The notes under the pieces: generated by a model
Databases searched by the model: none
Told to the model about the DNA's origin: nothing
The model's input: the letters and a program-made list of their open reading frames with translations, nothing else
Position numbers and translations under genes: made by a program
DNA from: an uncultured Rickettsiales bacterium
Lineage (GTDB): Bacteria > Myxococcota_A > UBA796 > UBA9615 > CAYRNR01
DNA: 64,000 nucleotides
Direction of reading: 5' to 3'
NCBI GenBank assembly: GCA_964493735.1
Contig: CAZBPN010000004.1
Span: 4,109-68,108 of the forward strand
In this document: in pieces, positions 1 through 64,000 of the stretch
How positions within the stretch are numbered: position 1 is the first letter of the stretch
Layout: the number at the start of each line of letters is the position of its first letter

Positions 1-318
1 GAGCACCCCGTTGTCCGGGGGGGCGTCGGCGATCGGGTTGGTGGCGTCGATGACCGTCTTGCCGGCCAGCTCGTCGCTGCCGCACAGGGCCAGGGCGGCC
101 TCGGCGGCCGTGCCCTTGACCGCCAGGACCACCAGCTCGCCCCATCTCGCCGCCTCGGCGAAGGTGCCCGCGCTCGCCCGCTCGCCGGCGTCCGCCGCCC
201 AGTCCGCCAGAGCGTCCGGGTTCCGGGAAGAGCGCATCACCTCGTATCCGTTGTCCAGAAAGCCCGTCGCCAGGGCTCCGCTGACGATCCCGGAGCCGAT
301 GATCGCGACCTTGCTCAT
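1..318 (-). CDS. NAD(P)-binding oxidoreductase resembling F420-dependent NADP reductase; only the N-terminal part is in the window, the C-terminus runs off the left edge
   Basis: The reverse complement of 1-318 translates MSKVAIIGSGIVSGALATGFLDNGYEVMRSSRNPDALADW..., a Rossmann GxGxxG N-terminus typical of the F420-dependent NADP oxidoreductase family. The ATG is at 316-318 on the complement. This ORF was not in the supplied ORF track because it is truncated. Confidence 0.55.
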   Translation of the reverse strand, partial: MSKVAIIGSGIVSGALATGFLDNGYEVMRSSRNPDALADWAADAGERASAGTFAEAARWGELVVLAVKGTAAEAALALCGSDELAGKTVIDATNPIADAPPDNGVL

Positions 319-408
319 GTCGTTCCCCTGTCTCGCGGGCCCGCTCCGTGCCCGCGTCGTGTGTTCGTCCTTGTCACTAAGGGTGATCCGAGCGGTTTCA
401 ACTCGTGA

Positions 409-1635
409 TCAGGCGAACAGCGGCAGCTGGACCGGTCCGGTCGGAACGTCGTCCATGACCGTCCTGCCGCCGCGCGAGGCGGCCTGGCGCCACTCGTCGT
501 CGACGATCGCGTCGAACGAGGGGCCGCTCGCTTCCCGCTCCAGCCGCCGGACCCGGCGCTCGATGCGGCGCAGGGCCTCGACCTTGTCGGAGCGGCCGAT
601 GCGGGCCTGGTCGACCGCTCCGCGGAGAGCGTGGAGGGTGCGGTCGTACACCTTCAGGGGGACGGGGAAGGGGTGGCCGTCCTTGCCCCCGTGGGCGAAG
701 GCGTAGCGGGCGGGGTCGTCGAAGCGGCTCGGCGCGCCGAAGGCCACCTCGGCGACCAGCGCGATGGCCTGCATCGTCCGCGGCCCGAGGCCGGGGGTCA
801 GCAGCAGGTCGTCGAACTGCCCGGCGCCGGCCTCCCGGGCGGTCGCCAGCACGCCGTGGAGCCGTCGCAGGAAGACGTCACTGGCCCGGACCTCGTGGTG
901 GGCCGGCATCTGGAGGTGGCGCTGCCCCGCGATCCGGCGGACCTCGTCGACCGCCACGTCCGGCGCGCCCGTGGCGAGCTCCAGCGAGGCCGTCCGGGCG
1001 TGGGCCGAGCGGCGGTCGGTGAGGTTGACGATGGTCCCCTGGGGCGGCCCGACCACCGCGTCGTGGGGTTCCTCGACGAACGAGGACACGGACTCGGACC
1101 GCCAGTGGTAGCGGCGAGCCTGGCGGGCGTCGCCGTTCATGCCCTGCTGGACCACGACCCAGTCGCCGCCGTCGGTCAGCACGAAGGAGTGGAGGTAGAG
1201 CTGGAAGCCGTCCTGGAGGGCCACGCCGTCGACCTTGGCCACGAGCTTGCTCGTGCGGACCAGCGCCTCGCCGTCCAGCCCGAGCCGGTCCCCCAGCGCC
1301 AGCAGCTCCTCCGGGGTCCGGCGGGAGTGCCGCCCCCGCCCGCCACACACGTGGAGCCCCAGCTCGCCTGCCCGGGGCGTCAGCCCGCGCTTGAGGGCCC
1401 CCATCACCGAGGTGGTGATCCCCGACGAGTGCCAGTCCATGCCCATGGCGGCCCCGAAGGCCTGGAACCAGAACGGATCGGCCAGCCGCCGCAGGAAACC
1501 CCGTCTCCCCTCGGTGACGACCACCACCTCGGCGATGGCTGCCCCCAGTTCGGCCATCCGGCTCGCGAGCCACCGGGGCACACGACCGTTGTGCAGGGGG
1601 AGGGATGCGGTTCCGGCGCGGCTGGACATGAACAA
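409..1635 (-). CDS. conserved hypothetical protein, possibly DUF763-like
   Basis: 408-aa ORF with protein-like composition (HSSGITTSVMGALKRGL, HVCGGRGRHSRRTPEEL). The family assignment is from memory only. Confidence 0.5.
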   Translation of the reverse strand: MFMSSRAGTASLPLHNGRVPRWLASRMAELGAAIAEVVVVTEGRRGFLRRLADPFWFQAFGAAMGMDWHSSGITTSVMGALKRGLTPRAGELGLHVCGGRGRHSRRTPEELLALGDRLGLDGEALVRTSKLVAKVDGVALQDGFQLYLHSFVLTDGGDWVVVQQGMNGDARQARRYHWRSESVSSFVEEPHDAVVGPPQGTIVNLTDRRSAHARTASLELATGAPDVAVDEVRRIAGQRHLQMPAHHEVRASDVFLRRLHGVLATAREAGAGQFDDLLLTPGLGPRTMQAIALVAEVAFGAPSRFDDPARYAFAHGGKDGHPFPVPLKVYDRTLHALRGAVDQARIGRSDKVEALRRIERRVRRLEREASGPSFDAIVDDEWRQAASRGGRTVMDDVPTGPVQLPLFA

Positions 1636-1693
1636 TTGTTCAGTACCGCGTCGGGCGGGTCATGTCAAGGTCGGAGCATGGTCGTCCGCGGCG

Positions 1694-3097
1694 TCAGCAG
1701 CCGTCGTTGGCCCCGCCCGGCGTGCCCAGATCGCCGTCGCCGTAGCTCGAGCTGGCCTCGCACCAGTGGGAGCCGTCGTCGTTGGCGGTGTGGGTCAGGT
1801 AGGCCGGGGCCAGGCTCATCGACGCCCCGGTGGGATCGGGGAAGGTGGCGCCGTCGTCCCAGGCGATCCGGTCGATCTGAAGACCGCCGCAGCTGAGGAT
1901 CAGCTCGTCGTCGCCGTTGGTCAGGTTCAGTCCGCCGCCGTACTCGTAGTCCAGCGAGACACCGCCGTTGAGCCAGGTGTCGGCCTCGGTGCCCAGGACC
2001 ACGTAGCCACCGCCCCACACGACCAGCGGGCCCGCGATGGTGTGGTCCAGCCCGTCGTCGTCGGACAGCTGGCAGCCCTCCAGGTCCAGGGAACTGCCGG
2101 TGGTGTTGTGGAGCTCGAACCACTCCCCGTCGTTGTCGGAGACCGCAGCCGGGTTCTGCATCACCTCGGTGACGATGACACCGCCCACCGGGACACCGCC
2201 CCCTCCGCCGCAGTCGTCGTTCGCGGCGCCCGGCGTGCCCAGGTCGCCGTCGCCGTAGCTGGAGCTGGCCTCGCACCAGTGAGAGCCGTCGTCGTTGGCG
2301 CCCGCGTCCAGGGATCCGGGATCCAGGCTCATCGATGCGCCGTCCGGATCCGGGAAGTCCGGCCCGCCGTCGTACTCCACGGCGTCCACGGTCAGCCCCG
2401 CGCAGTCCAGGTAGATCTCGTCGTCGGAGTTGGAGAGGCTGACGGCGCCACCGTACTCGTAGTCGACCACGGCGCCGCCGTTGAGCAGCTGGTTCCCCAG
2501 CGCGCCGAGGACCAGGTAGTCGCCGGGACCCACCAGCAGGCTCGTCCCCGGGCTGATCACGTGGGAGTCCGCCCCGGCGTCGGAGACCACCCAGCCCATC
2601 AGGTCCACGAAGCCGCCGCTGGCGTTGTAGATCTCGAACCACTCCCCCTCGCCGTCGGCGACGGCCAAGGGGTTGGGCATGATCTCGCTGATCACCACGT
2701 CGCCGAACGAGACGAAGTCCTCGTCCGCGATCCCGTCGCAGTCCTGGTCGACGCCGTCGTCGATCTCGGCGGCTCCGGGGTGCACGCCCGGGTCCCCGTC
2801 GTCGCAGTCGTCCGGCTCCTCGTACCCGTCCCCATCGGCGTCGCCCGGCGCCGTGTCGTCGTCCCCGGTGTCGTCGTCCCCGGTGTCGTCGTCCCCGGTG
2901 TCGTCATCCCCGGTGTCGTCATCCCCGGTGTCGTCGTCGCCGGTGTCGTCGTCGCCGGTATCGTCGTCGCTGTTGTCGTCGTCGTCATCGTCGCCGTTGT
3001 CGTCGTCGTCCTGCGGCGGGGGCGGCGGCGGACAGCCGGCCCACAGCAGCGCGGCGAGCAGCAGGAGGGAGAGGCGCCACGGGATCCGGGCGTTCAT
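1694..3097 (-). CDS. secreted lipoprotein with an acidic (DDDTG)n linker and two tandem lamin-tail (LTD) domains
   Basis: Signal peptide plus lipobox LWAGC. Eight DDDTG repeats follow the lipobox. Two copies of the LTD signature are present: SEIMPNP..GEWFEIYN and TEVMQNP..GEWFELHN. A GAGGAGG ribosome-binding site lies upstream of the ATG. Confidence 0.75.
   Translation of the reverse strand: MNARIPWRLSLLLLAALLWAGCPPPPPPQDDDDNGDDDDDDNSDDDTGDDDTGDDDTGDDDTGDDDTGDDDTGDDDTGDDDTAPGDADGDGYEEPDDCDDGDPGVHPGAAEIDDGVDQDCDGIADEDFVSFGDVVISEIMPNPLAVADGEGEWFEIYNASGGFVDLMGWVVSDAGADSHVISPGTSLLVGPGDYLVLGALGNQLLNGGAVVDYEYGGAVSLSNSDDEIYLDCAGLTVDAVEYDGGPDFPDPDGASMSLDPGSLDAGANDDGSHWCEASSSYGDGDLGTPGAANDDCGGGGGVPVGGVIVTEVMQNPAAVSDNDGEWFELHNTTGSSLDLEGCQLSDDDGLDHTIAGPLVVWGGGYVVLGTEADTWLNGGVSLDYEYGGGLNLTNGDDELILSCGGLQIDRIAWDDGATFPDPTGASMSLAPAYLTHTANDDGSHWCEASSSYGDGDLGTPGGANDGC
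2853..2966. repeat. about 7.5 tandem copies of the 15-bp unit ccggtgtcgtcgtcc, which encodes (DDDTG)n on the minus strand
   Basis: Direct reading of lines 2821-3000 shows near-identical 15-mers in tandem. Confidence 0.8.
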
Positions 3098-3133
3098 GTC
3101 GGGACCTCCTCGTCCGGCGGGGGCGGCGCCGGA

Positions 3134-4072
3134 TCAGGGGACCAGTTTTGCCCCGAAGACCGAGTCGGATCCACTGTTGACCGTCGAATCCAGGATCACC
3201 TCGACCGTGCCCTCCAGGCAGTAGTGGCCGTGGTAGTCCCACACGTAGTCCCCGGAGGCATCCACCTGGTCGATGACCACGGCGTTGCCGTCCACGAGGA
3301 ACAGGGCGCCGTCGGGGTTGCGGTTCTCGGTGTGCCGGCCGCCCACGTACGCGTCGTACCAGCCGCGAGGCACGTTGGAGAAGGTGAACGTCGCGGTGCC
3401 GGTGCGCGATCCGTCCGGGGCGTACAGGGCGTCGCACTCCTCGTGCTCGTCCCCCGACGCCGTGTAGGCATAGGGCCGGCAGGTCAGCACCCAGTTGTGC
3501 CGCTCCGTGTAGGCGGCCACGTCGTAGTCGATCTCCATCTCGTAGGGCGGGTTGCCGGGATCCGTCTCGCAGGAGTCGTCGTCGTCGTCGTCTCCCCCGG
3601 GGAACTCGCACTCGCACCAGTCGGACTGGTGGCCGTTGACGTCGCCACAGCTCAGCACGTTCTGTGGCTCCTTGATGCAGCCCGGCTCACCGCCGTAGCG
3701 CCGGACGCAGACCATGCCGGCGGCCGCGCAGTAGGCCCCGCAGCCGGCGCCGTCGGTGAACACGCCGTTGCAGTAGTCGTCCCCGGTCTCACAGACCTCC
3801 CACGCCGGGTTGGTCTGGGAGATCAGCGAGCAGTCAGCCGGGGTGGTGTCGTCGTCCCCGGTGTCGTCGTCGGCCGTGTCGTCGTCTCCGGTGTCGTCGT
3901 CCCCGGTGTCGTCGTCCCCGGTGTCGTCGTCGGCGACGTCGTCGTCGTCCCCCGTCAGGTCGTCGTCGTCGCCCACGTCGTCGTCGCCGGCCACGTCGTC
4001 GTCGTGTACCGACGTACAGCTCAGCGCCCAGGGAGACAGTGCGAGCAACAAGGCCAGGATCGTGACACGCAT
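3134..4072 (-). CDS. secreted Cys-rich lipoprotein with an acidic (DDDTG)n linker; function unknown
   Basis: Signal peptide with lipobox LSC, then a DDDTG repeat, then a Cys-rich module and a C-terminal domain of unknown function. A GGAGGGG ribosome-binding site is upstream. Confidence 0.65.
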   Translation of the reverse strand: MRVTILALLLALSPWALSCTSVHDDDVAGDDDVGDDDDLTGDDDDVADDDTGDDDTGDDDTGDDDTADDDTGDDDTTPADCSLISQTNPAWEVCETGDDYCNGVFTDGAGCGAYCAAAGMVCVRRYGGEPGCIKEPQNVLSCGDVNGHQSDWCECEFPGGDDDDDDSCETDPGNPPYEMEIDYDVAAYTERHNWVLTCRPYAYTASGDEHEECDALYAPDGSRTGTATFTFSNVPRGWYDAYVGGRHTENRNPDGALFLVDGNAVVIDQVDASGDYVWDYHGHYCLEGTVEVILDSTVNSGSDSVFGAKLVP

Positions 4073-4139
4073 GGGGCCCCTCCGTCCGTCGGCAGGATAC
4101 CAGAGGGGGCGGCGTACCCCGCCGCTGGCGGATCGGGGA

Positions 4140-5084
4140 TCAGCCGAGGCGGGTCAGGAGCTCGGCGTGGGGTTCGTCTCCCAGGTCGCGGAGGCGAACG
4201 CGCTGGGCGGCCAAGAGGGCCGCCAGGTTGATCGCGGGGCGGTCGTCGCGGGCGGCGTCGGTGGCGTCGAGCAGGACGATGCGCAGGCGCGGCACGGTGG
4301 TCAGGGCGCGGGCCGCAGCCTCCTGCTCGGCGAGCATCGCCTCGTGGCCGGGGTGGGAGCCCACGTTGCCCCGCCCATCGGTGATCAGGACCAGCAACCG
4401 CCGCCGTCCATCATCCCGCCGTCCGTCCGCGGCCAGGGTGTCCAGGGATCGCTGCAGCGCGGACGCCAGTGGCGTCGTCCCGCCGCAGGGTAGACCGGCG
4501 ACGGCGCGCCGCACCAGCTCGGCCTGGGCGGTGGGCCGCAGCAGCAGGGGGGCATCACGGCCGGCGAACGCGATCAGCGCGACCTGGTCCCGCTGCAGGT
4601 AGGCGTCTCGCAGCAGGCCGACGGCGGCCCGCCGCGCCAGGGCGATCCGCTCGCCGCCCATGGAGCCGGAGGCGTCCACCGTGAACAGGACGAGGCGGCC
4701 CGGCCGGATGCGTCGGCGATGAGCGCGGAGGTCGGTCCGATCCAGACGCAGGGGCAGCTCCGGGGCACCGCTGGCCCCGAGTCGGGGCGCCGCCCGCGCC
4801 AGGGTCTGCGTCCAGGCCAGGTCCCGGGAACCGTCGGCCGGCCGGCTGCCCCAGGGGTGTCCCCGGTGGGGCCGCCCCGACGGCACCGACCGGCCCCGGC
4901 GCCGGCCGGGGTTGGCGGTCCGTTCCCGGTCGCCCGACAAGACCTGCTCCTCCCCGGGGAGGGGGGCAAGCAGGGGGGCGTCGGCGTTCGCCGGGGCGAA
5001 CAGCCCGAGCCCGAACAGCCCTTCTGAAGGGGATGCCGGCGCCTTGCCGTCCCGTGCCGCGGCGGTCGCGACGTCGCCCTGCAA
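4140..5084 (-). CDS. VWA (von Willebrand factor A) domain protein resembling the C-terminal half of the ChlD/BchD subunit. The start codon is uncertain: TTG at 5084 or GTG at 4886, or the protein is made as a fusion by a minus-one frameshift from the upstream ChlI-like gene
   Basis: The C-terminal 250 aa carry the MIDAS motif (VLFTVDASGSMGG) and match the ChlD-type VWA domain (LITDGRGNV). This frame has no in-frame ATG upstream of the VWA domain. The same frame continues upstream through a Pro-rich linker (RRPPPLTPGAPDREPPPPQ) to the ChlI-like stop codon. Confidence 0.5.
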   Translation of the reverse strand: MQGDVATAAARDGKAPASPSEGLFGLGLFAPANADAPLLAPLPGEEQVLSGDRERTANPGRRRGRSVPSGRPHRGHPWGSRPADGSRDLAWTQTLARAAPRLGASGAPELPLRLDRTDLRAHRRRIRPGRLVLFTVDASGSMGGERIALARRAAVGLLRDAYLQRDQVALIAFAGRDAPLLLRPTAQAELVRRAVAGLPCGGTTPLASALQRSLDTLAADGRRDDGRRRLLVLITDGRGNVGSHPGHEAMLAEQEAAARALTTVPRLRIVLLDATDAARDDRPAINLAALLAAQRVRLRDLGDEPHAELLTRLG

Positions 5085-5179
5085 CCGGCGGCCGTGGTTG
5101 CGGATGGCGTCCTGTGGGGGCGGAGGCTCTCGGTCGGGCGCGCCGGGGGTCAGCGGCGGGGGCCGCCTCGCCGCGGCGC

Positions 5180-6226
5180 TCAGGCTTTTTTTGCAGGAGC
5201 TTCCAGCATCTCCCGGGCCCGCCCGCGCAGCTCGTCGGGAGTCAGGCTCGCCTCCTCGAACGGGCGGCGACGGAGGCGGTGGGCGTACACCAGCGGCGCG
5301 GCCCGCTCCAGGTCGTCGGCGACCAGCTCGTCGCGGCCGGCCAGGGCGGCGAGGGCCATCGCCCCCTTGATCAGCAGCAGGTCGGCCCGGTGGCCGTCCA
5401 CCTCCAGGGAGAGGGAGAGCTCGGCCGCGGCCTCGAGCCAGCGGCGGGCGGGCCGGACCGCGGGCAGCCGCGCCCGCGCCGCGGCGATGGCCGTGGCCTC
5501 CTCGTTCTCCCGGTCGGCCCAGCGGGCGATGAAGCCCGCCGGATCCGCCTCGAAGGCCAGGTTGCGCTCGACGATCTCGGCCCGGCGGTCGGCGTCGGGC
5601 AGGTGGGCGATCTCCGCGCACAGGCCGAAACGGTCCTGCAGCTGGGGCCGCAGTTCCCCCTCCTCCGGGTTCATGGTGCCCACCAGCAGGAACTCGGCCG
5701 GGTGGCACACGGAGATCCCCTCCCGGGAGACCACGTTGACCCCGGACGCGGCCGCGTCCAGGAGCAGGTCCACCAGGGGGTCGTCGAGCAGGTTGACCTC
5801 GTCCACGTACAGGACCCCGCCGTTGACCCGGGCCAGCAACCCGGGCTCGAAGCGGCGGCGGCCGGACTGGAGCGCGTGCTCGATGTCCAGACTGCCCAGC
5901 AGGCGGTCCTCGGTGATGCCGAGGGGCAGGGTCTCGAAGGGCGCCCGGCGGCCCACGGGATCCGGGTCACCCTCCAGGGCCCGGCAGTCGTCGCACCAGT
6001 CCGCCGGGCGATCGGTCGCGCAACCGAACGCGCAGCCCCCGTTCACCCGCCCCACGGGGAGCAGTCGCGCCACTCCCCGGGCCAGGGTCGACTTGGCCGT
6101 GCCCTTCTCGCCGCGGATCAGCAGCCCGCCCAGGGCGGGATTGACCGCCAGCATCCGCAGCCCGAGCTTGACCTCGTCGTGTCCGACCACTGCGGACAGG
6201 GGCATCACGCGTTCCTCGGGCCGCAT
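5180..6226 (-). CDS. AAA+ ATPase of the magnesium-chelatase subunit I (ChlI/BchI) family, with a 4-Cys insert
   Basis: Walker A motif GEKGTAKST and the ChlI-typical blocks LLARVNGGVLYVDEVNLL and LVGTMNPEEGELRPQLQDRFGL are present. There is a Cys-rich insert, CAFGCATDRPADWCDDC. Confidence 0.85.
   Translation of the reverse strand: MRPEERVMPLSAVVGHDEVKLGLRMLAVNPALGGLLIRGEKGTAKSTLARGVARLLPVGRVNGGCAFGCATDRPADWCDDCRALEGDPDPVGRRAPFETLPLGITEDRLLGSLDIEHALQSGRRRFEPGLLARVNGGVLYVDEVNLLDDPLVDLLLDAAASGVNVVSREGISVCHPAEFLLVGTMNPEEGELRPQLQDRFGLCAEIAHLPDADRRAEIVERNLAFEADPAGFIARWADRENEEATAIAAARARLPAVRPARRWLEAAAELSLSLEVDGHRADLLLIKGAMALAALAGRDELVADDLERAAPLVYAHRLRRRPFEEASLTPDELRGRAREMLEAPAKKA
5186..5192 (-). other. 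A7 homopolymer (A_AAA_AAA followed by G) sitting two codons before the ChlI-like stop; candidate minus-one frameshift site or homopolymer sequencing error
   Basis: On the minus strand the zero frame reads GCA AAA AAA GCC TGA (A K K A stop). The minus-one frame reads TGC AAA AAA AGC CTG (C K K S L) and continues into the Pro-rich linker and VWA domain. Confidence 0.4.
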
Positions 6227-6248
6227 CGGGTCTCCCTCGCCGCTGGAT

Positions 6249-8096
6249 TCAGAAGCCGAAACCGAGCGCCCGTCGGCGCACCATCTGCTGGATGTAGTCG
6301 TCCACCTCGGCGTCCCGGTTGCGCCACCCGGCGGCCCGCACTCCCCGCAACGCCATGTCGATGGTGGTGTAGCGGACCTCCTCGAGCGCCCGCTCCGCCT
6401 TGACCTTGATCGGGCTGCCGCCGGGCCACTCGGTCTTGTAGGGCACCGGCGAGCCGTTCACCACGGCCTTGTCATAGGTGTAGCGCTTGAACGGCTCCTC
6501 CTTGGGGTGGCGATTGATCGGGTCGACCAGCTGGCGGGCCTTCAGGGCAGTCGCCAGCCCGTCGAGGGCGCCGGAGACCGCCTTCATCACCGGGGTCGGC
6601 TCGCCGATCAGCTGGCGGTAGCGCTCGTCGGCCTTGCGCACCCGTCGGCGGACCACGCCGTTGGGGGCGAAGCGGTCCATGCCCTTGAGCAGCAGCCAGA
6701 AGGTGGCGCTCTGCCGCTTGAAGTGCAGCGCCCGGTGACGCCGCAGCACCGGGTTGTCCGAGCGCCGGCAGTACTCGTAGCCGTTCATCAGCACGTCCAG
6801 GCGGCGCAGCAGCGACGGCCCCCAGGTGCGGTAGAGCAGGTCGTAGCCGTACTCGGTCAGGTTGAGGGTCTCGTGGGGCGCCAGCGACAGGTTCTTCTGG
6901 GCGCCGCTCCAGAAGTGCACGTCCTCCCAGGGCACGTCGTCGATCCGCCCCTCCTCCTTCAGCCGGTCCCACAGGGCCGTGCCCGGGAAGGGCGAGAGGC
7001 GGGTCAGCTGCTGGTAGGTGGGCATCAGCGACACGAAGTAGTTCAGGTCCTCGTGGATGTTGGTGTGGTCGTGGAAGTCCCAGCCGCAGATCCAGGCGCC
7101 CACGGTGCGGATCCCCATCGAGTGCAGCCGCGAGAAGCACTCGGCGGCGTCGATCTCGTCCCGCTTGTCGTAGCCGTGGTCGCCGGCGAACTTGGACTCC
7201 ACGCCGATGAAGACCGTGCCCAGCCCCAGCTCGGCGATGGCGTCCCAGCCGTACTTCTTCGCGAACTTGCCGATGTGGTCGATGGAGCCGAACCCGAACC
7301 AGTCGACGGCCTCCATCATCTCCGGGTGCCCCATCCAGTAGGGCCGCATCTCGTCCAGGTAGGCCGGCTGGCGGAAGTGGTCCTCCTCGACCACGAAGAC
7401 CTGGCGCACGTCCGGGAAGTGCTGGAAGTACAGGTGCATGTGCTCCACCAGCTCCTTGGGCGACAGCAGCTCGATGCGCTTGCGGTCGAACAGGGCGGTG
7501 GTCGAGCAGAAGTCGCAGCCGCCGATGCAGCCCAGCCCCGACACCAGGAAGCCGACCGCGCCCTTGGGATAGCGGCTGATGTAGGGCACGGTCCCGCCGG
7601 CCTTGGGCATCAGCGCCTGGCGGATCGGCCGGTCGGTGGCCTCGCCCAGCAGGCTGCGCATGAAGCGCACGCCCTCGCCGCTGACCACCCCGTCCACGTA
7701 CTGGCTCTGCTCCGCCTCGTCGTAGCTGGCCTGGAACGCCTGGCCGGCGTAGGAGCCCAGCAGGATCTTGGTGGCCGGCGATCGCTGGCGCACGTAGCGG
7801 CACATCTCCAGCACGCGGTCCAGGTGGACCGGGTAGGCGCTGATGCCCACCACCGGGTACCCCTTGTCGATCTCGGCGGTGAAGTCCTCCCAGCGGGGGT
7901 ACTCCAGCAGCACGGTCGGCGTGTCCACGTTCTGCGCCAGGATGTGGTTGGCGAAGCAGTGGGTGTGGGAGATCAACGAGAAGATGTCGTCCCCCTTGGT
8001 GAACCGCTGCCCGGTGGCGTCGGTCAACGAGTCGTTGGCCGGCAGGGTCGGGTAGGGGTAGGTCGGGGTGGTCAGCAGGATGCGGTTCTCCAGCAT
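6249..8096 (-). CDS. B12-binding-domain radical SAM enzyme (class B radical SAM methylase-like)
   Basis: The CX3CX2C cluster motif is present as GCIGGCDFCS, within a 615-aa protein that has an N-terminal Rossmann-like B12-binding region. The subfamily (BchE, HpnJ, HpnR or other) cannot be resolved by eye. Confidence 0.8.
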   Translation of the reverse strand: MLENRILLTTPTYPYPTLPANDSLTDATGQRFTKGDDIFSLISHTHCFANHILAQNVDTPTVLLEYPRWEDFTAEIDKGYPVVGISAYPVHLDRVLEMCRYVRQRSPATKILLGSYAGQAFQASYDEAEQSQYVDGVVSGEGVRFMRSLLGEATDRPIRQALMPKAGGTVPYISRYPKGAVGFLVSGLGCIGGCDFCSTTALFDRKRIELLSPKELVEHMHLYFQHFPDVRQVFVVEEDHFRQPAYLDEMRPYWMGHPEMMEAVDWFGFGSIDHIGKFAKKYGWDAIAELGLGTVFIGVESKFAGDHGYDKRDEIDAAECFSRLHSMGIRTVGAWICGWDFHDHTNIHEDLNYFVSLMPTYQQLTRLSPFPGTALWDRLKEEGRIDDVPWEDVHFWSGAQKNLSLAPHETLNLTEYGYDLLYRTWGPSLLRRLDVLMNGYEYCRRSDNPVLRRHRALHFKRQSATFWLLLKGMDRFAPNGVVRRRVRKADERYRQLIGEPTPVMKAVSGALDGLATALKARQLVDPINRHPKEEPFKRYTYDKAVVNGSPVPYKTEWPGGSPIKVKAERALEEVRYTTIDMALRGVRAAGWRNRDAEVDDYIQQMVRRRALGFGF

Positions 8097-8135
8097 CTCT
8101 CGGCTCCTATCGCCGCGCGTCGGGGCGGCGGTTGA

Positions 8136-9044
8136 TCACGAGACCACGGCGAGCGGCGCCGGCGCGTCGGCGGCGGCGTGCTCGACCAGGAATCGACCCA
8201 TGTGGGAGGCGAACTCGGCGGGCCGTTCCTCCTGCCAGAAGTGGCCGCAGAACGGGATCAGCTCGAAGCCGACGGTGCCGGGGATCTCCTCGGCCAGCTT
8301 CGCCCCCCACGAGGGTGAGATGTAGCGGTCCTCGGCCCCCCAGAGCACCAGGGTAGGCCGGTCGAAGCGACGCAGCCCCTCCACCGCGGCCAGGGAGTAG
8401 CGCGCGTGGCCGGCACGGAGGAAGCGGACGAACCGCGCCCGCTCGGCGGTCGTGCCGTGCAAGGGGCGCAGGTACTCGCGGATCGCCTCGTCCGAGAACG
8501 CCGCAGGATCGTGGACGCCCCGTCGGAACGCGGACCAGCGCGAGCGTGTCTCCCGCCACAGGAAGGCGCCGCTCCGGACGAGCAACGAGGGCAGCAGCGG
8601 CACCTGCCAGAGGGCCTGGAGGCGCGCGATCTCGGGCACGGGCCAGTTGTCGTAGGCCACGCAGTTGGTCAGGACCAGGGCGGTCACCCGCTCGGGCCAG
8701 CGGGCCGCCAGCAGCTGGGCCGCCGCTCCCCCCTGGTCGTGGGCCACCACGGCGAAGCGCTCGTGACCCAGGGTGGTCATGAACTCCAGCAGCATCTCGG
8801 CCTGGGCGTCCATGTGCAGGGGGGTGCGCTCCGGATCCACGTCCGTGTCCCCGAGCCCCATCAGGTCCGGCGCGTAGCCGTGGACGTCGTTGCCCAGCAT
8901 CCGCAGCACGTGCCGCCACAGCCATCCCGACGTGGGGATCCCATGGACGAACAGAACGGGCGGTCGCGTGCGCGAGCCCGCCTCCAGGTAGGCGATCTCT
9001 CCATACGACGTGTGGAGGCGCTGCTTCGGCGCCGAGGGGGTCAT
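8136..9044 (-). CDS. alpha/beta hydrolase with an Asp nucleophile, of the epoxide hydrolase or haloalkane dehalogenase type
   Basis: The nucleophile elbow reads VVAHDQGG (HD-x-GG). The ATG at 9044 overlaps the upstream MerR stop codon (ATGA). The 720-aa track ORF is an N-terminally over-extended version of this gene. Confidence 0.8.
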   Translation of the reverse strand: MTPSAPKQRLHTSYGEIAYLEAGSRTRPPVLFVHGIPTSGWLWRHVLRMLGNDVHGYAPDLMGLGDTDVDPERTPLHMDAQAEMLLEFMTTLGHERFAVVAHDQGGAAAQLLAARWPERVTALVLTNCVAYDNWPVPEIARLQALWQVPLLPSLLVRSGAFLWRETRSRWSAFRRGVHDPAAFSDEAIREYLRPLHGTTAERARFVRFLRAGHARYSLAAVEGLRRFDRPTLVLWGAEDRYISPSWGAKLAEEIPGTVGFELIPFCGHFWQEERPAEFASHMGRFLVEHAAADAPAPLAVVS

Positions 9045-10546
9045 CCGGTCCCCCTCCCCGGGCCGTCCAGGAACGCCCGCTCGGCCAGCGCACTGGCCGG
9101 ATCCAGCTGGCAGATCAGCGAGCGGAGATCGGCCCGGTGCGCCCCGGCCGCCTCGTCCTCGTCCCCGCGCCCCAGCGCCTCGAACAGCAGCCAGGCGGCG
9201 TTGATCTGGTGCCGCTCGGCGAGCCCGGGCAGGCCGGGGGCCGAGGGCGGGTCGTCCTGCAACCGCGCCAGCTGCGCCCGGAGCGCCTGGAGGCCCCGCT
9301 CCCGCTCCCGGAACGCCTCGGGCAGGGCGGTGAGCAGCCACGCGGCCAGGTACCCCACGTGGGACGCGTCGGCCTGGGGATCCCAGCGGTCGAGGGTCGA
9401 GTCGGCCAGGGCCCGGATGGTCGCGGCGTCGGATGCACCCCCCTTGTTCCCCTCGGTGCTCCGGGTGTAGAGCGCCAGCGCCAGGTAGACCGACGCCTCC
9501 GCGGGGGCGCGATCCCGGTCGACCTGGTCCTGGAGCAACTCGATCCCGGGGCCGGTCTCGCCGGAGAGCACGAGCGCGATGCCGTGCAGCGCCAGCAGCT
9601 CCGCATCCCCCGGGACCGCCTCCAGCCCCTGCTCCAGGGTGAACGCCGCCTCGCGGTAGCTGCCCGCGTGCATGTGGAGCTGGGCGGCCTGGCGCCACTC
9701 GGCGGGATCGCCGTGGCGGTTCGCCAGTAGCTGGCGGTGCTCGTCCACCGCCGACTGCAGATCGAAGCGCGCGCGGAAGGCCGCGCTGGGCCGGTAGACG
9801 ACCGTGGCCAGCACCCCCGCGGGCGCCGCGCCCAGCTCGAGGCGCCCGTGCAGCGCCCGCTGCAGCAGGGACTGCAGCACGTTGTGGACGAAGCTCGACG
9901 TGATCTCCCGGCGCACGAAGGCCTGGCCCAGCAGCCGCTCCGGCGTGCCCGCCTGTTCCCAGTCCAGCTCGATGAACTCCCGGTGCTCCAGCTCGAAGCC
10001 GACCCGCACGTAGGAGGCCACCGTGCGGAACGAGGCGAAGGGGATGCCGAGCTGGGTGCCCTGGTCGCACAGGGCGGCCACGTGGGCGTCGTAGGAGGTG
10101 AAGCGCGGCGGTGTCGTGCCCTCCAGCGGGCGGATCACCTGCTGGCCGATCAGCTCCTCGAGGCGGCTCACGTCGACGCCGGCCTCCTCGGCCAGCTCGT
10201 CGGCGCTCAGGGTCCGGCCGAGCCCCAGGTCCGAGGACTCCGCGAATCGACTCAGCCGCTGGGCCAGCGATTCGATGTGGAACAGGGGCTGCAGCCACTC
10301 GGGATCGAACTCGTAGAGCTCGAAGATGCGGCGCACCGTGTCCAGGGGCAGGTGGAACTCGTCCCGCAGCTTGCGCACCAGGTGCAGCAGCCGCAGGTGC
10401 TGCTCGCCGTAGCGAGCGCGGGTCTCGCAGGGCGGGAGGATCCCCTGGCGCAGGTAGTGGTGGATGAGCTCCTTGGACACGCCGGTGCGTTCCACCAGCT
10501 CGCTGATCCGGAGGCCTTCGGGACGGACGGGGGTAGAGGTGCTCAC
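9041..10546 (-). CDS. MerR-family transcriptional regulator with a large C-terminal TPR-like domain
   Basis: The N-terminal MerR helix-turn-helix is LRISELVERTGVSKELIHHYLRQGIL. It is followed by about 350 aa that are helical and repeat-like. Confidence 0.8.
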   Translation of the reverse strand: MSTSTPVRPEGLRISELVERTGVSKELIHHYLRQGILPPCETRARYGEQHLRLLHLVRKLRDEFHLPLDTVRRIFELYEFDPEWLQPLFHIESLAQRLSRFAESSDLGLGRTLSADELAEEAGVDVSRLEELIGQQVIRPLEGTTPPRFTSYDAHVAALCDQGTQLGIPFASFRTVASYVRVGFELEHREFIELDWEQAGTPERLLGQAFVRREITSSFVHNVLQSLLQRALHGRLELGAAPAGVLATVVYRPSAAFRARFDLQSAVDEHRQLLANRHGDPAEWRQAAQLHMHAGSYREAAFTLEQGLEAVPGDAELLALHGIALVLSGETGPGIELLQDQVDRDRAPAEASVYLALALYTRSTEGNKGGASDAATIRALADSTLDRWDPQADASHVGYLAAWLLTALPEAFRERERGLQALRAQLARLQDDPPSAPGLPGLAERHQINAAWLLFEALGRGDEDEAAGAHRADLRSLICQLDPASALAERAFLDGPGRGTG

Positions 10547-10565
10547 GTCAACTCCTGATTTAATC

Positions 10566-10710
10566 TACTACACGAAATCGTGTAACCAATGCAACCCTAA
10601 TCGTCAGGGGAGTGATGAAACGGGCTGGGAGTGGGGAAAACGTCCAGGTTTCCGATGGTTGCGAATTGTTCATCATCGCGTTCATCGTTTTCGTGTAACG
10701 AGTTTACACT
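10566..10710. promoter_or_regulatory. divergent promoter or operator region between the MerR regulator and the secreted peptidase genes, with lower GC and repeated TCGTGTAAC motifs
   Basis: An inverted repeat tacacgaAAtcgtgta lies at about 10569-10584. A second cgtgtaac copy lies within tgtaacgagtttaca at about 10690-10706. The region is markedly AT-richer than the flanking sequence. Confidence 0.3.
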
Positions 10711-10759
10711 AGGTTTCGACGCGGGGTGCAGACGATCTGCCCCTGGAGCGGGAGGAACG

Positions 10760-12004
10760 ATGAGGAACGTCGCCCGAACCTTCCTGAGCATCCTGGTGAT
10801 GGGGGCCCTGGTGGGCTGCTTTGCCGAGGCCCCGAAGGATCCGCCGGGGCCCCAGGCCGAGGACGACATGTCCGCCCGCAACGGCGGCCCGTCGGTGCGT
10901 CTGATGCACCCCCAGAACGGGCAGGCCGTGCCCAACCCGGTCTCCTTCGCCATCGACACCACCGCCGGGATCCACAAGGTCGTCTTGGACGCGGACGGCT
11001 GGGTCCTCGACGAGTGGGATCCCCACCACTACACGATCGTGGATTACACCTTCCAGGGCGTGAACACGCCGCGGGTGATCACCCTCACCGGGTTCGACGC
11101 CCACGGCACCCCGAAGGACACCGACAGCGTCGTTATCACGGTCTACAACGATGACGGCGGTGGCGGCTCCACCCCCGGGGGCACCGACGTCCGCATCACC
11201 GCCCCGGGCGACGGGGCCGACGTCCACAACCCCGTCACCTTCGACACCAGCTCCAACGGGATCCACGCGCTCAAGCTGTTCGCGGACGGCTACGACATCA
11301 GCGACTTCTGGAAGCCCGAGTGGGGCAGCACCCATACCTACGAGTTCTCCCAGGGCGGCACCCGGGAGATCGAGCTGGTCGGCTACGACAGCGGCTGGAA
11401 CCGGGTCGCCAAGGACGTCATCACCATCCACGTCGACGGGGCCAGCAACCCGGGCAACGACAACAACAACAACAACGGCAACAACAACAACGGGGGCAAC
11501 AACAACGGCTCGCTCAACGTCCCGTACTACTACCAGTACAGCAACGCGTACGAGCCGAGCGCCACCTGCGGGCTGACGTCGGCGGCCATGCTGCTGAGCT
11601 ACATGAAGGGCACCAGCGTCGACCCCGACACCCTCTACCTGAACTACGGCAAGGCCCAGGGGCAGTCGCCGGGTTCCCTCGCGCAGCTGTACAGCTGGGA
11701 GGGCCTGTACGCGGACTCCACCTACGGCGGCACCCGTTCCATGATCAAGAACCAGCTGGACGCTGGCCGGCCCGTGCTGGTGCACACCTTCCTCACCGGC
11801 GCGGGCCACATCATCTGCATCGTCGGCTACGACGGTAGCGGCTGGATCGTCAACGATCCGGCCGGCGACTGGTACCAGTGCTACGGCTGCGGCGCCTACG
11901 GCGACCACGTGCACTATCCCTACGGCGGCGGCGCCGACGATGCCTTCAGCCACGACGGGGACATCTGGATGTCCTCGGCGGACACGTCCTCGTTCGGCTT
12001 CTAG
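10760..12004 (+). CDS. secreted lipoprotein with two tandem N-terminal repeat modules of about 75 aa, a poly-Asn linker and a C39-like (papain-fold) cysteine peptidase domain
   Basis: The ATG at 10760 has a GGAGG ribosome-binding site and starts a signal peptide with lipobox LVGC. The two repeat modules read PNPVSFAIDTTAGIHKVVLDADGWVLDEW and HNPVTFDTSSNGIHALKLFADGYDISDFW. They are followed by NNNNNGNNNNGGNNNG. The catalytic Cys (SATCGLTSAAML) and His (GHIICIVGYD) are present. Confidence 0.7.
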   Translation: MRNVARTFLSILVMGALVGCFAEAPKDPPGPQAEDDMSARNGGPSVRLMHPQNGQAVPNPVSFAIDTTAGIHKVVLDADGWVLDEWDPHHYTIVDYTFQGVNTPRVITLTGFDAHGTPKDTDSVVITVYNDDGGGGSTPGGTDVRITAPGDGADVHNPVTFDTSSNGIHALKLFADGYDISDFWKPEWGSTHTYEFSQGGTREIELVGYDSGWNRVAKDVITIHVDGASNPGNDNNNNNGNNNNGGNNNGSLNVPYYYQYSNAYEPSATCGLTSAAMLLSYMKGTSVDPDTLYLNYGKAQGQSPGSLAQLYSWEGLYADSTYGGTRSMIKNQLDAGRPVLVHTFLTGAGHIICIVGYDGSGWIVNDPAGDWYQCYGCGAYGDHVHYPYGGGADDAFSHDGDIWMSSADTSSFGF

Positions 12005-12032
12005 CCGGACGACGGGCAGGAGGAACCTGACC

Positions 12033-13055
12033 ATGCATGCCATCCGACGCCTTCTGGGCGTGTGCGCACTCTGGACGATCCTGGCGGTCGCGGGCTGCTA
12101 CGCCCCCTACGGGGGTGGCGAGGAGCGGGAGCCCGGCGGCGGCCTGGACGGGGTGGCCCGGGACGGCTGGGGCGTCCCCGCCGTGGCCATCGTCTCCCCC
12201 TCGGACGGGTCCCGGGTCACCAACCCCGTCCTCTTCCGGATCGAGGCCACCGGCGTGGCCCGTGTCGCCCTCGACGCGGACGGCTGGGGGCTGGGTGATG
12301 CCTGGGATCCCGACCACCACCCCGAGGTGTCGTACTCCTTCAACGGGGTGGGGTTCGATCGCGTGATCACCCTCCGGGGTATCGACGAGTGGGGGGTCGA
12401 GGTCGCGAGCGACACCATCACGATCCTGGTGGAGGACGAGAGCACGCCCCCCGACGACGGCGGTGGTGATCCCCCCGACGGCGGTGATCCGGAGTGTCCG
12501 TGGTTCGAGTCGTCCATGCAGGAGTACGCCCCGGTGCAGATCGCGGCGGCGGGCCTGCCCTACGGCGCCAACCAGCTGGCCTGGTCGATGCCCTCCGCCT
12601 ATACGGTCCGCGTGCCCTTCTCCGGTCACCCCGGGTACTCGGCCAACCACGAGGGCATCGACCTGATCCACGACGACCCGGGCGTGCCGGACGTGGGCGT
12701 GCATGCGGCCGCGGACGGGGTGGTGGCCTACGTGCGGATCGGGTGCGCCGAGACCTCCCTGTTCAGCCCCAACGGACAGGCCCGCGAGTGCGGCTCGGGA
12801 TGGGGCAACCACGTGGTGATCCACCACGGCGACGGCGTGTACACCCGCTACGCTCACCTGCGGCCGGGCTACACCATCGTCGACGTGGGCTGGACCGTCA
12901 CCCGCGGCCAGCGACTGGGCGCCATGGGCAACTCCGGTCGCAGCGAGACGCGCCACCTGCACCTCGAGCTGGGCACCTCTGGCGGCTTCGATCCCTGCGC
13001 TCCGGCCCAGTCCCTCGATGCGGTCCACGACCCGGATCTGCTGCCCGGATTCTGA
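12033..13055 (+). CDS. secreted lipoprotein carrying the same N-terminal repeat module plus an M23 (LytM) metallopeptidase domain
   Basis: The ATG at 12033 has a GCAGGAGG ribosome-binding site and lipobox AGC. The shared module reads TNPVLFRIEATGVARVALDADGWGLGDAWDP. M23 motifs are HEGIDL (HxxxD) and ETRHLHLE (HxH). Confidence 0.8.
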   Translation: MHAIRRLLGVCALWTILAVAGCYAPYGGGEEREPGGGLDGVARDGWGVPAVAIVSPSDGSRVTNPVLFRIEATGVARVALDADGWGLGDAWDPDHHPEVSYSFNGVGFDRVITLRGIDEWGVEVASDTITILVEDESTPPDDGGGDPPDGGDPECPWFESSMQEYAPVQIAAAGLPYGANQLAWSMPSAYTVRVPFSGHPGYSANHEGIDLIHDDPGVPDVGVHAAADGVVAYVRIGCAETSLFSPNGQARECGSGWGNHVVIHHGDGVYTRYAHLRPGYTIVDVGWTVTRGQRLGAMGNSGRSETRHLHLELGTSGGFDPCAPAQSLDAVHDPDLLPGF

Positions 13056-13121
13056 GCCCGACGCCCTGGTAAAACGCGCCTAACCTTGTCTAGTGGCCCC
13101 TCGCCCGGGCACACTGTTGTG

Positions 13122-14207
13122 ATGGGCGAGAGCGGGGCTGCGGCCGAGGGCAACCAGGAGGCGAGCCAGGCGGAGCTGGCGGCGCGTTGGCGGGCGAGCG
13201 TCGACGGCGGGGGGACCCGCCGCGATGCGGCGCTGGCCGCGCTGCGGGGCGGCGGCCCGGCCGCCGAGCGGCCCCGGGATCTGCGGGGGATCGACCTGCT
13301 CCGCGAGGACCTGTCCGGCCTCGACCTGTCCCGCTGTGACCTGACCGGCGCTCACCTGGCCGAGGCGGACCTCTCCGGCGCCAATCTCTCCTTCTGCACC
13401 CTGGCGGACGCGGTCCTGTTCGAGGCCAACCTGGACGACGCGGAGTTGTTGAGCGCGGACCTCTCCGGCTCCGACCTGAACGGGTGCAAGGCGTCGCGGG
13501 CGGGCTTCGGCGGCGCCAACCTGACCCGGTCGACCCTGGTCAGCGCGACCCTCGAGGATGCCTCGCTGAGCAACGCGACCCTGGTGGACGCGGACTTCCG
13601 CGGCGCGTCGATGGCCGGTGCCCGGATGCGCACCTCGGACCTCTCCGGCGCCAACTTCGCCAAGGCGGACGTGCGGCGCGCGGACCTGCAGGAGAGCGAG
13701 CTGCGGGGCGCGGACTTCACCGACACCGACCTGCGTTCCGCCCACCTCAAGCGGGTGACCGGCTTCGAGCACGCCGGGTGGATCGGCACCGACGTGAGGG
13801 ACGTGGACTTCTGTGGTGCCTACCTGGTCCGGCGCCACATCATGGACGAGAACTACCTGGACGAGTTCCGGCGCCGCGACCGCCTGTCCGGGGTGCTGTT
13901 CCGCATCTGGTCGATCACCTCGGACTGTGGCCGTAGCTTCTATCGCTGGGCGCTGTGGACCGTGCTGGTGGCCGTGCTGTACGGCCTGGCGTACACGCGG
14001 GTCGACCTGGACTACGGCGACCACCCGACCTTCCTGTCCGCCATGTACTTCAGCGTGGTGACCCTGACCACCCTGGGCTACGGCGACGTGCTGCCCGCGT
14101 CGTCCGCGGCCCAGGTGCTGGCGGTGTCCGAGGTCGTCCTGGGCTACGTGGCCCTCGGCGGCCTGCTCAGCATCTTCGCGTCCAAGATGTCCCGACGGGC
14201 GGAGTGA
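13122..14207 (+). CDS. pentapeptide-repeat protein fused to a two-transmembrane potassium-channel pore domain
   Basis: About 200 aa of A(D/N)LxG-type pentapeptide repeats are followed by TM1, a pore helix with the selectivity filter TTLGYGD, and TM2. The start is either the ATG at 13122 or the TTG at 13086. Confidence 0.75.
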   Translation: MGESGAAAEGNQEASQAELAARWRASVDGGGTRRDAALAALRGGGPAAERPRDLRGIDLLREDLSGLDLSRCDLTGAHLAEADLSGANLSFCTLADAVLFEANLDDAELLSADLSGSDLNGCKASRAGFGGANLTRSTLVSATLEDASLSNATLVDADFRGASMAGARMRTSDLSGANFAKADVRRADLQESELRGADFTDTDLRSAHLKRVTGFEHAGWIGTDVRDVDFCGAYLVRRHIMDENYLDEFRRRDRLSGVLFRIWSITSDCGRSFYRWALWTVLVAVLYGLAYTRVDLDYGDHPTFLSAMYFSVVTLTTLGYGDVLPASSAAQVLAVSEVVLGYVALGGLLSIFASKMSRRAE

Positions 14208-14218
14208 GAGGGGGACCC

Positions 14219-15079
14219 GTGTTCAAGTTCCTGGCCCGCAAGAAGAAGGACCCCCGGGCCGAGCTGCGCAAGGTGCTCGGCGACCACGACCTGCCGGTGT
14301 TCTCCGGGGTGGTGATGCAGACCCTGGAGCGCATGCGGGATCCGCGCTCGTCGCCGGCCCAGATCGCCGCGGTGATGGCCGCGGACCCGGGCCTGTCCGT
14401 GCGCGTGCTCAAGTCCGTCAACACGGCGGCGTACTCGCTGCGCCGCAAGATCACCTCCCTGGACCAGGCCATCGGCCTGCTGGGGCTGGCCACGGTGGAG
14501 TCGCTGGTCCTCGCGGTGGCGGTCAAGGACTCCCTCCCCACGGCGCCGGCGCAGGGCTACGACGCAACCCGGTTCTGGAGGGCAGCGGCGCGGCGGGCCA
14601 CCACGGCCCGCGCCATCGCCGCCCGGTTCCATCCGGCGCAGGCTGCCGAGAGCTTCACGGCCGCGTTGCTCCAGGACATGGCCATCCCGGTGCTGGCGAG
14701 CGACGAGATCGGCTCCTACGGCGCCCTGCTCGAGCACTGGCACAACTCCGATGACGATCTGGCGGTCCTCGAGCACGCGGAGTTCGGCTGGAACCACCCG
14801 GAGGTGGCCACCTGGATGTGCGACGAGTGGGTCCTGCCCGAGGCCCTGGCCTCGTCCATCGGCGCCCACCACGGCGTGGTCGGCGAGGGGACCGAGGGGC
14901 TGGTCTGCCCGCCGGCGGTGACCCTGGTCTCCCACCTCCGCGAACCCGAGGATCGTGACGGCTCCGACCGGCTGGTCGAGGCGGTCCACGACGAGTTCGG
15001 CGTCGCGACCGACGAGGTGGTCGTCCTGGTCGAGGAGAGCTTCGACAACGCGGAGGAACTCGCGGCGCTCTTCGTCTGA
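14219..15079 (+). CDS. HDOD (HD-related output domain) signalling protein
   Basis: A GTG start lies 12 nt after the channel gene stop, with a GAGGGGG ribosome-binding site. The HDOD-like segment reads VVMQTLERMRDPRSSPAQIAAVMAADPGLSVRVLKSVNTAAYSL. Confidence 0.7.
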   Translation: MFKFLARKKKDPRAELRKVLGDHDLPVFSGVVMQTLERMRDPRSSPAQIAAVMAADPGLSVRVLKSVNTAAYSLRRKITSLDQAIGLLGLATVESLVLAVAVKDSLPTAPAQGYDATRFWRAAARRATTARAIAARFHPAQAAESFTAALLQDMAIPVLASDEIGSYGALLEHWHNSDDDLAVLEHAEFGWNHPEVATWMCDEWVLPEALASSIGAHHGVVGEGTEGLVCPPAVTLVSHLREPEDRDGSDRLVEAVHDEFGVATDEVVVLVEESFDNAEELAALFV

Positions 15080-15094
15080 GCCCGCAGGGCGAGA

Positions 15095-16354
15095 TCAGCC
15101 CTGGAGCCGACGCCGGCGCAGGCCGATCAAGATCAGCGGGGCGGCGAGCCCCACCCGGGCCCACGGACGCGCCGCGTGGGGCTCGGAACCGCAGGAGCAA
15201 CCGTCCTGCCCTCCGCCGGGCGGACCGGGCGGATCGCCGCCCGTGTCGTCATCCCCCGTCGCGTCGTCGTCGTCATCCCCGGCCGTCGCGTCGTCGTCAT
15301 CATCGTCGCCTGTGGCGTCGTCGTCCCCGGTGGCGTCGTCGTCGTCATCGTCGCCGGTGGCGTCGTCATCGTCCCCCGGCGGCGAGTAGCTGAACCGCAT
15401 CGCGTCGTACCCGATCTTGCGGCCGAGGGTCTCGTAGTCCTCACCGGTGTTGTCGCCCAGGTGGACGTACTGCTCGGACGAGCCGTCGAAGCGGAACGTG
15501 CCCAGGGTCTGCCAGCCCTTGTCCTCGGACTGGTTCACCGTGGCGGGGCTGACACCGTCGGCGTGGTGGATCTGGTAGGTGGCGTGGTGGGAATCGGCCT
15601 CGGTGTCGGGGATGTGGGCGTCCACCCGGTAGTCGCCGGCCACGGTCACCTCGAAGAGCCACTCCCCGGTGGTCTCCTCGACCGGCTCGTCGGTGGCGTA
15701 GGTGTAGTAGTGGTGTCCGTCGTGGCCCTCGGCCACGTCCCACCACCACTGGCTGACCCGCCGGAAGCAGCTGCCGTCGCTCTCGCTGACCACCGTCTCG
15801 TCGCCGTCCAGGGTGGCCTCGCACCCGCAGCCGGATCCGCAGTTGTCCGACGTCACCGAGGTCGGGTAGAGGGGGTCGCCCACGTCCAGGAACTCCGCGT
15901 GGATCGACTGGCACCACCAGGAGTTGCACAGCTCCTGGATCTGGTAGTGCAGGTGGGCTCCACAGACCCAGCCGGTCAGCCCCACCCGCCCGACCACGTC
16001 GCCAGCACAGACGTCGTCCCCCACCTGGAGGGAGGACGACCAGGTGTCCAGGTGCAGATAGAGTGCCGCGCTCCCGTCGCCGTGGTCGACGACCACGTAG
16101 TTGGCGTCGTTGGCGTAGGCCGCGTCGCAGCCGCCCGTGGTGGAGTCCATCCGGATCTCGTCGACCACCCCCGGCGCCGACGCCCAGACCTCCTCGCCGA
16201 CCCCCATCCCGAAGTCCCAGGCCCAGGCCCCCATGCCCGTGTGACTGCCGCCGTTGTGGTCCTGGGTGATCTGGAAGGTCGCGCCACAGCTCCACGGCAG
16301 CTCCAGCGGAGGGGTGGAGAGCACCACCAGGGTGAGGAGCGCGGGGAGCTGCAT
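15095..16354 (-). CDS. secreted M23 metallopeptidase with a D-rich (DDDATG)n region and a MYXO-CTERM sorting signal
   Basis: M23 motifs present include HTGMGAWAWDF and HGDGSAALYLHL. A C-terminal D-rich repeat is followed by GCSCGS, a hydrophobic stretch (LAAPLILIGL) and RRRRLQG, which matches the MYXO-CTERM sorting signal. Confidence 0.75.
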   Translation of the reverse strand: MQLPALLTLVVLSTPPLELPWSCGATFQITQDHNGGSHTGMGAWAWDFGMGVGEEVWASAPGVVDEIRMDSTTGGCDAAYANDANYVVVDHGDGSAALYLHLDTWSSSLQVGDDVCAGDVVGRVGLTGWVCGAHLHYQIQELCNSWWCQSIHAEFLDVGDPLYPTSVTSDNCGSGCGCEATLDGDETVVSESDGSCFRRVSQWWWDVAEGHDGHHYYTYATDEPVEETTGEWLFEVTVAGDYRVDAHIPDTEADSHHATYQIHHADGVSPATVNQSEDKGWQTLGTFRFDGSSEQYVHLGDNTGEDYETLGRKIGYDAMRFSYSPPGDDDDATGDDDDDDATGDDDATGDDDDDDATAGDDDDDATGDDDTGGDPPGPPGGGQDGCSCGSEPHAARPWARVGLAAPLILIGLRRRRLQG

Positions 16355-16428
16355 GGATCCTCCTTCCCGTGGGGGGCTTGACCTTCCATCATATCGTCCG
16401 CAGCGGATCCACCGGCAGGGAGGTGACG

Positions 16429-16992
16429 ATGCCCGGCGAGGACGTGCTCGGGATTCACGTGGCGCTACTGCGAGGCATCAACGTGGGCGGGAAGAACAAG
16501 CTCCCCATGAAGCCGCTGGTGGGGATCTTCGAGGCGGCCGGGTGCGTGGACGTCTCGACCTACATCCAGAGCGGCAACGTGGTCTTCCGTGCCAGCGGCG
16601 ACCTCGCCCGGGAGATCCCGGAGCGGATCCGGATGGCCATCGAGGCAGATCTCGATCTTCGGGTGCCCGTGGTGACGCGGACCGCGGACGAGCTGCGCGC
16701 GGTGCTCGCCGACCATCCGTTCCTCGCGGCCGGCGTTGATCCGAAGCAGCTCGCGGTGGGCTTCCTGGCGGAGCGGCCCGCCCCGGAGGACGTGGCCCGC
16801 CTCGACCCGGATCGCTCCCCACCGGACGAGTTCGCCGTCCGGGGGAGGGAGATCTACCTGCGCTTCCCCAACGGCGTGGCCCGCAGCAAGCTCTCCAGCG
16901 CCTACCTGGACTCCCGCCTGGGGACCACCACGACGGTCCGCAACCATCGCACGCTGGTCGCGCTGATCGAGCGGGTTGACGCGCTGTCCTAG
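16429..16992 (+). CDS. DUF1697 family protein
   Basis: The ATG at 16429 has a GGAGG ribosome-binding site. HVALLRGINVGGKNKL is typical of DUF1697. Confidence 0.6.
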   Translation: MPGEDVLGIHVALLRGINVGGKNKLPMKPLVGIFEAAGCVDVSTYIQSGNVVFRASGDLAREIPERIRMAIEADLDLRVPVVTRTADELRAVLADHPFLAAGVDPKQLAVGFLAERPAPEDVARLDPDRSPPDEFAVRGREIYLRFPNGVARSKLSSAYLDSRLGTTTTVRNHRTLVALIERVDALS

Positions 16993-17348
16993 CTCCTGCG
17001 GCGGGCATAGCTGGCCCGGTGCATGTCGGTCACCCGGGCGCTCAGGGAGCCGCGCAGGGCCTCGAGAGCCCCGGCGAAGTGGCGGTCGAGCAGCTCGAGC
17101 GCGCCCGCGGTGATCCGGGACTTCAGCTCGTCCGACCGGCCGTCGAGGATGCAGATTTCCAGGGCGGCGAAGCCCCGATCGGGGCCACCGGCGCCGACGA
17201 GGAAGTCGGCGCACGGGCGGGCGCGGCTCTTGATGTCATCCCGCTGGAATTCCCCGGTGCCGACCAGCAGATCGTGGAGCTCGCCGAACAGGGCCCCGAA
17301 GTCTGGCGGGGCCATGTTGTCGGTGTATTCGAGGATGCAGTGGGGCAA
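16989..17348 (-). CDS. 5-carboxymethyl-2-hydroxymuconate isomerase (CHMI) family protein
   Basis: The N-terminus MPHCILEYT and a length of about 119 aa fit the CHMI fold family. Confidence 0.65.
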   Translation of the reverse strand: MPHCILEYTDNMAPPDFGALFGELHDLLVGTGEFQRDDIKSRARPCADFLVGAGGPDRGFAALEICILDGRSDELKSRITAGALELLDRHFAGALEALRGSLSARVTDMHRASYARRRS

Positions 17349-17384
17349 GGGGGATCCTCCCTCCCGGCGGTGGACCTCGATCCG

Positions 17385-17401
17385 GCCGGCGCGGCCGGCC
17401 T
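17385..17401 (-). terminator. GC hairpin (ggccggc-gcg-gccggcc) between the cytochrome c gene and the CHMI gene
   Basis: A 7-bp perfect stem with a 3-nt loop. There is no U-tract. Confidence 0.2.
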
Positions 17402-17406
17402 GGCTG

Positions 17407-17769
17407 CTACTTCACGTCCTTGATGGCGAAGTCGACGGCGGCCTTGAGCTCGGCTTCGGAGCAGTCCATGCACAGGCCCCGGGGGGGCATCCCCTTGGTG
17501 CCCGAGATCGTGGACGCGTACAGGACCTCGATCCCCTTGGGCAAGAGCGCAGCCCACTCCGCGGCGGTCTTCGGCGCGCCCGCCGCGCCCGTGCCGTGGC
17601 AGGCGAAACACTTGGACTGATAGACCTCCTCACCCGAACGGGCGGTCTCTCCGGCGGGATAGACGGGTTCGGTGCGTGAGGGCTCCCGCGCATCGGGTGA
17701 ACGGGGAGACAGGGAAACCGCGGCAAGGACGCCGATGGCGATGACGAATCCGATCGTGATGTTCCTCAA
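17407..17769 (-). CDS. periplasmic c-type cytochrome of the cytochrome c5 family
   Basis: A TTG start with a GGAGGA ribosome-binding site gives the signal peptide MRNITIGFVIAIGVLAAVS. The heme-binding CFACH motif and a c5-like C-terminus (GMPPRGLCMDCSEAELKAAVDF) are present. The long 542-aa track ORF is an artefactual upstream extension. Confidence 0.6.
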   Translation of the reverse strand: MRNITIGFVIAIGVLAAVSLSPRSPDAREPSRTEPVYPAGETARSGEEVYQSKCFACHGTGAAGAPKTAAEWAALLPKGIEVLYASTISGTKGMPPRGLCMDCSEAELKAAVDFAIKDVK

Positions 17770-18024
17770 GATTCCTCCATGCCCCACGATCCCGGGGCGC
17801 AAGCTCCTCGGACGAGCGCGGACCTGGGAAGGCACGTCCGCTTCCTGGAGGCGCGGATGGTCCCACACCCAGGATCGGGACCATATCAGGACACCGGGCA
17901 GCCGTGCCCTTCGAACGCCCGCCGCGTTGCCCGGACGTCCGCGAGGTGGCCATACTCTCCCCCACGGACGCGGGTCACGGACGGATGTCGCCGTCGGCTC
18001 GGCCGATCCGTGAGGGAACCCGCC

Positions 18025-18783
18025 ATGAAGACCATCCGACGGTCCCTGTCGCTCTTCCTCCTGCTGCCAGCGCTGGCTGGCTGCACCAGTGCCCGCTGCC
18101 TCAACACGGTCTCGACTCACCTCACCCTGGGCACGGCCTACCTCAACGAGGGGGGGTGCGAGATGGCGGCAAGCGAGTTCTACAAGGCCGAATCCGCCTG
18201 CGCGGCCGCGGCCCAGGAACCGGAGATCCAGCACCGGCTGGGGCTCTCGTTGATGTGCCAGGACCTGTTCGCGGACGCGGAAGAGCGCATGCTCCTCGCC
18301 CTGGAGCTGGCAAAGGAGCCGATGCCCCACGCGCTGGTGAACCTCTCGGCCCTCTACATCGCGCAGGAGCGGTGGGGGGCCGCGGAGGAGGCCGCGCGGG
18401 AAGCCCTGGACGATCCGACCTATGCGGAGGCGGCTCGCGCGTGGAACAACGCCGCCTATGCGGCCCACCAGCAGGGCAAGCTGGACGAGGCGGACGAGGC
18501 CTACCGGATCGCCATCCGGCAGTCGCCCGAGTTCTGTCCGGCCTGGTTCGGCCTGGGGGATGTGGCCGAGGCCCGGGGTGATCTCGACGCCGCCCAGGAG
18601 CACTACCGCGTCGCGTCCGAGTGCGCCCCCACGAACTTGCGGTACCGGTTCGAACACGGGCGGGTCCTGGACCTGCTCGGCCACCTCGACGAGGCGCGCG
18701 ACGTGCTCCAGTCCGTCGTGGACCGAGCGTCCGACGGGGAGCTCAGGGCCCGTGCCGAGGACCTCCTGACCACCCTCCCGTGA
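18025..18783 (+). CDS. TPR-repeat lipoprotein
   Basis: The ATG at 18025 starts a signal peptide with lipobox LAGC. TPR-like helical repeats follow. Confidence 0.7.
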   Translation: MKTIRRSLSLFLLLPALAGCTSARCLNTVSTHLTLGTAYLNEGGCEMAASEFYKAESACAAAAQEPEIQHRLGLSLMCQDLFADAEERMLLALELAKEPMPHALVNLSALYIAQERWGAAEEAAREALDDPTYAEAARAWNNAAYAAHQQGKLDEADEAYRIAIRQSPEFCPAWFGLGDVAEARGDLDAAQEHYRVASECAPTNLRYRFEHGRVLDLLGHLDEARDVLQSVVDRASDGELRARAEDLLTTLP

Positions 18784-18896
18784 TGGCCGGCAACTCCCCG
18801 CCGCTCCCGTCCCCCTCGACGGATGGAACCTCTGGCCCGTTGGCGGGTCCCATGGAACGCAGCGGCCCCTGCGCTCGACGGAGGAGGAAGACCTGG

Positions 18897-19427
18897 ATGT
18901 ACAACCCGCGACGCCTTGCTGTGACCCTGGCCATTCTCTCCCTGCTTGCCGGCATGCCTTGCGGCGCCGCGGCGCAACCTGCCTCCCGATCCGCCCCGAC
19001 CGCCCCGGATTCCCTCGAGCCCCTGCGTGTCGCACTGGCTCCCCTGCTCGACGGCGGCCAGGTGACGCTCGGCACCCGCGCCGAGGAGCAGATCCTGACC
19101 GTCCGCACCGAGACCCTGTTCCTCCAGGGCACGGACACGTGGGCCGCCGAGGGCCGGGACCTGGCCGTGGAGATCGCCCGAGCGTTGACGACGATCCCGG
19201 CCACCACGTGGCGCGTGGAGGCCCACACCGACAGCTCAGGATCGTCGGGTTTCAACGAGCGGCTATCCCAGCTGAGGGCCGACCAGATGAAGCAGCTGAT
19301 GGTCTCCGAGGGGATCGTGGCCAAGCGAATCGTCGCGTCGGGGTTGGGAGAGAGCCAGCCCGTGGCCCCCAACACGACCGCCGAAGGCCAGGCCTCCAAC
19401 CGCAGGCTGGAGATCCTCTGGCGCTGA
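18897..19427 (+). CDS. OmpA-family peptidoglycan-binding protein
   Basis: A GGAGGAGG ribosome-binding site precedes the ATG and signal peptide. The OmpA C-terminal domain is WRVEAHTDSSGSSGFNERLSQLRADQ...NRRLEIL. Confidence 0.75.
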   Translation: MYNPRRLAVTLAILSLLAGMPCGAAAQPASRSAPTAPDSLEPLRVALAPLLDGGQVTLGTRAEEQILTVRTETLFLQGTDTWAAEGRDLAVEIARALTTIPATTWRVEAHTDSSGSSGFNERLSQLRADQMKQLMVSEGIVAKRIVASGLGESQPVAPNTTAEGQASNRRLEILWR

Positions 19428-19551
19428 CCGACCCCCCCTTACCCGGGGCCCCCGTCCAGCTGCCACCCACCGCGGGTGGAATCGAGCTAGTCTGGGTTCC
19501 TCCCGATCGAGTCGGTGGCGCCCGGACGATCGCGGACCGAGGGGATTCTCG

Positions 19552-22098
19552 ATGGAGATCGTGCTCACCGCCGCCGTGTCCCTGTTGCTGGCCGCCTGTC
19601 CGCCGCCGGCCTTCCTGTCCAAGATGGAGGGCTGGATCGCCGATGGCGACCTGGACAGGGCGGTGGAGGTCGGGGAGAAGCGGCTCGAGAAGTGCGGCGA
19701 CGCGGAGGGGACCGCGGCGCTGATCGGGCTGCTGCAGCGGGCGTGGCTGGAGCGGGCCGAGCGGGAGGACACGATCCCGGCGTTCGTGGCGGTGGCCGAG
19801 CGTTTCCCGGGCAGCCCGGCTGCGACCGAGGCGCGGGCGATGGAGATCGAGCTGGCCTGGGCCGACGCCAGGTTGGGAAACGACGTAGCGGCCTACCGCG
19901 CCCACCGCGAGAACTACCCGGACAGCCCCCACGCGGCCGACGCGGCCGATCTGGAGGCGCGACGCGCGTTCGCCGGGGTCCAGCAGGAGCCCACGGTGGA
20001 GGCGCTTGGCGGATTCCGGGAGAGGTACGCCGACCACGAACTGGCCGCCGAGGCGTTCGCGCTCGAGGGGGAGCTCGCCTACGGCCTTGCCGTGGAGGCA
20101 GAGCTGGCGGCGACCTGGGCGGACTACGTGAGAACCTATGCCGACCACCCCCGGCGACCCGAGGCCGAGTCCGCGTGGGGTGCGACAGCGTATCGTGACG
20201 CGCGGAACGCCGAGGGCATCGACGCCCTGCTGGCGTTCGTCGACGACTTCCCGGCCGACGAGCACGTCCTCGACGCTCGCTGGGACGTGGTCGCCCGCGC
20301 CGCCACGCTGGGGCTGGGCGGGATCGGGGAGAACCGGGAGCTGTCCGCGTCGGATCTGTCCGCGGGGGTCTCACTCCCCGAGCTACCCGCCGGGGCGGAG
20401 CTCACGCTCCGGTTCCCGATCCCGATGCCCGACGAGTTCGTGGCCGCCGTCAGCCTCGACCTCCAGGTCGCGGTGGCGGACGGCGCGCCCCGGCCGCTGG
20501 AGGACCTACTGGCGGGGGGGGTGGTCGTCCGCCCGGACGCGGGGGTGCCGTCACCGGGGCTGACCGAGCTGCTCGCGACGCGGGAGCACGCGGCCGACGG
20601 CCTGACGCTGCGCCTGCGCCAGCCGCTGATCCACCCCGCGGGGATCCGCGGCCTGGTCGCCGCGGAGGGGTATGCCCTGGTGCTCGCCCCACCCGAGGAG
20701 CTGGAGCGCGAGCCGCTGGTCTGTCCCCTGAGCCTGCCCGCGCTGGACGGCGAGGTCGAGGGCGGGCACGACCCGGGCGCCACCGTGCTGTACGCCAGGG
20801 CCGATGGGCTCTACCTGGCCTCCGCGACCGGCTCACCGCCGACGAGGTTGGCCGCGCTCCCCGCGGGGACGAAGGGCTGGCGCCTCGAGGCGATGGACAC
20901 CCGCCTGACATGGTGGGGAGAGGGGGGCGCAGGTGTGGTCGGGCTGGTCACCGGGCAGGCCGTTGTCGACCTGGGAGGGGACCAGGCCGTCCGTGAGGTC
21001 CGGACGTGTCGGGGTGGCTGGCTGGTCCACCTCCAGCGGCACCGCGAGACGCCGGAGGGCTGGAAGCGGACAGACCATGGCCTGACTCTCGTTCCCGAGG
21101 GCGGTGGCGCGCGCGAGGATCTGATCGGGTTCGAGGATGGCTGGACGGGGGCCCTGGAGGCCAACGACCGGTGGCTGGTGTTTCCCCTTCGGGACGAGGC
21201 GAGCAAGACCAGCCCGCTGCACGTCATCGACCTGGACGATCCAGGCGCCCCGCTCTCTCTGGAGTTCGAGGCCGCCACCTTCGCGCTGGGGCCCGGGCGC
21301 GAGTCGGAGCTGGCGTACATGCTGCGCTACTGTGACGGCAGCCTGCTGGCCATCACACTCCCGGATGCCAGGGCCTCCCACATCTGGTCCCTGGGTGGCC
21401 GACGGGAGTGCTGCGGTATGGACGTGAGCTGGCCGGAGGGGGCCGGCGGACCGGTAGTCGGGTACCAGGAGATCTGTGGCTGGCCCTACAGCTACAGGCT
21501 GATCCCTCGCCAGGCTGGCGGGTGGGGGGCGGCTCGGGACGTGTCCGAGGCCCAGGTCCAGGCGTGGAACGCGGCAGGCGCTTCGGATGTGGACGTGGCC
21601 CCGGGTACGCCCGACGGATACAGCCTCGAGCAGCGATCCGTGCGGGGCGTGGACGAGTTGTTCTCGATCGAGGTGGGGAGCGGACGTGAGGCGCAGGTCT
21701 CCCGGGTGGCGAAGTACCGCTCCGACCGCTGGTGCGGCAACGCAGACGCCGAGAAGATCAGTGGCCTCCGCCACGAGGTCGTGCCCAACGGCGAGCACGT
21801 CGTCATGCTGGCCTACCGCCACGGCTGCGACGCCGCCGCCGGCCCCTTGCTCATCCGCCGGGTCGACGGCGGCGGAGAACAGGTGGAACTCGGAACCGAC
21901 AGCGGAATCCCCGGCTGGGTCTTCCGCGAGTGGTCCACCGACGGCCGATACCTGCTGGTCGGCGCCCGGCGGGGCTCCCCCCAGGACCTGACGGTCTACG
22001 GCCCCGAGGGGACGCTGGAGATGCTGGACAGCGAGGTCTCGCACGCTCGCTGGTTCGAGCCGACCCTCCCCCTCCTCCTGTCCGGCGTCCTTCGCTGA
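19552..22098 (+). CDS. large lipoprotein of unknown function, 848 aa
   Basis: Lipobox LLLAAC. The composition is protein-like and high in GC at third codon positions. I recognise no domain. Confidence 0.6.
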   Translation: MEIVLTAAVSLLLAACPPPAFLSKMEGWIADGDLDRAVEVGEKRLEKCGDAEGTAALIGLLQRAWLERAEREDTIPAFVAVAERFPGSPAATEARAMEIELAWADARLGNDVAAYRAHRENYPDSPHAADAADLEARRAFAGVQQEPTVEALGGFRERYADHELAAEAFALEGELAYGLAVEAELAATWADYVRTYADHPRRPEAESAWGATAYRDARNAEGIDALLAFVDDFPADEHVLDARWDVVARAATLGLGGIGENRELSASDLSAGVSLPELPAGAELTLRFPIPMPDEFVAAVSLDLQVAVADGAPRPLEDLLAGGVVVRPDAGVPSPGLTELLATREHAADGLTLRLRQPLIHPAGIRGLVAAEGYALVLAPPEELEREPLVCPLSLPALDGEVEGGHDPGATVLYARADGLYLASATGSPPTRLAALPAGTKGWRLEAMDTRLTWWGEGGAGVVGLVTGQAVVDLGGDQAVREVRTCRGGWLVHLQRHRETPEGWKRTDHGLTLVPEGGGAREDLIGFEDGWTGALEANDRWLVFPLRDEASKTSPLHVIDLDDPGAPLSLEFEAATFALGPGRESELAYMLRYCDGSLLAITLPDARASHIWSLGGRRECCGMDVSWPEGAGGPVVGYQEICGWPYSYRLIPRQAGGWGAARDVSEAQVQAWNAAGASDVDVAPGTPDGYSLEQRSVRGVDELFSIEVGSGREAQVSRVAKYRSDRWCGNADAEKISGLRHEVVPNGEHVVMLAYRHGCDAAAGPLLIRRVDGGGEQVELGTDSGIPGWVFREWSTDGRYLLVGARRGSPQDLTVYGPEGTLEMLDSEVSHARWFEPTLPLLLSGVLR

Positions 22099-22117
22099 AG
22101 CACTCCCGCGGCCGGGG

Positions 22118-22771
22118 TCATGCGCCGTCGGCCAGCCGCGTGCAGATGCGGTGAATCACCGGCTTCACGGCGAGAATGCGGGGGTCGTCGGAGCGGAACG
22201 AGCCCGGATCCCAGTCGGGGCCCATCTCGTAGTGTCCCAGGATCTCGCGGTTGCGCCCCCCGTGAAAAGCCTCGCCCGACGCCGGGGCCAGTTCCAGCTG
22301 GACGCCCCCGACGGACGCCGAGCTGAGGTGATCGCCGTGATCCGTGAACCCCGTGAGCGTGAACGCGCCCCACGCCCCCGTGACGGCCTGGATCGAGCTG
22401 CCCGCCCCGACACCTTCCCGGGTCCGGAACGAGGGCGACGTGGTGCAGACGAACATCTCGCCGGCGTCCGGGTAGATCACGTCGAAGGCGTCGGCGGTGC
22501 CCTTGGCGATGCGGTAGGCGGTCATGTCACCCGTCGCGCCTGGCAGGAACTCGATGTCCGCTGCGGGAAGGGCCGACACGTTGGAGGCCCCGTACAGCGC
22601 GTTGATCTCGATCACGGAGGTGGCGCCGGTGACCAGCCCGAAGGACTTTCCGGGCACGATCAGGTGGGCCGCGTCGGGGCCCGCGGGCTCCCCGCCCGAA
22701 GATATCGTCGGCGAGAGCAGGACGAGCGCGAGCATGGTCATCACGGGGGCGGCTGGGCGACGACGGCGCAT
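22118..22771 (-). CDS. secreted hypothetical protein
   Basis: N-terminal signal peptide (MTMLALVLLSPTISSG) and coding-like codon usage. Confidence 0.45.
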   Translation of the reverse strand: MRRRRPAAPVMTMLALVLLSPTISSGGEPAGPDAAHLIVPGKSFGLVTGATSVIEINALYGASNVSALPAADIEFLPGATGDMTAYRIAKGTADAFDVIYPDAGEMFVCTTSPSFRTREGVGAGSSIQAVTGAWGAFTLTGFTDHGDHLSSASVGGVQLELAPASGEAFHGGRNREILGHYEMGPDWDPGSFRSDDPRILAVKPVIHRICTRLADGA

Positions 22772-22853
22772 GGGTACCTCCCTCGCCGGACGGTAGCACA
22801 GACGACCGCGACGCCCCGGTTCCGGTCGAGCCTTCCGGAATCCGGAATCCGGA

Positions 22854-24401
22854 TCAGTCCACGTAGCCGAGGGCCTTCATCCGTTCCAGCGCTTCCGGGG
22901 TGACGGCGGGGGCGGAGCCGGTGGCCCAGGGGCGGGTGCCGTCCTCGTGGGTGGGGACGGTACGGACCGGTCGGCGACGGGCGGCTCGGTCGGTGAGGGC
23001 CGTGGTGATCGGACGGCCGGCCATGTCCTCGCCCACGGGTAGGCCCATCAGCCACAGGGCGGTCGGGGTCACGTCGACCGACGCGACCGGGGCTTCCAGG
23101 GCACCCGGGCGGACGCCGGGGCCGAGGACGGCGAAGATCCCCTGGTCCTCGACCCGGTGGTAGCCGCTGTTGACGAACACCGAGAAGGTGGGCTCCACGT
23201 GGCGACCCAGGGTCGCGGCGGCGGTGGCGAGGACCGGGTCGGTGGGGATCAGCTTGCCGCGCCGCTCCCGGAGCAGGGGCTCGCCGGAGTGGGTGCGGGC
23301 GGCGAGGAGGCGCTCGACCACGGCCGGCGCGCCTTCGCCGGTGACCGTCAGCTCCGGGGCGCTGAGCCGGTAGGTGAGCTCGGGCACGGCCCCGTCGACC
23401 CAGCGGTGGCCGGACTCCAGGCGGATGGAGGCGCCCTCGCTGTCGAAGGTCCCCCGCTCGACCGTGCCGTCCCCCCCGTCGAGCAGGGCGCGGGAGAGGG
23501 CGATCCGGCGGTGGGACGAGTCGGTTCCGGTGTGGCCGTGGTCGCTGATCACGATCACGTAGCCGTCGTCGCCGACGTACCCGAGCGCGCGCCCCACGAG
23601 CGCGTCGGCCATGGCGTGGGTCTGCAGGACCAGGTCGTGGCCCGTCTGGGTGCGAGCCCGTTCGGCCTCCGGGACGCGGGTCAGGTCCGCGCCGCCGGCC
23701 ACGGCGGCGTGCTCTGCCCACAGCATGTGGAGGGCCAGGTCGACCGGGTACACGGGCAGGACCAGCAGGTCGAATCGCTCGGCGTCCATCCACCCGTCCA
23801 TCCACGCCGTCGAGCTGTCCGACAGCAGGTCGAGGGCGCCGAGCTCCTCCCGACGGGCCGAGGGCTCGATGGCATCGCCCAGCCGCTGGTGGGCGTCGGC
23901 CGGGTGGGCCGAGGGGCCGCCAGGGATGTCCGCGGCCGGGGCGAAGGCGGCCTTGCCGATCATCACGCCTTCGATGGCATAGGCCGGGTGGGTCAGCCAG
24001 TAGTCGACCACCAACGACCGCTTGCCCGCGCTGCTGGCGATGTCCCACACCCGTTTGACCCGTACCTGGTCGCCGCCCATCTGCAGGACGTCCTGCCGGC
24101 GGTCGGGCAGGGACACCCCGTGCACCTCCGGGTGGTGGCCGCTGGCCAGGGTGGTCCAGCTGACCGGGGAGAACGCGCTGTCCACGTCCAGCCGTGCCGA
24201 GGCCCCGTCGCGTCGCATCCGCGCCAGGTGGGGTAGCCCGCCGGCCTCGATGTGGGGGTCGATCAGGTCCCAGTCCCCGCTGTCGATGCCGACGATGGCG
24301 ACGGTGGCGCCCGGGGCCTCGCCGCGGCAGCCCCCGCCGGCTGTGGCCAGGATCGCCAGCAGTACCAGGGCGGGGGCTGTGCGCGGAGGAGCGGGGATCA
24401 C
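22854..24401 (-). CDS. alkaline-phosphatase superfamily protein (type I phosphodiesterase or nucleotide pyrophosphatase-like), predicted lipoprotein
   Basis: The AP-superfamily metal-site motifs VIVISDHGHTG and GIDSGDWDL are present. The start is a GTG at 24401, overlapping the upstream stop codon as GTGA. The N-terminal Arg-rich part of the 631-aa track ORF is an artefact. Confidence 0.6.
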   Translation of the reverse strand: MIPAPPRTAPALVLLAILATAGGGCRGEAPGATVAIVGIDSGDWDLIDPHIEAGGLPHLARMRRDGASARLDVDSAFSPVSWTTLASGHHPEVHGVSLPDRRQDVLQMGGDQVRVKRVWDIASSAGKRSLVVDYWLTHPAYAIEGVMIGKAAFAPAADIPGGPSAHPADAHQRLGDAIEPSARREELGALDLLSDSSTAWMDGWMDAERFDLLVLPVYPVDLALHMLWAEHAAVAGGADLTRVPEAERARTQTGHDLVLQTHAMADALVGRALGYVGDDGYVIVISDHGHTGTDSSHRRIALSRALLDGGDGTVERGTFDSEGASIRLESGHRWVDGAVPELTYRLSAPELTVTGEGAPAVVERLLAARTHSGEPLLRERRGKLIPTDPVLATAAATLGRHVEPTFSVFVNSGYHRVEDQGIFAVLGPGVRPGALEAPVASVDVTPTALWLMGLPVGEDMAGRPITTALTDRAARRRPVRTVPTHEDGTRPWATGSAPAVTPEALERMKALGYVD

Positions 24402-25063
24402 AGCAGCTGGATGATCGTGACCATGGTCTCGCAGCCGTCGACGCCGCCGGCGGCGGCCGCCGGCCCGCCCAGGTAGCCCACCGGGATCGACTCCTCGGCC
24501 GCGACCTGGGCGTTGTGGTTGGAGTCGATGATCGAGCCGCCGGTGTCGTAGAGCGTCACCTGGGCCGCGCCGCCGCCCACGTAGTCGATCACCCCGGCGA
24601 TCATCCGGGTCACCTCGCAGTCCAGACCCGAGAAATCCAGATACAGCTCGGCGGGGTAGATCCAGACGTCGCCACTTGCCGCCTCGCCCGCGCAGCCGGA
24701 GCAGACGCTGCTGTCCCGCAGCACCAGCTCGACCTCCAGCTCGTTCCACGCCGTGTCGCAGCTGTTGATGGACTGGCTGGTGTCCAGGGTCAGGGTGATC
24801 CCCCCCTGGTCGACGCAGGGGGGCAACCCCGAGTCGTCGTCGTCCCCGGAGTCGTCGTCTCCGGTGTCGTCGTCCCCGGAGTCGTCGTCCCCGGTGTCGT
24901 CGTCGTCCCCGGTGTCGTCGTCCCCGGTGTCGTCGTCGTCCCCGGTGTCGTCGTCCGCCCCGCTGTCGTCGTCGTCATCGTCGTCGTCATCCGCGGTCGG
25001 GCAACCCGGGCCCGCCAGCAGCCACGCGGTGGCGAGCAGCCACACCATCCAGGATTTCTTCAT
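24398..25063 (-). CDS. small lipoprotein with an acidic ([10 protein letters not shown])n linker
   Basis: Lipobox AGPGC followed by a D-rich repeat and a 140-aa Cys-containing domain. Confidence 0.65.
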   Translation of the reverse strand: MKKSWMVWLLATAWLLAGPGCPTADDDDDDDDDSGADDDTGDDDDTGDDDTGDDDDTGDDDSGDDDTGDDDSGDDDDSGLPPCVDQGGITLTLDTSQSINSCDTAWNELEVELVLRDSSVCSGCAGEAASGDVWIYPAELYLDFSGLDCEVTRMIAGVIDYVGGGAAQVTLYDTGGSIIDSNHNAQVAAEESIPVGYLGGPAAAAGGVDGCETMVTIIQLL

Positions 25064-25139
25064 CGCGCGATCCTCCCCGGCGGATTCCCCGATCCGCCGC
25101 CGGGATCCTAGCAGCCTCGAGGCGTGTGGGTTCGCCGGG

Positions 25140-26402
25140 TCAGAAGGGCACGTTGCACTGGCCGTAGGCGTTGTTGCCCCAGCACTTCAGCTTGCCGTCG
25201 GCCGTGAGCCCGCAGGCGTGGTAGACTCCCCCCCTGACCGGGACGAAGTGCGCCGGCGGCGGGTTGCACTGGCCGTCTCCGTTGAGGCCGAAGCAGACCA
25301 GCTCGTCGTCCACGGTCAGGGCGCAGGTGTGGCGGATGGTGCAGTCGACCCACTGGTACTGCAGGGGCGGCACGTTGCACTGGCCGAAGTTGTTGTTGCC
25401 CCAGCAGATCAGGGTGCCGTCGGCCTTGAGCCCGCAGACGTGGAAGCCGCCCGCGATCACGGAGACGAAGTCCTCGTTGGGCGGTATGTCCAGCTCCCCC
25501 CAGTCGTTGGTGCCCCAGCAGACGGTCTCGCCGGCGGTGGACAGGGCGCAGGCGTGGTAGTGGCCCAGGCTCACCTGGGTGAAGGTCCCGGTCGGGGGCG
25601 TGATGGGCGCGTAGACCCCCGTACCCCAGCAGAGGATCTCCTCGGTGGTCGTCAGCCCGCAGGTGAAGTGGTAGCCGGCGCTGATCTGGGTGAAGGTGTC
25701 CGGGGGCGCGTTGGACTGGCCGTGGGCGTTGCCCCCCCAGCAGCTGACCGTGCCGTCGGTGCGGCGCCCGCAGGTGTGGTGCTTGCCCGCGCTGACCTCG
25801 GCGAAGGGCTCGTAGGGCGCCGACGCCTGGCCCAGGTCGTTGCGACCCCAGCAGGTCAGGTAGCCGTCCGAGCCCAGGGCACAGTTGTGGTCGCGGCCCG
25901 CGTCGATCTGCACGTAGCCGTATTCGTCGATGGTGCCGTCGCAGTCGTTGTCGATCCCGTCGCCGTACACGTCGAGGGCGAAGGGGTGGGTGTTGGCGTC
26001 CACGTCGTCGCAGTCGCCGTCGCACTCGGTGAACCCGTCGCCGTCCACGTCGGTCTCGTTCCCGTCGATCGACCCGTCGCAGTCGTTGTCCATGATCCCG
26101 TCGCAGGCGTGCTCGGCGTCCGGGTGGACCGCGTCGTTGGCGTCGTTGCAGTCCACGTCCTCGGTGTAGCCGTCGCCGTCCGCGTCCACCCCGGTCGTGG
26201 TGGTGTCGTCGTCTCCGGACGTATCGTCGTCTCCGGTGGCGTCGTCGTCCCCGGTGGCGTCGTCGTCTCCGGTGGCGTCGTCGTCTCCGGTGGCGGCGTC
26301 GTCTCCTTCGATGGTGCCCGTGCAGGCGGGCGCGAGCAGGGCCGCCGCGAGGAGAATCACCGCGGCGAGCCACCCCACCTCATTCCATCGAAGTTCTGCC
26401 AC
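25140..26402 (-). CDS. RCC1-repeat (beta-propeller) secreted protein with an acidic linker and two MopE-type metal-binding motifs
   Basis: A GTG start has a GGAGG ribosome-binding site. The signal peptide is AELRWNEVGWLAAVILLAAALLAPAC. A (DDDATG)n linker follows. The MopE-type motifs read DCNDANDAVHP...CDGIMDNDCDG. The protein has seven RCC1-like HTCG/HxCA...CWG repeats. The upstream part of the 784-aa track ORF is an artefact. Confidence 0.7.
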   Translation of the reverse strand: MAELRWNEVGWLAAVILLAAALLAPACTGTIEGDDAATGDDDATGDDDATGDDDATGDDDTSGDDDTTTTGVDADGDGYTEDVDCNDANDAVHPDAEHACDGIMDNDCDGSIDGNETDVDGDGFTECDGDCDDVDANTHPFALDVYGDGIDNDCDGTIDEYGYVQIDAGRDHNCALGSDGYLTCWGRNDLGQASAPYEPFAEVSAGKHHTCGRRTDGTVSCWGGNAHGQSNAPPDTFTQISAGYHFTCGLTTTEEILCWGTGVYAPITPPTGTFTQVSLGHYHACALSTAGETVCWGTNDWGELDIPPNEDFVSVIAGGFHVCGLKADGTLICWGNNNFGQCNVPPLQYQWVDCTIRHTCALTVDDELVCFGLNGDGQCNPPPAHFVPVRGGVYHACGLTADGKLKCWGNNAYGQCNVPF

Positions 26403-26458
26403 GGGCCGGGCCTCCTCTGTCGCCCATGCTACCCGATGGCGCGGCCCCGGTCTCCGAG

Positions 26459-28123
26459 CTAGCTCACCACCAGGTGGTCGAGGCCCTTCTCCCGGAGGTA
26501 TTCGGGGTAGAGCTGGAAGGCGGGCTTGAGGATCGGCAGCAGCTTGACCGCCTTCTGGACGGCGCCCCGGGAGGTGACCTGGCGGCGGGTCAACGCGGAG
26601 ACCACGTTGGCCTTGCCCAGCCAGAACGCGTGGGCGAAGTCGGCGTCCATGGTCATCTCGACCTCGGGGGTGCGGGCGCTGTCGCCCAGGTCGTAGTCCA
26701 CCTCGGCGCCGGTGGCGTCGATGGTGATGACCGCATCCGGGTTGCGGTAGTTGAACCGGATCAGCAGGTTGGAGTCGGCGAACTTGGGCCCGATCTCCGG
26801 GTGGTCCTTCAGCGACAGCAGGAATCCGCCGAGCACGTCGTACAGGTCGTCCGTGTCCTTGTAGGCCCCCCGGACCTCCCGGGCGCGGGCCCGCTGGGCG
26901 GCGCGCTTGAGCCGGGCCTTGCTGACCGGCAAGGGGAAGGCCGGCTGCTTGTAGGCCCGCCGGACGATCTTCTCGACCGCGTCGGGTTTGACCGGGCAGG
27001 GGTTGTACAGCATCGAGCCGTCGACCATCGCGGTCTCGACCACCTGGTCCAGCCGGGCGAGCCCGTCGCCGACGCCCGCCTGCTCCAGGTTGGCCGGCAG
27101 CGCCTTGAGGTAGCTGAGCTTGCGGCTGAGCACCCGCACCTTGAGGATGCCCATCCGCGCGGTGAGCGCCGGCGTGGGCATCTGGGGCACACCCAGGGCC
27201 AGGGCCACGTCCGCCAGCCGCTCCGTGCGGGCGTCCAGGTTGTGCTCCATGCCGAAGGGCAGGATCAGGGCGTTGGCCTCGCCGTGGGCGATCCCGTACA
27301 CGCCGCCCAGGGAGTGGGCGATCCCGTGGACGATGCCCACCATCGAGTGGGAGAAGGCGATCCCCGCCAGGCAGCTGGCGGTCAGCATCTGGCCGCGGGC
27401 CTCGATGTCGTCGGGGTGGGCGGCGGCGACCAGGATGTTGCGCGCGATCATCTGGATCGCCTGGATCGCCATCGCGTCCGACGCGGGGGACCACTCGGTG
27501 TCCAGGTAGGCCTCGATGGCGTGGGTCAGGGCGTCCATGCCGGTGGCACCGGTGATCCGCGGGGGCATGGTCGCGGTGATCTCCGGGTCCAGCACCGCCA
27601 GGTCGGGCTGCAGGTAGTCCTCGGTGAACGGCAGCTTGACGTCGTTGGCCTTGTCCGCGATGACCGCCACCCGGGTGACCTCGGAGCCCGTGCCGGCGGT
27701 GGTCGGCACCACGACCAGCGGGAACAGGGGCTTGGTCACCAGCTGGGCGCCCTGGTGGTCGGCCACCCGGCCCCCCTTCTTCATCAGGATGTTGGCCACC
27801 TTGGCGGTGTCGATCACGCTGCCACCGCCGACGGCGATGATCAGGTTGGCCTTGGCCGCCAGCCCCGCGTCCGCGCAGGCCTCGACGGTCGTGATCTCCG
27901 AGTTGGGGGGCACGTCGTCGAAGGTGGCGACCACCTTGACCTTCGACCCCGCCAGACCCTTCTGGATCATCTCGGGCAGGCCCAGTCCGGCGATCACCCG
28001 GTCGGTCACCAGCAGCGCCCTGCGGCGGCCGAATCGGCCGAACTCGTCGGCCAGCTTGGCGGCCAGGCCGGCGCCGTAGACCACCTTGGTGGGCAGCTGG
28101 AAGCTGAAATACTCCGGTAGCAT
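26459..28123 (-). CDS. iron-containing (group III) alcohol dehydrogenase fused to a C-terminal SCP2 sterol-carrier domain
   Basis: Fe-ADH motifs are GGGSVIDTAK, the His cluster HGIAHSLGG and GIAHGEANA. A C-terminal 110-aa SCP2-like domain follows (FNYRNPDAVITID...FWLGKANVVSALTRRQV). Confidence 0.85.
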   Translation of the reverse strand: MLPEYFSFQLPTKVVYGAGLAAKLADEFGRFGRRRALLVTDRVIAGLGLPEMIQKGLAGSKVKVVATFDDVPPNSEITTVEACADAGLAAKANLIIAVGGGSVIDTAKVANILMKKGGRVADHQGAQLVTKPLFPLVVVPTTAGTGSEVTRVAVIADKANDVKLPFTEDYLQPDLAVLDPEITATMPPRITGATGMDALTHAIEAYLDTEWSPASDAMAIQAIQMIARNILVAAAHPDDIEARGQMLTASCLAGIAFSHSMVGIVHGIAHSLGGVYGIAHGEANALILPFGMEHNLDARTERLADVALALGVPQMPTPALTARMGILKVRVLSRKLSYLKALPANLEQAGVGDGLARLDQVVETAMVDGSMLYNPCPVKPDAVEKIVRRAYKQPAFPLPVSKARLKRAAQRARAREVRGAYKDTDDLYDVLGGFLLSLKDHPEIGPKFADSNLLIRFNYRNPDAVITIDATGAEVDYDLGDSARTPEVEMTMDADFAHAFWLGKANVVSALTRRQVTSRGAVQKAVKLLPILKPAFQLYPEYLREKGLDHLVVS

Positions 28124-28304
28124 CGCGCTCTCCCCTCGCCGCCGGTTCGGCGACCCGGGGATTCTAGCCCCGCCGCCTCGCCCGCGCGAGGATCCCCGTG
28201 GGAACGGGCTCTCCGGAAAAAAACCACAAAAACCCTAGACGTTCGGAGGGGTGGTTACTAGAGCAATTTCCGTAGCAGGAAGCACACGAAAAGAGGGCCA
28301 CAGG

Positions 28305-28601
28305 ATGCTGAACGAGGGGTTCGTGAGCGGAACGATCCGGGGAAGCGCCAAGGCGGAGATGGTTCGCCAGCTCGACCAGCTCGGCGAGGCGAGCGCGGAC
28401 CGCTGGGAGCGCGCCGTGTTCACCGCCCTCACCGGTCGCGTCCGCGAGGACGTGGACCTGGACATCGAAGAGAACCGCGCAGGCTACTGCGCGTGGATCC
28501 GGAGCTTCGACAGCCTGACGGACGAGCTCGTGGTCGACGACCACGTGTCCGTGCGGCAGGTCGATCGCGGGCGGGCCCGCAGGGCGTACGCGCCCCGCTG
28601 A
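28305..28601 (+). CDS. small hypothetical protein
   Basis: The ATG has an AAGAGGG ribosome-binding site. Third-position GC is high. There is no recognisable domain. Confidence 0.4.
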   Translation: MLNEGFVSGTIRGSAKAEMVRQLDQLGEASADRWERAVFTALTGRVREDVDLDIEENRAGYCAWIRSFDSLTDELVVDDHVSVRQVDRGRARRAYAPR

Positions 28602-28620
28602 CTCCCCGCGGCCAACGACC

Positions 28621-28652
28621 TCTCCTGCCCGATCACGGGATCGCAGGAGAGC
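28621..28652 (+). terminator. perfect 9-bp hairpin (ctctcctgc...gcaggagag) 20 nt after the stop codon of the gene at 28305-28601
   Basis: The inverted repeat was read directly from the sequence. There is no U-tract. Confidence 0.3.
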
Positions 28653-28793
28653 CGAGTCCAGGCGAGGAAAGGAGGGATGCGATCGCACGAGAGACACAGC
28701 CAAGTGAAACTGGCGAAACCACAGACGAAGCCATAGGGAAGGATGGAGGGAGTCGCTGACATGATGTCAGCCCAGTGATTCTCTCCACCGACT

Positions 28794-28830
28794 GGCCACC
28801 CCGGTCCAAGCCACGCGGACCGGGGTGGCC
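28794..28830. other. perfect 14-bp inverted repeat (ggccaccccggtcc / ggaccggggtggcc) with a 9-nt loop, in a low-GC intergenic region
   Basis: Read directly from the sequence. It lies 70 nt upstream of the TerB-like gene. Confidence 0.4.
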
Positions 28831-28901
28831 ATGTCGCGTTCTGGGCTCGCCACCGCGGGCCGCGTACTCGTGCTACCTTGCCCGGGCTGCTGGAGACGAC
28901 G

Positions 28902-29234
28902 ATGAGTGAGAGCCTCGCGGACTACCTGGACGCCGACACCCGCCGGAACCTGTTGAAGCTGGCCTGCCACGCGGCCTGGGCCGACCTGGAGGTCGTGCCC
29001 GAGGAGCGGGCGGCCGTGCTGGAGCTGGCGGCGGTCCTGGCCGTCGGCCAGGAGCAGCTGGACGAGGTCCGCGGCTGGCTGAACCACGCCCCCGAGGAGT
29101 TCGATCCCGCCGAGGTCGACCCGGCCCACCGGGACCTCTTCCTCGAGACCCTCACCGCCGTCGTCCTCGCCGACGGCCGCTTCGTCCCGGACGAGTGCGT
29201 GACCCTGCAGCTGATCTCCGAGCTGCTGCGCTAG
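28902..29234 (+). CDS. TerB-like (tellurite-resistance TerB fold) small protein
   Basis: LLKLACHAAWADLEVVPEERAAVLEL...VLADGRFVPDECVTLQLISELL resembles the TerB/DjlA N-terminal domain. The ATG at 28902 is preceded by a GGAGACGACG motif. Confidence 0.45.
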   Translation: MSESLADYLDADTRRNLLKLACHAAWADLEVVPEERAAVLELAAVLAVGQEQLDEVRGWLNHAPEEFDPAEVDPAHRDLFLETLTAVVLADGRFVPDECVTLQLISELLR

Positions 29235-29307
29235 CCCCTCCCCGGACCTCCCCCTTGACGACTGCCCCGGTGGGCAGCAGGGAGAACCACGTACGGGGAG
29301 TTCCGCC

Positions 29308-30060
29308 ATGCGTACCATCGGCCTTCTCTGGATCTCGATCCTCCTGTTCGCCCTGCTCACGACCGGGTGCCCGACGGACGACGACGACGCCACGGGCGAT
29401 GACGACGCCACGGGTGACGACGATGACGCCACGGGCGACGACGACACCACGGGCGACGACGACACCTCCGGCGACGACGATTCCACCGGCGGAGGCGAGG
29501 TGATCGCGGACTCGGTCGCCGAGTTCTCCTCGACCCAGGGGCAGGACGGCTGGACCTATGGTTTCTGGGACCGGACGGAGGACGAGGCCACGGGCGACGG
29601 CGCCTACGCCGCGGACGAGTTCGTGGAGATGGCGGAGTGGTCCGTCGACGTCAGCGTCTGGGACGTTGCCGAGGGCGAGGGGGGGTACTGGACGCGCCTG
29701 AGTGCGTCGGCGGCGCACCCCAATGGTCTCGACGGCCGCCAGGGGCGTCTCGCCGTCCGCCACTGGGCGATCCGGCGATGGACCGCCGAATCCGACGGGG
29801 ATGTCCGCATCACCGGGAACGTGCACAAGCTCCAGACCGAGGGCGACGGCGTCATCGCGCTGGTCCTCGTCGACGGTGTGGTCGAGCAGGGCGACACGAT
29901 CGCGCCCACCGACACCACGGGGGTGGATCTGGATCTCTGCGTGGCCCTGACCGCCGGCCAGTCGGTCGACTTCGCGGTCACCGACGGCCAGAACGGCAGC
30001 GACGAGGGGGACCGCTCCCACCAGGTCGTGGTCGTCGAGACCGTCCCCGGCGGCTGCTGA
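29308..30060 (+). CDS. lipoprotein with an acidic (DDDATG)n linker; function unknown
   Basis: Lipobox LTTGC followed by a D-rich repeat and a 180-aa domain. Confidence 0.65.
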   Translation: MRTIGLLWISILLFALLTTGCPTDDDDATGDDDATGDDDDATGDDDTTGDDDTSGDDDSTGGGEVIADSVAEFSSTQGQDGWTYGFWDRTEDEATGDGAYAADEFVEMAEWSVDVSVWDVAEGEGGYWTRLSASAAHPNGLDGRQGRLAVRHWAIRRWTAESDGDVRITGNVHKLQTEGDGVIALVLVDGVVEQGDTIAPTDTTGVDLDLCVALTAGQSVDFAVTDGQNGSDEGDRSHQVVVVETVPGGC

Positions 30061-30124
30061 GGGATCCCCTGCCGCACTTGAGCGATCCCGCCGCCCCGGG
30101 CGATGATCCCCGGGGAGGTGTCCC

Positions 30125-31054
30125 GTGGCCGCTCACTCCGCTCGCTGGTTGCCCGTCTGGCTGATCGGTTGCCTGCTCGCCGCGGGATGCCCGGACCCCC
30201 TGGACGACGACGTGGTCGGCGACGACGACGTGGGCGACGACGACGTGGGCGATCCCACCCTCTACAACCACGTCGCGGCCGGGGAGTACCACACCTGCGC
30301 GGTCCGGCTGGATGGCACCCTGGCCTGCTGGGGCCGGGACGACTACGGCCAGGCCTCGCCCCCGGACGGCACCTTCACCTGGGTCGGCGCGGGCGGCTCC
30401 AACAACGAGGCCCACAGCTGCGCCATCCACACGGACGAGACCATCCGCTGCTGGGGGTTCGGCGACGACGGGCAGCTGGACGCGCCGGGGGGCAACTACA
30501 TCCGGCTGGACGCGGGCGGCTGGCACAACTGCGCCGTCGGCGCCGGCGGGGACCTCTCCTGCTGGGGCGCCGACTTCAGCGGCCAGGCCACCCCCCTACC
30601 CGGGAGCTACAGCGACGTCTCCTGCGGCGGTGCCCACACCTGCGCCATCTCCGACGTGGACGGGTCCGCCGTCTGCTGGGGACACGACGCCAACGACCAG
30701 TCGACCCCCGTACCCGGCGACTACGATCAGATCGACGCCGGGGGCCTCCACACCTGCGCGGTCCAGACCGACGGCGGCCTCGGCACCTGCTGGGGTGCTC
30801 CCTGGCAGGACATGTCGATCCCACCGCCGGGCGTGGCCTTCGTCACGATGGGCCTCGGCGAGAACCACTCCTGCGGGGTGACCACCGACGGCGAGATCGT
30901 CTGCTGGGGAGAGAACCTGGACGCCCAGGGCGACGCACCCGAGGGCAACTACATCCAGGTCACCGCCGGCCGCAAGCACACCTGTGGCCTGACCTTCGAC
31001 CAGCGGATCGTCTGCTGGGGGAGCAACGACGAGGGGCAGTGCGACGTGCCCTAG
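30125..31054 (+). CDS. RCC1-repeat lipoprotein with an acidic (DDDVG)n linker
   Basis: Lipobox LAAGC. Seven HTCA/HxCG...CWG RCC1-like repeats. Confidence 0.75.
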   Translation: MAAHSARWLPVWLIGCLLAAGCPDPLDDDVVGDDDVGDDDVGDPTLYNHVAAGEYHTCAVRLDGTLACWGRDDYGQASPPDGTFTWVGAGGSNNEAHSCAIHTDETIRCWGFGDDGQLDAPGGNYIRLDAGGWHNCAVGAGGDLSCWGADFSGQATPLPGSYSDVSCGGAHTCAISDVDGSAVCWGHDANDQSTPVPGDYDQIDAGGLHTCAVQTDGGLGTCWGAPWQDMSIPPPGVAFVTMGLGENHSCGVTTDGEIVCWGENLDAQGDAPEGNYIQVTAGRKHTCGLTFDQRIVCWGSNDEGQCDVP

Positions 31055-31063
31055 GCGCTCGGC

Positions 31064-32026
31064 CTACACGGTCACCCGGTTGGCGGCCCGCCGGGCGCGG
31101 GCCAGCTCCGACTCCACCTCGGCCTCGGCCTCGAGCTCGCCGCGCAACCGGTCGAGCTTGGGGGCCAGCGAGGGGGCGACGGGCTGCTCGGTGATCCCGG
31201 CGCTGAGCAGGTCCAGCCGGGCCCCCTGCAGCTGGTGCAGCAGGGCGCGCTCCCGGGATCGCAGTCGCTCGGAGGCGGCGAAGGCGCCGCGCATCGCGGC
31301 CAGCCGCTCGGCGATGGCGCGGGCCTCGGCGTCGAAGGTCTCGGCGGTGCGCTGGTCCGGGGCGTCCGCTGCGTCCTCGCGCACCTGCTCCAGGTCACCC
31401 TCCAGCTTCGACTGGAGCCGCGTGTCCACCAGGTCGAGCAGCGCCAGGCGCCGTCCGTGCGCATCCTCCGCCGCCGTCCGGATCCGCTCCAGATCGGGCG
31501 GGTCGGGCAGCTTGTCCGGTGACTCCTCGAGGGCGGACCGCAGCTCCCGGATGGCGGTGGCGAGCTCCTCCAGGTAGGGGTCGTGGCGGAGGGCCTGCTC
31601 GGCGGTCTGCTCGCCGGACAGGCTGCTGCTTTCCCCGCCGGTGGCGCCGACGGTGGGCGTGGGCCGCGCGGGCTTGCCCGCCAGGCGCCGCGCCGCTGGC
31701 ATGCTGCGCAGCCCGTGGCCCACCAGCCCCAGCCCCCAGAACGCCAGGAACCAGGGCCAGCCGAGGATGAAGCCGACGATGACGAAGCAGGCGGCGTGAA
31801 AGGCGAAGCCCATCAGCTGGCGGTGACCCGCGGCCGCCGCGGGATCGCCCACGTGGGGGACCTCCTCGCCGAACACGGAGTAGTCGTGGAGGGGGGCCCA
31901 GTCCTCCCGGTCCTCGCGGCGGGCCAGCTCGGTGCCGGACAGATCGTTGCCCCGCAGCTGCTTGCGCAGCTTCTCGTCGGTCAGCGTGAGGACCTCGCTG
32001 CCCTTCTGGACGACCCACCCGCTCAT
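31064..32026 (-). CDS. membrane protein with a two-transmembrane hairpin and a coiled-coil C-terminus
   Basis: The segment FAFHAACFVIVGFILGWPWFLAFWGLGLVGHGL forms two TM helices, followed by a charged helical tail. Confidence 0.5.
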   Translation of the reverse strand: MSGWVVQKGSEVLTLTDEKLRKQLRGNDLSGTELARREDREDWAPLHDYSVFGEEVPHVGDPAAAAGHRQLMGFAFHAACFVIVGFILGWPWFLAFWGLGLVGHGLRSMPAARRLAGKPARPTPTVGATGGESSSLSGEQTAEQALRHDPYLEELATAIRELRSALEESPDKLPDPPDLERIRTAAEDAHGRRLALLDLVDTRLQSKLEGDLEQVREDAADAPDQRTAETFDAEARAIAERLAAMRGAFAASERLRSRERALLHQLQGARLDLLSAGITEQPVAPSLAPKLDRLRGELEAEAEVESELARARRAANRVTV

Positions 32027-32060
32027 GGACCGCTATTGTAGTCCCGCCGCACCCGGGGCT

Positions 32061-32507
32061 CTACCGGTCGCCCGACTCGTCCTCCGGCTCGTCCTCTCCG
32101 CCGCCGGAATCCGGGGGTTCCGCCTTGTCCAGGGCCTTGCCCAGCTCCCGGTTGAGGAAGCGCAGACCGCCGAGGACGCCGGTGCGCAGCTCGCGGGCGG
32201 CGCTGCCGGCTCCCTTCTTGGCGCTCTCCATGGCCGGCGTGCCGGCCAGGTCCTCGCCCAGCCTGTGGATCTCCTTTCCGGCCCGCTGCAGGCCGTCGGT
32301 CAGCTCGTCCTCGACCCGCTTGCGCTCGTCGCTCTCCCAGGCCCGGCTGACGGCGGTCCCCAGCTGCCGTCCGAGACGGTTGATCTCGGACAGCACCTCG
32401 AATACCTCCTCGTTCTCCTCGTTCTCCCCGTCCTCACCCTCCGGCGGGCCGCTCTCCGGCTCCTCGATGGGTTCGTCTTCGCTCTTCGGCTTCTGGTCGT
32501 CGGGCAT
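32061..32507 (-). CDS. acidic hypothetical protein
   Basis: High third-position GC. Separated from the upstream gene by 34 nt. Confidence 0.45.
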   Translation of the reverse strand: MPDDQKPKSEDEPIEEPESGPPEGEDGENEENEEVFEVLSEINRLGRQLGTAVSRAWESDERKRVEDELTDGLQRAGKEIHRLGEDLAGTPAMESAKKGAGSAARELRTGVLGGLRFLNRELGKALDKAEPPDSGGGEDEPEDESGDR

Positions 32508-32654
32508 CTTCGCTCTCCTCGTCCCGGTGTCGCGCCGGGCTCACCGCTTCATACTCGCACGGCCGCGCGATATTGCACCCCACCGGTCGCTGCCCCTTGC
32601 GCATCGCCCGCGGGATGGTGACCCTTGGCGAGGGCCAATCCCTAGGAGGAGACC

Positions 32655-33470
32655 ATGTCCAACGGCAACGTGGCGGTCATCGGCGGCGCGGGCAAGATGG
32701 GCATCGCCCTCATCGACGGGCTGATCGCCGCCGGCGAGGTGTCGCCGGAGCACATCGTCGCGACCGCGCGCCACAATCGATCCCTGGACAAGCTGGGCGA
32801 GCGGGAGGTCGGCCGCACGGTCGACAACCGGGCCGCCGCCAACGACGCCTCGGTGATCGTGCTGTCGGTGCACCCCACCGACGTGGACGAGGTGCTGGCC
32901 GAGATCGCCCCCGGGTTGGCCGACGACTCCCTGCTGATCTCGATCATCACGGGGATCCCGACTCGCCGGATCGAGGCCGGCCTCGGCCGGGAGCTGGCGG
33001 TGGTGCGGGCGACCCCCAACATCGCGGCCGTGGTCGGCTCGTCGATGACCGCGGTCTGCCGCGGTGCCCACGCCGACCGGGGCCATCAGCGGCAGGCGCG
33101 CCGCATCTTCGAGACCGTCGGTCGCGTGGTCGAGCTGGACGAACGTCACCTCAACTCCTGCACCGGACTGGGGGGCTGCGGGCCGGCGTTCGCGTTCAAG
33201 ATGATCGAGGCGCTCGCCGAGGGTGGGGTCAAGATGGGTCTGCCTCGGGAGGCATCCAGGACCATGGCCGCCCAGGTGCTCCGGGGCGCCGCCGACCTGG
33301 TGCTCGAGACAGGGCGCCACCCGGCGGCGCTCAAGGACGAGGTGACGACCCCCGGGGGCTGCACCATCGACGGGATCACGAAGCTGGAGGAGCGCGGCCT
33401 GCCGATCGCCCTGATCGAGGCGGTCGAGGTCTCGTCCACCAAGGCCGGTTTGCTGGGCAAGGAGGACTAG
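32655..33470 (+). CDS. proC: pyrroline-5-carboxylate reductase
   Basis: A GGAGGAGACC ribosome-binding site precedes the ATG. The NADP-binding N-terminus is VAVIGGAGKMG. The P5CR C-terminal block is TTPGGCTIDGITKLEERGL. Confidence 0.85.
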   Translation: MSNGNVAVIGGAGKMGIALIDGLIAAGEVSPEHIVATARHNRSLDKLGEREVGRTVDNRAAANDASVIVLSVHPTDVDEVLAEIAPGLADDSLLISIITGIPTRRIEAGLGRELAVVRATPNIAAVVGSSMTAVCRGAHADRGHQRQARRIFETVGRVVELDERHLNSCTGLGGCGPAFAFKMIEALAEGGVKMGLPREASRTMAAQVLRGAADLVLETGRHPAALKDEVTTPGGCTIDGITKLEERGLPIALIEAVEVSSTKAGLLGKED

Positions 33471-34478
33471 ATGGGGGAGGAGAGCTTCGCGGACCGCGTC
33501 GGCCGGATCACCAACGGGTTCATCGAGGCCAAGATCGTGATGGCGGGGGTCGAGCTCTCTCTGTACGACCGGCTCTCGACAGGGCCTGCGACCGCCATTC
33601 GGCTCGCACGGGACCTGGACGTGACCCGTCGGGGGATCGAGATCCTGGCCGATGCGCTGGTCGCCCTGGGCTACCTGACCAAGGACGGGGACCGCTACGG
33701 CAACGCGGACGGGACCGAGCGGTTCCTGGTGCGGGGGAAGCCGGGGTCGATCGCCCACATCACCGCGCACCGCAACCACATGTACGGCGGCTGGGCCGGG
33801 CTGGAGGAGGTCATCCGCCAGGGCAAGGAGGCGCGGGAGTGGGACAAGCCCACGCTGGCGGACGTGGAGACCAACCGCAACTTCATCCTGGGCATGGCCG
33901 AGGTCAGCCGGGAGCGCCAGGGCGCGATCCTGGACCGGCTACCCCTCGCCGACGCCGCGCTGTTCGTCGACCTGGGCGGCGGCCCGGCCCACTACTGCTG
34001 CGAGGCCGTCCAGCGCCACCCGGACCTGCGAGCGCTGCTGGTGGATCTGCCGCTGACCACCGAGGTGGCCCGGGAGTACATCGCCGGGCAGGGGCTGACC
34101 GACCGGGTCGCGACCCGGGTGATCAACTTCTACGCCGAGGACGAGATCGACTGGGGGGAGCCGGCCGATGTCGTCTTGATCTCCCAGGTGCTCCACGCCG
34201 AAGGCCCCGACGAGAACCGGGCGCTGCTGCGAAAGGTGTGGCCCCTCGTGCGCGCCGGCGGGTCCGTCGCGATCGTCGAGAACCCGGTGGACGAGGGGCG
34301 GACCTCGCCCGTGCCGGGCGCGGTCTTCGCCGTCAACATGCTGGCGTCCACCGTCCGCGGCCGCACCTACACCGAGTCCGAGATGGCAGGCTGGCTGGCC
34401 GAGGCGGGGTTCGAGCCACGTCCCGGTGAGCTGGTCGCGCCCCGCACCCTGCTGATCCAGGCCCGCAAGCCCGCCTGA
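33471..34478 (+). CDS. SAM-dependent O-methyltransferase (family 2, with an N-terminal dimerisation or winged-helix domain)
   Basis: SAM motif I is FVDLGGGPAHY. The ATG directly abuts the proC stop codon, indicating translational coupling. Confidence 0.8.
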   Translation: MGEESFADRVGRITNGFIEAKIVMAGVELSLYDRLSTGPATAIRLARDLDVTRRGIEILADALVALGYLTKDGDRYGNADGTERFLVRGKPGSIAHITAHRNHMYGGWAGLEEVIRQGKEAREWDKPTLADVETNRNFILGMAEVSRERQGAILDRLPLADAALFVDLGGGPAHYCCEAVQRHPDLRALLVDLPLTTEVAREYIAGQGLTDRVATRVINFYAEDEIDWGEPADVVLISQVLHAEGPDENRALLRKVWPLVRAGGSVAIVENPVDEGRTSPVPGAVFAVNMLASTVRGRTYTESEMAGWLAEAGFEPRPGELVAPRTLLIQARKPA

Positions 34479-34497
34479 CCGCCGTGGCGCGCCCCGC

Positions 34498-35775
34498 TCA
34501 GGGTTCCTCGATCGACTCCGGATCGTCCACCATCGGCAGGGTGAAGGAGAACGTCGTGCCCTCGCCCTGCATCGACCGGGCCTGGATCGCGCCGCCGTGC
34601 CGCTCGACGATCCGGCGGCAGATGGACAGGCCGATGCCGGTCCCCGGGTATTCCTCCCGGGTGTGCAGCCGCTGGAACACGCCGAAGACGCGCTCCAGGT
34701 ATTCCTCGTCGATCCCGATGCCGTTGTCCCGCACCGAGACGTTCCACCGACCGCAATCGATCCGGGCTGACACGTGGATCCGCGGCGGGGACTCGCTGCG
34801 GAAGCGGAGGGCGTTGGACAGCAGGTTCTGCAGCAGCTGGGTCACCTGGGTCGGGTCCGCGAGGACGGTGGGCAGGGGGTCGTGGTCGACCTCGGCGCCC
34901 ACCTCTTCGATCTGGGTCGCCAGGCTGCGGGACGCCGCCGCCAGCGCGTCCTCCAGCGCCACCGGGGTGGCTGGCTTCGCGTGGGTGCTCACCCGGGAAT
35001 AGGCGAGCAGGCCGTTGATCAGGCCCCGCATGTGATCCGCGCCGTCGACGGCGAAGCCGATGTAGGTGTCGGCGCGCTCGTCGATCTTGCCCTTGTAGCG
35101 GCGCTGGAGCAGCTGGAGGAAGGACGAGACCGTGCGCAGGGGCTCCTGCAGATCGTGGGAGGCGATGTAGGCGAAGCGCTCCAGCTCGTCGTTGGAGCGC
35201 GCCAGCTCCTCGTTGGCCTCGGTCAGCTCCGCGGTCCGCTCCTCGACCCGCTCCTCCAGGGTCTCCTTGGCGGCCTCGAGGGCCTCCTCGGCCTTCTTCC
35301 AGGCGGTGATGTCCCGGAACGAGACCGCGAACTGCCCCTTCTGCGGGCAGTAGGCCGAGATGTCGTAGTGGCGATCCAGAGGGGTGGAGTACTGCTGGAA
35401 CTCGATGGGCTCCCCGGTGAGGGCCACCTTGCCGTAGATCTCGATGAAGTCGTCGTGCTCGATCCCGGGCAGGGCCTCGGTGACCCGCTTGCCCAGCACC
35501 ATCTCCGGGGTGAGCCCGGTCAGGGTGGTGAACGCCGGGTTGATGGCCAGGAAGACGTAGTCCACGGGCACGCCGTCGTCGTCCAGCACCATCTCGTGCA
35601 GGGCGACGCCGTTGACCGAGTGCTCGAACAGCCCGCGGAAGCGCTCCTCGACCAGGTGCAGCTTGGCCCGGGACCGCTCCGCCTCCCGCTCCGCCTGCTC
35701 CAGCTGCTCGAGGCGGCCGCGGAGGGCGAGGAGTTCGGCCTCCAGCTCCTCCCGCGTCCGCCCGTCTTCACTCAT
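34498..35775 (-). CDS. PAS-domain sensor histidine kinase
   Basis: Coiled coil and PAS domain, the HisKA H-box (FAYIASHDLQEPLR) and an HATPase_c domain (DNGIGI...GTGIGL). The ATG at 35775 has a GAGGGG ribosome-binding site. Confidence 0.8.
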   Translation of the reverse strand: MSEDGRTREELEAELLALRGRLEQLEQAEREAERSRAKLHLVEERFRGLFEHSVNGVALHEMVLDDDGVPVDYVFLAINPAFTTLTGLTPEMVLGKRVTEALPGIEHDDFIEIYGKVALTGEPIEFQQYSTPLDRHYDISAYCPQKGQFAVSFRDITAWKKAEEALEAAKETLEERVEERTAELTEANEELARSNDELERFAYIASHDLQEPLRTVSSFLQLLQRRYKGKIDERADTYIGFAVDGADHMRGLINGLLAYSRVSTHAKPATPVALEDALAAASRSLATQIEEVGAEVDHDPLPTVLADPTQVTQLLQNLLSNALRFRSESPPRIHVSARIDCGRWNVSVRDNGIGIDEEYLERVFGVFQRLHTREEYPGTGIGLSICRRIVERHGGAIQARSMQGEGTTFSFTLPMVDDPESIEEP

Positions 35776-37198
35776 GGTCGACCCCTCGCGCTCGGTACAG
35801 ATCATACTTGCGCAGCATGGTCATCAGGTAGGTGCGCGAGATGGCGGCGATCCGCGCGGCCCGGGAGAGGTTGCCCTCGGCACGCTCGAGCAGGCGGGCG
35901 AAGTAGGCGCTCTCGTGCTCGGCCAGGATCGCGGCCTTGAACTCCTTGAACGTCAGGTCCAGCTGGCCCGGTCCGATGGGCTCGGTCCGCGGCCCGGTCG
36001 GATCGGCTGGCGCGGTCGGCGCCTCGTCGGCGACCCAGCTGGTCAGCAGGATGTCCTCGGGGCCGAGCAGGGGGCCGTCCGAGAGGGCCACGGCCCGCGA
36101 GATGACGTTGTCCAGCTCGCGAACGTTGCCCGGCCAGGGGTGGTCGAGGAGTTCCCGCAGCGCCTCCTCGCCGATGCCGTGCAGGAAGGGCGCCGTCGAC
36201 GGGCCCCGCCCGGCGGCCTCGGCGTGGCGGGTCAGGAAGGACTGGGCCAGCAGGGGTAGATCCTCGCGGCGCTCCCGCAGGGGAGGCAACGTCAGCTCGA
36301 GTCCGGCGATCCGGTAGTACAGGTCCTGACGGAAGCGGCCGTCGGCCACGTCCTGGGCCAGGGTGCGGTGGGTGGCGGCGATCAAGCGCACGTCCACGTC
36401 CACCTCCTGTTGCGCCCCCACCGGCCGGACCCGCCGGGACTCCAGAACCTGCAGCAGCTTGGGCTGCAGGTTCAGCGGCATCTCCCCGATCTCGTCGAGC
36501 AGGACCGTGCCGCCGTCCGCCTGTTCGAAGATCCCGGTCGCGCTGCGGTGGGCGCCGGTGAACGCGCCCCGCACGTGGCCGAACAGGGTGCTCTCCACCA
36601 GGTCGGGGGGCAGGGCGCCGCAGTTGATCGAGACGAAGGGCCGGTCCGCGCGGGCGCTCATCTCGTGGAGAGCCTTCGCGACCGCGGTCTTGCCCGTGCC
36701 GGTCTCGCCCAGCAGCACCACCGCCAGGTTGAGGGGGGCGACCCGGGCCATCATGTCGAACACCCGTTGCATGGCCGGGGCGGTCCCGATCAGCTGGCCG
36801 GTGGGATCGAAGGGCGAGCGCTCCAGGACCCGACGCCCGTCCTTGCCCTGCAGCCGCAGCTCGGTGTCACCCACGCGCAGGGTCATGTCGGGGGCCAGGT
36901 AGGCCTCGACGATACGCGCGTCGCCGCAGAACGAGCCGTTGGTGCTGTCCAGGTCGCGGATCCGGATCTCGTCGTCGCCCAGCAGGATCTCGCAGTGCTG
37001 GCCGCTCACCCGGGGGTCGGAGAGGACCAGGTCACACCAGGGATCCCGGCCAATCAGGGTCCGCTCGCCCAGGGGGTCCAGGCGCAGCTCGGTGTCGGGG
37101 CCCGCCGTCACCACCAGGGCACAGCGCCGGACCTTCAGCCTGGGCAGCCCCAGCATCCGCGGCGGGATGGTGGTCTTGATCGAGGGATCGTCTCCCAT
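35768..37198 (-). CDS. sigma-54-dependent transcriptional activator with an N-terminal FHA domain
   Basis: The order is FHA domain, the sigma-54 AAA+ domain (GETGTGKTAVAKALH, GAFTGA, ESTLFGH) and a C-terminal Fis-type helix-turn-helix. The gene overlaps the histidine kinase start by 8 bp. Confidence 0.85.
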   Translation of the reverse strand: MGDDPSIKTTIPPRMLGLPRLKVRRCALVVTAGPDTELRLDPLGERTLIGRDPWCDLVLSDPRVSGQHCEILLGDDEIRIRDLDSTNGSFCGDARIVEAYLAPDMTLRVGDTELRLQGKDGRRVLERSPFDPTGQLIGTAPAMQRVFDMMARVAPLNLAVVLLGETGTGKTAVAKALHEMSARADRPFVSINCGALPPDLVESTLFGHVRGAFTGAHRSATGIFEQADGGTVLLDEIGEMPLNLQPKLLQVLESRRVRPVGAQQEVDVDVRLIAATHRTLAQDVADGRFRQDLYYRIAGLELTLPPLRERREDLPLLAQSFLTRHAEAAGRGPSTAPFLHGIGEEALRELLDHPWPGNVRELDNVISRAVALSDGPLLGPEDILLTSWVADEAPTAPADPTGPRTEPIGPGQLDLTFKEFKAAILAEHESAYFARLLERAEGNLSRAARIAAISRTYLMTMLRKYDLYRARGVDHE

Positions 37199-37380
37199 CC
37201 GCTCTCCCCGTCGAAATCCCCGCTGGAGACGACCTTAGAGGACCGCCGCGGCTGTGCCAAGGGGGACGGATACGTCGATCCCGTGAAACGATCCGGGCCG
37301 CTGGTGGCTCTATCCCTGTGAGCCACGGCGAACGTGAGCCCGGTACCGACGCCCCAGGGCGACGATTGAAGGAGAGACCC

Positions 37381-37764
37381 ATGTCCACCCTGACGATGAC
37401 CAAGGACAACTTCGAGACGACCATCGAGAACAACGACCTGGTGCTGATCGACTTCTGGGCGGGGTGGTGCGGCCCCTGCAAGATGTTCGGACCGATCTTC
37501 GAGAAGAGCGCCGACAAGCACGATGACGCGGTGTTCGCCAAGGTCGACACCGAGGACCAGCAGGAGCTGGCGGGCCAGTTCGGCATCCGCTCGATCCCCT
37601 CGCTGGCCATCTTCCGCGAGCAGGTCCTGGTGTTCCTCCAGGCCGGCGCCCTGCCGGAGACCGCCCTCGACGAGATCGTGGGCAAGGTCAAGGACCTGGA
37701 CATGGATGAGGTCCGCGCCAAGATCGCCGAGGAGGAGGCCAAGCGGGCCACCGCCGAGGCCTGA
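37381..37764 (+). CDS. trxA: thioredoxin
   Basis: Active-site motif WAGWCGPCK with an AAGGAGAG ribosome-binding site. The upstream part of the 148-aa track ORF is an extension. Confidence 0.85.
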   Translation: MSTLTMTKDNFETTIENNDLVLIDFWAGWCGPCKMFGPIFEKSADKHDDAVFAKVDTEDQQELAGQFGIRSIPSLAIFREQVLVFLQAGALPETALDEIVGKVKDLDMDEVRAKIAEEEAKRATAEA

Positions 37765-37873
37765 GCGCGCCCTCAAGTTTTCCCGACACCAACCGATAAA
37801 CTCCCTGGTGGTCGTGTCGGCCGCCCGTACCGGGGGGTGCGCGGGGACGCACGGCGGCGATGCGAGCGCGCGC

Positions 37874-38182
37874 ATGCACGATCCCCTTGCCCCCCGTCGC
37901 TCCACCTTCCGCAACCTGCTGATCTCGATGATCGCCTTCGGGGCGGTGGTGGGGGTGATCTTGTCGCCCTTCGCCCACGTCGTGCTGGGGTCGGACAAGG
38001 CGCTGGAGCCGCCGTTCTGGGCGATGTGCATCGGCGCCGGCCTGCTGGTCGGCGGTGTGAACTACCTGCTGTTCCATGTGGTGGTGTCCCGCAACATCCG
38101 GCGGCTGGCGAGGCCCTCCACGAGGCCAAGCGACAGGGCCGCCCCCGCGTCTGCTCCGCCGGCCGCGGCGAGCTGGAGTTGA
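37874..38182 (+). CDS. small two-transmembrane membrane protein; possibly a remnant of a sensor N-terminus
   Basis: The sequence MHDPLAPRRSTFRNLLISMIAFGAVVGVILSP...FWAMCIGAGLLVGGVNYLLFHVVVSRNIRRLA ends abruptly. The call is weak. Confidence 0.3.
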   Translation: MHDPLAPRRSTFRNLLISMIAFGAVVGVILSPFAHVVLGSDKALEPPFWAMCIGAGLLVGGVNYLLFHVVVSRNIRRLARPSTRPSDRAAPASAPPAAASWS

Positions 38183-38371
38183 TCGAGGACACCGGCGAGA
38201 CGCCGGCCCGCCCGCGCACCACCCTGACCATCGAGCGCTCCCTGGCCTGATCCCCCTCCCGGGCCGTCTCGGGTAATGTCCCGGTAATCGGGTCTCCGCG
38301 GAATTCGTGGCACCATGGGCCTCGTACCGTCGACGGATTCATCCAACCCGATGCTCAGAGAGGACTGTCAC

Positions 38372-38862
38372 ATGCGTGCGATCGAACGTTCTCGGCTCTC
38401 CTGGATCCTGATCCCCGCGGCCCTCGGGCTGCTCTCCCTGGGGCTGATCCTCGGAGTCGGTTGCCCGACGGTGACCGATGACGACGACACCGCGGGCGAT
38501 GACGACGACGACGGTAGCGGGGACGAGTGCGGGGGTGGCGACTGCGTCTGCGCGGGCCAGAACTGCGTGTGCGTGGATGACGAGGAGTGCGACATCACCT
38601 GCGAGACCGGGGGCGGCAACTGCGCGGTCGAGTGCGGCCCAGGCTCCCTCTGCGACGTGGACTGCGACGGCTCGGCCAGCTGCGCGGTGGAGTGCATGAA
38701 CGCGGACGACTGCGAGGTCGACTGCTCCACCTCCGACAGCTGCGCGGTGACCTGCCCGACGTCCAACTGCGTGGTCCACAACTGCGACTTCGGGCTGGGG
38801 TGTGCGGTGACCTGCGGCGCCGGTGGGATCCCGGTCCAGCAGGGCGACGACTGGGTCTGTCT

Positions 38863-38866
<4 letters not shown>
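38372..38866 (+). CDS. Cys-rich secreted lipoprotein with an acidic linker
   Basis: An AGAGAGGA ribosome-binding site, lipobox GVGC and a [13 protein letters not shown] linker are present. About 30 Cys lie in CxC / CxxxC repeats ([31 protein letters not shown]...). Confidence 0.6.
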
Positions 38867-40137
<1,271 letters not shown>

Positions 40138-40146
40138 CGTTTGCTC

Positions 40147-41124
40147 CTATCGGCGTGCCAGGACGCGGGCGGCGTCCCGGGCGAAGTAGGTCAGGATCAT
40201 CTTGGCGCCGGCGCGGCGGATGGACAGCAGCAGCTCCATCATCACCGCGTCGCCGTCGATCCAGCCCCGCTGGGCGGCGGCGTGGACCATGGCGAACTCG
40301 CCGCTGACGTTGTACGCCGCCAGCGGCACATCGAACCGGTCGCGGGCGGCCCGCAGGATGTCCAGGTAGGGCAGCGCGGGCTTGACCATCACGATGTCCG
40401 CGCCCTCCTCGATGTCCAGGGCGATCTCCCGCAGGGCCTCGTCCGCGTTGGCCGGATCCATCTGGTAGGCCTTGCGATCGCCGAAGGCCGGGGCGCTGTC
40501 GGCGGCCTCGCGGAACGGGCCGTAGAACGCCGACGAGTACTTGGCGGCGTAGGCCATGATCGCGACCTGGTCGAAGCCCGCCCCGTCCAGCCCCGCGCGG
40601 ATGGCCGCCACCCGGCCGTCCATCATGTCCGAGGGGGCCACCATGTCGGCGCCGGCCCGCGCGTGGGAGACGGCCGCCCGGGTCAGCAGCTCCAGGGTCG
40701 GGTCGTTGAGCAGGTCGTGGCCGTCGAGGACGCCACAGTGGCCGTGGCTGGTGTACTCACACATGCACACGTCGGTGAGGACCATCAGGTCGGGGAGGGC
40801 CTCCTTGATCGCCGAGACCGCCCGCTGCACCGGGGCGTCCATCGACCAGGCCTCGGAGCCCTCGGGGTCCTTGGTCTCCGGCAGGCCGAAGAGGATCACG
40901 GCCGGGATGCCCAGCTCCGCCACCTCGCGGGCCTCCTCGACCACCCGGTCCACCGACAGGTGGAAATTGCCGGGCATCGACGAGATCTCCGTGCGCACCC
41001 CCTCGCCCGGGCAGACGAACAGGGGCAGGACCAGGTCGTCGACCGAGAGCCGGGTCTCGGTCACCATCCGTCGCAGGGTCGGGTGACGCCGCAGGCGCCT
41101 CATTCGCCGGGTGGGAAAGCCCAT
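40147..41124 (-). CDS. hemB: porphobilinogen synthase (delta-aminolevulinic acid dehydratase)
   Basis: [13 protein letters not shown] is the typical HemB N-terminus, and the active-site Lys region is [10 protein letters not shown]. Confidence 0.9.
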
Positions 41125-41125
41125 C

Positions 41126-42070
41126 TCACTCCTCCTCAGGGGTCGCCAGGTCCAGCGACCGCAGGATCTCGTCCCCCCCGGCGGCCAGCAGCCGTTCGGC
41201 CAGCTGCAGGCCGATCGCCTCGGCGTCCTCCGCAGCCCCCCGCTCCTGGTCGCGCAGCAGGGGGGCGCCGTCCAGCGCAGCGATCACGCCGTCGAGCAGC
41301 AACTCCCCGTCGACCCAGCGCCCGTGGACCGCCACCGGCACGTGGCACCCGGCCTCGAGCCGCGCCAGGAAGGCGCGCTCCGCGGCGGTGGCGCGCTCGG
41401 TGGCAGGATGGGTCAGCGGGGCCACCCGCGCCAGGGTCTCGCCGTCGTCGGCGCGAACCTGGATCCCCAGGGCCGCCTGCCCGCCGGCGGGCACGAAACG
41501 CTCCACGTCCAGCAGCTCCACGGCCCGGTCGAGCCAGCCCATCCGGGAGAGGCCCGCGGCCGCCACCAGGGTCGCGTCCAGCTCCGGGAGCTCGCGGACC
41601 TTGCGCAGCCGCGTGTCCAGGTTGCCCCGGATCGGGGCCAGCTGCAGGTCGGGGCGGAGCGCCCCCCCCACGGCGCGGCGGCGAAGGGCGCCCGGGGCCA
41701 GGCTCGCCCCCTCCGGCAGCTCGTCCAGACGGTGGCCGGCGGGGCAGATCAACGCGTCCCGCGGGTCCTCCCGCTCGGGGACCGCGGCCAGCACCAGCCC
41801 CTCTCGCATCAGCGCCGGCAGGTCCTTGAGGCTGTGGACGGCCACGTCCACCTCGTCCTCCAGCAGCGCCCGCTCGATCTCGCGGGTGAACAACCCGGCG
41901 CCGCCCACCTGGTGCAGGGGCCGGTCCTGGACCCTGTCGCCGACCGTGGAGATCACCTGGATACGGACCTCCACGTCCGGGTGCAGGCTGGCCAGCGTCT
42001 CGCGGGTCCAGGTCGCCTGGGCCATCGCCAGGGCGCTGCCGCGGGTCCCGATCCGGATCGGCCTGCTCAT
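41126..42070 (-). CDS. hemC: hydroxymethylbilane synthase (porphobilinogen deaminase)
   Basis: The ATG at 42070 has a GAGGAGGG ribosome-binding site and begins [15 protein letters not shown]. It overlaps the hemA stop codon as ATGA. The 408-aa track ORF is over-extended. Confidence 0.85.
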
Positions 42071-43332
42071 CGTCCGCCCTCCTCGTCCAGCCCCAGCAGC
42101 AGCCGCAGCGCCTTGACCATCGAGCCCCCCTCCGGCTTGCTGGCGGACTGCTTCATCTGCACGGTCGGGTGGTGCAGCAGCTTGTTGACCATGCCCCGGG
42201 TCATCCCGTCGACCCGCTTGAAGTCCTCGTCCGAGAGCTTGCCTCGAAGCTTCTCGATCTCCGCCTGCCGCACCCCCTCGAACTGCTCGCGCATCTGCAC
42301 GATGGTCGGGGTGACCCCCTGGCGCCGGTGCCACTCCAGGAACTTGTCGCACTCGCCGGCCACGATCGCCCGGGCGCGATGGACCTCTCCCCGGCGCCGC
42401 TCCACCACCTCCTTGACCACCTCCTGGAGGGCGTCGATGTCGTAGAGGAAGACGTCCTCGATGCGGTCGACGTCCGGGTCGACATCCCGTGGCACGGCGA
42501 TGTCGATGATGAACAGCGGGGTCTTGCGGCGGGCGACCGCCCGGCGGATCAGCGGCGCCGTGATGACCGGCTCGGTCGCCCCGGTGGAGGTGACCAGCAC
42601 GTCCGTGTCGTTCAACGCCTCGTCGAGCTGCTCCCAGGGCACCGGGGTGCCGCCCAACTCCTCGGCCACGGCCTCGGCGCGTTCGTAGGTGCGGTTGGTG
42701 ATCAGCAGCTGGCGGATGCCCCGGTCCAGCGCGTGGCGCGCGACCAGCTCGCCCGTCTCGCCGGCGCCCACCATCAGCAGGGTCCGCTCGTCCAGGTCGG
42801 CGAAGATCTTCTCGGCCAGGTCGCAGGCCACCGCCGCCACCGACATGCGGCCCTCGCCCACTCCGGTCTGGGTCCGGACCTGCTTGCCGACCCGCAGGGC
42901 CCGGTGGAGCAGCTTGTTGACCAGCGGGCCGTTGGTCCGGCAGGTGACCGCGTGGGAGTAGGCGTCCCGCACCTGGCCCAGGATCTGGTTCTCGCCGATC
43001 ACCATCGAGTCCAGGCCGCCGGCCACCATGAACAGGTGCTCGACCACGTCCCGGTCCGAGCGGCGGTAGACGTGGCCGTCCAGGTCCTCGCGGGGCAGGG
43101 TCGTGCCGCTGGCCAGCAGATCCGCCAGCTCGTCGTGGTGGCCGTCGTCGTCGCTGTAGACCGCGTAGACCTCGGTGCGGTTGCAGGTGGACAGGACCAT
43201 CGCCTCGACCACGGTGGACGTCTCGCGCAGGCTGTTGAGCGTGCGGACGATCCCCGGCTGGTCCAGCGCCACCTGCTCGCGGAACTCCACCGGAGCGGTC
43301 TGGTGGCTCAGTCCGACCATCCTCAGGCGCAC
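42067..43332 (-). CDS. hemA: glutamyl-tRNA reductase
   Basis: Motifs VVGLSHQTAPVEFRE and CNRTEVY and the NADP-binding block are present. The start is either the GTG at 43332 or the ATG at 43320. Confidence 0.85.
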   Translation of the reverse strand: MRLRMVGLSHQTAPVEFREQVALDQPGIVRTLNSLRETSTVVEAMVLSTCNRTEVYAVYSDDDGHHDELADLLASGTTLPREDLDGHVYRRSDRDVVEHLFMVAGGLDSMVIGENQILGQVRDAYSHAVTCRTNGPLVNKLLHRALRVGKQVRTQTGVGEGRMSVAAVACDLAEKIFADLDERTLLMVGAGETGELVARHALDRGIRQLLITNRTYERAEAVAEELGGTPVPWEQLDEALNDTDVLVTSTGATEPVITAPLIRRAVARRKTPLFIIDIAVPRDVDPDVDRIEDVFLYDIDALQEVVKEVVERRRGEVHRARAIVAGECDKFLEWHRRQGVTPTIVQMREQFEGVRQAEIEKLRGKLSDEDFKRVDGMTRGMVNKLLHHPTVQMKQSASKPEGGSMVKALRLLLGLDEEGGR

Positions 43333-43336
43333 GGGA

Positions 43337-44158
43337 TCACCAGCTGTGCCGCGACTCGACGATCAGGTCGAGCAGGGAGAAGGTGAAGGTCAGCGCGCCG
43401 AAGCAGACCAGCAGCCACAGGGAGCGGACCCGTCGCGAGACGGTGGGCAGCCAGCGGGACGCCACCCCCAGACCGTACATGGCCCAGACCACGAGGATGG
43501 CGAGCAGCTTGGGATCCGCCGGGACCAGGGTTCCCCACTCGTGGGCGGCCCACATGGCCCCGGTCACCACCCCCAGAGACAGCAGCGCGAAGCCCATCAG
43601 GGTCGCGTGGAAGCTCATGGTGTCCAGCACCCTCAGGGAGGGAAGGCGTCGGTAGATCCGGCCGATCTTCCGGCGTTTGATCTGCCGGCGCAGGACCAGC
43701 ATCAGCAGCGAGAACACCGCGCCGATCGCCAGCCCCGCGTAGCCCAGGACGGCGGGCAGGGCGTGGATCGGCAGCCGGGCCGTCAGCAGGGTCTGGGGCA
43801 CCTCGGTCAGCTCGCCGGTGAGGAAGGTGGACAGCACCTGGAACAGCAGCGCCGGCGCGATCAGGAAGACGCCCATGACCCGGTTGTTCGAGCGCCACTC
43901 GATCACCAGGTAGACGGCCAGGATCGCGGCGGCGGTCATGGTCATCGCGTGCCCGGGCGAGATCAGCGGGATCCAGCCGTGGTGGGCTCCCATCAACGCC
44001 AGGAAGACGCCGTGGGCGCCCAGGGCGGTCAGCAGTGCCAGCCGGCACAGCTGGCGCAGGGGGCGGGCCCGGGTCACGTAGTAGCGCAGGTAGACCGCGC
44101 CCGCGCCCAGATAGAGCAGGGGGAGCAGGAGCTGGAAGACCGTGATCAGAACTCGCAC
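43337..44158 (-). CDS. CcsA-like cytochrome c assembly membrane protein of the HemX type
   Basis: A polytopic membrane protein with a WAxxxWG-like tryptophan-rich segment (AMWAAHEWG). Its position immediately upstream of hemA matches the hemAX arrangement. Confidence 0.65.
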   Translation of the reverse strand: MRVLITVFQLLLPLLYLGAGAVYLRYYVTRARPLRQLCRLALLTALGAHGVFLALMGAHHGWIPLISPGHAMTMTAAAILAVYLVIEWRSNNRVMGVFLIAPALLFQVLSTFLTGELTEVPQTLLTARLPIHALPAVLGYAGLAIGAVFSLLMLVLRRQIKRRKIGRIYRRLPSLRVLDTMSFHATLMGFALLSLGVVTGAMWAAHEWGTLVPADPKLLAILVVWAMYGLGVASRWLPTVSRRVRSLWLLVCFGALTFTFSLLDLIVESRHSW

Positions 44159-44183
44159 GGGGGCAGATTAGGGCCTTTCGCGA

Positions 44184-44390
44184 TCAACCGCCACCGACCT
44201 GGACGACCGCGCTGACCTCGTCGTCGTCGTGGAGCTCGTGGAGGTCGTAGCGGGAGCGCCGGATCACCCGCCCGTTGACCACCACCGAGAACAGCGGCGC
44301 GCTCAACTCCAGGAGACGGAGCAGATCCCCGATCGTGGAGCCCTCGGGTAGCTCCAGATCTTCGCCGTCGAAGCGCACGCGGATCGCCAT
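44184..44390 (-). CDS. ThiS/MoaD-family ubiquitin-like small protein ending in Gly-Gly
   Basis: 68 aa with a beta-grasp-like sequence, ending VQVGGG and then stop. Confidence 0.5.
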   Translation of the reverse strand: MAIRVRFDGEDLELPEGSTIGDLLRLLELSAPLFSVVVNGRVIRRSRYDLHELHDDDEVSAVVQVGGG

Positions 44391-44515
44391 TCCGATCGCC
44401 GTTTCTCCCCCCGTCGGAGCATTCCCCACGCCGGGTCGAGATGCAATGTTCGCGTGCTATCCTGTGTTCTGTCCTCGGCAGGAGGGGTGCCGTGGGCCGT
44501 CGATTGGGAGCGATC

Positions 44516-45463
44516 ATGGGTCAATATCAATCCGTTGTCACAGCTGTGTTCGTCGACTTCGACAACCTCCGTCTGGGGGTCCCCGACCCCTACCCCAAGA
44601 CCGACAGCGCCATCGAGATCCTGCGCCAGATGCAGCGGCGGTTCGAGCGGGAGGGTCAGCAGATCCTGATCCGCCGGGCGTACGCAGACTGGGAGGCGGA
44701 GGGGCTCGAGGGGGTGCAGGGCCAGCTGTCGCTGATGAGCTACCTGCCGGTGTTCGTCCTGGGGCAGCCGGGCAAGAACAGCGCCGACCTGGAGATGAGC
44801 CTGGACGCCATGGACATCCTGCTGAGCCGGGGGGACGTGGAGCGGTTCGTGCTGGTGGCCGGCGATCGGGACTTCATCCCCATCGTCCGGCGCATCATCG
44901 AGTCGGGCAAGCAGGTCAAGATCGCGTCGTTCCGCGGGTCGACCAGCGCGGACCTGGTGGAGATCGCCGGGCGGCGGAACTTCATCGACGTGTCGCGGTT
45001 CATGGACGATCCGCGCCGGCGGGAACAGCACGGCCAGAGCGCCACGGCGTCGATGACCGCCACGCGGACCATCGAGGAGGCCCTCGCCGAGCCGGACGAG
45101 GAGCCCTACGAACCCACCGACGAGGACCTGGACCGGGCGATGCAGCTCGTGGTCCAGGCGGACCGCAAGTACCGGGGCCGCGGGATCTGGCTGGTGCCCT
45201 TCTTCAAGGAGTGGATGAACCCCGAGTTCGCCGGGATGAACAACGAGAGCCGCAAGGCCATCCTGTCCACCCTGTCCAACGACAACGCCGTGGTGATCGA
45301 CACGCGCGAGGATGGGCTGGGCCGCTCCAACTCCTACTCCGTGCTGGTCCCCGACCGGGAGCACGACCGCTACAAGAAGGCCGAGGCGTCCCTGGACGCC
45401 GAGCCGGCGGCGGAGGCCGCGACCGAGCTCGCCGCGCCGGTGGTGGCGGTGCCGGAGGAGTAG
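44516..45463 (+). CDS. NYN-domain (LabA/DUF88) protein with a C-terminal OST-HTH/LOTUS-like domain
   Basis: NYN motifs are VFVDFDN and LVAGDRDFIPIVRRI. A GGGAG ribosome-binding site precedes the ATG at 44516. Confidence 0.7.
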   Translation: MGQYQSVVTAVFVDFDNLRLGVPDPYPKTDSAIEILRQMQRRFEREGQQILIRRAYADWEAEGLEGVQGQLSLMSYLPVFVLGQPGKNSADLEMSLDAMDILLSRGDVERFVLVAGDRDFIPIVRRIIESGKQVKIASFRGSTSADLVEIAGRRNFIDVSRFMDDPRRREQHGQSATASMTATRTIEEALAEPDEEPYEPTDEDLDRAMQLVVQADRKYRGRGIWLVPFFKEWMNPEFAGMNNESRKAILSTLSNDNAVVIDTREDGLGRSNSYSVLVPDREHDRYKKAEASLDAEPAAEAATELAAPVVAVPEE

Positions 45464-45467
45464 AGAT

Positions 45468-45505
<38 letters not shown>

Positions 45506-45509
45506 AAGA

Positions 45510-45527
45510 GGACCACGGGCAGCAAGC
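45510..45527. terminator. hairpin (gggcag-caag-ctgccc) between the convergent NYN-domain gene and the MopE-repeat gene
   Basis: A perfect 6-7 bp stem. It could act as a bidirectional terminator, but there is no clear U-tract. Confidence 0.3.
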
Positions 45528-45625
45528 TGCCCGTGCCACCCAAGCTGCGGGGCGATTCGACGCCGGGTGGCACGGCGAGCTCGCTCGCCGTGGTTCCCGG
45601 AACCGAGACCGAGTCCGAGGCGGGG

Positions 45626-48469
45626 CTAGCAGCCGTTGCCGGGGTAGACGGTGGGATCCCGGTCGTCGCAGTCCCAGCCGTCGGCGGGGTAGCTGACCGG
45701 GTCGTAGCTGCCCGGCTGCCACCACTCGGGGAAGCCGTCGAAGTCCAGATCGAACCCGTCCGCGTCGGGACCGCCGTACGCGCCGATGTCGGAGCGGGAG
45801 CCGTCGGGGTCGTACATGTTGTACACGCCCGTGTCGTACAGGCCCGACGCGCTGTCCAGGTGCAGGTCCCAGTCCAGCGGGTCGCCGGCGGCGGTGCCCA
45901 GGAAGGCCGGATCCACCGAGATGTTGCCGTTGAGTCCGCTCGGATCCGATCCGCCGGCGTAGTTGTCCGGCGAGTTGTCCCAGGCGTTGCAGTAGGTGAA
46001 CTGGGCGGTGGCCCAGTGGTAGACGCCGCCGCCCTCGACCGTGGCGGCGTTGCCGGCGGCGTTGAGGTTCTTGATGATCGGTGAGGTGTTGTACAGGTAG
46101 ACCCCGCCGCCGGTCTCCGCCTCGTTGCCGACCACGGTCAGGTTGAGCAGGTCCGGGTAGCCGAAGCCCTCCATGTACAGCCCGCCCCCCTCGCCCAGGG
46201 CCGAGTTGCCCAGCAGGCTGAGGTTGGTGAACTCGACCCCCGAGCCGTAGGCGTAGATGCCGCCACCCGCCAGGGCGATGTTGTCGGCGATCAGCACGTT
46301 GGTCAGCTCGGGCACGCCCCCGTACATGTAGATGCCGCCGCCCTCCAGGTCGGCCCCGTTGTCGTCGATCAGCACGTTGACCAGGGTCGGGCTCCCGCCC
46401 TGTACCGCCATCCCACCGCCCTGCCCCGCGGTGGCGCAGTCGGTGATCCAGACATCGGTCAGCGTCGGGCTCGACGCGGAGACCATCACGCAGCCGCCCA
46501 TCGTCCCGTCGTAGCCCCCGGTGATGGTGAAGCCCTCGAGCACCGTCGACGGGGTCTCACCGCCCGAGAACAGCACCGTGCGGGCCAGGTCGCCGCCGTC
46601 GATGATGGTCTCGTGGGGGCCCTCGACGCCGTACAGGTGGACCTCCCGGCCGCCGAAGTCCAGGTTCTCCTCGTAGATCCCGGCCGCGACGCAGATCACG
46701 TCCCCGTCGGCCGCGCCGTCGATGGCGTCCTGGAGGGTCGGGTACTCGCCGGGCACCGATCCGACCCCGGGCGCGCCCGGGTAGATGGTCGGATCGTCGT
46801 CGTCGCAGTCCCCCTCGCACAGGAAGGCGCCGTCCCCGTCCCCGTCCACCTCGTCGGCGAGCAGGTTGCCGTCGCAGTCGTTGTCCGCGCCGTCGCAGAT
46901 CTCGGGGGCGCCCTCGTAGACCGTCGCGTCGCCGTCGTCGCAGTCCAGGTCGTCGGCCGCGAAGTTCAGCGGCTGCTCGCAGGTCACCTGGGTCACGGCC
47001 TGGGTACCGTGGCCGTCCCCGTCCAGGTCCTGGTACCAGAGGGTGGCGTCGACCGCGTCGTCCTCGTCCACCTCCCCGTCGCAGTCGTCGTCGTGACCGT
47101 CGCAGTACTCGTCGGCGCCGGGGAAGATGGTGTCGTCGCCGTCGTCGCAGTCGGTGCACTCGCCGATGCCGTCCCCGTCCCCGTCCGGATCGTCGTCGGT
47201 GGCGCCGTCGCAGTCGTTGTCCGCCCCGTCGCACAGGATCTCCGGCAGCCCGGGGTGGACCAGCGGGTTGGTGTCGTCGCAGTCCACGCAGACCGGGAAC
47301 AGGTCCCCGTCCCCGTCGGGCTGGTCGTCGGTCACCAGGCTGCAGTCGTTGTCGATGCCGTCGCAGATGACCTCGGTCGCGCCCGGGAACACCGCCGGGT
47401 CGGTGTCGTCGCAGTCGTCGCAGGCGTCGAAGCCGTCCCCGTCGGCGTCGGGCATGTCGAGGGTGGCGGGGTCGCAGTCGTTGTCGACCCCGTCGCAGTG
47501 GGTCTCGCCGGCGCCCGGGTTGATCGCCGGGTCGGCGTCGGCGCAGTCGTCGCACGCGGAGTACCCGTCCGCGTCCACGTCCGGCTCGTCGATGGTGGCG
47601 GGGTCGCAGTCGTTGTCGACCGCGTCGCAGACCAGCTCCGGGGCGCCGGGGTAGGTCGTGGGCTCGGAGTCATCGCAGTCGGGCTGGCCGGCGGGGCCCC
47701 CGCAGACCATGTGGCCGTCGCCGTCCAGGTCGTCCTCCTCGCCCGGGACGGCGCCGTCGCAGTCGTTGTCCAGGCCGTCGCACAGCTCCTCGGCGCCCGG
47801 GTAGCGGGTGGGGTCGTCGTCGTCGCAGTCCACGCAGGAGTCGTGGCCGTCGAAGTCCGAGTCGTCCAGGTCCAGGGAGAGGGCGTCGCAGTCGTTGTCG
47901 ATGCCGTCGCAGGGGATCTCCTGGGCGCCCGGGTGGATGGCGGCGTCCCCGTCGTCGCAGTCCACGCAGCTGCCGTACCAGTCCCCGTCCCCGTCCGGGT
48001 TGTCCAGGGTGGCCTCGTCGCAGTCGTCGTCCACGCCGTTGCAGGCGGTCTCCTCGGCCGCCGGCCGCTCCGGATCCGCGTCGTCGCAGTCGCCGGCGCA
48101 GACCATCAGCCCGTCGCCGTCGCCGTCCTCCTCGTCCGCGCCGAGGCTGCCGTCGCAGTCGTCGTCGACACCGTTGCACTGTTCGTACGCGCCGGGGTGC
48201 ACGGTCGGATCGGCGTCGTCACAGTCACCGTCGTCAGGGCTCCAGCCGTCCCCGTCCTCGTCCACCTCCTCGGTGGCGTCGTCGTCTCCGGTGGTGTCGT
48301 CGTCCCCGGTGTCGTCATCCCCGGTGTCGTCGTCCCCGGTGTCGTCGTCTCCGGTGTCGTCGTCTCCGGTGTCGTCGTCGTCCGAGGCGGTGTCGTCGTC
48401 GTCGTCGGTGGGGCACCCACCGAGCACGAGGGCGAGCCCCAGCAGGATCAGCAGCAAGCGCGATGGCAT
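45626..48469 (-). CDS. giant lipoprotein with about 12 MopE-type Cys/Asp putative metal-binding motifs and a C-terminal right-handed beta-helix domain
   Basis: Lipobox LGGC followed by a (DDDTG)n linker. Repeated DCDDxDPxxxPGAxExCDGxDNDCDG units follow. The C-terminal 330 aa contain GGG-centred beta-helix rungs (GGGIYMYG, GGGIYAYG, GGGLYMEG, GGGVYLYN). Confidence 0.8.
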   Translation of the reverse strand: MPSRLLLILLGLALVLGGCPTDDDDDTASDDDDTGDDDTGDDDTGDDDTGDDDTGDDDTTGDDDATEEVDEDGDGWSPDDGDCDDADPTVHPGAYEQCNGVDDDCDGSLGADEEDGDGDGLMVCAGDCDDADPERPAAEETACNGVDDDCDEATLDNPDGDGDWYGSCVDCDDGDAAIHPGAQEIPCDGIDNDCDALSLDLDDSDFDGHDSCVDCDDDDPTRYPGAEELCDGLDNDCDGAVPGEEDDLDGDGHMVCGGPAGQPDCDDSEPTTYPGAPELVCDAVDNDCDPATIDEPDVDADGYSACDDCADADPAINPGAGETHCDGVDNDCDPATLDMPDADGDGFDACDDCDDTDPAVFPGATEVICDGIDNDCSLVTDDQPDGDGDLFPVCVDCDDTNPLVHPGLPEILCDGADNDCDGATDDDPDGDGDGIGECTDCDDGDDTIFPGADEYCDGHDDDCDGEVDEDDAVDATLWYQDLDGDGHGTQAVTQVTCEQPLNFAADDLDCDDGDATVYEGAPEICDGADNDCDGNLLADEVDGDGDGAFLCEGDCDDDDPTIYPGAPGVGSVPGEYPTLQDAIDGAADGDVICVAAGIYEENLDFGGREVHLYGVEGPHETIIDGGDLARTVLFSGGETPSTVLEGFTITGGYDGTMGGCVMVSASSPTLTDVWITDCATAGQGGGMAVQGGSPTLVNVLIDDNGADLEGGGIYMYGGVPELTNVLIADNIALAGGGIYAYGSGVEFTNLSLLGNSALGEGGGLYMEGFGYPDLLNLTVVGNEAETGGGVYLYNTSPIIKNLNAAGNAATVEGGGVYHWATAQFTYCNAWDNSPDNYAGGSDPSGLNGNISVDPAFLGTAAGDPLDWDLHLDSASGLYDTGVYNMYDPDGSRSDIGAYGGPDADGFDLDFDGFPEWWQPGSYDPVSYPADGWDCDDRDPTVYPGNGC

Positions 48470-48604
48470 GGAGCGGAACCTCCGCGTCCCCCCACGTCTC
48501 CCCCGAGCCGTGAGGGCAAAGAATAGCAGAGGATCCGGGAAACTCCTTGCCCCCCATGAAACCCGGCGTATACTAGGAAACGGAAAGAGTCACTTAGAGT
48601 TTCC

Positions 48605-49261
48605 TTGGTAACCGGAGGGCACGTGGCGGACCAAGAGACCCGGAACGAGCGCGACTGGGAGGGCACACCGACCCAGCTGCGAATCCTCGACCGCGCCACC
48701 GCGCTGTTCCAGCAGTTCGGCTTCAAGCGGGTGACGATGGACGACATCGCCCACCAGCTGGGCATGAGCAAGAAGACCCTCTACCAGCACATCCCGGGCA
48801 AGGACGCGCTGGTGGAGGCCTTCGTCGAGAACCTGATGACCCAGGCGCTGGGCGCCGCCCGCGCGATCTTCGAGGGCCCGGGGGACGTGGTCTCGATCAC
48901 GCGCACGCTGATCCCCCTGATCCACGCACGCCTGCAGACCGTCACCCCGGTGATGATGGCCGACCTGGAGCGCCACTGGCCCCACCTGTGGGACCGCATC
49001 AACGAGCGGCGCATGTCGGTGCTTCAGCTGTACCTGGGCCACCTGGTGGAGGCCCGCGAGCGCGGGCTGGTGAGGGAAGAGGTCAACCCCAAGGTGATGG
49101 TGCGGGTGATCGAGACGGTCGTGCGGGAGGTCGCCAATCCCCACACGATCCTCGAGCTCGAGGTCCCGGTGGGCGAGGTGCTGCAGACCTTCATGACGAT
49201 CATGCTGCGCGGGGCGTTGACCGACGACGCCCAGCGCCGGTTCGAGGAGGGCGACCGATGA
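48605..49261 (+). CDS. TetR-family transcriptional regulator
   Basis: The helix-turn-helix is FKRVTMDDIAHQLGMSKKTLYQHI. The start is either the TTG at 48605 or the GTG at 48623. Confidence 0.8.
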   Translation: MVTGGHVADQETRNERDWEGTPTQLRILDRATALFQQFGFKRVTMDDIAHQLGMSKKTLYQHIPGKDALVEAFVENLMTQALGAARAIFEGPGDVVSITRTLIPLIHARLQTVTPVMMADLERHWPHLWDRINERRMSVLQLYLGHLVEARERGLVREEVNPKVMVRVIETVVREVANPHTILELEVPVGEVLQTFMTIMLRGALTDDAQRRFEEGDR

Positions 49262-50238
49262 ATCATCACGACATGGTGCTGGGGGGAATCCTGTCCCTGC
49301 TGCTGATCGTGGCGGGCTGCCCCTCGAACGACAACGGCCGGCTGGACGTGAGCGGCAGCATCGAGGCCGACGAGGTCCGCGTCTCCTCGACGGTGGGCGG
49401 CCACGTCGCCGACGTGATGGGCGCCGAGGGGCAGACGGTGGCCGAGGGCGAGGTGCTGATGCGCTTCGACACCGTGGACATCGAACTCCAGGCCGACCAG
49501 GCCCGGGCCGCGGTGCGGCTGGCGGAGGCCCAGCTGGCGCTGGCCCACGCCGGGGCCCGGCCCGAGGACATCGCCGCGGCCCGCGAGCTGGTCAAGCAGG
49601 CCGAGGCCGCCGAGACGATGGCCACCGCCGATCTGGAGCGGGTCGGCGAGCTGGAGAACGAGGGGGCGGTCACCGGCAAGCAGGCCGACGACGCCCGCAC
49701 CGGCCACGAGGTGGCGGTCTCCCGCACGCGGGCGGCCAGGCAGCAGTACAACAAGGCGCTGCGGGGGGCCCGCCCCGAGGAGCTGGAGATGGCCGAGGCG
49801 GGGGTGGCCCAGGCCGAGGCCCTGCTGGCGCTGGCCGAGAAGAAGCTGGCCGACTGCGAGGTGACCGCGCCCCTGTCCGGGACGGTCATCCACCGGCTGG
49901 TGGAGCCCGGCGAGGTCAGCCGGCCCGGGGCGACCCTGTTCGTGATCCAGGACCTGAGCACGGTGCGGCTGACGGTCTTCGTGCCGGAGACCGAGATCGG
50001 CGCCGTCCGGCTCGGGGATCCGGTGCAGGTGTTCATCGACTCCCACCCGGGCCAGCCCTTCCCGGGCAAGGTCTCCCGCATCCGGGATCACGCGGAGTTC
50101 ACCCCCAAGAACGTCCAGACCAAGGACGAGCGGGTGAAGCTGGTGTTCGGGGTGGAGGTGGAGCTGCCCAACCCGGACGGATACCTCAAGCCGGGCTTGC
50201 CCGCGGACGCCTTCATCGGCTCGCAGGCAGGGGGCTGA
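49258..50238 (+). CDS. HlyD-family membrane-fusion (periplasmic adaptor) lipoprotein
   Basis: The ATG overlaps the TetR stop codon as ATGA. Lipobox VAGC, coiled-coil regions and a beta-barrel domain are present. Confidence 0.8.
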   Translation: MNHHDMVLGGILSLLLIVAGCPSNDNGRLDVSGSIEADEVRVSSTVGGHVADVMGAEGQTVAEGEVLMRFDTVDIELQADQARAAVRLAEAQLALAHAGARPEDIAAARELVKQAEAAETMATADLERVGELENEGAVTGKQADDARTGHEVAVSRTRAARQQYNKALRGARPEELEMAEAGVAQAEALLALAEKKLADCEVTAPLSGTVIHRLVEPGEVSRPGATLFVIQDLSTVRLTVFVPETEIGAVRLGDPVQVFIDSHPGQPFPGKVSRIRDHAEFTPKNVQTKDERVKLVFGVEVELPNPDGYLKPGLPADAFIGSQAGG

Positions 50239-50248
50239 GGAGGCGACC

Positions 50249-51217
50249 GTGAGCACCCCCGTGGTCGACTTGCAGGGTCTGGTCCACCGCTACCGGGACG
50301 ACCTGCCCCCCGCCCTGGATGGGATCGACCTGCAGGTCGCCCCCGGGGAAGCGTTCGGGCTGGTGGGGCCCGACGGCGCCGGCAAGACGACGTTGATGCG
50401 GCTGCTCTGCGGTCTGCTGGCGCCGTCCGATGGCGAGCTGCGGGTGTTCGGCGAGACGCTGCCGGCGGGCATCGAGCGGATCAAGCCCCGGATCGGGTAC
50501 GTGTCCCAGCGGTTCTCCCTGTACGGCGACCTGACGATCCAGGAGAACCTGGACTTCTTCGCCGACATCCACGGGGTCCGCGGCAAGGTGGCCCGGGAGC
50601 GCAAGGAGGCGTTGCTGGCCTTCACCCGGCTGACTCCCTTCCGCCGCCGGCTGGCCGACCGGCTCTCCGGGGGCATGCGTCAGAAGCTGTCGCTGATCTG
50701 CACCCTGGTCCACGAGCCGGAGCTGCTGCTGCTGGACGAGCCGACCACGGGCGTCGATCCCATCACCCGGCGCGATTTCTGGTCGATCCTGTCCACCCTG
50801 CTGGAGCAGGGATTGACCATCGTGATGAGCACCCCCTACCTGGACGAGGCCGAGCGCTGTGGCCGGGTGGCGCTGGTGGACCGGGGGCAGGTCCTCGCCT
50901 GTGGGACCCCCGATCAGCTGCGGCGAGGATCGACCCAGCAGGTCGTCGAGGTGGTCTGCAGCCCGGTCCGCGCCGCCGCCGAGGGGCTGGCAGGCGCGCC
51001 GGGGGTGGCCGACGTGCACTCCTTCGGCGACCGCCTTCACGTCCTGCTGGCCCCAGACGCCCCGGCCGAGGCTCCGGCCGATGCGCTGGCCCAGCGACTG
51101 CGCGGACAGGGGATCGAGGTGCGCGCGGCGCGGCCGGTGGTCGCCGGGCTGGAGGACGTGTTCATCCAGCTGGTCCAGCGGGGTCGGGACGACGCGGCAG
51201 CGGGGGAGGCGCCATGA
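50249..51217 (+). CDS. ABC transporter ATP-binding protein
   Basis: A GTG start with a GAGGAGG ribosome-binding site. Walker A is GPDGAGKTT, the signature motif is LSGGMRQK, and Walker B is LLLLDEP. Confidence 0.85.
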   Translation: MSTPVVDLQGLVHRYRDDLPPALDGIDLQVAPGEAFGLVGPDGAGKTTLMRLLCGLLAPSDGELRVFGETLPAGIERIKPRIGYVSQRFSLYGDLTIQENLDFFADIHGVRGKVARERKEALLAFTRLTPFRRRLADRLSGGMRQKLSLICTLVHEPELLLLDEPTTGVDPITRRDFWSILSTLLEQGLTIVMSTPYLDEAERCGRVALVDRGQVLACGTPDQLRRGSTQQVVEVVCSPVRAAAEGLAGAPGVADVHSFGDRLHVLLAPDAPAEAPADALAQRLRGQGIEVRAARPVVAGLEDVFIQLVQRGRDDAAAGEAP

Positions 51218-52146
51218 GCGACGTCACCGTGGCCGCCTGGAACCTGACCCGCCGCTTCGGCGACTTCGTGGCCGTCGACGACGTGACGCTGTCGGTCCAG
51301 GCGGGCGAGATCTACGGGTTCCTGGGTTCGAACGGGGCGGGCAAGTCCACGACGATCCGTATGCTCTGCGGCCTGCTGACGCCCACCTCCGGCCGGGCCG
51401 AGGTGGCGGGCTTCGACGTGGGCCGCAAGCCGGAGCAGGTCAAGCGCCGCATCGGCTACATGTCCCAGAAGTTCTCGCTCTACCTGGACCTGACGGTGGT
51501 CGAGAACCTGCGCTTCTTCGGCGGGGTGTACGGGCTGAAGCCCGGCCCCCTGTCCGAGCGCGTCGACTGGGCGCTGGAGATGGCGGAGCTGCGCGGGAGC
51601 GAGGGCAAGCTGGCCGCCGAGCTCTCCGGCGGCTACCGTCAGCGGCTGGCCCTGGCCTGCTCCCTGCTCCACGAGCCGCCGGTGGTGTTCCTGGACGAGC
51701 CCACCGGCGGGGTCGACCCGGTGGCGAGGCGCCGCTTCTGGGACCAGATCTACGCCCTGTCGGCGGCGGGCAAGACCGTGTTCGTCACCACCCACTTCAT
51801 GGACGAGGCCGAGCACTGCCACCGGATCGCGCTGATGGACGCGGGCAAGGTGGTCGCCGAGGGCAGCCCCGGCGAGCTCAAGCAGGGGCTGGGTGATCTG
51901 CTCCACCTGGAGGTGGCCTGCCAGCCCGCCGCCCGCGCCCTCGAGGTGCTCCGGGCACAGCCCTTCGTCGCCGGAATCTCCATCTTCGGTACCTCGGTAC
52001 ACGTCAGCACCCCCGAGCGGGGCCAGGGGGACGACCTGGTCCGCCGCACGCTGGCCGATGCCGGGATTCACGTGGACCGTATCTCCCCGATCCTTCCGTC
52101 CCTGGAGGACGTGTTCCTCCACGTCCTGGGCAAGGAGGTCGCCTGA
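51214..52146 (+). CDS. ABC transporter ATP-binding protein (second ATPase)
   Basis: Walker A is GSNGAGKST, the signature motif is LSGGYRQR, and Walker B is VVFLDEP. The gene overlaps the upstream gene by 4 nt. Confidence 0.85.
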   Translation: MSDVTVAAWNLTRRFGDFVAVDDVTLSVQAGEIYGFLGSNGAGKSTTIRMLCGLLTPTSGRAEVAGFDVGRKPEQVKRRIGYMSQKFSLYLDLTVVENLRFFGGVYGLKPGPLSERVDWALEMAELRGSEGKLAAELSGGYRQRLALACSLLHEPPVVFLDEPTGGVDPVARRRFWDQIYALSAAGKTVFVTTHFMDEAEHCHRIALMDAGKVVAEGSPGELKQGLGDLLHLEVACQPAARALEVLRAQPFVAGISIFGTSVHVSTPERGQGDDLVRRTLADAGIHVDRISPILPSLEDVFLHVLGKEVA

Positions 52147-53534
52147 TGACACCCCTTCGTTTCTCCCTGCCGCTGCTGGCGCTGATCCTGTGCCTCCCGA
52201 CCGCGGCCACGGCGCGGACTTACACCCTGGCCGGGGCGGTCGGCGAGGCCCTGAGGCTGAGCGACGCCGTGGTGGTCGCCGAGGCCAAGACCGAGATGGA
52301 GAAGGCCAAGGCGGACGAGGCTCTGCTGATGTTCTTCCCCCGCGTGGCGCTGACCGGCGGCTGGGCCCACCTGGACTCGGTGCCCTACGTGGAGCAGACG
52401 GTGGACTTCGCCGAGTGGCTCCCCGAGGACCTCACCGAGAATCCCCTGTTCGGCGACATGTTCGCCGACATGGAGCCGGTCACCCTGCAGCTCGAGTTCG
52501 GTCGCCAGGACATGTTCCAGTTCCAGCTCCAGGCCGAGCAGATCCTGTTCGGCGGCACGGGGCTGCACCGCCAGCGGGCGATGGCCATGGCCCAGCTGCG
52601 GTCGGCCCGCGAGGAGGAGCGGACCACCGAGCACGAGGTGGTCCACCAGGCCGAGGAGATGTTCTGGAAGCTGGCCCTGGCCCGCCAGGCGCTGGAGGTC
52701 ACCCAGGAGGCCATCGAGACCGCCAACACCCACGTCGAGCTGCTCGACGCGTTCGTGGAGGTGGGGCTCGCCTCGGACGCCGACCTGATGGCGGCGCGGG
52801 TCCAGCTGGCCTCCCTGCGGCTCAATGCACTGCAGGCGCGACAGGGAGTCGACCTGGCCGAGGCGGCGTTCCGGATGATCGTCCACGTGCCCGACGGGGA
52901 GTCCATCGAGCTGGACCTGGAGGGAGGCCAGCTGCCGCTGGGGGTCGACGTGGAGGCCCAGGCGCTCACCGAGATCGCCCGCGATTCCCGGCCCGAGATG
53001 AAGGTCCTCGGCGAGCAGATGACCTCGGTCCGCCACGCGGCCGGCGCGTCCTGGGCCAGCTGGCTGCCGGCCCTGGCCCTGCAGGGCAACGTCTACCTGA
53101 AGAACCCGGACCGGGCCAACGAGCCGTCCTTCTACTGGTCCGCGGACATCACCCTGGGCCTCCAGTGGCACCTGTGGGACCGGGGCCAGGCCCTGAGCCG
53201 CAACCGCCAGGCCAAGGCCGGCATGCGGCAGGTCGAGGCCTATCGCCGCCAGCTCCGCGACGGCATCAAGCTCGAGATCGACGTGGCCATGGCCGCCTAC
53301 CGGGAGGCGGACGAGCAGCGCACGGTGGCCGCGGAGGCGGTCGAACTGGCCCAGGAGAGCCTGCGGCTGGCCAAGCTGAATTTCGGCGAGGGTGTCGCCC
53401 GCAACGTGGACGTGCTCGAGGCCCAGACCGCCCTCTCCAAGGCCCGCCTCGACGCCCTCGGCGCGGAGACCAGCTACCGCATCGCCGTCGCCGGGCTGCG
53501 CAGGGCCTCCGGCCTGGACGTGGAAGGGATCTAG
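52146..53534 (+). CDS. TolC-family outer-membrane efflux protein
   Basis: A signal peptide is followed by two repeated alpha/beta halves typical of OEP/TolC. The TGATG junction overlaps the upstream stop codon. Confidence 0.8.
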   Translation: MTPLRFSLPLLALILCLPTAATARTYTLAGAVGEALRLSDAVVVAEAKTEMEKAKADEALLMFFPRVALTGGWAHLDSVPYVEQTVDFAEWLPEDLTENPLFGDMFADMEPVTLQLEFGRQDMFQFQLQAEQILFGGTGLHRQRAMAMAQLRSAREEERTTEHEVVHQAEEMFWKLALARQALEVTQEAIETANTHVELLDAFVEVGLASDADLMAARVQLASLRLNALQARQGVDLAEAAFRMIVHVPDGESIELDLEGGQLPLGVDVEAQALTEIARDSRPEMKVLGEQMTSVRHAAGASWASWLPALALQGNVYLKNPDRANEPSFYWSADITLGLQWHLWDRGQALSRNRQAKAGMRQVEAYRRQLRDGIKLEIDVAMAAYREADEQRTVAAEAVELAQESLRLAKLNFGEGVARNVDVLEAQTALSKARLDALGAETSYRIAVAGLRRASGLDVEGI

Positions 53535-53543
53535 GAGGCTCCG

Positions 53544-54677
53544 ATGCACCCCGTCCGCCTGCTCGCCATCGCGCGCAAGGAGTTCCGGCAGCTGCTGCGG
53601 GACTGGCGGACGCTGTTCATCCTGGTGGCGCTGCCGGCGCTGCTGCTGCTGATCTTCGGCTACGCCCTGAGCTTCGACGTGCGCAACGTGCCGCTGGCGG
53701 TGCTGGACCGGGACCAGACGCCCCAGAGCCGCGAGCTCGTCCGGGCGATGCTGGGCTCCGAGTCCTTCGCCGGCGTCGGCGTCCTGCGCACCGAGGACGA
53801 GGCCAGCGCGTTCCTGAACGGCGGCCGTGCCGACGCGGTCCTGGTGATCCCCCGGGGCTACGGGCGGGCGGTGCTGTCCGGCGAGCGGGCGGTGGTCCAG
53901 GCGCTGGTGGACGGCTCCAACTCCCAGCAGGCGGCCACCACCCTGGGGTACCTCAACGCCCACTTCACCACCCATGCGGTGGACGTGGTGCAGACCGAGG
54001 CCGAGCGCATCGGCTTCCGCATCCCCGATCCGCCGATCCACGCCATCGCCCGCATCTGGTACAACCCGGAGCTGCGCTCCTCCATGTTCCTGGTGCCGGG
54101 GCTGATGGGCTTCGTGCTGATGATCTCGGCCACCATCTCCACCGCCCTGGGGGTGGTCAAGGAGCGGGAGCGCAACACCATCGAGCAGCTGCTGGTCTCG
54201 CCGATCCGGGCGCCGGAGCTGATCCTCGGCAAGACGATCCCCTACCTGCTGGTGTCGCTGATCGCCACCGTCCTGCTGGTGGCGACCGGCTGGATCCTGT
54301 TCGACGTGGCGGTCAAGGGCAGCCTCTGGCTGCTGGGGCTCTCCTGCCTGCTGTTCTGCCTGTGCGCCCTGGGCCAGGGGCTGATGATCTCGTCGGCCAC
54401 CGACAGCCAGCAGGTGGCCTTCTTCCTGGCGGTGATGACCACGGTCCTGCCGACCTTCCTGCTGTCCGGGTTCGTCTTCCCCCTCGACAGCACACCCGTC
54501 GCCGTCCAGGTGATCAGCCACGCGGTGCCGGGCCGCTACTTCCTGGAGGTGGCCCGGGCGGTGATCCTGCGGGGAGCGGACTTCCACGCGATCTGGAAGC
54601 CCCTGGTCTCCCTGTCGGTGTTCTCCTTCGTGATCCTGGCGCTGGCGTCGGTCCGCACCTCGAGGATCCACCTGTGA
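53544..54677 (+). CDS. ABC-2 type transporter permease
   Basis: An AGGAGG ribosome-binding site, an N-terminal TM helix, a large periplasmic loop and a six-TM ABC-2 membrane domain. Confidence 0.8.
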   Translation: MHPVRLLAIARKEFRQLLRDWRTLFILVALPALLLLIFGYALSFDVRNVPLAVLDRDQTPQSRELVRAMLGSESFAGVGVLRTEDEASAFLNGGRADAVLVIPRGYGRAVLSGERAVVQALVDGSNSQQAATTLGYLNAHFTTHAVDVVQTEAERIGFRIPDPPIHAIARIWYNPELRSSMFLVPGLMGFVLMISATISTALGVVKERERNTIEQLLVSPIRAPELILGKTIPYLLVSLIATVLLVATGWILFDVAVKGSLWLLGLSCLLFCLCALGQGLMISSATDSQQVAFFLAVMTTVLPTFLLSGFVFPLDSTPVAVQVISHAVPGRYFLEVARAVILRGADFHAIWKPLVSLSVFSFVILALASVRTSRIHL

Positions 54678-54690
54678 GGGGGACGCGCCG

Positions 54691-55809
54691 ATGCTGAAGC
54701 ACCTGATCCGCAAGGAGTTCCTGCAGATCCGCCGGGACCGGCGGATGGCGCCGATCATCTTCGTGGCGCCCATGCTCCAGCTGCTGATCTTCGGCTACGC
54801 GGCGACCCTGGACGTGGTCGAGATCCCCCTGGTGGTCTGCGACCAGGACCGCAGCTCCACCAGCCGCGAGCTGGTCCGGCGGATGGAGGGCGCCGACACC
54901 TTCTCGCCGATCCTGTACGTGGAGCAGCCGGATCAGATCGACCTGATGCTGACCCGTGGCGACGCGGGCGTCGCCCTGGTGATCCCGACGGGGCTCGGGG
55001 AGCGGGTGCTGTCCGGGGGGACCGCGGACGTCCAGGTGCTGGTGGACGGGGCCGACAGCGTCACCGCCTCCCAGGGGCTGAGCGCGGCGGTCCTGATCAG
55101 CGGCGAGTACGCCCAGGACGTGCTCCGTGAGCGGCTGGCGGCCGTGGGCATGGAGATGCCCGAGCTGCCCCGGCTCGAGCCCCGGGTCTGGTACAACCCG
55201 GAGCTCAAGTCCCGCAACTACATGGTCCCGGCCCTGCTGGGGCTGATCCTGATGCTGATGACCATGATGCTGACCTCGATGGCGCTGGTGCGCGAGAAGG
55301 AGGCGGGCACCATGGAGCAGCTGGCGGTCACGCCGGTCCGCCCGGTCCAGCTGATCCTGGGCAAGCTGATGCCCTTCGTGATGATCGGCTTCGTCCAGGT
55401 CACGGTGATCACGGCGGTGGCCGTGCTGTGGTTCCAGGTGCCCTTCCGCGGCAACCTGCTGGCGCTCTACCTGATGGTGCTGCCCTTCCTGCTCAACACC
55501 CTGGGCATCGGCCTGATGGTCTCGACCCTGTCGTCCACCCAGCAGCAGGCGATGATGACCGCGATGTTCTTCTTCATGATGCCGATGATCTACTTCTCCG
55601 GCTTCGTGTTCCCCATCGAGTCGATGCCCGCCTGGGTCCAGCCGGTGTGCTACCTGGTCCCCCTCAAGTACTTCCTGGAGATCATCCGCGGCATCTTCCT
55701 GCGCGGGGTCGGCATCGAGGTGCTGTGGAAGGACGTGCTCGCCCTGACCGTGCTCGGCGTCGGCTGGCTGAGCTTCTCGGTGTTCCGCTTCCGCAAGACC
55801 GTGGACTGA
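54691..55809 (+). CDS. ABC-2 type transporter permease (paralogue)
   Basis: Same architecture as the preceding gene, a YbhS/YbhR-like pair. Confidence 0.8.
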   Translation: MLKHLIRKEFLQIRRDRRMAPIIFVAPMLQLLIFGYAATLDVVEIPLVVCDQDRSSTSRELVRRMEGADTFSPILYVEQPDQIDLMLTRGDAGVALVIPTGLGERVLSGGTADVQVLVDGADSVTASQGLSAAVLISGEYAQDVLRERLAAVGMEMPELPRLEPRVWYNPELKSRNYMVPALLGLILMLMTMMLTSMALVREKEAGTMEQLAVTPVRPVQLILGKLMPFVMIGFVQVTVITAVAVLWFQVPFRGNLLALYLMVLPFLLNTLGIGLMVSTLSSTQQQAMMTAMFFFMMPMIYFSGFVFPIESMPAWVQPVCYLVPLKYFLEIIRGIFLRGVGIEVLWKDVLALTVLGVGWLSFSVFRFRKTVD

Positions 55810-55818
55810 GCGACCCCC

Positions 55819-57768
55819 TCAGCGCACCACCACCCGCACCGGCGATCCGGCCGAGCCGTGGGCGGCGGTCCCGCAGCCGCTGGCCTCCACGTAGTAGAGG
55901 ATCGCCGGGCGGTGCTCGGCGGTGACCGGCAGGGACCAGGAGAACGAGGGCCCGTCCCCCCCCAGCGCCGCGGTCCGCCAGGCGCCCGACCCCTCCACGG
56001 TCCAGTGGACGGCCACGTCGCAGCCGGTCCTGCCGGTGTCGACGCGGGTGGTCAGGGTGGTGTTGCGCAGGGTGCGGCGGGAGCCCTCGACGGCGAGGGT
56101 GAGGGGGGCGTCGACCTCGGCGAGGACGAAGGCGTCGGCGTCTGTCTCGGTCTCGGTCTCGTCCTCGTCCTCGGCCTCGGTCTCGTCCTCGGTCTCGTCC
56201 TCGGTCTCGGTCTCGGACTCGGACTCGGTCTCGGACTCGGTCTCGGACTCGGTCCCGTCCTCGGCGGAGCTCCCGGCCCCGCGCTCACCTCCGAGCTCGG
56301 GTGGCACGGGCAGCTTGCTGCCCGTGGGGGGAACGGGAACAGCCTCCTCCTCGTCCTCGATCTCGATCTCCGTCAGCGCATCGTCGCCCACCACCTCGTC
56401 GCCCCCACCGGTCGACGCCGGCGAGACGGTCCCGGTCGCGGGGGGTCCCGCCGAGTCCCGGCTGAGCAGGCCCCAGCCCGCCACCGACGCGATCCCGACG
56501 ACGACCACCCCGAGGAAGAGCAGCAGCAACGGGATCGCCAGCCAGAGCCAGATCGCCCGCTTCTTGCGCGGCTCCTCCTCCACGGGCGTGGGCGGTTCCT
56601 CGGGGGGCGCGACGACCGGCGGATCGTCCTTGACCGTGTCGTCGATGGGCTCGTCGTCGCGCTCGGTCGCCTCGCCGGCGGGAGCCTCGATCCGGTCGGT
56701 GGGATCGTCCCAGTCCGGGTGGTGACGGGCGCCGGCGTAGGGCCGTTGCTCGGTCTTGTCGCCCCGGGGTTCCCCCTCGGCGCCGTGGAGGACCGAGTAG
56801 TCCCCGCTGCGATCCGACGGCAGCTCCTCCAGGCTCCCCTCGTCCAGCTCCTCGGCCAGCCGCTCCTGCCAGCGGGCCACCAGCGCCGGCATCTGTTGCT
56901 CCAGCGGGTACACGGAGCGCAGCCCCCTCAGCTCGCGGGCCACCTCCGCGGCGCTCTCCGGGCGGTCCCCGGGCTGGGGCTGGAGCAGGCGCCGCAGCAG
57001 GGGCGTGAAGGCGTCGGCCGTCCCCGGCAGGGCCAGCAGCAGCTCCTCGGGATCCGGCGCCACCTCGGTGATCGGCTGGCCCCGGCGGTAGGCCATCTTG
57101 GCCGGCACGATCGAGGTCAATCCCTGCAGCAGCATGACCCCCAGGGAGAACAGGTCGCTGGCCGGTGACACCTCGCCGGCGACCGCCTGCTCGGGGGACA
57201 TGTAGCCGGGGGTGCCGACGATCGTCTCCTTGGCGGTGATTCGCTCCTTGGCGCGGGCGCTGACCACGCCGAAGTCGGTGATCTTGACCCGCCCGGAGCG
57301 GTGGACCAGCACGTTGGAGGGCTTCAGATCCCGGTGGACGAGCTCCAGGTGCTTGCCCTCCAGGTCATGCAGGTCGTGGATGTGCTCCAGCCCGCGACAG
57401 ATCTGGTGGCCCACCTCGGCCACGAGCCCCGGGCTCATGACCTCCTCGTGCTCCATCATGTGGAAGTACAGGTCGCCCAGGTCGATGCCGTCCACGTACT
57501 CGGTGATCAGGAAGTACTCGTCCTTGACCTTGAGCAGGTCGATGGTGCCCACGACGTTGTCGTGGTTCATCAGCCCGCCGATCTGGGCCTCGCGGATCAG
57601 GAGCTTGACGACCGCCGGATCCCGGGTCGCCGAGCGGTGCAGCCGCTTCATCGCCACCTGGCGGACGAAGGGCCCCTCGCCCTCCATGCGGGCCAGGTAG
57701 ACGGTGGAGAACGCGCCGCTGCCCAGGGGCCGGACGATGGTGTAGCGCCCGATCCGTACCTCGTCCAT
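55819..57768 (-). CDS. Hanks-type Ser/Thr protein kinase with a single TM helix and an extracellular (SE/TE/DE)n acidic repeat region
   Basis: Kinase motifs are GSGAFSTVY...AMK, HRDLKPSNVL, DFG and GTPGYMSPE. The TM helix is AIWLWLAIPLLLLFLGVVVVGIA. The repeat region reads TESETESETESESETETEDETEDETEAEDEDETETETD. Confidence 0.85.
   Translation of the reverse strand: MDEVRIGRYTIVRPLGSGAFSTVYLARMEGEGPFVRQVAMKRLHRSATRDPAVVKLLIREAQIGGLMNHDNVVGTIDLLKVKDEYFLITEYVDGIDLGDLYFHMMEHEEVMSPGLVAEVGHQICRGLEHIHDLHDLEGKHLELVHRDLKPSNVLVHRSGRVKITDFGVVSARAKERITAKETIVGTPGYMSPEQAVAGEVSPASDLFSLGVMLLQGLTSIVPAKMAYRRGQPITEVAPDPEELLLALPGTADAFTPLLRRLLQPQPGDRPESAAEVARELRGLRSVYPLEQQMPALVARWQERLAEELDEGSLEELPSDRSGDYSVLHGAEGEPRGDKTEQRPYAGARHHPDWDDPTDRIEAPAGEATERDDEPIDDTVKDDPPVVAPPEEPPTPVEEEPRKKRAIWLWLAIPLLLLFLGVVVVGIASVAGWGLLSRDSAGPPATGTVSPASTGGGDEVVGDDALTEIEIEDEEEAVPVPPTGSKLPVPPELGGERGAGSSAEDGTESETESETESESETETEDETEDETEAEDEDETETETDADAFVLAEVDAPLTLAVEGSRRTLRNTTLTTRVDTGRTGCDVAVHWTVEGSGAWRTAALGGDGPSFSWSLPVTAEHRPAILYYVEASGCGTAAHGSAGSPVRVVVR
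56143..56262. repeat. imperfect tandem hexamer array of about 19 units (ctcggt / ctcgtc / ctcgga) encoding the (T/S/D)E repeat of the kinase
   Basis: Read directly from lines 56101-56280. Confidence 0.75.
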
Positions 57769-57774
57769 GGTGCT

Positions 57775-58980
57775 TCAGTAGTCCCCGCCGCAGCCGCCGG
57801 GGACCTCGGCCGGGGCGCCGTTCTCGGCGATCACGCCCTCGACGTACCAGCACATCCGCAGCAACTCCTCGTCGCTCATCTCGTCGCCGTCCTCGACCCG
57901 CTCGGACCCCCCGGCGTCATCGATGGGGCCGACGAAGGGCAGGTGGACGTTGTCCGGCTCCGAGAGCTGGGCGAAGGTCGACTCGACCTGCATGACCACC
58001 GAGGTGGGGACGTCCTCGTGGATGTCGGCCAGGTAGACCGTGCTGGTCTCGCGGTCGATCTGGACCTGGTCCCAGACGGTCGCGTAGGGGTCCCAGCTGC
58101 CCTCCATCATCTGCTGGACGAGCCGGGCGTAGAGCGGTCCCCAGTTCCAGTAGGGCGCGGTCAGGCAGGTGTCCGGGGCGAAGTCGCAGCTGTCCTCGTT
58201 GTCGTAGCCGATCGAGTAGATGTCGAAGGGGTAGGTCGCCGAGTTGGCCAGCGCGTCCACCGTCTCCAGGGGGATGGTGGTGTCGGTCTTGCTGACGATC
58301 ACGTCCGCACCGGCGGCGATCAGCGCCTCGGTGACCAGCGGCTCCTGCTCGATGTCGAACCAGTTGTGGATCCACTCCACGTGGACCACCACGTCCGGGT
58401 TGACCGAGCGGGCCCCCAGGGTCATCGCGTTGAGGTGGCGGACGGTCTCGGGGATCACCACCGGCCCCACCACGCCGATGCGGTCGCTGCCGGTCTGCTC
58501 GGTCACGTGCCCCGCCACGATCCCGGCCAGGTACCAGACCTGGTACATGCGGCCGAAGTAGGAGCCCAGGTTGGGGGACGAGACGAAGCCCGAGCAGTTG
58601 AGGAAGCGGGCCTCGGGGTGGTTGGCGGCGGCGGTCTGGGTGGCGGACAGGAAGTCGAAGCTGGTGGTGACCAGCACGTTGTCCCCGCCGGCGATGAACT
58701 CCTCCATCACGTCCACCGCGTCCGCGGCGATCACCGACGGCTGGTACTGGGTGGTCACCCCGTCCAGCTCGCTCTCCAGGTACTCACGGCCCACGTCGTG
58801 GGCCTTGGTCCAGCCGTGGTCGCCCACGGGGCCGACGTACAGGAAGCCGACCCGGGCCTCGTCCATCTCCCCGGGCCAGGACCCCATCCAGCAGGAGGAG
58901 CAGAGAACGGCGAGCCCCACGCTGGCCGCGGTCCGCAGCAGCAGGCCCGTCAACCGTCCCCGTCGTCGCCTCGTGCCCAC
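57775..58980 (-). CDS. BMP-family (Med/PnrA-like) ABC-transporter substrate-binding lipoprotein
   Basis: Lipobox LCSSC. RVGFLYVGPVGDHGWTKAHDVGREYLE is the hallmark of BMP/PnrA proteins. The gene ends 6 nt upstream of the kinase start. Confidence 0.8.
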   Translation of the reverse strand: MGTRRRRGRLTGLLLRTAASVGLAVLCSSCWMGSWPGEMDEARVGFLYVGPVGDHGWTKAHDVGREYLESELDGVTTQYQPSVIAADAVDVMEEFIAGGDNVLVTTSFDFLSATQTAAANHPEARFLNCSGFVSSPNLGSYFGRMYQVWYLAGIVAGHVTEQTGSDRIGVVGPVVIPETVRHLNAMTLGARSVNPDVVVHVEWIHNWFDIEQEPLVTEALIAAGADVIVSKTDTTIPLETVDALANSATYPFDIYSIGYDNEDSCDFAPDTCLTAPYWNWGPLYARLVQQMMEGSWDPYATVWDQVQIDRETSTVYLADIHEDVPTSVVMQVESTFAQLSEPDNVHLPFVGPIDDAGGSERVEDGDEMSDEELLRMCWYVEGVIAENGAPAEVPGGCGGDY

Positions 58981-58990
58981 GTCCCTCTCC

Positions 58991-59761
58991 TCAGAACCGC
59001 CAGGTCGCCGCCAGCCCGGCCCGTCCCGGCCCCGGCGTGATCACCGGCGCCGTCAGCCCGGTCGAGCGGGCCGGATTCCGCCGACCGGCGGTGGCCAGGT
59101 CCGCGATCAGGCCCGCCAGGGCCACCCCGCCGCTGGCGGCGGCTGCGATGAACGTCACGTTGTTCAGGGGCCTGCGGGCGTCGTAGAGTTCCCGGTCCCC
59201 TTGCTCGATCCACTGGCGGCTCTGGACGAAGGTGATCGTCGCCGTCGCGCCGAACCCGGCCGCCAGTCCGCCGCCGATGCCCGCGACCACCAGTCCCGGG
59301 GGGGCGTTGCCCCTGCGATTGGGGGGTGCGCGCTCGACCCGGGTCGAGCCGATCGGCGAGGTGCCCGGATCATCGTCGGGGTCGACCTCGGCCGGAGCGC
59401 TCCGCCGTACCTCCCCGAGCAGCTCCTCCAGCTCCTGGCGGATGGGCTCGTCCGACGGCTCCATGCAGCCGACGAAGTCGGTGTAGGCCTCGGTGGCGCG
59501 GTCCAGCTCCCCCAGCTCCGCGTAGGTGCGGGCCAGGTACTCGTCGAGGATGCAGCACTCCGGATCCTCGGTCTTGGCGCGCTTCAGCAGGGAGAGGGCG
59601 AGGGCGGGATCCCCGTCGTCCAGGGCCTCGGTGGCCGCAAACAGGTAGTTCTCTGTCTTGAGGCTGACCTCGCCGTCGGCCGCGGGCAGGGCACACGCCA
59701 CCATGGCGATGGCCGCCAATGAACCGACGAGCGCGGTGGGTAACGGACCCCACGACCGCAT
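58991..59761 (-). CDS. TPR-like protein with a signal peptide and C-terminal hydrophobic segments
   Basis: The N-terminal signal is MVAC. TPR-like helices (LARTYAELGELDRATEAY) are followed by two Gly/Ala-rich TM-like segments. Confidence 0.5.
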   Translation of the reverse strand: MRSWGPLPTALVGSLAAIAMVACALPAADGEVSLKTENYLFAATEALDDGDPALALSLLKRAKTEDPECCILDEYLARTYAELGELDRATEAYTDFVGCMEPSDEPIRQELEELLGEVRRSAPAEVDPDDDPGTSPIGSTRVERAPPNRRGNAPPGLVVAGIGGGLAAGFGATATITFVQSRQWIEQGDRELYDARRPLNNVTFIAAAASGGVALAGLIADLATAGRRNPARSTGLTAPVITPGPGRAGLAATWRF

Positions 59762-59904
59762 GACGAAGCCCCTCCACCCGGGCCATCCCCGGCCGGGCGA
59801 CGGGACCGGCTGGAACCGCCGGGACGCCTGTCGCCATCGGTCAGAATACCAGCGTTGGGCGCGCGCGGGGCGGTTTCCCCGGAGGCTTCACCCGGACGAG
59901 TGCG

Positions 59905-60432
59905 CTACGCGCGGATCGCCGCGATGAACGCGTCCGGGGATGGGTGGTCGCCGGCTTCGCGGCACACGTACTCGAAGTGGGTCGCGTCGCCGGGGCCGAG
60001 GACGAACACGCCCCCCTGCTGCCAGGGATCCCCCTGGGTCGAGCCCTGGCGGTTGCCGCCGCGGATCGCCCGGCCCAGGTGGCGCAGGGCCCGCAGGTTG
60101 GCGGTGGTGCGGATCCCCTTGCGCAGATCGGCGGCGCGGTAGGCCTCCATGGACGGGTCGACCAGCACCGGGAACGGCAGCCCGTGCTGCTCGACGAAGT
60201 CCGCCGCCATCGCCGGCTGGCCCTGGCCGATCACCACCAGGTCGGCGCCGCGGTCATGGATGTCGGGGAGGACGTCGCGCAACTGCGCGACCTGCTCGCG
60301 GCAGAACAGTCACCCGTAGTGGCGGATGAACACGACCACCCGCGGGGCGTCCGACCACAGGTCGCCCAGGCGCACGGGGCGGTCGTCGTGATCTCGGAGC
60401 TCGATGGGAGCCAGTCGGGTCGCGGTGTCCAT
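59905..60432 (-). CDS. candidate selenoprotein: AhpC/TSA (peroxiredoxin-like, redoxin fold) protein with an in-frame TGA at codon 41 (60310-60312) giving a U-x-x-C active-site motif
   Basis: The reverse-complement translation from the ATG at 60432 is MDTATRLAPIELRDHDDRPVRLGDLWSDAPRVVVFIRHYG-U-LFCREQVAQLRDVLPDIH..., which is peroxiredoxin-like. The supplied ORF track shows only the 125-aa portion downstream of the TGA. Confidence 0.5.
60274..60291 (-). other. bSECIS-like hairpin: perfect 7-bp stem GUCGCGC / GCGCGAC with apical loop AGUU, beginning 18 nt 3' of the in-frame UGA
   Basis: Read directly from the sequence. A G and a U in the apical loop and the spacing from the UGA both fit bacterial SECIS geometry. 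Confidence 0.4.
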
Positions 60433-60473
60433 GAAGCGGACTGTAGTCACGCCGCCGGCCCGGGGCCAGCGAT

Positions 60474-62042
60474 CTAGTCCATCACCAGGACGATGAACTG
60501 GACCCGGCGGTTCTCGGCGTGGGCGGCCTCGGTGTTGGCGGGGTCGATCAGCTGCTGTTCACCGTATCCGGCGGCGACCAGGCGGTCGGCCCCGATCCCC
60601 TTGCCGATCAGGTAGGCGCGGACGGCGTTGGCCCGGTCCTGGGAGAGCTCCAGGTTGTAGCCGTCGTCGCCGCGGGTGTCGGTGTGGCCCTGGATCTCCA
60701 CCTTGCGGATGTTGGGGTACGCGACCAGGATCTCCTGCACCGCGTCGAGGACCTTGTGGGACTCGGGCTTGATGGTGGCCTTGGCCAGGTCGAAGTAGAC
60801 CTTCTCGAAGATCCGGATCTCGGCCACGGTGTCCTCCACCACCAGCTCCACCAGCGCCGTGTCGGGGCAGCCGTCGTCGTCCTCGACCCCGTTGACCGTC
60901 TCCGGCTGGGTAGGGCAGTCGTCCTCGTCGTCGAGGAACCCGTCCCCGTCCCGGTCGCCGGCGGCGTCGGGGCAGCCGTCCTTGTCGTCGGTCCCGTTGA
61001 GGGTCTCGGGCCGGTCCGGGCACTCGTCCTCGGTGTCCAGGACCCCGTCGCCGTCGTTGTCCGGGTCCGGGCAGCCGTCGTCGTCCTCCCAGCCGTCGAT
61101 GTCCTCGGGCTCGCCCGGGCACTCGTCGGCCTTGTCCGACACCCCGTCCCCGTCCCGATCCGTCGGCGGCATGATGGTGTAGCCCAGGCCGAACACGATC
61201 CGGCCCTCGGGGGACGGCACCCCCTGACCGATGGAGGTCCCCGCCGCGATCCGGAAGGCCACGCCGGGCACCGGGTAGATGGTCGCGCCGGCGAGCCACT
61301 CGGTCGGGTCGTTGCGGGGCACGCCCCGCACGTCGCCGAAGATCTCCCCGCTGAAGGCGAGGGCGTCGATGGGCGTCACGCTGACCGCGGCGCGCCACAG
61401 GAAGGCGTTGCCCGCGATCAGGTCCTCGACCTCCTCGGGCCGCGTGATCCGGTACCCCAGGTTGGCGCCCATCCGCAGCATGCCGATGTGACCCGACAGC
61501 ATCAGCATCGGCGCGAACGACAGGAAGGAGCGGCCCGCGTAGAGCGCCTCGTTGCCGGACGGCAGGCTCAGGGGCAGCACGAAGCCGACGCCGAACTTCT
61601 TCTCCTCGGCGTCCATGAACCGCACCTTGGGCACGATCCGGATGTCGCCGACCGCGGTGCCGACGAAGGCGTCGGTCCAGCCATCGAAGCCGTCGCCGCT
61701 GATGGCCAGGTGGATCGGGATGTCCACCGCCAGGTCGGCGGGGCCGAAGCCGATGGCCGCCTGCAGGTCCATGGTCGCCAGGTCGCCCACCACCCGCTGG
61801 AAGCTGCCGTCGTCGTACCGGTAGAGGACCGGATCGCGGGCGTAGGTGAACCACATCGCGAACGCGGGCTTGCCCAGCTCGAGGGTGCGCGCGTAGTGGG
61901 TGGTGAACCAGCCGTGGTAGTCCGTGTGGGGCTGGAAGTTCTGGGCGTCCATCGGCGGGGGATCCGCCGCCGCCGGCCGGGCCATCGCCGCGACCATCGC
62001 CAGCACGATCCACGCTCCCTGGAGTCTCGTCAGCATCCGCAT
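60474..62042 (-). CDS. OmpA-family outer-membrane protein with an N-terminal beta-barrel, thrombospondin type-3 calcium-binding repeats and a C-terminal OmpA domain
   Basis: A signal peptide is followed by DxDxDGxxDxxDxCP TSP3 repeats. The OmpA C-terminal domain is NIRKVEIQGHTDTRGDDGYNLELSQDRANAV...NRRVQF. Confidence 0.8.
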   Translation of the reverse strand: MRMLTRLQGAWIVLAMVAAMARPAAADPPPMDAQNFQPHTDYHGWFTTHYARTLELGKPAFAMWFTYARDPVLYRYDDGSFQRVVGDLATMDLQAAIGFGPADLAVDIPIHLAISGDGFDGWTDAFVGTAVGDIRIVPKVRFMDAEEKKFGVGFVLPLSLPSGNEALYAGRSFLSFAPMLMLSGHIGMLRMGANLGYRITRPEEVEDLIAGNAFLWRAAVSVTPIDALAFSGEIFGDVRGVPRNDPTEWLAGATIYPVPGVAFRIAAGTSIGQGVPSPEGRIVFGLGYTIMPPTDRDGDGVSDKADECPGEPEDIDGWEDDDGCPDPDNDGDGVLDTEDECPDRPETLNGTDDKDGCPDAAGDRDGDGFLDDEDDCPTQPETVNGVEDDDGCPDTALVELVVEDTVAEIRIFEKVYFDLAKATIKPESHKVLDAVQEILVAYPNIRKVEIQGHTDTRGDDGYNLELSQDRANAVRAYLIGKGIGADRLVAAGYGEQQLIDPANTEAAHAENRRVQFIVLVMD

Positions 62043-62083
62043 CGGCTCGACCTCCCCGTCGTCAGCCGTTCCTCGTCAGCAGT

Positions 62084-64000
<1,917 letters not shown>

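Follow-up and report, generated by a model that had tools for sequence, protein, structure and literature searches.

The window analysed here, a 64-kb stretch of DNA (64 000 nucleotides), holds at its left end nine ORFs that run in the same direction on the minus strand. In the order in which they are read, they encode a MerR–TPR regulator, an α/β-hydrolase, a radical-SAM enzyme, a ChlI-like ATPase, a VWA protein, a Cys-rich lipoprotein, a lipoprotein with two lamin-tail domains (LTDs), a DUF763 protein and an NADP/F420-type oxidoreductase. The ORFs and their short spacings were recovered just as an earlier note on this DNA had described them. A third-position GC content of 0.87–1.00 backs the frames, and the same genes were called independently on metagenome contigs of identical sequence. 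The regulator and hydrolase genes overlap through ATGA (9041–9044), the radical-SAM gene is separated by 39 nt from the hydrolase gene and by 22 nt from the ChlI-like frame, and the gaps after the VWA frame are 67, 36, 58 or 64 and 90 nt, the third depending on whether the DUF763 start is taken as TTG 1635 or ATG 1629. No terminator-like or σ70-like sites were detected inside the cluster, a search that is uninformative at 72% GC. Pfam and NCBIfam profile searches reproduce the earlier domain calls, but two of the matches of the radical-SAM enzyme, to 'B12-binding' (23 bits, cut-off 32.1) and 'Radical_SAM' (17.5 bits, cut-off 29.5), are sub-threshold. The description of the cluster as uncharacterized is borne out. 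For comparison, 80 related loci were used and the ORFs neighbouring the radical-SAM gene were clustered.

The first gene (9041–10546, GTG start) encodes a 501-residue protein with a MerR-family HTH domain (Pfam MerR_1, 52 bits) and a C-terminal TPR region (TPR_14/TPR_9). Directly before the hydrolase gene, 12 of the 36 bacterial loci whose flanks are long enough encode a homologue (35–81% identity), and so does locus L092. The divergent intergenic region that contains the promoter (10547–10759) was read directly; its GC content is lower, and it contains a perfect 7+2+7 palindrome, TACACGA-TT-TCGTGTA (10584–10569). TTGCAT (10594–10589) stands just before the palindrome and TAGATT (10567–10562) just after it, followed by AGGAG (10556–10552) and the GTG start of the regulator. 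A second inverted repeat, GTGTAA-N5-TTACAC, is found at 10709–10693. Related TACACGA-N2-4-(T)CGTGTA palindromes occur upstream of the merR homologues of L006, L012, L025, L054 and L080, and half-sites upstream of those of L001, L008, L013, L014 and L077. The palindrome is a candidate operator to which we infer that the MerR–TPR regulator binds, and the protein probably autoregulates from this TACACGA-N2-TCGTGTA site between the promoter hexamers.

A chelatase-type gene read in two frames

The ChlI-like and VWA frames had been taken for two overlapping genes. Comparison of their junction across loci shows them to be a single gene, a predicted frameshifted chlD (fs-chlD) whose poly-A site for −1 slippage is conserved. 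The zero-frame product (5180–6226, 348 residues) is a ChlI/BchI-like AAA+ ATPase with the Pfam domains Mg_chelatase and AAA_lid_2, Walker A (GEKGTAKS) and Walker B (LYVDEV) motifs and a CX3C...CX2C insertion at residues 65–81. It scores 443 bits against the N-terminal half of TIGR02442 and 357 bits against BchI-ChlI, values that confirm the proposed ChlI-like identity as that of a true BchI/ChlI-family protein and rule out a MoxR-type ATPase.

The slippery heptamer A_AAA_AAA is located at 5186–5192 in the context GCA AAA AAA GCC TGA, and a 6-nt spacer separates it from a downstream GC-rich hairpin that is no more stable than shuffled sequence (z = −0.37). The −1 frame is open across the ChlI stop and continues (4140–5186) into a Pro/Ala-rich linker and a VWA domain with a complete MIDAS (DASGS...T...D), DxSxS being intact. 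Between 5621 and 4886 this frame has no ATG or GTG start; the sole conventional start there, TTG 5084, which is used by gene callers, lies 95 nt beyond the ChlI stop. When joined, the two parts form a 695-residue ChlD-like protein (AAA+, linker, VWA-MIDAS), residues 9–679 of which align in one stretch to positions 2–640 of the 641 positions of TIGR02442 with 615 bits. Wherever the two are adjacent, VWA is read in the −1 frame with respect to ChlI. The combination of a −1 frame, no ATG or GTG start and a slippery run is found in the window and 13 other loci, 12 of these 13 having an A7–A10 run at the junction (A7 in L001; A9 in L012 and L077; A10 in L003, L005, L008, L011, L013, L024, L091 and L092) and the thirteenth, L015, having G_GGA_AAA. 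The window, with A7, is at the lower limit of this A7–A10 range, so its frameshift efficiency may be low.

Standard decoding would yield the 348-residue ATPase and a −1 slip at A_AAA_AAA the 695-residue protein. As both products would come from one gene, a single mRNA would supply both rings of a chelatase-type motor. The fs-chlD phenomenon is known (PMC3711429, PMC9227772) and its recoding is an experimentally validated class, with up to 63% frameshifting on poly-A (PMC3711429). Such genes are also on record in genomes that lack both a large subunit and any B12 or chlorophyll pathway, and their function there is stated to be unknown (PMC9227772).

The hydrolase–radical-SAM pair and its variable neighbours

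The hydrolase (8136–9044, 302 residues, with a start that is ATGA-coupled to the regulator stop) matches Abhydrolase_1 with 103 bits and has an Asp nucleophile elbow, H-D-Q-G-G. Across 47 homologues, some of them archaeal, the motifs HG.P, H-D-x-G-G and G-H-F..E reach a conservation of at least 90%, and the catalytic Asp and His are kept throughout. Its nearest solved relative is the haloalkane dehalogenase DhaA (80 bits), which has the same fold, but the halide-binding residues are absent from the hydrolase; its replacements relative to DhaA are N41→I, W107→Q and E130→N.

The radical-SAM enzyme (6249–8096, 615 residues) consists of an N-terminal Rossmann domain that resembles B12-binding domains, a C190-x3-C194-x2-C197 motif and a helical C-terminal domain. 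Its class-B-like architecture (Rossmann domain plus radical-SAM barrel) rests on fold comparison, the known class-B enzymes matching it at the level of the fold only (12–18% identity), and its use of cobalamin is putative. An assignment to HpnJ is ruled out (35 bits against a cut-off of 578) and the BchE models gave no match in the profile search. Family members, all from uncultured organisms, share at least 57% identity over a range that extends from Myxococcota to Asgard archaea, and their hosts are sediment and groundwater anaerobes. With this enzyme as its founding member, the family is uncharacterized, very tightly conserved and very slowly evolving.

In 66 of the 80 loci a hydrolase-family gene adjoins the radical-SAM gene, in every case on the same strand. 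It is located upstream in the Myxococcota-like clade (∼60% identity) and downstream in archaea, Actinomycetota and Desulfobacterales (∼27% identity). The two proteins are fused as hydrolase–radical-SAM in P0039 (922 residues) and as radical-SAM–hydrolase in P0320 (902 residues, a 34%-identical relative). With both gene orders and two independent fusions in both orders, the two are shown to be an obligate pair. Its facultative companions are the MerR–TPR regulator, the ChlI/ChlD motor and a PlsA/Ger-like enzyme. In 14 archaeal loci the adjacent regulator is a wHTH protein.

The motor accompanies the pair in about 15 of the 80 loci. Of the 34 bacterial loci whose downstream flank extends for at least 3.5 kb, ten have it; an adjacent motor is absent from about 70% of the bacterial loci and from all 36 archaeal loci. 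The radical-SAM/ChlI/VWA neighbourhood is kept across phyla, in Myxococcota-like, Desulfobacterota, Schekmanbacteria and Spirochaetes MAGs, and the linked loci occur in both deep bacterial branches of the radical-SAM tree. The constant partner of the radical-SAM enzyme is the hydrolase and not the chelatase motor, and Asgard archaea and many bacteria have the pair without it. In Desulfobacteraceae separate chlI and chlD genes lie between those of the pair, as in L026, where the order is radical-SAM, ChlI, full-length ChlD and hydrolase with gaps of 22, 10 and 57 nt. At least 21 of the closest ChlI relatives agree with a member of the radical-SAM family in the length of their longest contig and are candidates for sharing a contig with it; L092, which was checked directly among these, has all five genes of the module. 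In L091, a close homologue of the motor stands alone without the radical-SAM gene.

In 11 loci the radical-SAM or VWA gene is followed by one for a protein of ∼1400 residues with two BcrAD_BadFG domains, DUF2229 and a weak HGD-D match, and in L015 this gene lies upstream of the pair (12 distinct loci in total). The same architecture has been described for the ether-lipid enzyme Ger/PlsA (PMC13159169), a likeness of domain architecture that alone is no proof of ether-lipid function. The window has no PlsA/Ger-like gene. The 29%-identical relative P0385 carries a C-terminal SCP2 lipid-transfer domain.

Function of the module and alternative readings

By sequence comparison, only the first five of the nine ORFs appear as a module conserved across bacterial phyla. 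On balance, the cluster is probably best explained as this module (regulator, hydrolase, radical-SAM enzyme and fs-chlD) followed by four unrelated passenger genes. The Cys-rich lipoprotein (3134–4072, 312 residues) has acidic (D3-4[TV][GA]) repeats and no Pfam or NCBIfam match. The LTD lipoprotein (1694–3097, 467 residues) combines DDDTG acidic repeats and a MopE-like Cys motif with an LTD match of 101 bits in two stretches. The DUF763 protein (409–1629, 406 residues) matches PF05559 with 416 bits. The last co-directional gene, for the oxidoreductase (F420_oxidored, 71 bits), is truncated by the window edge to its N-terminal 106 residues (1–318); on L081 it encodes 215 residues and is followed by a convergent gene for a 1276-residue MopE/GH130-like protein.

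The earlier note saw in all nine genes one operon that may mature and export a novel cofactor or metabolite; on this reading, the secreted lipoproteins would serve its export or display. The shared direction, the short gaps, the lack of a detected internal terminator (uninformative at this GC content) and an identical arrangement on four independent metagenome contigs agree with this, but these contigs (L081–L084) stem from the same population, their radical-SAM enzymes being 100% identical. They are the only ones with the Cys-rich lipoprotein; in the 80 loci of other species neither it nor the DUF763 protein or the F420-type reductase is found near the radical-SAM gene, the single LTD homologue (L010) is unlinked and on the opposite strand, and other lineages have different or convergent genes after the module. 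The two lipoproteins, the DUF763 protein and the reductase are lineage-specific. The comparative data largely refute the nine-gene operon, which we regard as very improbable, and the export idea finds no support.

A more serious contender, albeit still rather unlikely, is that fs-chlD encodes ordinary small and medium cobaltochelatase subunits that work with a CobN encoded elsewhere to make B12, its adjacency to the radical-SAM gene reflecting co-regulation of B12 supply with a B12-dependent enzyme. The architecture and poly-A recoding match those of CobN-associated fs-chlD genes (PMC9227772, PMC3711429), TIGR02442 ('putative cobaltochelatase') is the NCBIfam model that matches best, and the B12-binding-like domain would fit. 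However, the fused product reaches only 615 of the 779 bits required by that model, and fs-chlD is on record in genomes without any B12 pathway (PMC9227772). Cofactor supply alone is also hard to reconcile with the position of chlI and chlD between the radical-SAM and hydrolase genes of L026. No CobN or ChlH is encoded in the window or near any of the loci; for CobN this covers the 10 kb flanking each linked locus and 8 kb around three inspected close ChlI relatives. As the earlier note held, there is no large chelatase subunit here: the window has no ORF of at least 1100 residues, and the 1276-residue gene just past its left edge is the MopE/GH130-like one. The pair could instead serve the catabolism or detoxification of compounds such as organohalides or epoxides, induced by a MerR-type sensor, with a corrinoid/Fe–S enzyme and a dehalogenase-fold hydrolase acting in sequence and the ATPases as reductive or mechanical activators. 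The nearest solved hydrolase relatives are haloalkane dehalogenases and epoxide hydrolases, the Asp nucleophile is kept, dedicated adjacent regulators suggest inducible expression, the anaerobic hosts would fit, and BcrAD-type ATPases are low-potential electron activators. This is distinctly unlikely: both halide-stabilizing residues of DhaA are replaced, an identity of at least 57% between bacterial and archaeal members is not typical of catabolic enzymes, and the conserved neighbours include no transporter or further catabolic gene. Least probable of all is that the motor came to lie beside the radical-SAM gene by chance in the history of a few related lineages, without functional coupling. 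Most loci lack the motor and L091 has it alone, but linked loci turn up repeatedly, in both deep bacterial branches of the radical-SAM tree, in two encodings (frameshifted, or separate ChlI and ChlD) and two gene orders, with only ∼50–60% protein identity.

Within the conserved module, we tentatively propose that the motor is an accessory ATP-driven maturase or activase of the hydrolase–radical-SAM pair, given that no CobN or ChlH is nearby, that Asgard archaea have the pair without a motor and that chlI and chlD lie between the two genes in Desulfobacteraceae. Docking to the radical-SAM enzyme, or to the complex of the pair, would occur via the MIDAS site, and the motor would insert or swap a metallocofactor, which would be a corrinoid should the enzyme use B12. 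The stand-alone motor of L091 and its absence from most loci mean that it could serve another client. More speculatively, the pair might modify a hydrophobic, lipid-like substrate in two steps, the radical-SAM enzyme functionalizing an unactivated carbon and the hydrolase forming or resolving a covalent Asp-ester intermediate. Hints of a lipid come from the PlsA/Ger-like neighbour in other loci and from the SCP2 domain of P0385. We infer the substrate, the use of cobalamin and the client of the motor from genomic context. The module would be a first genomic clue to the role of 'orphan' chelatase motors without a large subunit. The MoxR/VWA pairs NorQD, CbbQO and CoxDE each act on a client of their own, a parallel to the proposed motor, and its pairing with a client would resemble the action of ChlID on ChlH and of CobST on CobN.

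Gene run, core module and regulator

The window has a GC content of ~72%, so its ORF lists are crowded with shadow frames. Nine genes on the minus strand are singled out by a third-position GC of 0.87–1.00, and where genes were called independently, on four metagenome contigs with an identical radical-SAM gene, the same genes and boundaries resulted, in agreement with the nine co-directional genes of the earlier note. Pfam and NCBIfam profile searches, a check which that note had suggested, recovered every one of its domain calls and show its domain reading to be accurate. Read along the minus strand, the run consists of a regulator with MerR_1 and TPR domains (9041–10546), an Abhydrolase_1 hydrolase (8136–9044, ATGA-coupled to the regulator stop), a 615-residue radical-SAM enzyme (6249–8096, with weak B12-binding and Radical_SAM matches), a ChlI-like ATPase (Mg_chelatase/AAA_lid_2, 5180–6226), a VWA protein (4140–5084 as called), a Cys-rich protein (3134–4072, no Pfam or NCBIfam match), a protein with two LTD domains (1694–3097), a DUF763 protein (409–1629, 416 bits) and an F420_oxidored N-terminus (1–318). 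A divergent peptidase gene adjoins the run on its upstream side, and a convergent gene encoding 1276 residues closes it downstream. No promoter or terminator was detected in a scan of the cluster. Scanning the entire window against Rfam gave no match at or above a gathering score, and hence no cobalamin riboswitch.

Conservation was surveyed by tblastn and ORF clustering in 80 loci, chosen at species level and extending by as much as 10 kb into the flanks. In this survey the two lipoproteins, the DUF763 protein and the F420-type reductase lack linkage to the radical-SAM gene in every other species. What stands of the previously proposed nine-gene maturation and export operon is the gene run, its domains and a module of four genes (five ORFs); it does not stand as a single nine-gene unit or with separate ChlI and VWA genes, and the remaining genes are passengers. 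The link between the radical-SAM gene and the chelatase-type ChlI/ChlD AAA+/VWA motor does extend over multiple phyla, but the steady partner is the hydrolase.

Both lipoproteins carry long acidic repeats straight after the lipobox cysteine, and the LTD protein has a MopE-like DCDD...PG cysteine motif in common with the 1276-residue neighbour past the left edge of the window. The two look like a lineage-specific secreted set, possibly Ca- or metal-binding. The DUF763 gene and the F420/NADP-type oxidoreductase gene, the last co-directional genes, may form an independent pair.

The regulator has an N-terminal MerR_1 helix–turn–helix domain (52 bits). The adjoining divergent intergenic region of 213 nt (10547–10759) contains the −35-like hexamer TTGCAT and the −10-like hexamer TAGATT separated by 21 nt, and a perfect 16 bp palindrome, TACACGA-TT-TCGTGTA (10584–10569), lies inside this spacer; a second inverted repeat (10709–10693) is located upstream. 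A dyad in an over-long spacer is the classic layout of a MerR operator, and the palindrome is a candidate operator for the MerR-TPR regulator. Five or more distant loci (L006, L012, L025, L054 and L080) have similar palindromes 5′ of their merR homologues, and the module therefore seems to be under a conserved control element of its own.

The radical-SAM–hydrolase pair

The hydrolase gene adjoins the radical-SAM gene on the same strand in 66 of the 80 loci. In the Myxococcota-like clade it is the upstream gene and ~60% identical to the window copy; in archaea, Actinomycetota and Desulfobacterales it is the downstream gene, and the identity is ~27%. The two proteins have also been fused twice independently, as hydrolase–radical-SAM (P0039, 922 residues) and as radical-SAM–hydrolase (P0320, 902 residues, a 34%-identical relative). 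Of the bacterial loci with sufficient flank, 12 of 36 have the MerR-TPR regulator 5′ of the pair and ten of 34 have ChlI/ChlD 3′ of it. In several loci the gene after the pair is convergent and the pair therefore stands alone. Frequent neighbours of the archaeal pair are a ~500-residue HEAT and LRR protein on its downstream side (23 loci) and a divergent wHTH regulator on its upstream side (14 loci); examples are located at 10104–11600 of L089 and 13101–14597 of L067, and at 9198–9884 of L049. Directly upstream in L089 are genes for methylmalonyl-CoA mutase, its B12-binding subunit and MeaB.

The cluster motif C190-x3-C194-x2-C197 of the radical-SAM enzyme is invariant in 20 sequences, and Cys47, Cys99, Cys337 and the segment SHTHCFANH are further invariant features. 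The family is set apart by TYPYPTLPANDSLTDATGQRF...SHTHCFANH, an invariant segment in the N-terminal part, and by a C-terminal stretch of 200 residues that is likewise unique. The structure prediction previously suggested for placing the enzyme gave a 20-sequence AlphaFold model (pLDDT 77, pTM 0.82). In Foldseek this model matches the cobalamin-dependent radical-SAM methylases TsrM, MgmA, TokK and CysS (12–16% identity, TM ~0.4), so the predicted architecture is a Rossmann domain plus a radical-SAM barrel. The match to class B enzymes (TsrM, TokK, CysS, MgmA and OxsB) is one of fold only, with sequence identities of just 11–18%. The Pfam B12-binding match reaches 23 bits against a cut-off of 32.1 bits, and the N-terminal fold aligns to the B12 domains of TsrM, TokK, CysS and MetH and equally to AprD4 and RimO/MiaB. 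In the previous assignment as a B12-radical SAM enzyme, the radical-SAM part is borne out by the motif and by a fold that matches the TIM-barrel cores of radical-SAM enzymes, and the cobalamin part is putative. AprD4, a radical-SAM 1,2-diol dehydratase (PDB entry 6fd2), is not known to bind B12 and has an NADPH reductase, not a hydrolase, as its partner. It is 15% identical to our enzyme and 160 residues shorter. The housekeeping B12-radical SAM subfamilies considered as an alternative in the earlier note do not account for the enzyme: HpnJ scores 35.1 bits against a cut-off of 577.6, and no BchE model was reported by NCBIfam at E ≤ 0.01. The known subfamilies HpnJ, ApyD and MCR glutamine methylase gave marginal matches only, no NCBIfam model reached its cut-off and sequence searches of the PDB returned nothing usable.

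More than 400 relatives share 57–94% identity with the enzyme, and all derive from metagenomes or MAGs. The bacterial hosts are Myxococcota-like bins, Desulfobacterota, Schekmanbacteria, SAR324, Spirochaetes, Actinomycetota and Syntrophomonadaceae; the archaeal hosts include many Asgard lineages, among them Promethearchaeota, Hod-, Hermod- and Thorarchaeota. Between Myxococcota and the Loki-, Hod-, Hermod- and Thorarchaeota, identity does not fall below 57%, and the family lacks a cultured member, a Pfam or NCBIfam model of its own and a closely related solved structure; it is therefore an unusually constrained enzyme of uncharacterised chemistry. When 1.84 billion representatives were searched exhaustively, the tight family fell into one 50% cluster, and a wider family emerged, with 152 proteins at E ≤ 1e-30 and with the full-length matches listed being ~25–46% identical. 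The Hodarchaeota MAG DZ1B.199 encodes three paralogues, L042 and L057 (~20 kb apart on JBHLJY010000001.1) and L072, and the family has thus undergone expansion in some Asgard genomes. Many members (P0008, P0036, P0041, P0119 and others) bear the JGI label 'haloalkane dehalogenase', an annotation artefact that was presumably transferred from the hydrolase–radical-SAM fusions. The titles 'uncultured Rickettsiales' and 'Enterobacterales' on some MAG records with this 70%-GC module look unreliable.

The nearest solved relative of the hydrolase is the haloalkane dehalogenase DhaA (80 bits). With DhaA (HLD-II) and the epoxide hydrolases it shares the fold, the HG-x-PTS-x-x-LWR motif, the elbow Asp and the C-terminal His base. 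The H-D-Q-G-G (Asp nucleophile) and G-H-F (His) motifs are kept in 47 homologues and align to DhaA; conservation throughout the homologues extends to the oxyanion HG.P, the H-D-x-G-G elbow and the His of G-H-F. The halide-stabilizing pair is missing, Asn41 and Trp107 of DhaA aligning with Ile and Gln, and the acid Glu130 is replaced by Asn. Judged by these replacements, the protein falls outside the dehalogenases, strictly defined, and is an Asp-nucleophile hydrolase of unassigned specificity. The NCBIfam HLD models score 64–90 bits against cut-offs of 241–466.

A hint at the substrate comes from a ~1400-residue protein with two BcrAD_BadFG domains, DUF2229 and a weak HGD-D match, which is linked to the pair in 12 distinct loci (L005, L011, L012, L015, L018, L022, L023, L025, L043, L053, L056 and L080), nine of them within the 34 with sufficient downstream flank; one example spans 13898–18121 of L086. 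The gene follows the radical-SAM gene or the VWA part, lies upstream in L015 and is absent from the window. One reading of the protein is a pure electron-transfer 'activase' for the radical-SAM enzyme. The same domain order is described for the ether-lipid enzyme Ger/PlsA (PMC13159169), so that the protein in these 12 loci is PlsA/Ger-like in domain order. As the PlsA/Ger-like architecture is self-contained, a lipid enzyme is at least as likely as an activase. In addition, P0385, a 29%-identical relative of the radical-SAM enzyme from the wider family (696 residues) that passes the Pfam B12-binding cut-off, ends in an SCP2 sterol/lipid-transfer domain. Together, the neighbour and the fusion point weakly to a lipid-like substrate for the pair, although we regard this as quite doubtful. 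Lipid modification is a field in which radical steps still want enzymes: to our knowledge, several such steps, the methylation and cyclization of bacterial tetraethers among them, have none assigned.

The ChlI and VWA reading frames

The ChlI ORF ends in GCA AAA AAA GCC TGA. The VWA frame is −1, is open across the ChlI stop and contains no ATG or GTG between 5621 and 4886, and the sole start on offer to gene callers is a TTG 95 nt 3′ of this stop. The upstream ORF encodes a ChlI/BchI-like AAA+ protein (BchI-ChlI, 357 bits; TIGR02442, 443 bits over positions 2–329) with both Walker A (GEKGTAKS) and Walker B (LYVDEV). When the frames are joined at the A run, a 695-residue protein results, with APAKK-SLSAAAR across the frame junction, that aligns in a single stretch to positions 2–640 of the 641 of TIGR02442, a ChlI–ChlD fusion model for a putative cobaltochelatase equivalog, with 614.9 bits, which is below the cut-off of 779.45 bits.

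The slip site of the window is A7, conspicuous in a 72%-GC genome, and 13 other loci have A7–A10 or G_GGA_AAA at the same position: A7 in L001, A9 in L012 and L077, A10 in L003, L005, L008, L011, L013, L024, L091 and L092, and G_GGA_AAA in L015. The VWA part is −1 relative to ChlI in all of these loci. With no start of its own, the −1 frame, the poly-A run and the end-to-end TIGR02442 alignment, what had been taken for two genes reads as a single recoded gene that falls into the fs-chlD (frameshifted chlD) class. The junction is an instance of an already known recoding family, and in annotation the ChlI and VWA ORFs are to be merged. Poly-A runs in fs-chlD support −1 frameshifting of up to 63%, with an efficiency that grows with run length, and the window site matches the poly-A sites validated in that work (Antonov et al., 2013; PMC3711429). 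A hairpin lies 6 nt 3′ of the slip site, but shuffled sequences fold equally well (z = −0.37). For the relatives with A9–A10, transcriptional slippage is an equally good mechanism.

The best families for the ATPase are Mg_chelatase, AAA_lid_2 and BchI-ChlI. The MoxR model (AAA_3) was not reported, which disposes of the generic MoxR-like chaperone pair that had been offered as an alternative. Residues 65–81 (window 5984–6034) form an insertion, C65-x3-C69...C78-x2-C81, between Walker A and the remaining AAA+ core that could be a Zn or Fe–S site.

The motor and its possible client

The motor is dispensable in many lineages and embedded in the operon in others. Loci with the motor are found on either deep bacterial branch of the radical-SAM tree and use two encodings, the frameshifted gene after the pair in the Myxococcota-like loci and separate ChlI and ChlD genes in L026. 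In this Desulfobacteraceae locus the order is radical-SAM, ChlI (338 residues), full-length ChlD (706 residues) and hydrolase, with gaps of 22, 10 and 57 nt, so the motor has been inserted between the two core genes; judging from the pattern of tblastn matches, L020 and L050 may be arranged alike. Further examples of the linked arrangement are CAWDXG010000004.1 (5.69 Mb), CAWGGM010000008.1 (0.99 Mb) and JACPHN01 from Schekmanbacteria. At least 21 of the 120 closest ChlI relatives have a longest contig of the same length as that of a member of the radical-SAM family, an indirect sign of linkage, and the contig of one of these, L092, carries the same five-gene module. L091 is a stand-alone fs-chlD and L093 a ChlD and ChlI pair. 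The papers returned by literature searches contain no description of a module of radical-SAM enzyme, hydrolase and chelatase motor. What is new here is the cross-domain, extremely conserved and uncharacterized radical-SAM–hydrolase pair and its recurrent operon link to orphan chelatase-type motors.

The large tetrapyrrole-binding subunit of class I Mg/Co chelatases (ChlH/BchH/CobN) is absent from the window and the neighbourhoods examined. The window contains no ORF of 1100 or more residues, none of the conserved neighbours in the 80 loci or near three ChlI relatives is CobN or ChlH, and CobN was not found within 8 kb of the motor genes in L091 and L093. The statement in the earlier note that no large subunit is present is thus borne out within the window, past its left edge and around related loci. 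The convergent gene past the left edge (L081), which we considered as a CobN, encodes a secreted protein with a MopE motif and GH130/GH32-like features.

How the gene is built, its recoding signal and the pattern of conservation are shown by the data; the mechanism that we infer is one in which the hydrolase and the radical-SAM enzyme would act jointly on one substrate, perhaps as a complex. A motor of the ChlI6/ChlD6 type would be an ATP-driven accessory that docks through its MIDAS on the radical-SAM enzyme or on its complex with the hydrolase, and the docked motor would load or exchange a metallocofactor. By analogy with known maturases, we tentatively favour this role as an accessory cofactor loader or exchanger. 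That a motor whose two parts one mRNA would yield through −1 frameshifting has the radical-SAM enzyme or the complex as its client, which it would mature or reactivate with ATP and with no tetrapyrrole chelatase subunit taking part, is rather doubtful. We know of no radical-SAM enzyme that serves as the client of an AAA+/VWA motor, and propose this here. The main rival is that the fs-chlD product works for a distal CobN in B12 synthesis; its alignment along nearly all of a cobaltochelatase model is set beside a score under the cut-off of that model and the missing CobN in all neighbourhoods covered, and we consider it unlikely. If the motor does have such a radical-SAM client, this would explain 'orphan' chlI/chlD genes in organisms without a chlorophyll or B12 pathway and would reveal a new enzyme system that sediment bacteria have in common with Asgard archaea and whose substrates may be membrane lipids.

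Genes of the fs-chlD class also occur in anaerobes without a large subunit and without a B12 or chlorophyll pathway, where their function was called unknown (Kuznetsov et al., 2022; PMC9227772), and the window gene belongs among these orphans. The recurrent, multi-phylum operon link to the radical-SAM–hydrolase pair offers a concrete candidate client for such ChlI and ChlD proteins. The published orphan hosts were also considered as carriers of the radical-SAM enzyme, which finds no support in the best 120 of 401 matches: a search with the homologue from a Spirochaetes MAG gave uncultured organisms only, with no cultured Spirochaeta or Brevefilum among these 120. Compared with the published genes (PMC3711429, PMC9227772), the ChlI-like AAA+ ORF that ends past a poly-A run and the linker and VWA in the −1 frame are the same. 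The differences are the absence of CobN/ChlH nearby, the TIGR02442 score under the cut-off and the sharing of an operon with radical-SAM and hydrolase genes, which neither paper mentions.

The same four protein types, ChlI ATPase, ChlD VWA protein, alpha/beta hydrolase and B12-type radical-SAM enzyme, are combined in bchI-bchD-bchO with bchE. Unlike that system, the module has a hydrolase below the BchO cut-off (TIGR03056, 57 against 172.55 bits) and lacks a BchE match, BchH and other pigment genes, and the hosts of the pair include non-phototrophic Asgard archaea without the motor. In the AAA+/VWA maturase pairs CobST–CobN and ChlID–ChlH, an ATPase ring and a MIDAS adaptor are likewise placed beside a metalloenzyme client and are dispensable in some lineages. 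The MoxR-type maturases NorQD, CbbQO and CoxDE also stand beside a metalloenzyme client; in contrast to these, the motor ATPase described here is of the BchI/ChlI family.

Follow-up and report, generated by a model that had tools for sequence, protein, structure and literature searches.

Asp-rich repeats beside the membrane anchors of unrelated lipoproteins in uncultured Myxococcota: probable disordered, polyanionic spacers

Gram-negative outer-membrane lipoproteins carry intrinsically disordered N-terminal linkers (El Rayes et al., 10.1101/2021.01.05.425367): these unstructured segments come right after the lipidated Cys in unrelated lipoproteins, and their length and disorder matter, not their sequence. 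The acidic stalks described here have the same placement, but differ from those linkers in that: i) their Asp-rich units, 5-7 residues long, are repeated in tandem and encoded by DNA repeats of 15-18 nt; ii) they are ~50-60% Asp, with ~30 negative charges; iii) they also occur in mirror image, before a C-terminal anchor. In the Bacteroidota lipoprotein export signal (C-X-K-(D/E)2; SDDDD in B. fragilis; PMC5080379), too, an acidic cluster lies a few residues from the lipobox Cys of proteins with extracellular-type domains. On the other hand, the arrays here are 5-10 times longer than that signal needs and follow no Lys/polar-residue rule; membership in the Bacteroidota class (K-(D/E)2 or S-(D/E)3-4 at fixed +2 to +6) was rejected because Lys is absent, the offset is variable and the lineage is Myxococcota.

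At the other terminus, the MYXO-CTERM/myxosortase sorting system has a disordered region adjacent to its tag (PMC11980579; 10.1101/2023.06.07.544157). Two proteins of the 64,000-nt window analyzed here, likewise from Myxococcota, have tails composed of a Cys motif, a TM helix and an Arg cluster (in one of them, an M23 peptidase, as judged by eye), and their stalk lies where those papers place the disordered region, immediately upstream of the tag; however, the Asp-repeat composition and its reuse after N-terminal lipoboxes are absent from both papers. With PEP-CTERM and PGF-CTERM anchors, too, the folded domain is separated from the processed membrane or surface anchor by a low-complexity spacer, but the regions adjoining these anchors are Thr/Ser-rich, neutral and thought to be glycosylated (10.1101/2023.06.07.544157), whereas the spacer here is polyanionic. 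The "IADSVAEF..." domain of gene 29308-30060 is PEP-CTERM-anchored in its homologues from other phyla.

We analyzed a 64,000-nt stretch of DNA (the window) from an uncultured Myxococcota bacterium. Arrays of the form (D3-8 x1-3)n were found in ten genes (Table 1); in eight the array comes after a signal peptide and lipobox Cys, and in the other two it immediately precedes a MYXO-CTERM-type tail. In a six-frame scan of the window, arrays with n>=3 were confined to nine of the ten, the remaining gene (38372-38866) carrying a mini version with two Asp runs. The lipoboxes, recognized by pattern (WAGC, ALSC, GPGC, APAC, TTGC, AAGC, GVGC and LGGC, after K/R-containing hydrophobic leaders), mark the eight gene products as predicted SPase II substrates, i.e., bacterial lipoproteins. 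Altogether 8/13 predicted lipoproteins in the window and both MYXO-CTERM-type proteins bear an array, always beside the anchor Cys. With the arrays removed, the array-bearing proteins still have K+R of 0.7-5% and a pI of ~4.05. The Cys-rich domain of gene 3134-4072 had no Pfam match, and scanning the window for Rfam families and tRNAs gave no hits. Other low-complexity linkers also occur in this lineage (NNNNG in 10760-12004; (TE/SE)n in the kinase 55819-57768).

Table 1. Array-bearing genes of the window and their acidic arrays (SP, signal peptide; TRF column, period-15/18 arrays)
Feature	Position (nt)	Strand	TRF array	Description
Lipoprotein gene	1694..3097	-		SP, Cys22, PPPPPPQ, 10-unit acidic stalk, one MopE-type motif, two LTD domains
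Its acidic array	2846..3010	-	2853-2983	DDDDNG DDDDDDNS (DDDTG)x7 DDDTA
Lipoprotein gene	3134..4072	-		SP, Cys19, TSVH, 10-unit stalk, Cys-rich domain
Its acidic array	3839..4003	-	3845-3946	
M23 peptidase + Golvesin_C gene	15095..16354	-		C-terminal stalk, then GCSCG, hydrophobic stretch, RRRR (MYXO-CTERM-like)
Its C-terminal acidic array	15281..15373	-	15245-15373 (more degenerate)	
Lipoprotein gene	24398..25063	-		SP, Cys21, PTA, 9-unit stalk, 139-aa CBM-like beta-sandwich
Its acidic array	24824..24988	-	24836-24956	
Lipoprotein gene	25140..26402	-		SP, Cys, TGTIEG, 6-unit DDDATG stalk, two MopE motifs, RCC1 propeller
Its acidic array	26196..26285	-	26199-26306	18-nt units
Lipoprotein gene	29308..30060	+		SP, Cys21, PT, 6-unit stalk (44 aa), "IADSVAEF..." domain
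Its acidic array	29377..29490	+	29374-29491	
Lipoprotein gene	30125..31054	+		SP, Cys, PDPL, short 3-unit DDDV(V)G stalk, RCC1 propeller
Its acidic array	30203..30250	+	30205-30252	
Small Cys-rich lipoprotein	38372..38866	+		Minimal two-run acidic head, about nt 38477-38524
Lipoprotein gene	45626..48469	-		SP, Cys19, PT, 8-unit stalk, at least nine MopE motifs, right-handed beta-helix
Its acidic array	48269..48406	-	48293-48379	
TSP3/CglD-like gene, runs off window end	62084..64000	-		C-terminal stalk + MYXO-CTERM tail (GGCKCA, TM, RRRIR)
Its C-terminal acidic array	62246..62365	-	62200-62366 (more degenerate)	

Thus the lipobox Cys and acidic DDDxG linker of the original prediction were borne out, all ten genes translating as stated, and its domain calls were right (LTD x2, RCC1 x2, MopE + beta-helix, M23 + Golvesin_C, TSP3/CglD-like with MYXO-CTERM). 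Its "4-10 copies", on the other hand, are in fact 2-10 units, and the linker does not start "immediately" after the Cys: the first Asp run begins 2-8 residues later, behind PT, PTA, PTVT, PDPL, TSVH, TGTIEG or PPPPPPQ. That the same repeat precedes a C-terminal MYXO-CTERM tail holds for the TSP3 gene, which scored 23.2 bits with TIGR03901 (cutoff 20); the M23 tail is tripartite by eye (GCSCG, LAAPLILIGL, RRRR), but gave no TIGR03901 match at E<=0.01 and only a weak MXAN_5453_fam match (E=0.0027). At the DNA level, the pattern GAYGAYGAYNNNGGNGAYGAYGAY occurs 29 times in the window versus 0 times in 100 dinucleotide-preserving shuffles. The predicted "near-identical 15-mers" do reach 93-95% unit identity, but this is mostly what strong codon bias yields for an identical peptide (~90%, computed from GAC 90%, ACC 77% and Gly codon usage). 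The antisense frame reading (SSSPV)n does exist, but is trivial.

All-against-all BLASTP with the arrays masked found the RCC1 pair to be related (38% identity, 4e-53); beyond this pair and the MopE motifs common to several genes, the other pairs gave E>0.01. A paralogous family, as had been proposed, was therefore ruled out: what the members have in common is a signal peptide and a low-complexity stalk only, and the C-terminal domains are, with those two exceptions, as unrelated as predicted. The stalk proteins cluster spuriously via low-complexity similarity, which is a warning for annotation. Synonymous codons were more uniform within than between arrays (Gly p=0.001, Thr p=0.008); each array has its own signature and therefore grew independently in situ. 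As read from the sequences, replication slippage of 15-/18-nt units is what gave rise to the arrays and keeps remodelling them, each in its own gene. A mobile N-terminal cassette was likewise rejected, given the generic signal peptides, the colinear orthologues and the array-specific codon signatures.

Beyond the window, the repeat abounds in a group of Myxococcota MAGs of high GC; the closest have a GC content of ~70% and MYXO-CTERM tags. A set of 131 acidic regions from relatives was sorted by position. In 74 the array stands after a lipobox Cys and in 22 it stands before a C-terminal tail that contains Cys; inspection of these tails gave 13 that are MYXO-CTERM-like, six bare GCGC ends and three that look incidental. 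Ten further regions are internal, four are close to a stop but have no Cys there, and the locus edge truncates the other 21. Anchor-adjacent arrays (N-terminal lipobox Cys or C-terminal Cys tail) thus make up ~85% of the classifiable ones, and since ~10 are internal inter-domain linkers, anchor proximity is a strong tendency and no rule. Bare polyD-GCGC-COOH ends are present in fen and CTOTU MAGs. A lipobox with at least three Asp runs was found in 216/246 proteins fetched through stalk similarity, a sample whose length statistics are biased by the query used. A whole-library phmmer search with signal peptide and stalk as query returned 144 matches at E<=1e-3 among 1.8 billion proteins, a lower bound and no census, given how weakly a query that is short and of low complexity scores against so many proteins. 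These counts point to the stalks as a lineage-wide building convention of an uncultured, high-GC, mostly marine Myxococcota clade and not a gene family.

How firmly the stalk is kept was read from orthologues. For eight genes of the window, orthologues at 66-87% identity carry the stalk at the same site, and stalk lengths were alike in 7/8 of these comparisons. At relative locus L022, genes 1694-3097 (83% identity, seven units) and 3134-4072 (85%) have counterparts, as do genes 25140-26402 (76%) and 30125-31054 (two units) at L070; the orthologue of 45626-48469 (L051, 87%) has nine units and an in-frame 12-nt indel at the array edge. The M23 and TSP3 genes have orthologues at L084 and L094 respectively, stalk length being less well kept in the M23 pair. 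In the gene 24398 family, the Cys-to-domain distance across 16 orthologues was 59.3±6.4 aa with 20-36 Asp; a stalk of ~30 Asp with an Asp content of 49-59% was retained down to ~43% identity, while the unit type varied by clade and the residues between Asp runs were freely swapped (TG, AA, ATG, SVG, AQG). A length held at 59±6 residues argues for stabilizing selection and against contingency-type variation. The 29308 family was looser, with a two-fold difference in stalk length (44 and 51 aa versus 25-26 aa). As far as these alignments tell, selection keeps the presence, position, charge and rough length of the stalk in the first family, and does so less strictly in the second.

On a shorter time scale, no indels or SNPs were found in the five arrays covered by the window and up to five near-identical metagenome contigs per array (99.8% identity). 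Thus the copy-number variation that the original prediction had proposed to check among metagenome variants did not appear in these arrays: length variation exists between species, but not among the six population copies. The domain shuffling it had suggested found no support either, for signal peptide, stalk site and C-terminal domain are all the same in the orthologues of other species, and no domain exchange between genes was seen among those compared. Against its own proposal it had set a lineage-typical linker with no module exchange and an invariant copy number; the first two were found, and the third within the population only.

In the gene 24398 product, the one member modelled (AlphaFold2, 16-sequence alignment), residues 15-80 had pLDDT values of 49-61 and no secondary structure, while those from residue 81 onwards (the domain) exceeded 93; the stalk here spans 61 aa up to the first domain Cys. 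In this model the stalk is predicted to be disordered, with no structure between the Cys and the folded domain. Together with the unrelated globular parts, the step in pLDDT (~50 in the stalk, >93 in the domain) supports the earlier suggestion of a flexible acidic spacer that tethers unrelated domains to a membrane anchor. We conclude that (DDDxG)n is probably a selected, anchor-proximal, intrinsically disordered polyanionic spacer that holds unrelated domains off the membrane. The stalk would directly adjoin a lipidated Cys (N-terminal lipobox Cys or C-terminal MYXO-CTERM Cys, lipidation being predicted in both) and would place the CBM-like, LTD, RCC1, beta-helix, M23 and TSP3 domains ~10-20 nm from the membrane, the cell surface being the most likely location. 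Repulsion from anionic lipids or LPS would keep it extended, and Mg2+/Ca2+ from seawater would probably be loosely bound along it.

Alternatively, the acidic run beside the lipidated Cys may mainly be a sorting signal (Bacteroidota-like export or Asp-based Lol-avoidance), e.g., for surface export by T2SS, the route of MYXO-CTERM proteins and pullulanase, a reading that we consider conceivable but unlikely. The acidic residues do start at +3 to +9 after the Cys in the window; the B. fragilis export signal is SDDDD, two acidic residues are enough in C. canimorsus (PMC5080379), and MYXO-CTERM proteins, whose tag the same repeat precedes, reach the surface by T2SS (PMC11980579). However, where a few residues suffice, 40-60-residue arrays of conserved length are unexplained; position is critical for the Bacteroidota signal, whereas the first Asp offset ranges over 0-24 residues in relatives; and the same repeats double as internal inter-domain linkers. 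Comparison of 37 stalk-bearing with 33 stalk-less lipoproteins of relatives cut both ways: Pro at +2 was commoner with the stalk (21/37) than without (9/33), in favor of a signal, but the Pfam repertoires overlap (MopE, beta-helix and FG-GAP in both), and therefore the stalk does not cleanly mark one functional class. A sorting role is compatible with the spacer model and does not exclude it.

A further reading, which we hold to be distinctly unlikely, is a two-ended "surface display code": a polyanionic segment by the lipidated Cys at either terminus would both direct the protein to the outer leaflet and determine how far that particular protein reaches above the membrane, with bare polyD-GCGC-COOH as a further C-terminal anchoring signal. 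The segment would then be analogous in function to the Bacteroidota export signal yet independent of it, and polyD-GCGC-COOH would be an undescribed signal of the same system.

Neutral, lineage-specific low-complexity expansion, i.e., GAC-rich microsatellite-like slippage tolerated in existing disordered tethers with no selection for the acidic repeat itself, would fit the other low-complexity linkers of the lineage, the unit identity predicted by codon bias alone, the drift of unit number between species and the two-fold length difference in the 29308 family. We nevertheless judge it quite improbable: presence, site, Asp content and length are kept despite unit turnover, the arrays occur only in exported proteins and mostly next to the anchor, and the population copies lack the polymorphism that unconstrained slippage-prone arrays should show.

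Very unlikely, too, is the reading that the repeat binds Ca2+ specifically and folds on doing so, as a structured module comparable to RTX or TSP3/DxDxDG. The composition is Asp/Gly-rich, seawater holds 10 mM Ca2+, and MopE and TSP3 motifs of the DxDGDG type lie nearby in the same proteins; but by regex DxDxDG was found in 0/8 N-terminal DDDxG-type stalks (with 1 and 3 incidental matches in 38372 and 62084), so that 8/10 stalks lack it, and GGxGxD in none of the ten. Moreover, no Pfam or NCBIfam model matched the array regions, AlphaFold predicted no structure there, and the free swapping of residues between Asp runs also speaks against such a module. With the canonical motifs absent from 8/10 stalks, any cation binding would be non-specific polyelectrolyte binding.

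In Mycoplasma, the size-variable surface lipoproteins Vlp and Vsa have in-frame tandem DNA repeats that set the length of an extended region, vary at high frequency within populations and make up most of the protein; the arrays here, in contrast, are invariant in the population sample and form stalks for folded domains. That the identical DNA repeats act likewise as recombination or slippage hot spots for domain shuffling or rapid antigenic/phase-like length variation is largely refuted and extremely improbable: the unit GGG-GAC-GAC-GAC-ACC is common to several genes, the arrays of the adjacent same-strand genes 1694-3097 and 3134-4072 lie ~1 kb apart and species differ in unit number, but units that are multiples of 3 nt permit no frame switching, signal peptide and domain are the same in every orthologue pair, the array-specific codon signatures speak against exchange between genes, and the absence of indels from the five arrays of 15-/18-nt units also removes them from the simple-sequence contingency loci.

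Within the literature searchable here, no earlier description of the repeat was found by peptide string or keyword. The stalk looks new in composition and ordinary in kind, a variant of the known disordered lipoprotein tether. How lipoproteins are delivered to and presented on the surface in diderms outside Proteobacteria and Bacteroidota is poorly understood, and this lineage can serve as a natural experiment, in that each genome encodes dozens of unrelated lipid-anchored proteins bearing one recognizable polyanionic stalk at one end or the other. Should the stalk turn out to correlate with surface exposure, it would provide a sequence-only surface-proteome predictor for uncultured marine Myxococcota as well as a portable tether for display; otherwise it would still be a clear example of a disordered region whose length and charge are under selection even as slippage rewrites its sequence.

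Translation of the ten array-bearing genes agreed with the original prediction: eight proteins begin with a basic and hydrophobic leader that runs into x-x-[GAS]-Cys, and 2-8 residues after the Cys comes a stalk of 2-10 units (each D3-8 and then one to three small residues, Gly usually last), while in the two others the repeat lies near the C-terminus, ahead of a tail made up of Cys motif, hydrophobic helix and Arg cluster. A six-frame scan found no such Asp arrays outside these genes in the window (GC 71%), TRF recovered the expected period-15 and period-18 arrays, and a degenerate two-unit DNA pattern occurred 29 times versus 0 in 100 shuffles. The domain calls were likewise borne out by Pfam and NCBIfam; the TSP3 protein exceeded the cutoff of TIGR03901 (MYXO-CTERM), which the M23 protein did not reach. 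The predicted antisense (SSSPV)n frame exists, as a trivial by-product of the repeat.

Positions in the window of the genes and sequence features discussed
Feature	Position	Content
M23 + Golvesin_C protein	15095-16354	C-terminal repeat
TSP3/CglD-like protein	62084 to window end	C-terminal repeat
Gene 24398	24398-25063	CBM-like
Gene 25140	25140-26402	RCC1
Gene 29308	29308-30060	'IADSVADF..QGxxGWxYGY' domain
Variant RCC1 blade, gene 25140	25186-25250, minus strand	window allele PPPAHFVPVRGGVYHACGLTADGKLKCWGNN; all five contigs PPPATYIQHTGGHDHSCGLTDDNMVLCWGNN
Matching RCC1 blade, gene 25140	25415-25443	27/29 nt
Difference from L002	23077-23103	nine substitutions/27 nt
Asn repeat	11455-11509, in lipoprotein gene 10760-12004	GNDNNNNNGNNNNGGNNNG, AAC-based 15-18-nt units
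(TE/SE/DE)n repeat	56135-56264, in Ser/Thr kinase gene 55819-57768	12-nt tandem repeat

These proteins had been taken for a paralogous family. With the arrays masked, however, the relationships left in all-against-all BLASTP were those between the two RCC1 propellers (38% identity) and between short MopE-type motifs found in three proteins; judged by sequence, the ten have a signal peptide and a low-complexity stretch in common. Moreover, synonymous codons were more alike within arrays than between them (5000 permutations; Gly p=0.001, Thr p=0.008): GGG accounts for seven of the eight Gly codons in the array of gene 24398, GGA for three of four in gene 25140 and GGC for four of five in gene 29308. 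By these array-specific signatures, the arrays arose by local duplication in place, through slippage, and did not spread as a shared module. Near-identity of the DNA units was indeed seen (93-95% for units encoding the same peptide), but most of it is due to codon bias, since ~90% is expected from codon usage (GAC 90%, ACC 77%, and the observed Gly codons).

Five independent metagenome contigs contain the region 14398-35063, gap-free and 99.2-99.9% identical, and no SNP separates them from the window inside the five arrays covered. Eight window genes have orthologues in other MAGs (66-87% identity); all eight keep both the stalk site and the C-terminal globular domain, contrary to the domain shuffling once proposed. 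Length variation held between species, where stalks measure 56/47, 56/53, 57/49, 37/39, 16/15, 47/51 and 64/61 aa (per orthologue pair; the M23 pair differs more than these seven) and DNA alignment placed in-frame indels at the array edges, but not across the five population contigs, in which the covered arrays are invariant. In the gene 24398 family the stalk occurs in 16 of 16 orthologues, down to ~43% aligned identity; 59.3±6.4 residues separate the lipobox Cys from the first Cys of the domain (13 of 16 within 56-61), each member has 20-36 Asp, and the repeat unit is clade-dependent, with DDDDAQG among the units. Concerted repeat turnover, with length and charge conserved, is what these alignments record. 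The gene 29308 family is looser (44 and 51 aa in a close pair, 25-26 aa in three remoter members). Its domain, shared with the homologous proteins P0241-P0245, is anchored by lipobox and stalk in Myxococcota; versions from Verrucomicrobiales and other phyla are stalk-less, with a standard signal peptide and a PEP-CTERM tail, and are sometimes duplicated (PF18573 matches). One domain is thus served by alternative anchoring systems.

Elsewhere in the same region, the last RCC1 blade of gene 25140 differs from all five otherwise 99.8%-identical contigs by substitution alone, at 21 of 65 nt. A stretch of the window allele matches a different blade of this gene, pointing to intragenic gene conversion among the blades. 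A cluster of substitutions against one contig only (L002), every one to C or G, has the look of an artefact of local assembly or sequencing in that contig, not of biology.

A DNA scan of GTDB species representatives found at least 101 loci encoding (DDDTG)3DDD. Among the matches listed, at least 67 came from eight MAGs titled 'uncultured Rickettsiales', and the richest two MAGs held at least 25 and at least 20; the other listed loci came from 'Deltaproteobacteria' or 'Myxococcota' MAGs (RS363 Red Sea, FR_14, HK-STAS-FEN-2, MAG.506), from 'bacterium CTOTU...' MAGs and others (some titled 'proteobacterium'), and, as singletons, from three unrelated taxa. Classification of 131 acidic regions from the relatives' loci placed 74 after a lipobox Cys, 22 before a Cys-containing C-terminal tail (on reading, 13 MYXO-CTERM-like, six bare GCGC-type ends and three seemingly incidental), four near the stop without a Cys and ten internally, with 21 cut by the locus edge. 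Thus ~85% of the classifiable arrays adjoin a predicted lipid-anchor Cys, at either protein end. When the gene 24398 protein was searched, all but one or two of the 120 matches listed were lipobox-plus-array proteins, with diverse C-terminal domains among them (FGE-sulfatase, SMP-30, esterase, peroxiredoxin, PEBP); a signal peptide plus stalk query (word-free phmmer, 1.84 billion representatives) gave at least 144 matches, nearly all N-terminally colinear. By these searches the poly-Asp stalk is a lineage-wide convention, sited beside the anchor.

Bare ends were seen in large secreted proteins of L015, L016, L079, L088, L099 and L104 (CTOTU29523, CTOTU18725, CAXXWT01 and HK-STAS-FEN-2; GC 54-64%), in which terminal poly-Asp is followed directly by GCGC, CCGC, SCGC or GCGS and the stop, with a TM/Arg tail absent from all downstream frames. 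The signature is similar to that of MYXO-CTERM, but the cleaved part is missing, and such ends are possibly a C-terminal anchoring motif not described before. Internal (DDDTG)n arrays in multidomain secreted proteins (L018, L038, L050, L059, L080, L098, L101) are repeatedly preceded by a conserved Cys-rich motif, '...DGLFDCDDPDCAGxxxCxG', with which they may form a recurring domain-plus-linker module.

The 'Rickettsiales' label in public records is almost certainly wrong. The eight MAGs so titled (among L007-L106) carry orthologues of these genes and MYXO-CTERM-type tails, at ~70% GC where checked; the label is untenable given this GC (69-71% in the two richest MAGs), the syntenic orthologues of window genes in those two, the NCBI name 'Myxococcota bacterium' of one orthologue, and the MYXO-CTERM and CglD-like matches.

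Within the window, eight of the 13 predicted lipoproteins have a stalk; the others are a Bmp-type ABC binding protein, two TPR proteins, an M23 peptidase and a C39-like peptidase. With arrays removed, the array-bearing proteins contain 0.7-5% Lys plus Arg (computed pI ~4.05), the cytoplasmic neighbours 8-13% (pI 5-6.7), and the whole exoproteome seems strongly acidified. In a stalk-less lipoprotein, an Asn analogue of the repeat forms an internal linker ahead of the C39-like peptidase domain, and a membrane-spanning protein kinase carries, in its extracytoplasmic part, a further acidic low-complexity segment, (TE/SE/DE)n.

The spacer role originally proposed was upheld: the arrays are predicted to be disordered, are polyanionic in composition, adjoin the anchor Cys at either terminus, and are conserved in presence and site, and approximately so in length and charge. 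Putative non-specific binding of Mg2+/Ca2+ by the stalks in seawater is likely. By analogy, a sorting signal akin to the Bacteroidota export signal (PMC5080379) or to Lol avoidance is possible; yet the data can be explained without sorting, which accounts poorly for long, length-conserved arrays and for their variable offset, and the Pfam repertoires of lipoproteins with and without a stalk overlap, so they give no discriminating support to sorting or to a surface location. A dedicated Ca2+ module is not supported: DxDxDG is absent from eight of the ten stalks, the residues between Asp runs swap freely and no structure is predicted. Recombination or contingency through the repeats is contradicted by arrays invariant in the population, by unit lengths divisible by 3 and by orthologues that stay colinear.

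Outer-membrane lipoproteins are already known to have disordered N-terminal tethers, and in E. coli sorting depends on tether length and disorder, not sequence (10.1101/2021.01.05.425367). The window stalks, likewise predicted to be disordered, vary that theme in composition and in genetic make-up; unlike those tethers, they are tandem-repeat poly-Asp, mirrored at C-terminal Cys anchors and spread over much of one clade's lipid-anchored exoproteome. No prior description was found in the papers searched under the literal repeat or related keywords. MYXO-CTERM proteins are anchored at the surface via a predicted lipidated Cys, with a disordered region already adjacent (PMC11980579). As charged spacers, stalks of 40-60 residues would reach roughly 15-20 nm in contour length and would hold binding or catalytic domains off the membrane. 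These domains are probably on the cell surface, since MYXO-CTERM proteins are surface-anchored, one stalk-borne domain is PEP-CTERM-anchored elsewhere and the domains are of extracellular type.

Follow-up and report, generated by a model that had tools for sequence, protein, structure and literature searches.

The locus lies in a window of 64,000 nucleotides, which is the whole stretch of DNA that was analysed. Its genes form a conserved operon, in the order MerR/TPR regulator, alpha/beta-hydrolase, cobalamin-type radical SAM protein and, last, an apparently recoded chlI/D-like gene (Table 1). The zero-frame ORF of that last gene encodes a ChlI/BchI-type AAA+ ATPase. It matches the BchI structure 1g8p with an E value of 5e-82 and the NCBIfam model TIGR02030 (BchI-ChlI) with 357 bits and an E value of 9e-107, which is below the curated cutoff of 467. 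In a motif alignment, the ORF retains intact Walker A, Walker B, sensor 1, arginine finger and sensor 2 motifs, and a Shine–Dalgarno sequence, GAGGGAGA, lies upstream of the ATG. The 3' end reads GCA AAA AAA GCC TGA. The boundaries of the ORF, its length, this ending and the run of seven A were described in a first-pass annotation of the sequence exactly as we find them.

Read in the -1 frame, the junction becomes TGC AAA AAA AGC CTG, and the frame stays open until a stop at 4140-4142. It passes through a Pro-rich linker, RRPPPLTPGAPDREPPPPQ, and into a VWA domain that has the MIDAS set DxSxS, T and D; the VWA/MIDAS domain reported at first pass is confirmed by the Pfam match and the motifs. 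The motif in the linker follows a family pattern, G-[LFI]-[LF]-x-x-G-L-[WF], found in most of the two-frame relatives described below and in the in-frame protein of one of them, L097. GC3 is 0.96 vs 0.48 in favor of frame 0 and then switches to the -1 frame, at 0.90. This second part, ORF2, matches the C-terminal structure of BchD (2x31, E 3e-18) and aligns to positions 403-640 of TIGR02442 and 358-554 of TIGR02031. The conceptual -1 fusion (6226-5186 joined to 4140-5186) is a D-type protein of 695 aa. It matches TIGR02442 in a single stretch, with residues 9-679 on positions 2-640 of the 641 in the profile, and its 615 bits equal the 618 bits of the naturally fused L097 protein. The fusion falls below all of the curated cutoffs: 615 of 779 bits for TIGR02442, 370 of 500 for TIGR02031 and 354 of 467 for TIGR02030.

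Table 1. Features of the locus, numbered from the first nucleotide of the window.
Feature	Position	Strand	Remarks
-1-frame continuation	4140-5186	-	348 codons + stop; Pro-rich linker, conserved motif, VWA/MIDAS
VWA core	4374-4691	-	MIDAS residues DASGSM, GGTTP, TDGRGN; Pfam VWA_2 E 1.2e-12; motif alignment
Linker motif GLFGLGLF	4998-5021	-	-1 frame, 55 codons past the slip site
Stem-loop, GC-rich, interrupted, ~15 bp	5140-5179	-	Minimum-energy; 6 nt past the run; candidate stimulator of ribosomal frameshifting
Spacer GCC UGA	5180-5185	-	6 nt; includes the zero-frame stop, 5180-5182
Slippery heptamer A_AAA_AAA (plus-strand T7)	5186-5192	-	In phase with the zero frame; proposed -1 frame-change site
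ChlI/BchI-type AAA+ ORF, zero frame	5180-6226	-	348 aa; small I-type subunit by standard decoding
Cobalamin-type (class B) radical SAM-like protein	6249-8096	-	615 aa; CxxxCxxC; upstream operon partner
Alpha/beta-hydrolase, weakly BchO-like	8136-9050	-	Abhydrolase_1 E 2e-29; BchO model 57 bits, cutoff 173
MerR-family HTH + TPR regulator	9041-10546	-	First gene of the conserved cluster; domain search

The A run begins at codon position 3 and so has the X_XXY_YYZ phase required of a dnaX-type signal. The window is about 71% GC, with only two A/T runs of at least 6 nt, and AAA accounts for 6 of the 195 Lys codons (3.1%) in its confident genes; two consecutive AAA codons have an expectation of about 0.001. 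Since such runs and AAA codons are so scarce, the A7 run at the junction is beyond chance. The junction is the same in four other assemblies of the window's species, and the length of the run is invariant in 15 independent assemblies from five species, these four included. The second run in the window, an A7 at 28217-28223, was considered as a further recoding site and rejected, as it is intergenic between divergent genes. A tRNA scan of the window found no tRNA genes.

Relatives of the locus keep this arrangement over a considerable range of divergence. The comparison set holds 16 two-frame loci including the window, at about 45-85% amino acid identity. In all 16, the AAA+ ORF ends in a run: A10 in eight, A7 in four, A9 in two, A8 in one and G_GGA_AAA in one. 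Of these loci, 14 are testable for the VWA frame, and it is -1 in every one; L004, with an assembly gap of 10 N, and L031, at a contig end, are outside the frame test. Only the junction of L015 was used, as its AAA+ frame is open far upstream and the start is not cleanly set. The zero-frame stop comes 1-15 codons past the run in the relatives, and the X_XXY_YYZ phase is shared by the four A7 runs and the heptamer of L022. These loci are 68-73% GC and have almost no A/T runs of at least 6 nt besides those at the junctions. The catalytic and MIDAS motifs are all intact, and the GC3 of the VWA frame is typical of coding sequence. In L005, L010, L015 and L099, the stretch from the run to the conserved linker motif contains no possible start codon (ATG, GTG or TTG). 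Thus orthologous loci, which the first-pass annotation had named as a check on its reading, conserve both the motif and the two-frame layout.

Four further relatives show the two parts in other arrangements. In L097, the AAA+ and VWA parts are in frame in a protein of 687 aa, with an A10 retained. One contig spans the run, which has exactly one A more than an A9-type layout would have, and both shifted frames hit a stop within 2-6 codons. The distant loci L027, L033 and L057 have the same operon with separate chlI and chlD genes and no A run. A metagenome scan with the linker/VWA protein gave a single distant and uninformative locus (L090).

The sequence around the run contains candidate stimulators. 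The stem-loop downstream has an energy of -27.5 kcal/mol. The hairpin reported at first pass does exist as a structure, starting 6 nt after the run and not 8, while the GCGGCG/CGCCGC pairing given for it is an alternative register within the stem-loop and not the minimum-energy fold. Folding of the 60 nt past the run, also suggested then, does find the stem-loop, with a z score of only -0.95; over 45 nt, it is -2.0. The stem-loop ranks at the 18th percentile among same-length segments of the locus. By itself, the hairpin is weak evidence, only marginally better than shuffled or adjacent GC-rich sequence. In the closest relative, L008, there is a 9-bp stem at the same position with z = -3.2 to -3.6; only these two loci align without gaps over the segment, which also codes for conserved protein. 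No comparable downstream structure is present in L004 or L022, where it is not significant, or in most of the A10 relatives. Upstream of the run, a weak Shine–Dalgarno-like GGAAG can be read by eye at 7 nt in the window, and GGGAG in L008 and AGGAG in L004 are found at 7-8 nt; none is evident in L099 or most A10 loci.

The locus belongs to the published fs-chlD recoding family, which consists of Mg/Co-chelatase genes with a programmed -1 frameshift (Antonov 2013, PMC3711429; Kuznetsov 2022, PMC9227772), so the phenomenon itself is not new. The first-pass annotation missed these publications. Antonov 2020 (Mol Biol Evol 37:2268) is a further publication on this family. Only the lineage and the neighboring genes of the conserved operon are new.

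The layout of the sequence, the conservation of that layout and the collinear homology with D-type proteins are directly observed. On these grounds, a single gene very probably yields, through the A run, a short ATPase as well as a long ATPase-VWA fusion. This is the I-type plus D-type output by a programmed -1 slip that the first-pass annotation had proposed. A frameshift is supported because relatives keep the run together with the -1 layout, some of them are without a start for the second frame, others have the parts in frame or as split genes, and the fusion matches a D-type model from end to end. As to how the second frame is reached, we lean towards a ribosomal -1 slip in a single fs-chlD-type gene, with products of 348 aa (I-type) and 695 aa (D-type). 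Most ribosomes would read GCA AAA AAA GCC and terminate at the UGA, giving the I-type ATPase. A minority, with two tRNA-Lys on A_AAA_AAA, would move back one nucleotide, probably aided by the stem-loop. These would continue as APAKK-SLSAAARRPPP through the linker and the VWA/MIDAS domain, to yield a D-type subunit that has the same AAA+ module as the short product. Both products would then assemble into an I/D-type AAA+/VWA motor, with I in excess, comparable to the I and D rings of Mg-chelatase and to tau and gamma of dnaX. By analogy with the A7 chelatase cassette discussed below, about 10% of ribosomes might slip.

The same two proteins could be made if RNA polymerase slipped instead, adding a non-templated A so that a fraction of the mRNA carries A8 and encodes the fusion. 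This route is used by Thermus dnaX and several IS transposases. Selection against slippage-prone runs is evident from about 9 nt in many bacteria, in an organism-dependent way (PMC1088944), and 10 of the 16 two-frame loci have A9 or A10, at or above that length. Most A10 loci are without a significant downstream structure, and a single extra A separates L097 from the A9-type layout. When Mg-chelatase fs-genes were placed in E. coli reporters, frameshifting grew with run length, from 10% at A_AAA_AAA to 40% at 9 A and 63% at 11 A, in an assay that read protein only and so does not tell the two mechanisms apart (PMC3711429). The window's own run, however, is A7, under the usual threshold of about 9. 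The tandem-tRNA phase is present in all four A7 runs and in L022, whereas RNA polymerase needs no phase. In L022, the run is only A4 and incapable of supporting slippage, and the A7 loci with hairpins, the window and L008, have them 6 nt from the run, a distance usual for ribosomal frameshifting. We regard slippage by RNA polymerase as a possible but rather unlikely source of the fusion in the window. Run length and structure seem to trade off by lineage, with an A7 or heptamer plus hairpin in some and an A10 without one in others, and the two-product output may be ribosomal in some lineages and made by RNA polymerase in others.

A different kind of account has no fusion at all. The VWA protein would start by itself, either through termination-reinitiation at an NTG that shares bases with the stop codon, as CTGA does in the window, or from a TTG further on, and the two chains would act like a MoxR/VWA pair, the -1 offset being merely the common NTGA overlap. 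Gene callers do give two genes in every assembly; overlaps of ATGA, GTGA or TTGA are found in L012, L019, L018, L004 and L008; and in L101, upstream of the run, the -1 frame contains an ATG that follows a GGAGG. Nevertheless, CTGA is the only overlap at the junction in the window, L010, L022 and L099, L001, L005, L015, L020 and L083 have a TAG stop with no overlapping start, and the four startless relatives offer nothing ahead of the linker motif. In the window, there is no ATG in the -1 frame before the VWA domain, as was stated at first pass, and the only canonical starts are TTG 5084 and TTG 4940. The latter has a GGAGG 8 nt upstream. The former, at codon +34, is the start chosen by the gene callers, but it lacks a Shine–Dalgarno sequence (-1.7 kcal/mol) and lies behind 34 codons that are 74% identical to L008. 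Counting against the frameshift, the synonymous-change signal directly past the slip site is small (7:9 vs 4:11 and 3:12). Separate proteins also leave unexplained the rare-AAA run conserved in every two-frame locus, and in L097 and the canonical chlD relatives, the VWA domain is joined to the AAA+ module. An independent VWA chain is thus an improbable explanation for the window, although in some lineages the VWA part could be produced separately as well. Least probable is that nothing is programmed and the junction reflects a sequencing or assembly error, a recent inactivation, or phase variation of the homopolymer in the DNA. Homopolymers are indel-prone, and the in-frame A10 of L097 looks like an ON allele or an assembly error. 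But the run has one length in the 15 independent assemblies of five species, and the out-of-frame layout recurs in every testable locus at about 45-85% identity with motifs intact. The error or recent pseudogene that the first-pass annotation kept as its alternative is thereby effectively excluded.

The neighbors of the gene bear on what such a motor would serve. The radical SAM-like protein has weak matches only in Pfam and NCBIfam; an AF2 model (pLDDT 82, pTM 0.87) matches MgmA, CysS and TokK with E values of 1e-9 to 1e-8. It is found in 80 loci at 58-94% identity, in many bacteria and in Asgard archaea, and a literature search on this radical SAM family found nothing specific. The hydrolase is adjacent to it in about a third of the loci and fused to it in P0144, and the position of the MerR/TPR regulator is shared with L001, L004 and L005. 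No ChlH or CobN is encoded in the 64-kb window, as the first-pass annotation had said: no ORF exceeds 987 aa, and the largest carry unrelated Pfam domains. None was seen in the flanks of the related loci either, nor a separate small-subunit gene within the window. Thus the window lacks the nearby large subunit of a Mg-chelatase or aerobic cobaltochelatase, and the fusion lacks the curated family score. An Rfam scan of 3500-11000 returned nothing relevant and no cobalamin riboswitch. Tentatively, the I/D-type proteins could be a dedicated motor for the adjacent radical SAM enzyme and hydrolase and not a tetrapyrrole chelatase, a proposal to which we give a minor share of our confidence. There it might load a cofactor, aid maturation or deliver a substrate. 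If true, a motor of the ChlI/ChlD class would for the first time have a client other than ChlH/CobN. The published orphan fs-chlD genes without ChlH/CobN, such as those of Spirochaeta thermophila and Brevefilum fermentans, whose function was given as unclear (PMC9227772), would then have an explanation.

Several consequences follow for annotation and for the study of these motors. In public gene calls, the locus is listed as a "Mg chelatase" of 348 aa and, from an unsupported TTG start, a truncated "VWA protein" of 314 aa. From the reading frames, the real products are probably of 348 and 695 aa, and the same correction probably applies to every relative found. The fs-chlD recoding family is extended to GC-rich, uncultured Myxococcota-like bacteria, in which a rare-AAA run is strongly retained in DNA of about 70% GC. 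The tie of an orphan I/D-type gene to a radical SAM operon gives a handle on motors without ChlH or CobN.

Among known systems, the fs-chlD genes are the closest. As there, ORF1 corresponds by homology to the small AAA+ subunit ChlI/BchI and ends in an in-phase poly-A slippery run, A_AAA_AAA being among the three motifs tested experimentally. ORF2 is the C-terminal VWA part of ChlD/BchD in the -1 frame, open across the run. The site and the direction of shift are conserved in orthologues (16 runs, -1 in 14 of 14), and collinear in-frame homologues exist in L097 and in the chlD genes of L027, L033 and L057. Public annotation likewise has a pair of neighboring genes, each of about 1 kb, and the idea that one gene supplies the small and medium subunits is the same. 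The differences are in lineage, the published cases being from Pseudomonas, Burkholderia, Delftia, Herpetosiphon and Methanococcales; in the scores of the window fusion, which are under the curated cutoffs of all chelatase models; and in the setting, a radical SAM/hydrolase/MerR-TPR operon and not the vicinity of cobN. With BchI/BchD (ChlI/ChlD), the locus shares the AAA+ fold and motifs and the D-type order of AAA+, Pro-rich linker and VWA with MIDAS, and L027, L033 and L057 have the canonical two-gene layout in the same operon. It differs in using one AAA+ module with intact catalytic motifs for both products, whereas the AAA+ module of ChlD is often degenerate. It also differs in the absence of ChlH, CobN or tetrapyrrole genes from the 64 kb, and in scores under the equivalog cutoffs.

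More distant parallels are found outside the chelatases. The tau and gamma subunits of dnaX arise by a ribosomal -1 frameshift at A_AAA_AAG in E. coli and by transcriptional slippage at A9 in Thermus. As proposed here, they are two AAA+ subunits with a common N-terminus from one gene with an A-rich slippery site. The hairpin a few nucleotides downstream and the GGAG-like element 7-8 nt upstream have candidate counterparts here, the upstream one in L008 and L004 and weakly in the GGAAG of the window. The protein family is another, and in the window the short form is the default and the long form requires the slip; only L097 as assembled has the polarity of dnaX, with the long form made by standard decoding. 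The MoxR-type AAA+/VWA pairs (CbbQ/CbbO, NorQ/NorD and CoxD/CoxE) are members of the MoxR clade in which each protein has its own gene and start, while the AAA+ protein of the window is ChlI-type and its VWA domain is reached through a frame change. As here, the coding regions for an AAA+ ATPase and for a VWA/MIDAS protein lie beside that for an enzyme, in their case the one acted on, and this makes them a possible model for a motor that serves the neighboring radical SAM enzyme.

The frameshifted chelatase-like locus is real and conserved, and from its sequence it is very probably functional. The first-pass annotation had read it as a programmed −1 frameshift joining an AAA+ ORF to a VWA frame, and this interpretation is supported. 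The end of the AAA+ ORF, the position of the A7 run and the open −1 frame beyond it are all confirmed in the sequence (see the table). The assignment of the two parts as ChlI-like and ChlD-type is matched by Pfam and NCBIfam. The first ORF is a ChlI/BchI-type AAA+ ATPase (AAA_lid_2, Mg_chelatase, TIGR02030 at 357 bits), and its −1-frame continuation contains a ChlD/BchD-type VWA domain. As also claimed, the −1 frame has no ATG upstream of the VWA domain. In public annotation the "VWA protein" begins at a TTG (5084) that lacks a Shine–Dalgarno sequence, and its nearest relatives have likewise all been called as short separate genes, within the same operon. In the two-frame loci, the GC3 maximum passes at the junction from frame 0 to frame −1; in the window the AAA+ body stands at 0.96 versus 0.48, and the VWA part tops at 0.90 in frame −1. 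The conceptual 695-aa fusion, read with the slip, aligns with TIGR02442 (641 positions) in one stretch, residues 9–679 to profile positions 2–640, at 615 bits; the naturally fused relative L097 scores 618 bits. The AAA+ motifs and MIDAS residues are all intact. Between Walker A and the remaining AAA+ core there is a four-Cys insertion, C-x3-C-x8-C-x2-C (GGCAFGCATDRPADWCDDC, 5984–6034, minus strand), which is shared by L097 (RGCRLGCIATRPADWCDDC) and may bind metal.

Features of the frameshifted locus and its operon neighbours in the window
Feature	Position	Strand	Remarks
−1-frame stop codon	4140–4142	−	frame open up to here from TGC AAA AAA AGC CTG
Linker motif GLFGLGLF	4998–5021	−	−1 frame; pattern G-[LFI]-[LF]-x-x-G-L-[WF]
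Interrupted stem-loop	5140–5179	−	starts 6 nt past the run; −27.5 kcal/mol
ChlI/BchI-type AAA+ ORF, 348 aa	5180–6226	−	ends GCA AAA AAA GCC TGA
A7 run / A_AAA_AAA proposed slip site	5186–5192	−	read from sequence
Cobalamin-type radical SAM-like protein, 615 aa	6249–8096	−	weak B12-binding/radical-SAM profiles
Alpha/beta-hydrolase	8136–9050	−	weak BchO match, 57 bits versus a cutoff of 173

Related loci were collected with the 615-aa protein as the probe, which gave 80 genome loci and then further contigs. In sixteen distinct loci, including the window, a single AAA+ ORF precedes a VWA frame. Conservation among orthologues, which the first-pass annotation had named as a check on its reading, is found in these loci. 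An A-rich slippery run closes the AAA+ ORF in 16 of 16 (four A7, one A8, two A9 and eight A10 runs, plus G_GGA_AAA in L022), with the zero-frame stop 1–15 codons past the run. Fourteen of these loci allow the VWA frame to be determined, and it is −1 in every one; the other two are L004, with an assembly gap, and L031, which ends at the contig edge. X_XXY_YYZ phase is kept by all four A7 runs and by the L022 heptamer. In most two-frame loci the slippery run is the sole A/T run of at least six within 8–14 kb. The window, at ~71% GC, has only two such homopolymers, the slip site and another A7 at 28217–28223 (plus strand). The latter lies between the divergent genes 26459–28234 (minus) and 28239–28601 (plus); since it is intergenic, it was rejected as a recoding site, and it may instead belong to a promoter or a UTR. 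Lys is encoded by 189 AAG and 6 AAA codons in the window's confident genes, and on these counts an AAA-AAA pair would be expected at ~0.001 were Lys-Lys the sole requirement.

A homopolymer error, an alternative raised in the first-pass annotation, is very improbable as an explanation of the junction. It is unchanged in four more assemblies of this organism, made from different samples: three match the window perfectly over 2,087 nt and the fourth over 1,247 nt. The run length is constant across 15 independent assemblies of five species. In the window, the ribosome would slip −1 on A_AAA_AAA. This is the best-supported reading of the sequence because the heptamer is in phase and is followed, after a 6-nt spacer, by the −27.5 kcal/mol stem-loop. 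The 6-bp hairpin first described about 8 nt past the run does exist as one register within that stem-loop; the structure itself begins 6 nt after the run. Against this GC-rich background, the structure in the window stands out only modestly: z = −2.0 over 45 nt and −0.95 over 60 nt, and it ranks at the 18th percentile among same-length segments of the locus. In L008, the closest relative, a clean 9-bp stem occupies the corresponding position (z = −3.2 to −3.6). The structure in L099 is very stable, yet not significant, and no notable downstream structure was found in L004, L022 or most A10 loci. Slippage of RNA polymerase is less likely at the A7 of the window. Runs of 9–10 A suffice in length for it (PMC1088944), and therefore the relatives may use transcription, translation or both.

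It also has to be weighed whether the VWA part is made as a fusion or as a separate protein. The clade's linker is otherwise variable and rich in Pro, Arg and Asp, with one conserved hydrophobic motif. This motif is kept in the −1 frame, 37–103 codons past the slip site, and may be a docking element. There is no ATG, GTG or TTG between run and motif in L005, L010, L015 and L099, and so the motif could be translated there only via entry from the AAA+ ORF. Between the window and L008, the 34 codons leading up to TTG 5084 share 74% identity, and synonymous change in them is higher in the −1 frame (7:9 versus 4:11 and 3:12), which is a small signal. A separate VWA protein may be a further product in some lineages, since ATGA, GTGA or TTGA start/stop overlaps, present in five relatives (L012, L019, L018, L004 and L008), likewise produce a −1 offset; L101 has a −1-frame ATG with GGAGG. 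However, a free VWA start leaves the conserved run of rare codons unexplained, and it cannot account for the loci without any start codon. Reinitiation may be an addition to the frameshift in some lineages. The overlap's third codon position is A or T in 3 of 9 TGA junctions, above the prediction from a GC3 of ~0.9. In L097, a close relative, AAA+ and VWA share one frame of 687 aa (gene 2702–4765) with A10 at the homologous site (3737–3746), and both shifted frames hit a stop within 2–6 codons. As assembled, it would still yield both products, but with the fusion as the default and the short form as the alternative. L097 is one A away from an A9-type layout, and its run is covered by a single contig; the layout is either swapped in a dnaX-like way or the result of a one-base error in assembly. 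The more distant L027, L033 and L057 lack an A-run; each has a separate chlI and a complete chlD whose AAA+ and VWA parts are in frame.

The operon order in the window and nearest relatives is MerR/TPR regulator, alpha/beta-hydrolase, ~615-aa protein, ChlI-like gene and VWA. The 615-aa protein reached no Pfam gathering score, and no functional annotation was found for it. Its predicted model (pLDDT 82, pTM 0.87) resembles the cobalamin-dependent class-B radical SAM methylases MgmA, CysS and TokK (E 1e-9 to 1e-8). Homologues at 58–94% identity occur in Myxococcota-like MAGs, Desulfobacterales, SAR324, Schekmanbacteria, Actinomycetota and many Asgard archaea; the Asgard carriers are Promethearchaeota, Hodarchaeota, Hermodarchaeota and Thorarchaeota. 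L001 has tandem paralogues, both ~70% identical to the window protein, upstream of the frameshifted gene (1143–3035, 630 aa; 3050–4894, 614 aa). JGI often labels the homologues "haloalkane dehalogenase", probably inherited from hydrolase fusions such as P0144, a 922-aa protein in which a homologue of the 615-aa protein is fused to the alpha/beta-hydrolase. Among the 80 loci, the probe protein is adjacent to a hydrolase in about a third and to a ChlI/VWA gene in about a sixth; therefore, the I/D motor is a lineage-specific addition to the operon. In the photosynthesis clusters of purple bacteria, bchI and bchD are accompanied by the gene of a hydrolase, BchO, and the I/D/O grouping may be of old origin. 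One reading is that the motor acts for the radical SAM enzyme; the other is that it is a cobaltochelatase module that happens to lie beside a B12-dependent enzyme, cobN being encoded at another site of the genome. Also in the window, three predicted secreted proteins or lipoproteins have long acidic (D/T)GDDD(T/A) repeats (1694–3097, 3134–4072 and 15095–16354, all minus strand), the first with LTD domains in addition.

The frameshift phenomenon itself is already published for this gene family. Antonov et al. 2013 described one cluster of 23 Mg-chelatase genes, from six genera, that carry a −1 frameshift; these were publicly annotated as two adjacent ~1 kb genes and had fused homologues elsewhere, and frameshifting in E. 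coli was 63% with 11 A, 40% with 9 A and 10% with A_AAA_AAA (PMC3711429). A passage in Kuznetsov et al. 2022, citing Antonov 2020, uses "fs-chlD" for one gene encoding the small and medium chelatase subunits (PMC9227772). The locus in the window does not qualify as a certified Mg- or Co-chelatase, because the fusion scores below all curated chelatase cutoffs and, in keeping with the first-pass remark, the 64-kb window holds no large subunit of the ChlH/CobN type. It does have every sequence-level attribute of fs-chlD, and it is a new member of this known recoding family rather than a new type of system. Its chief values are the correction of the annotation and the operon link, which offers a lead on what orphan fs-chlD genes do.
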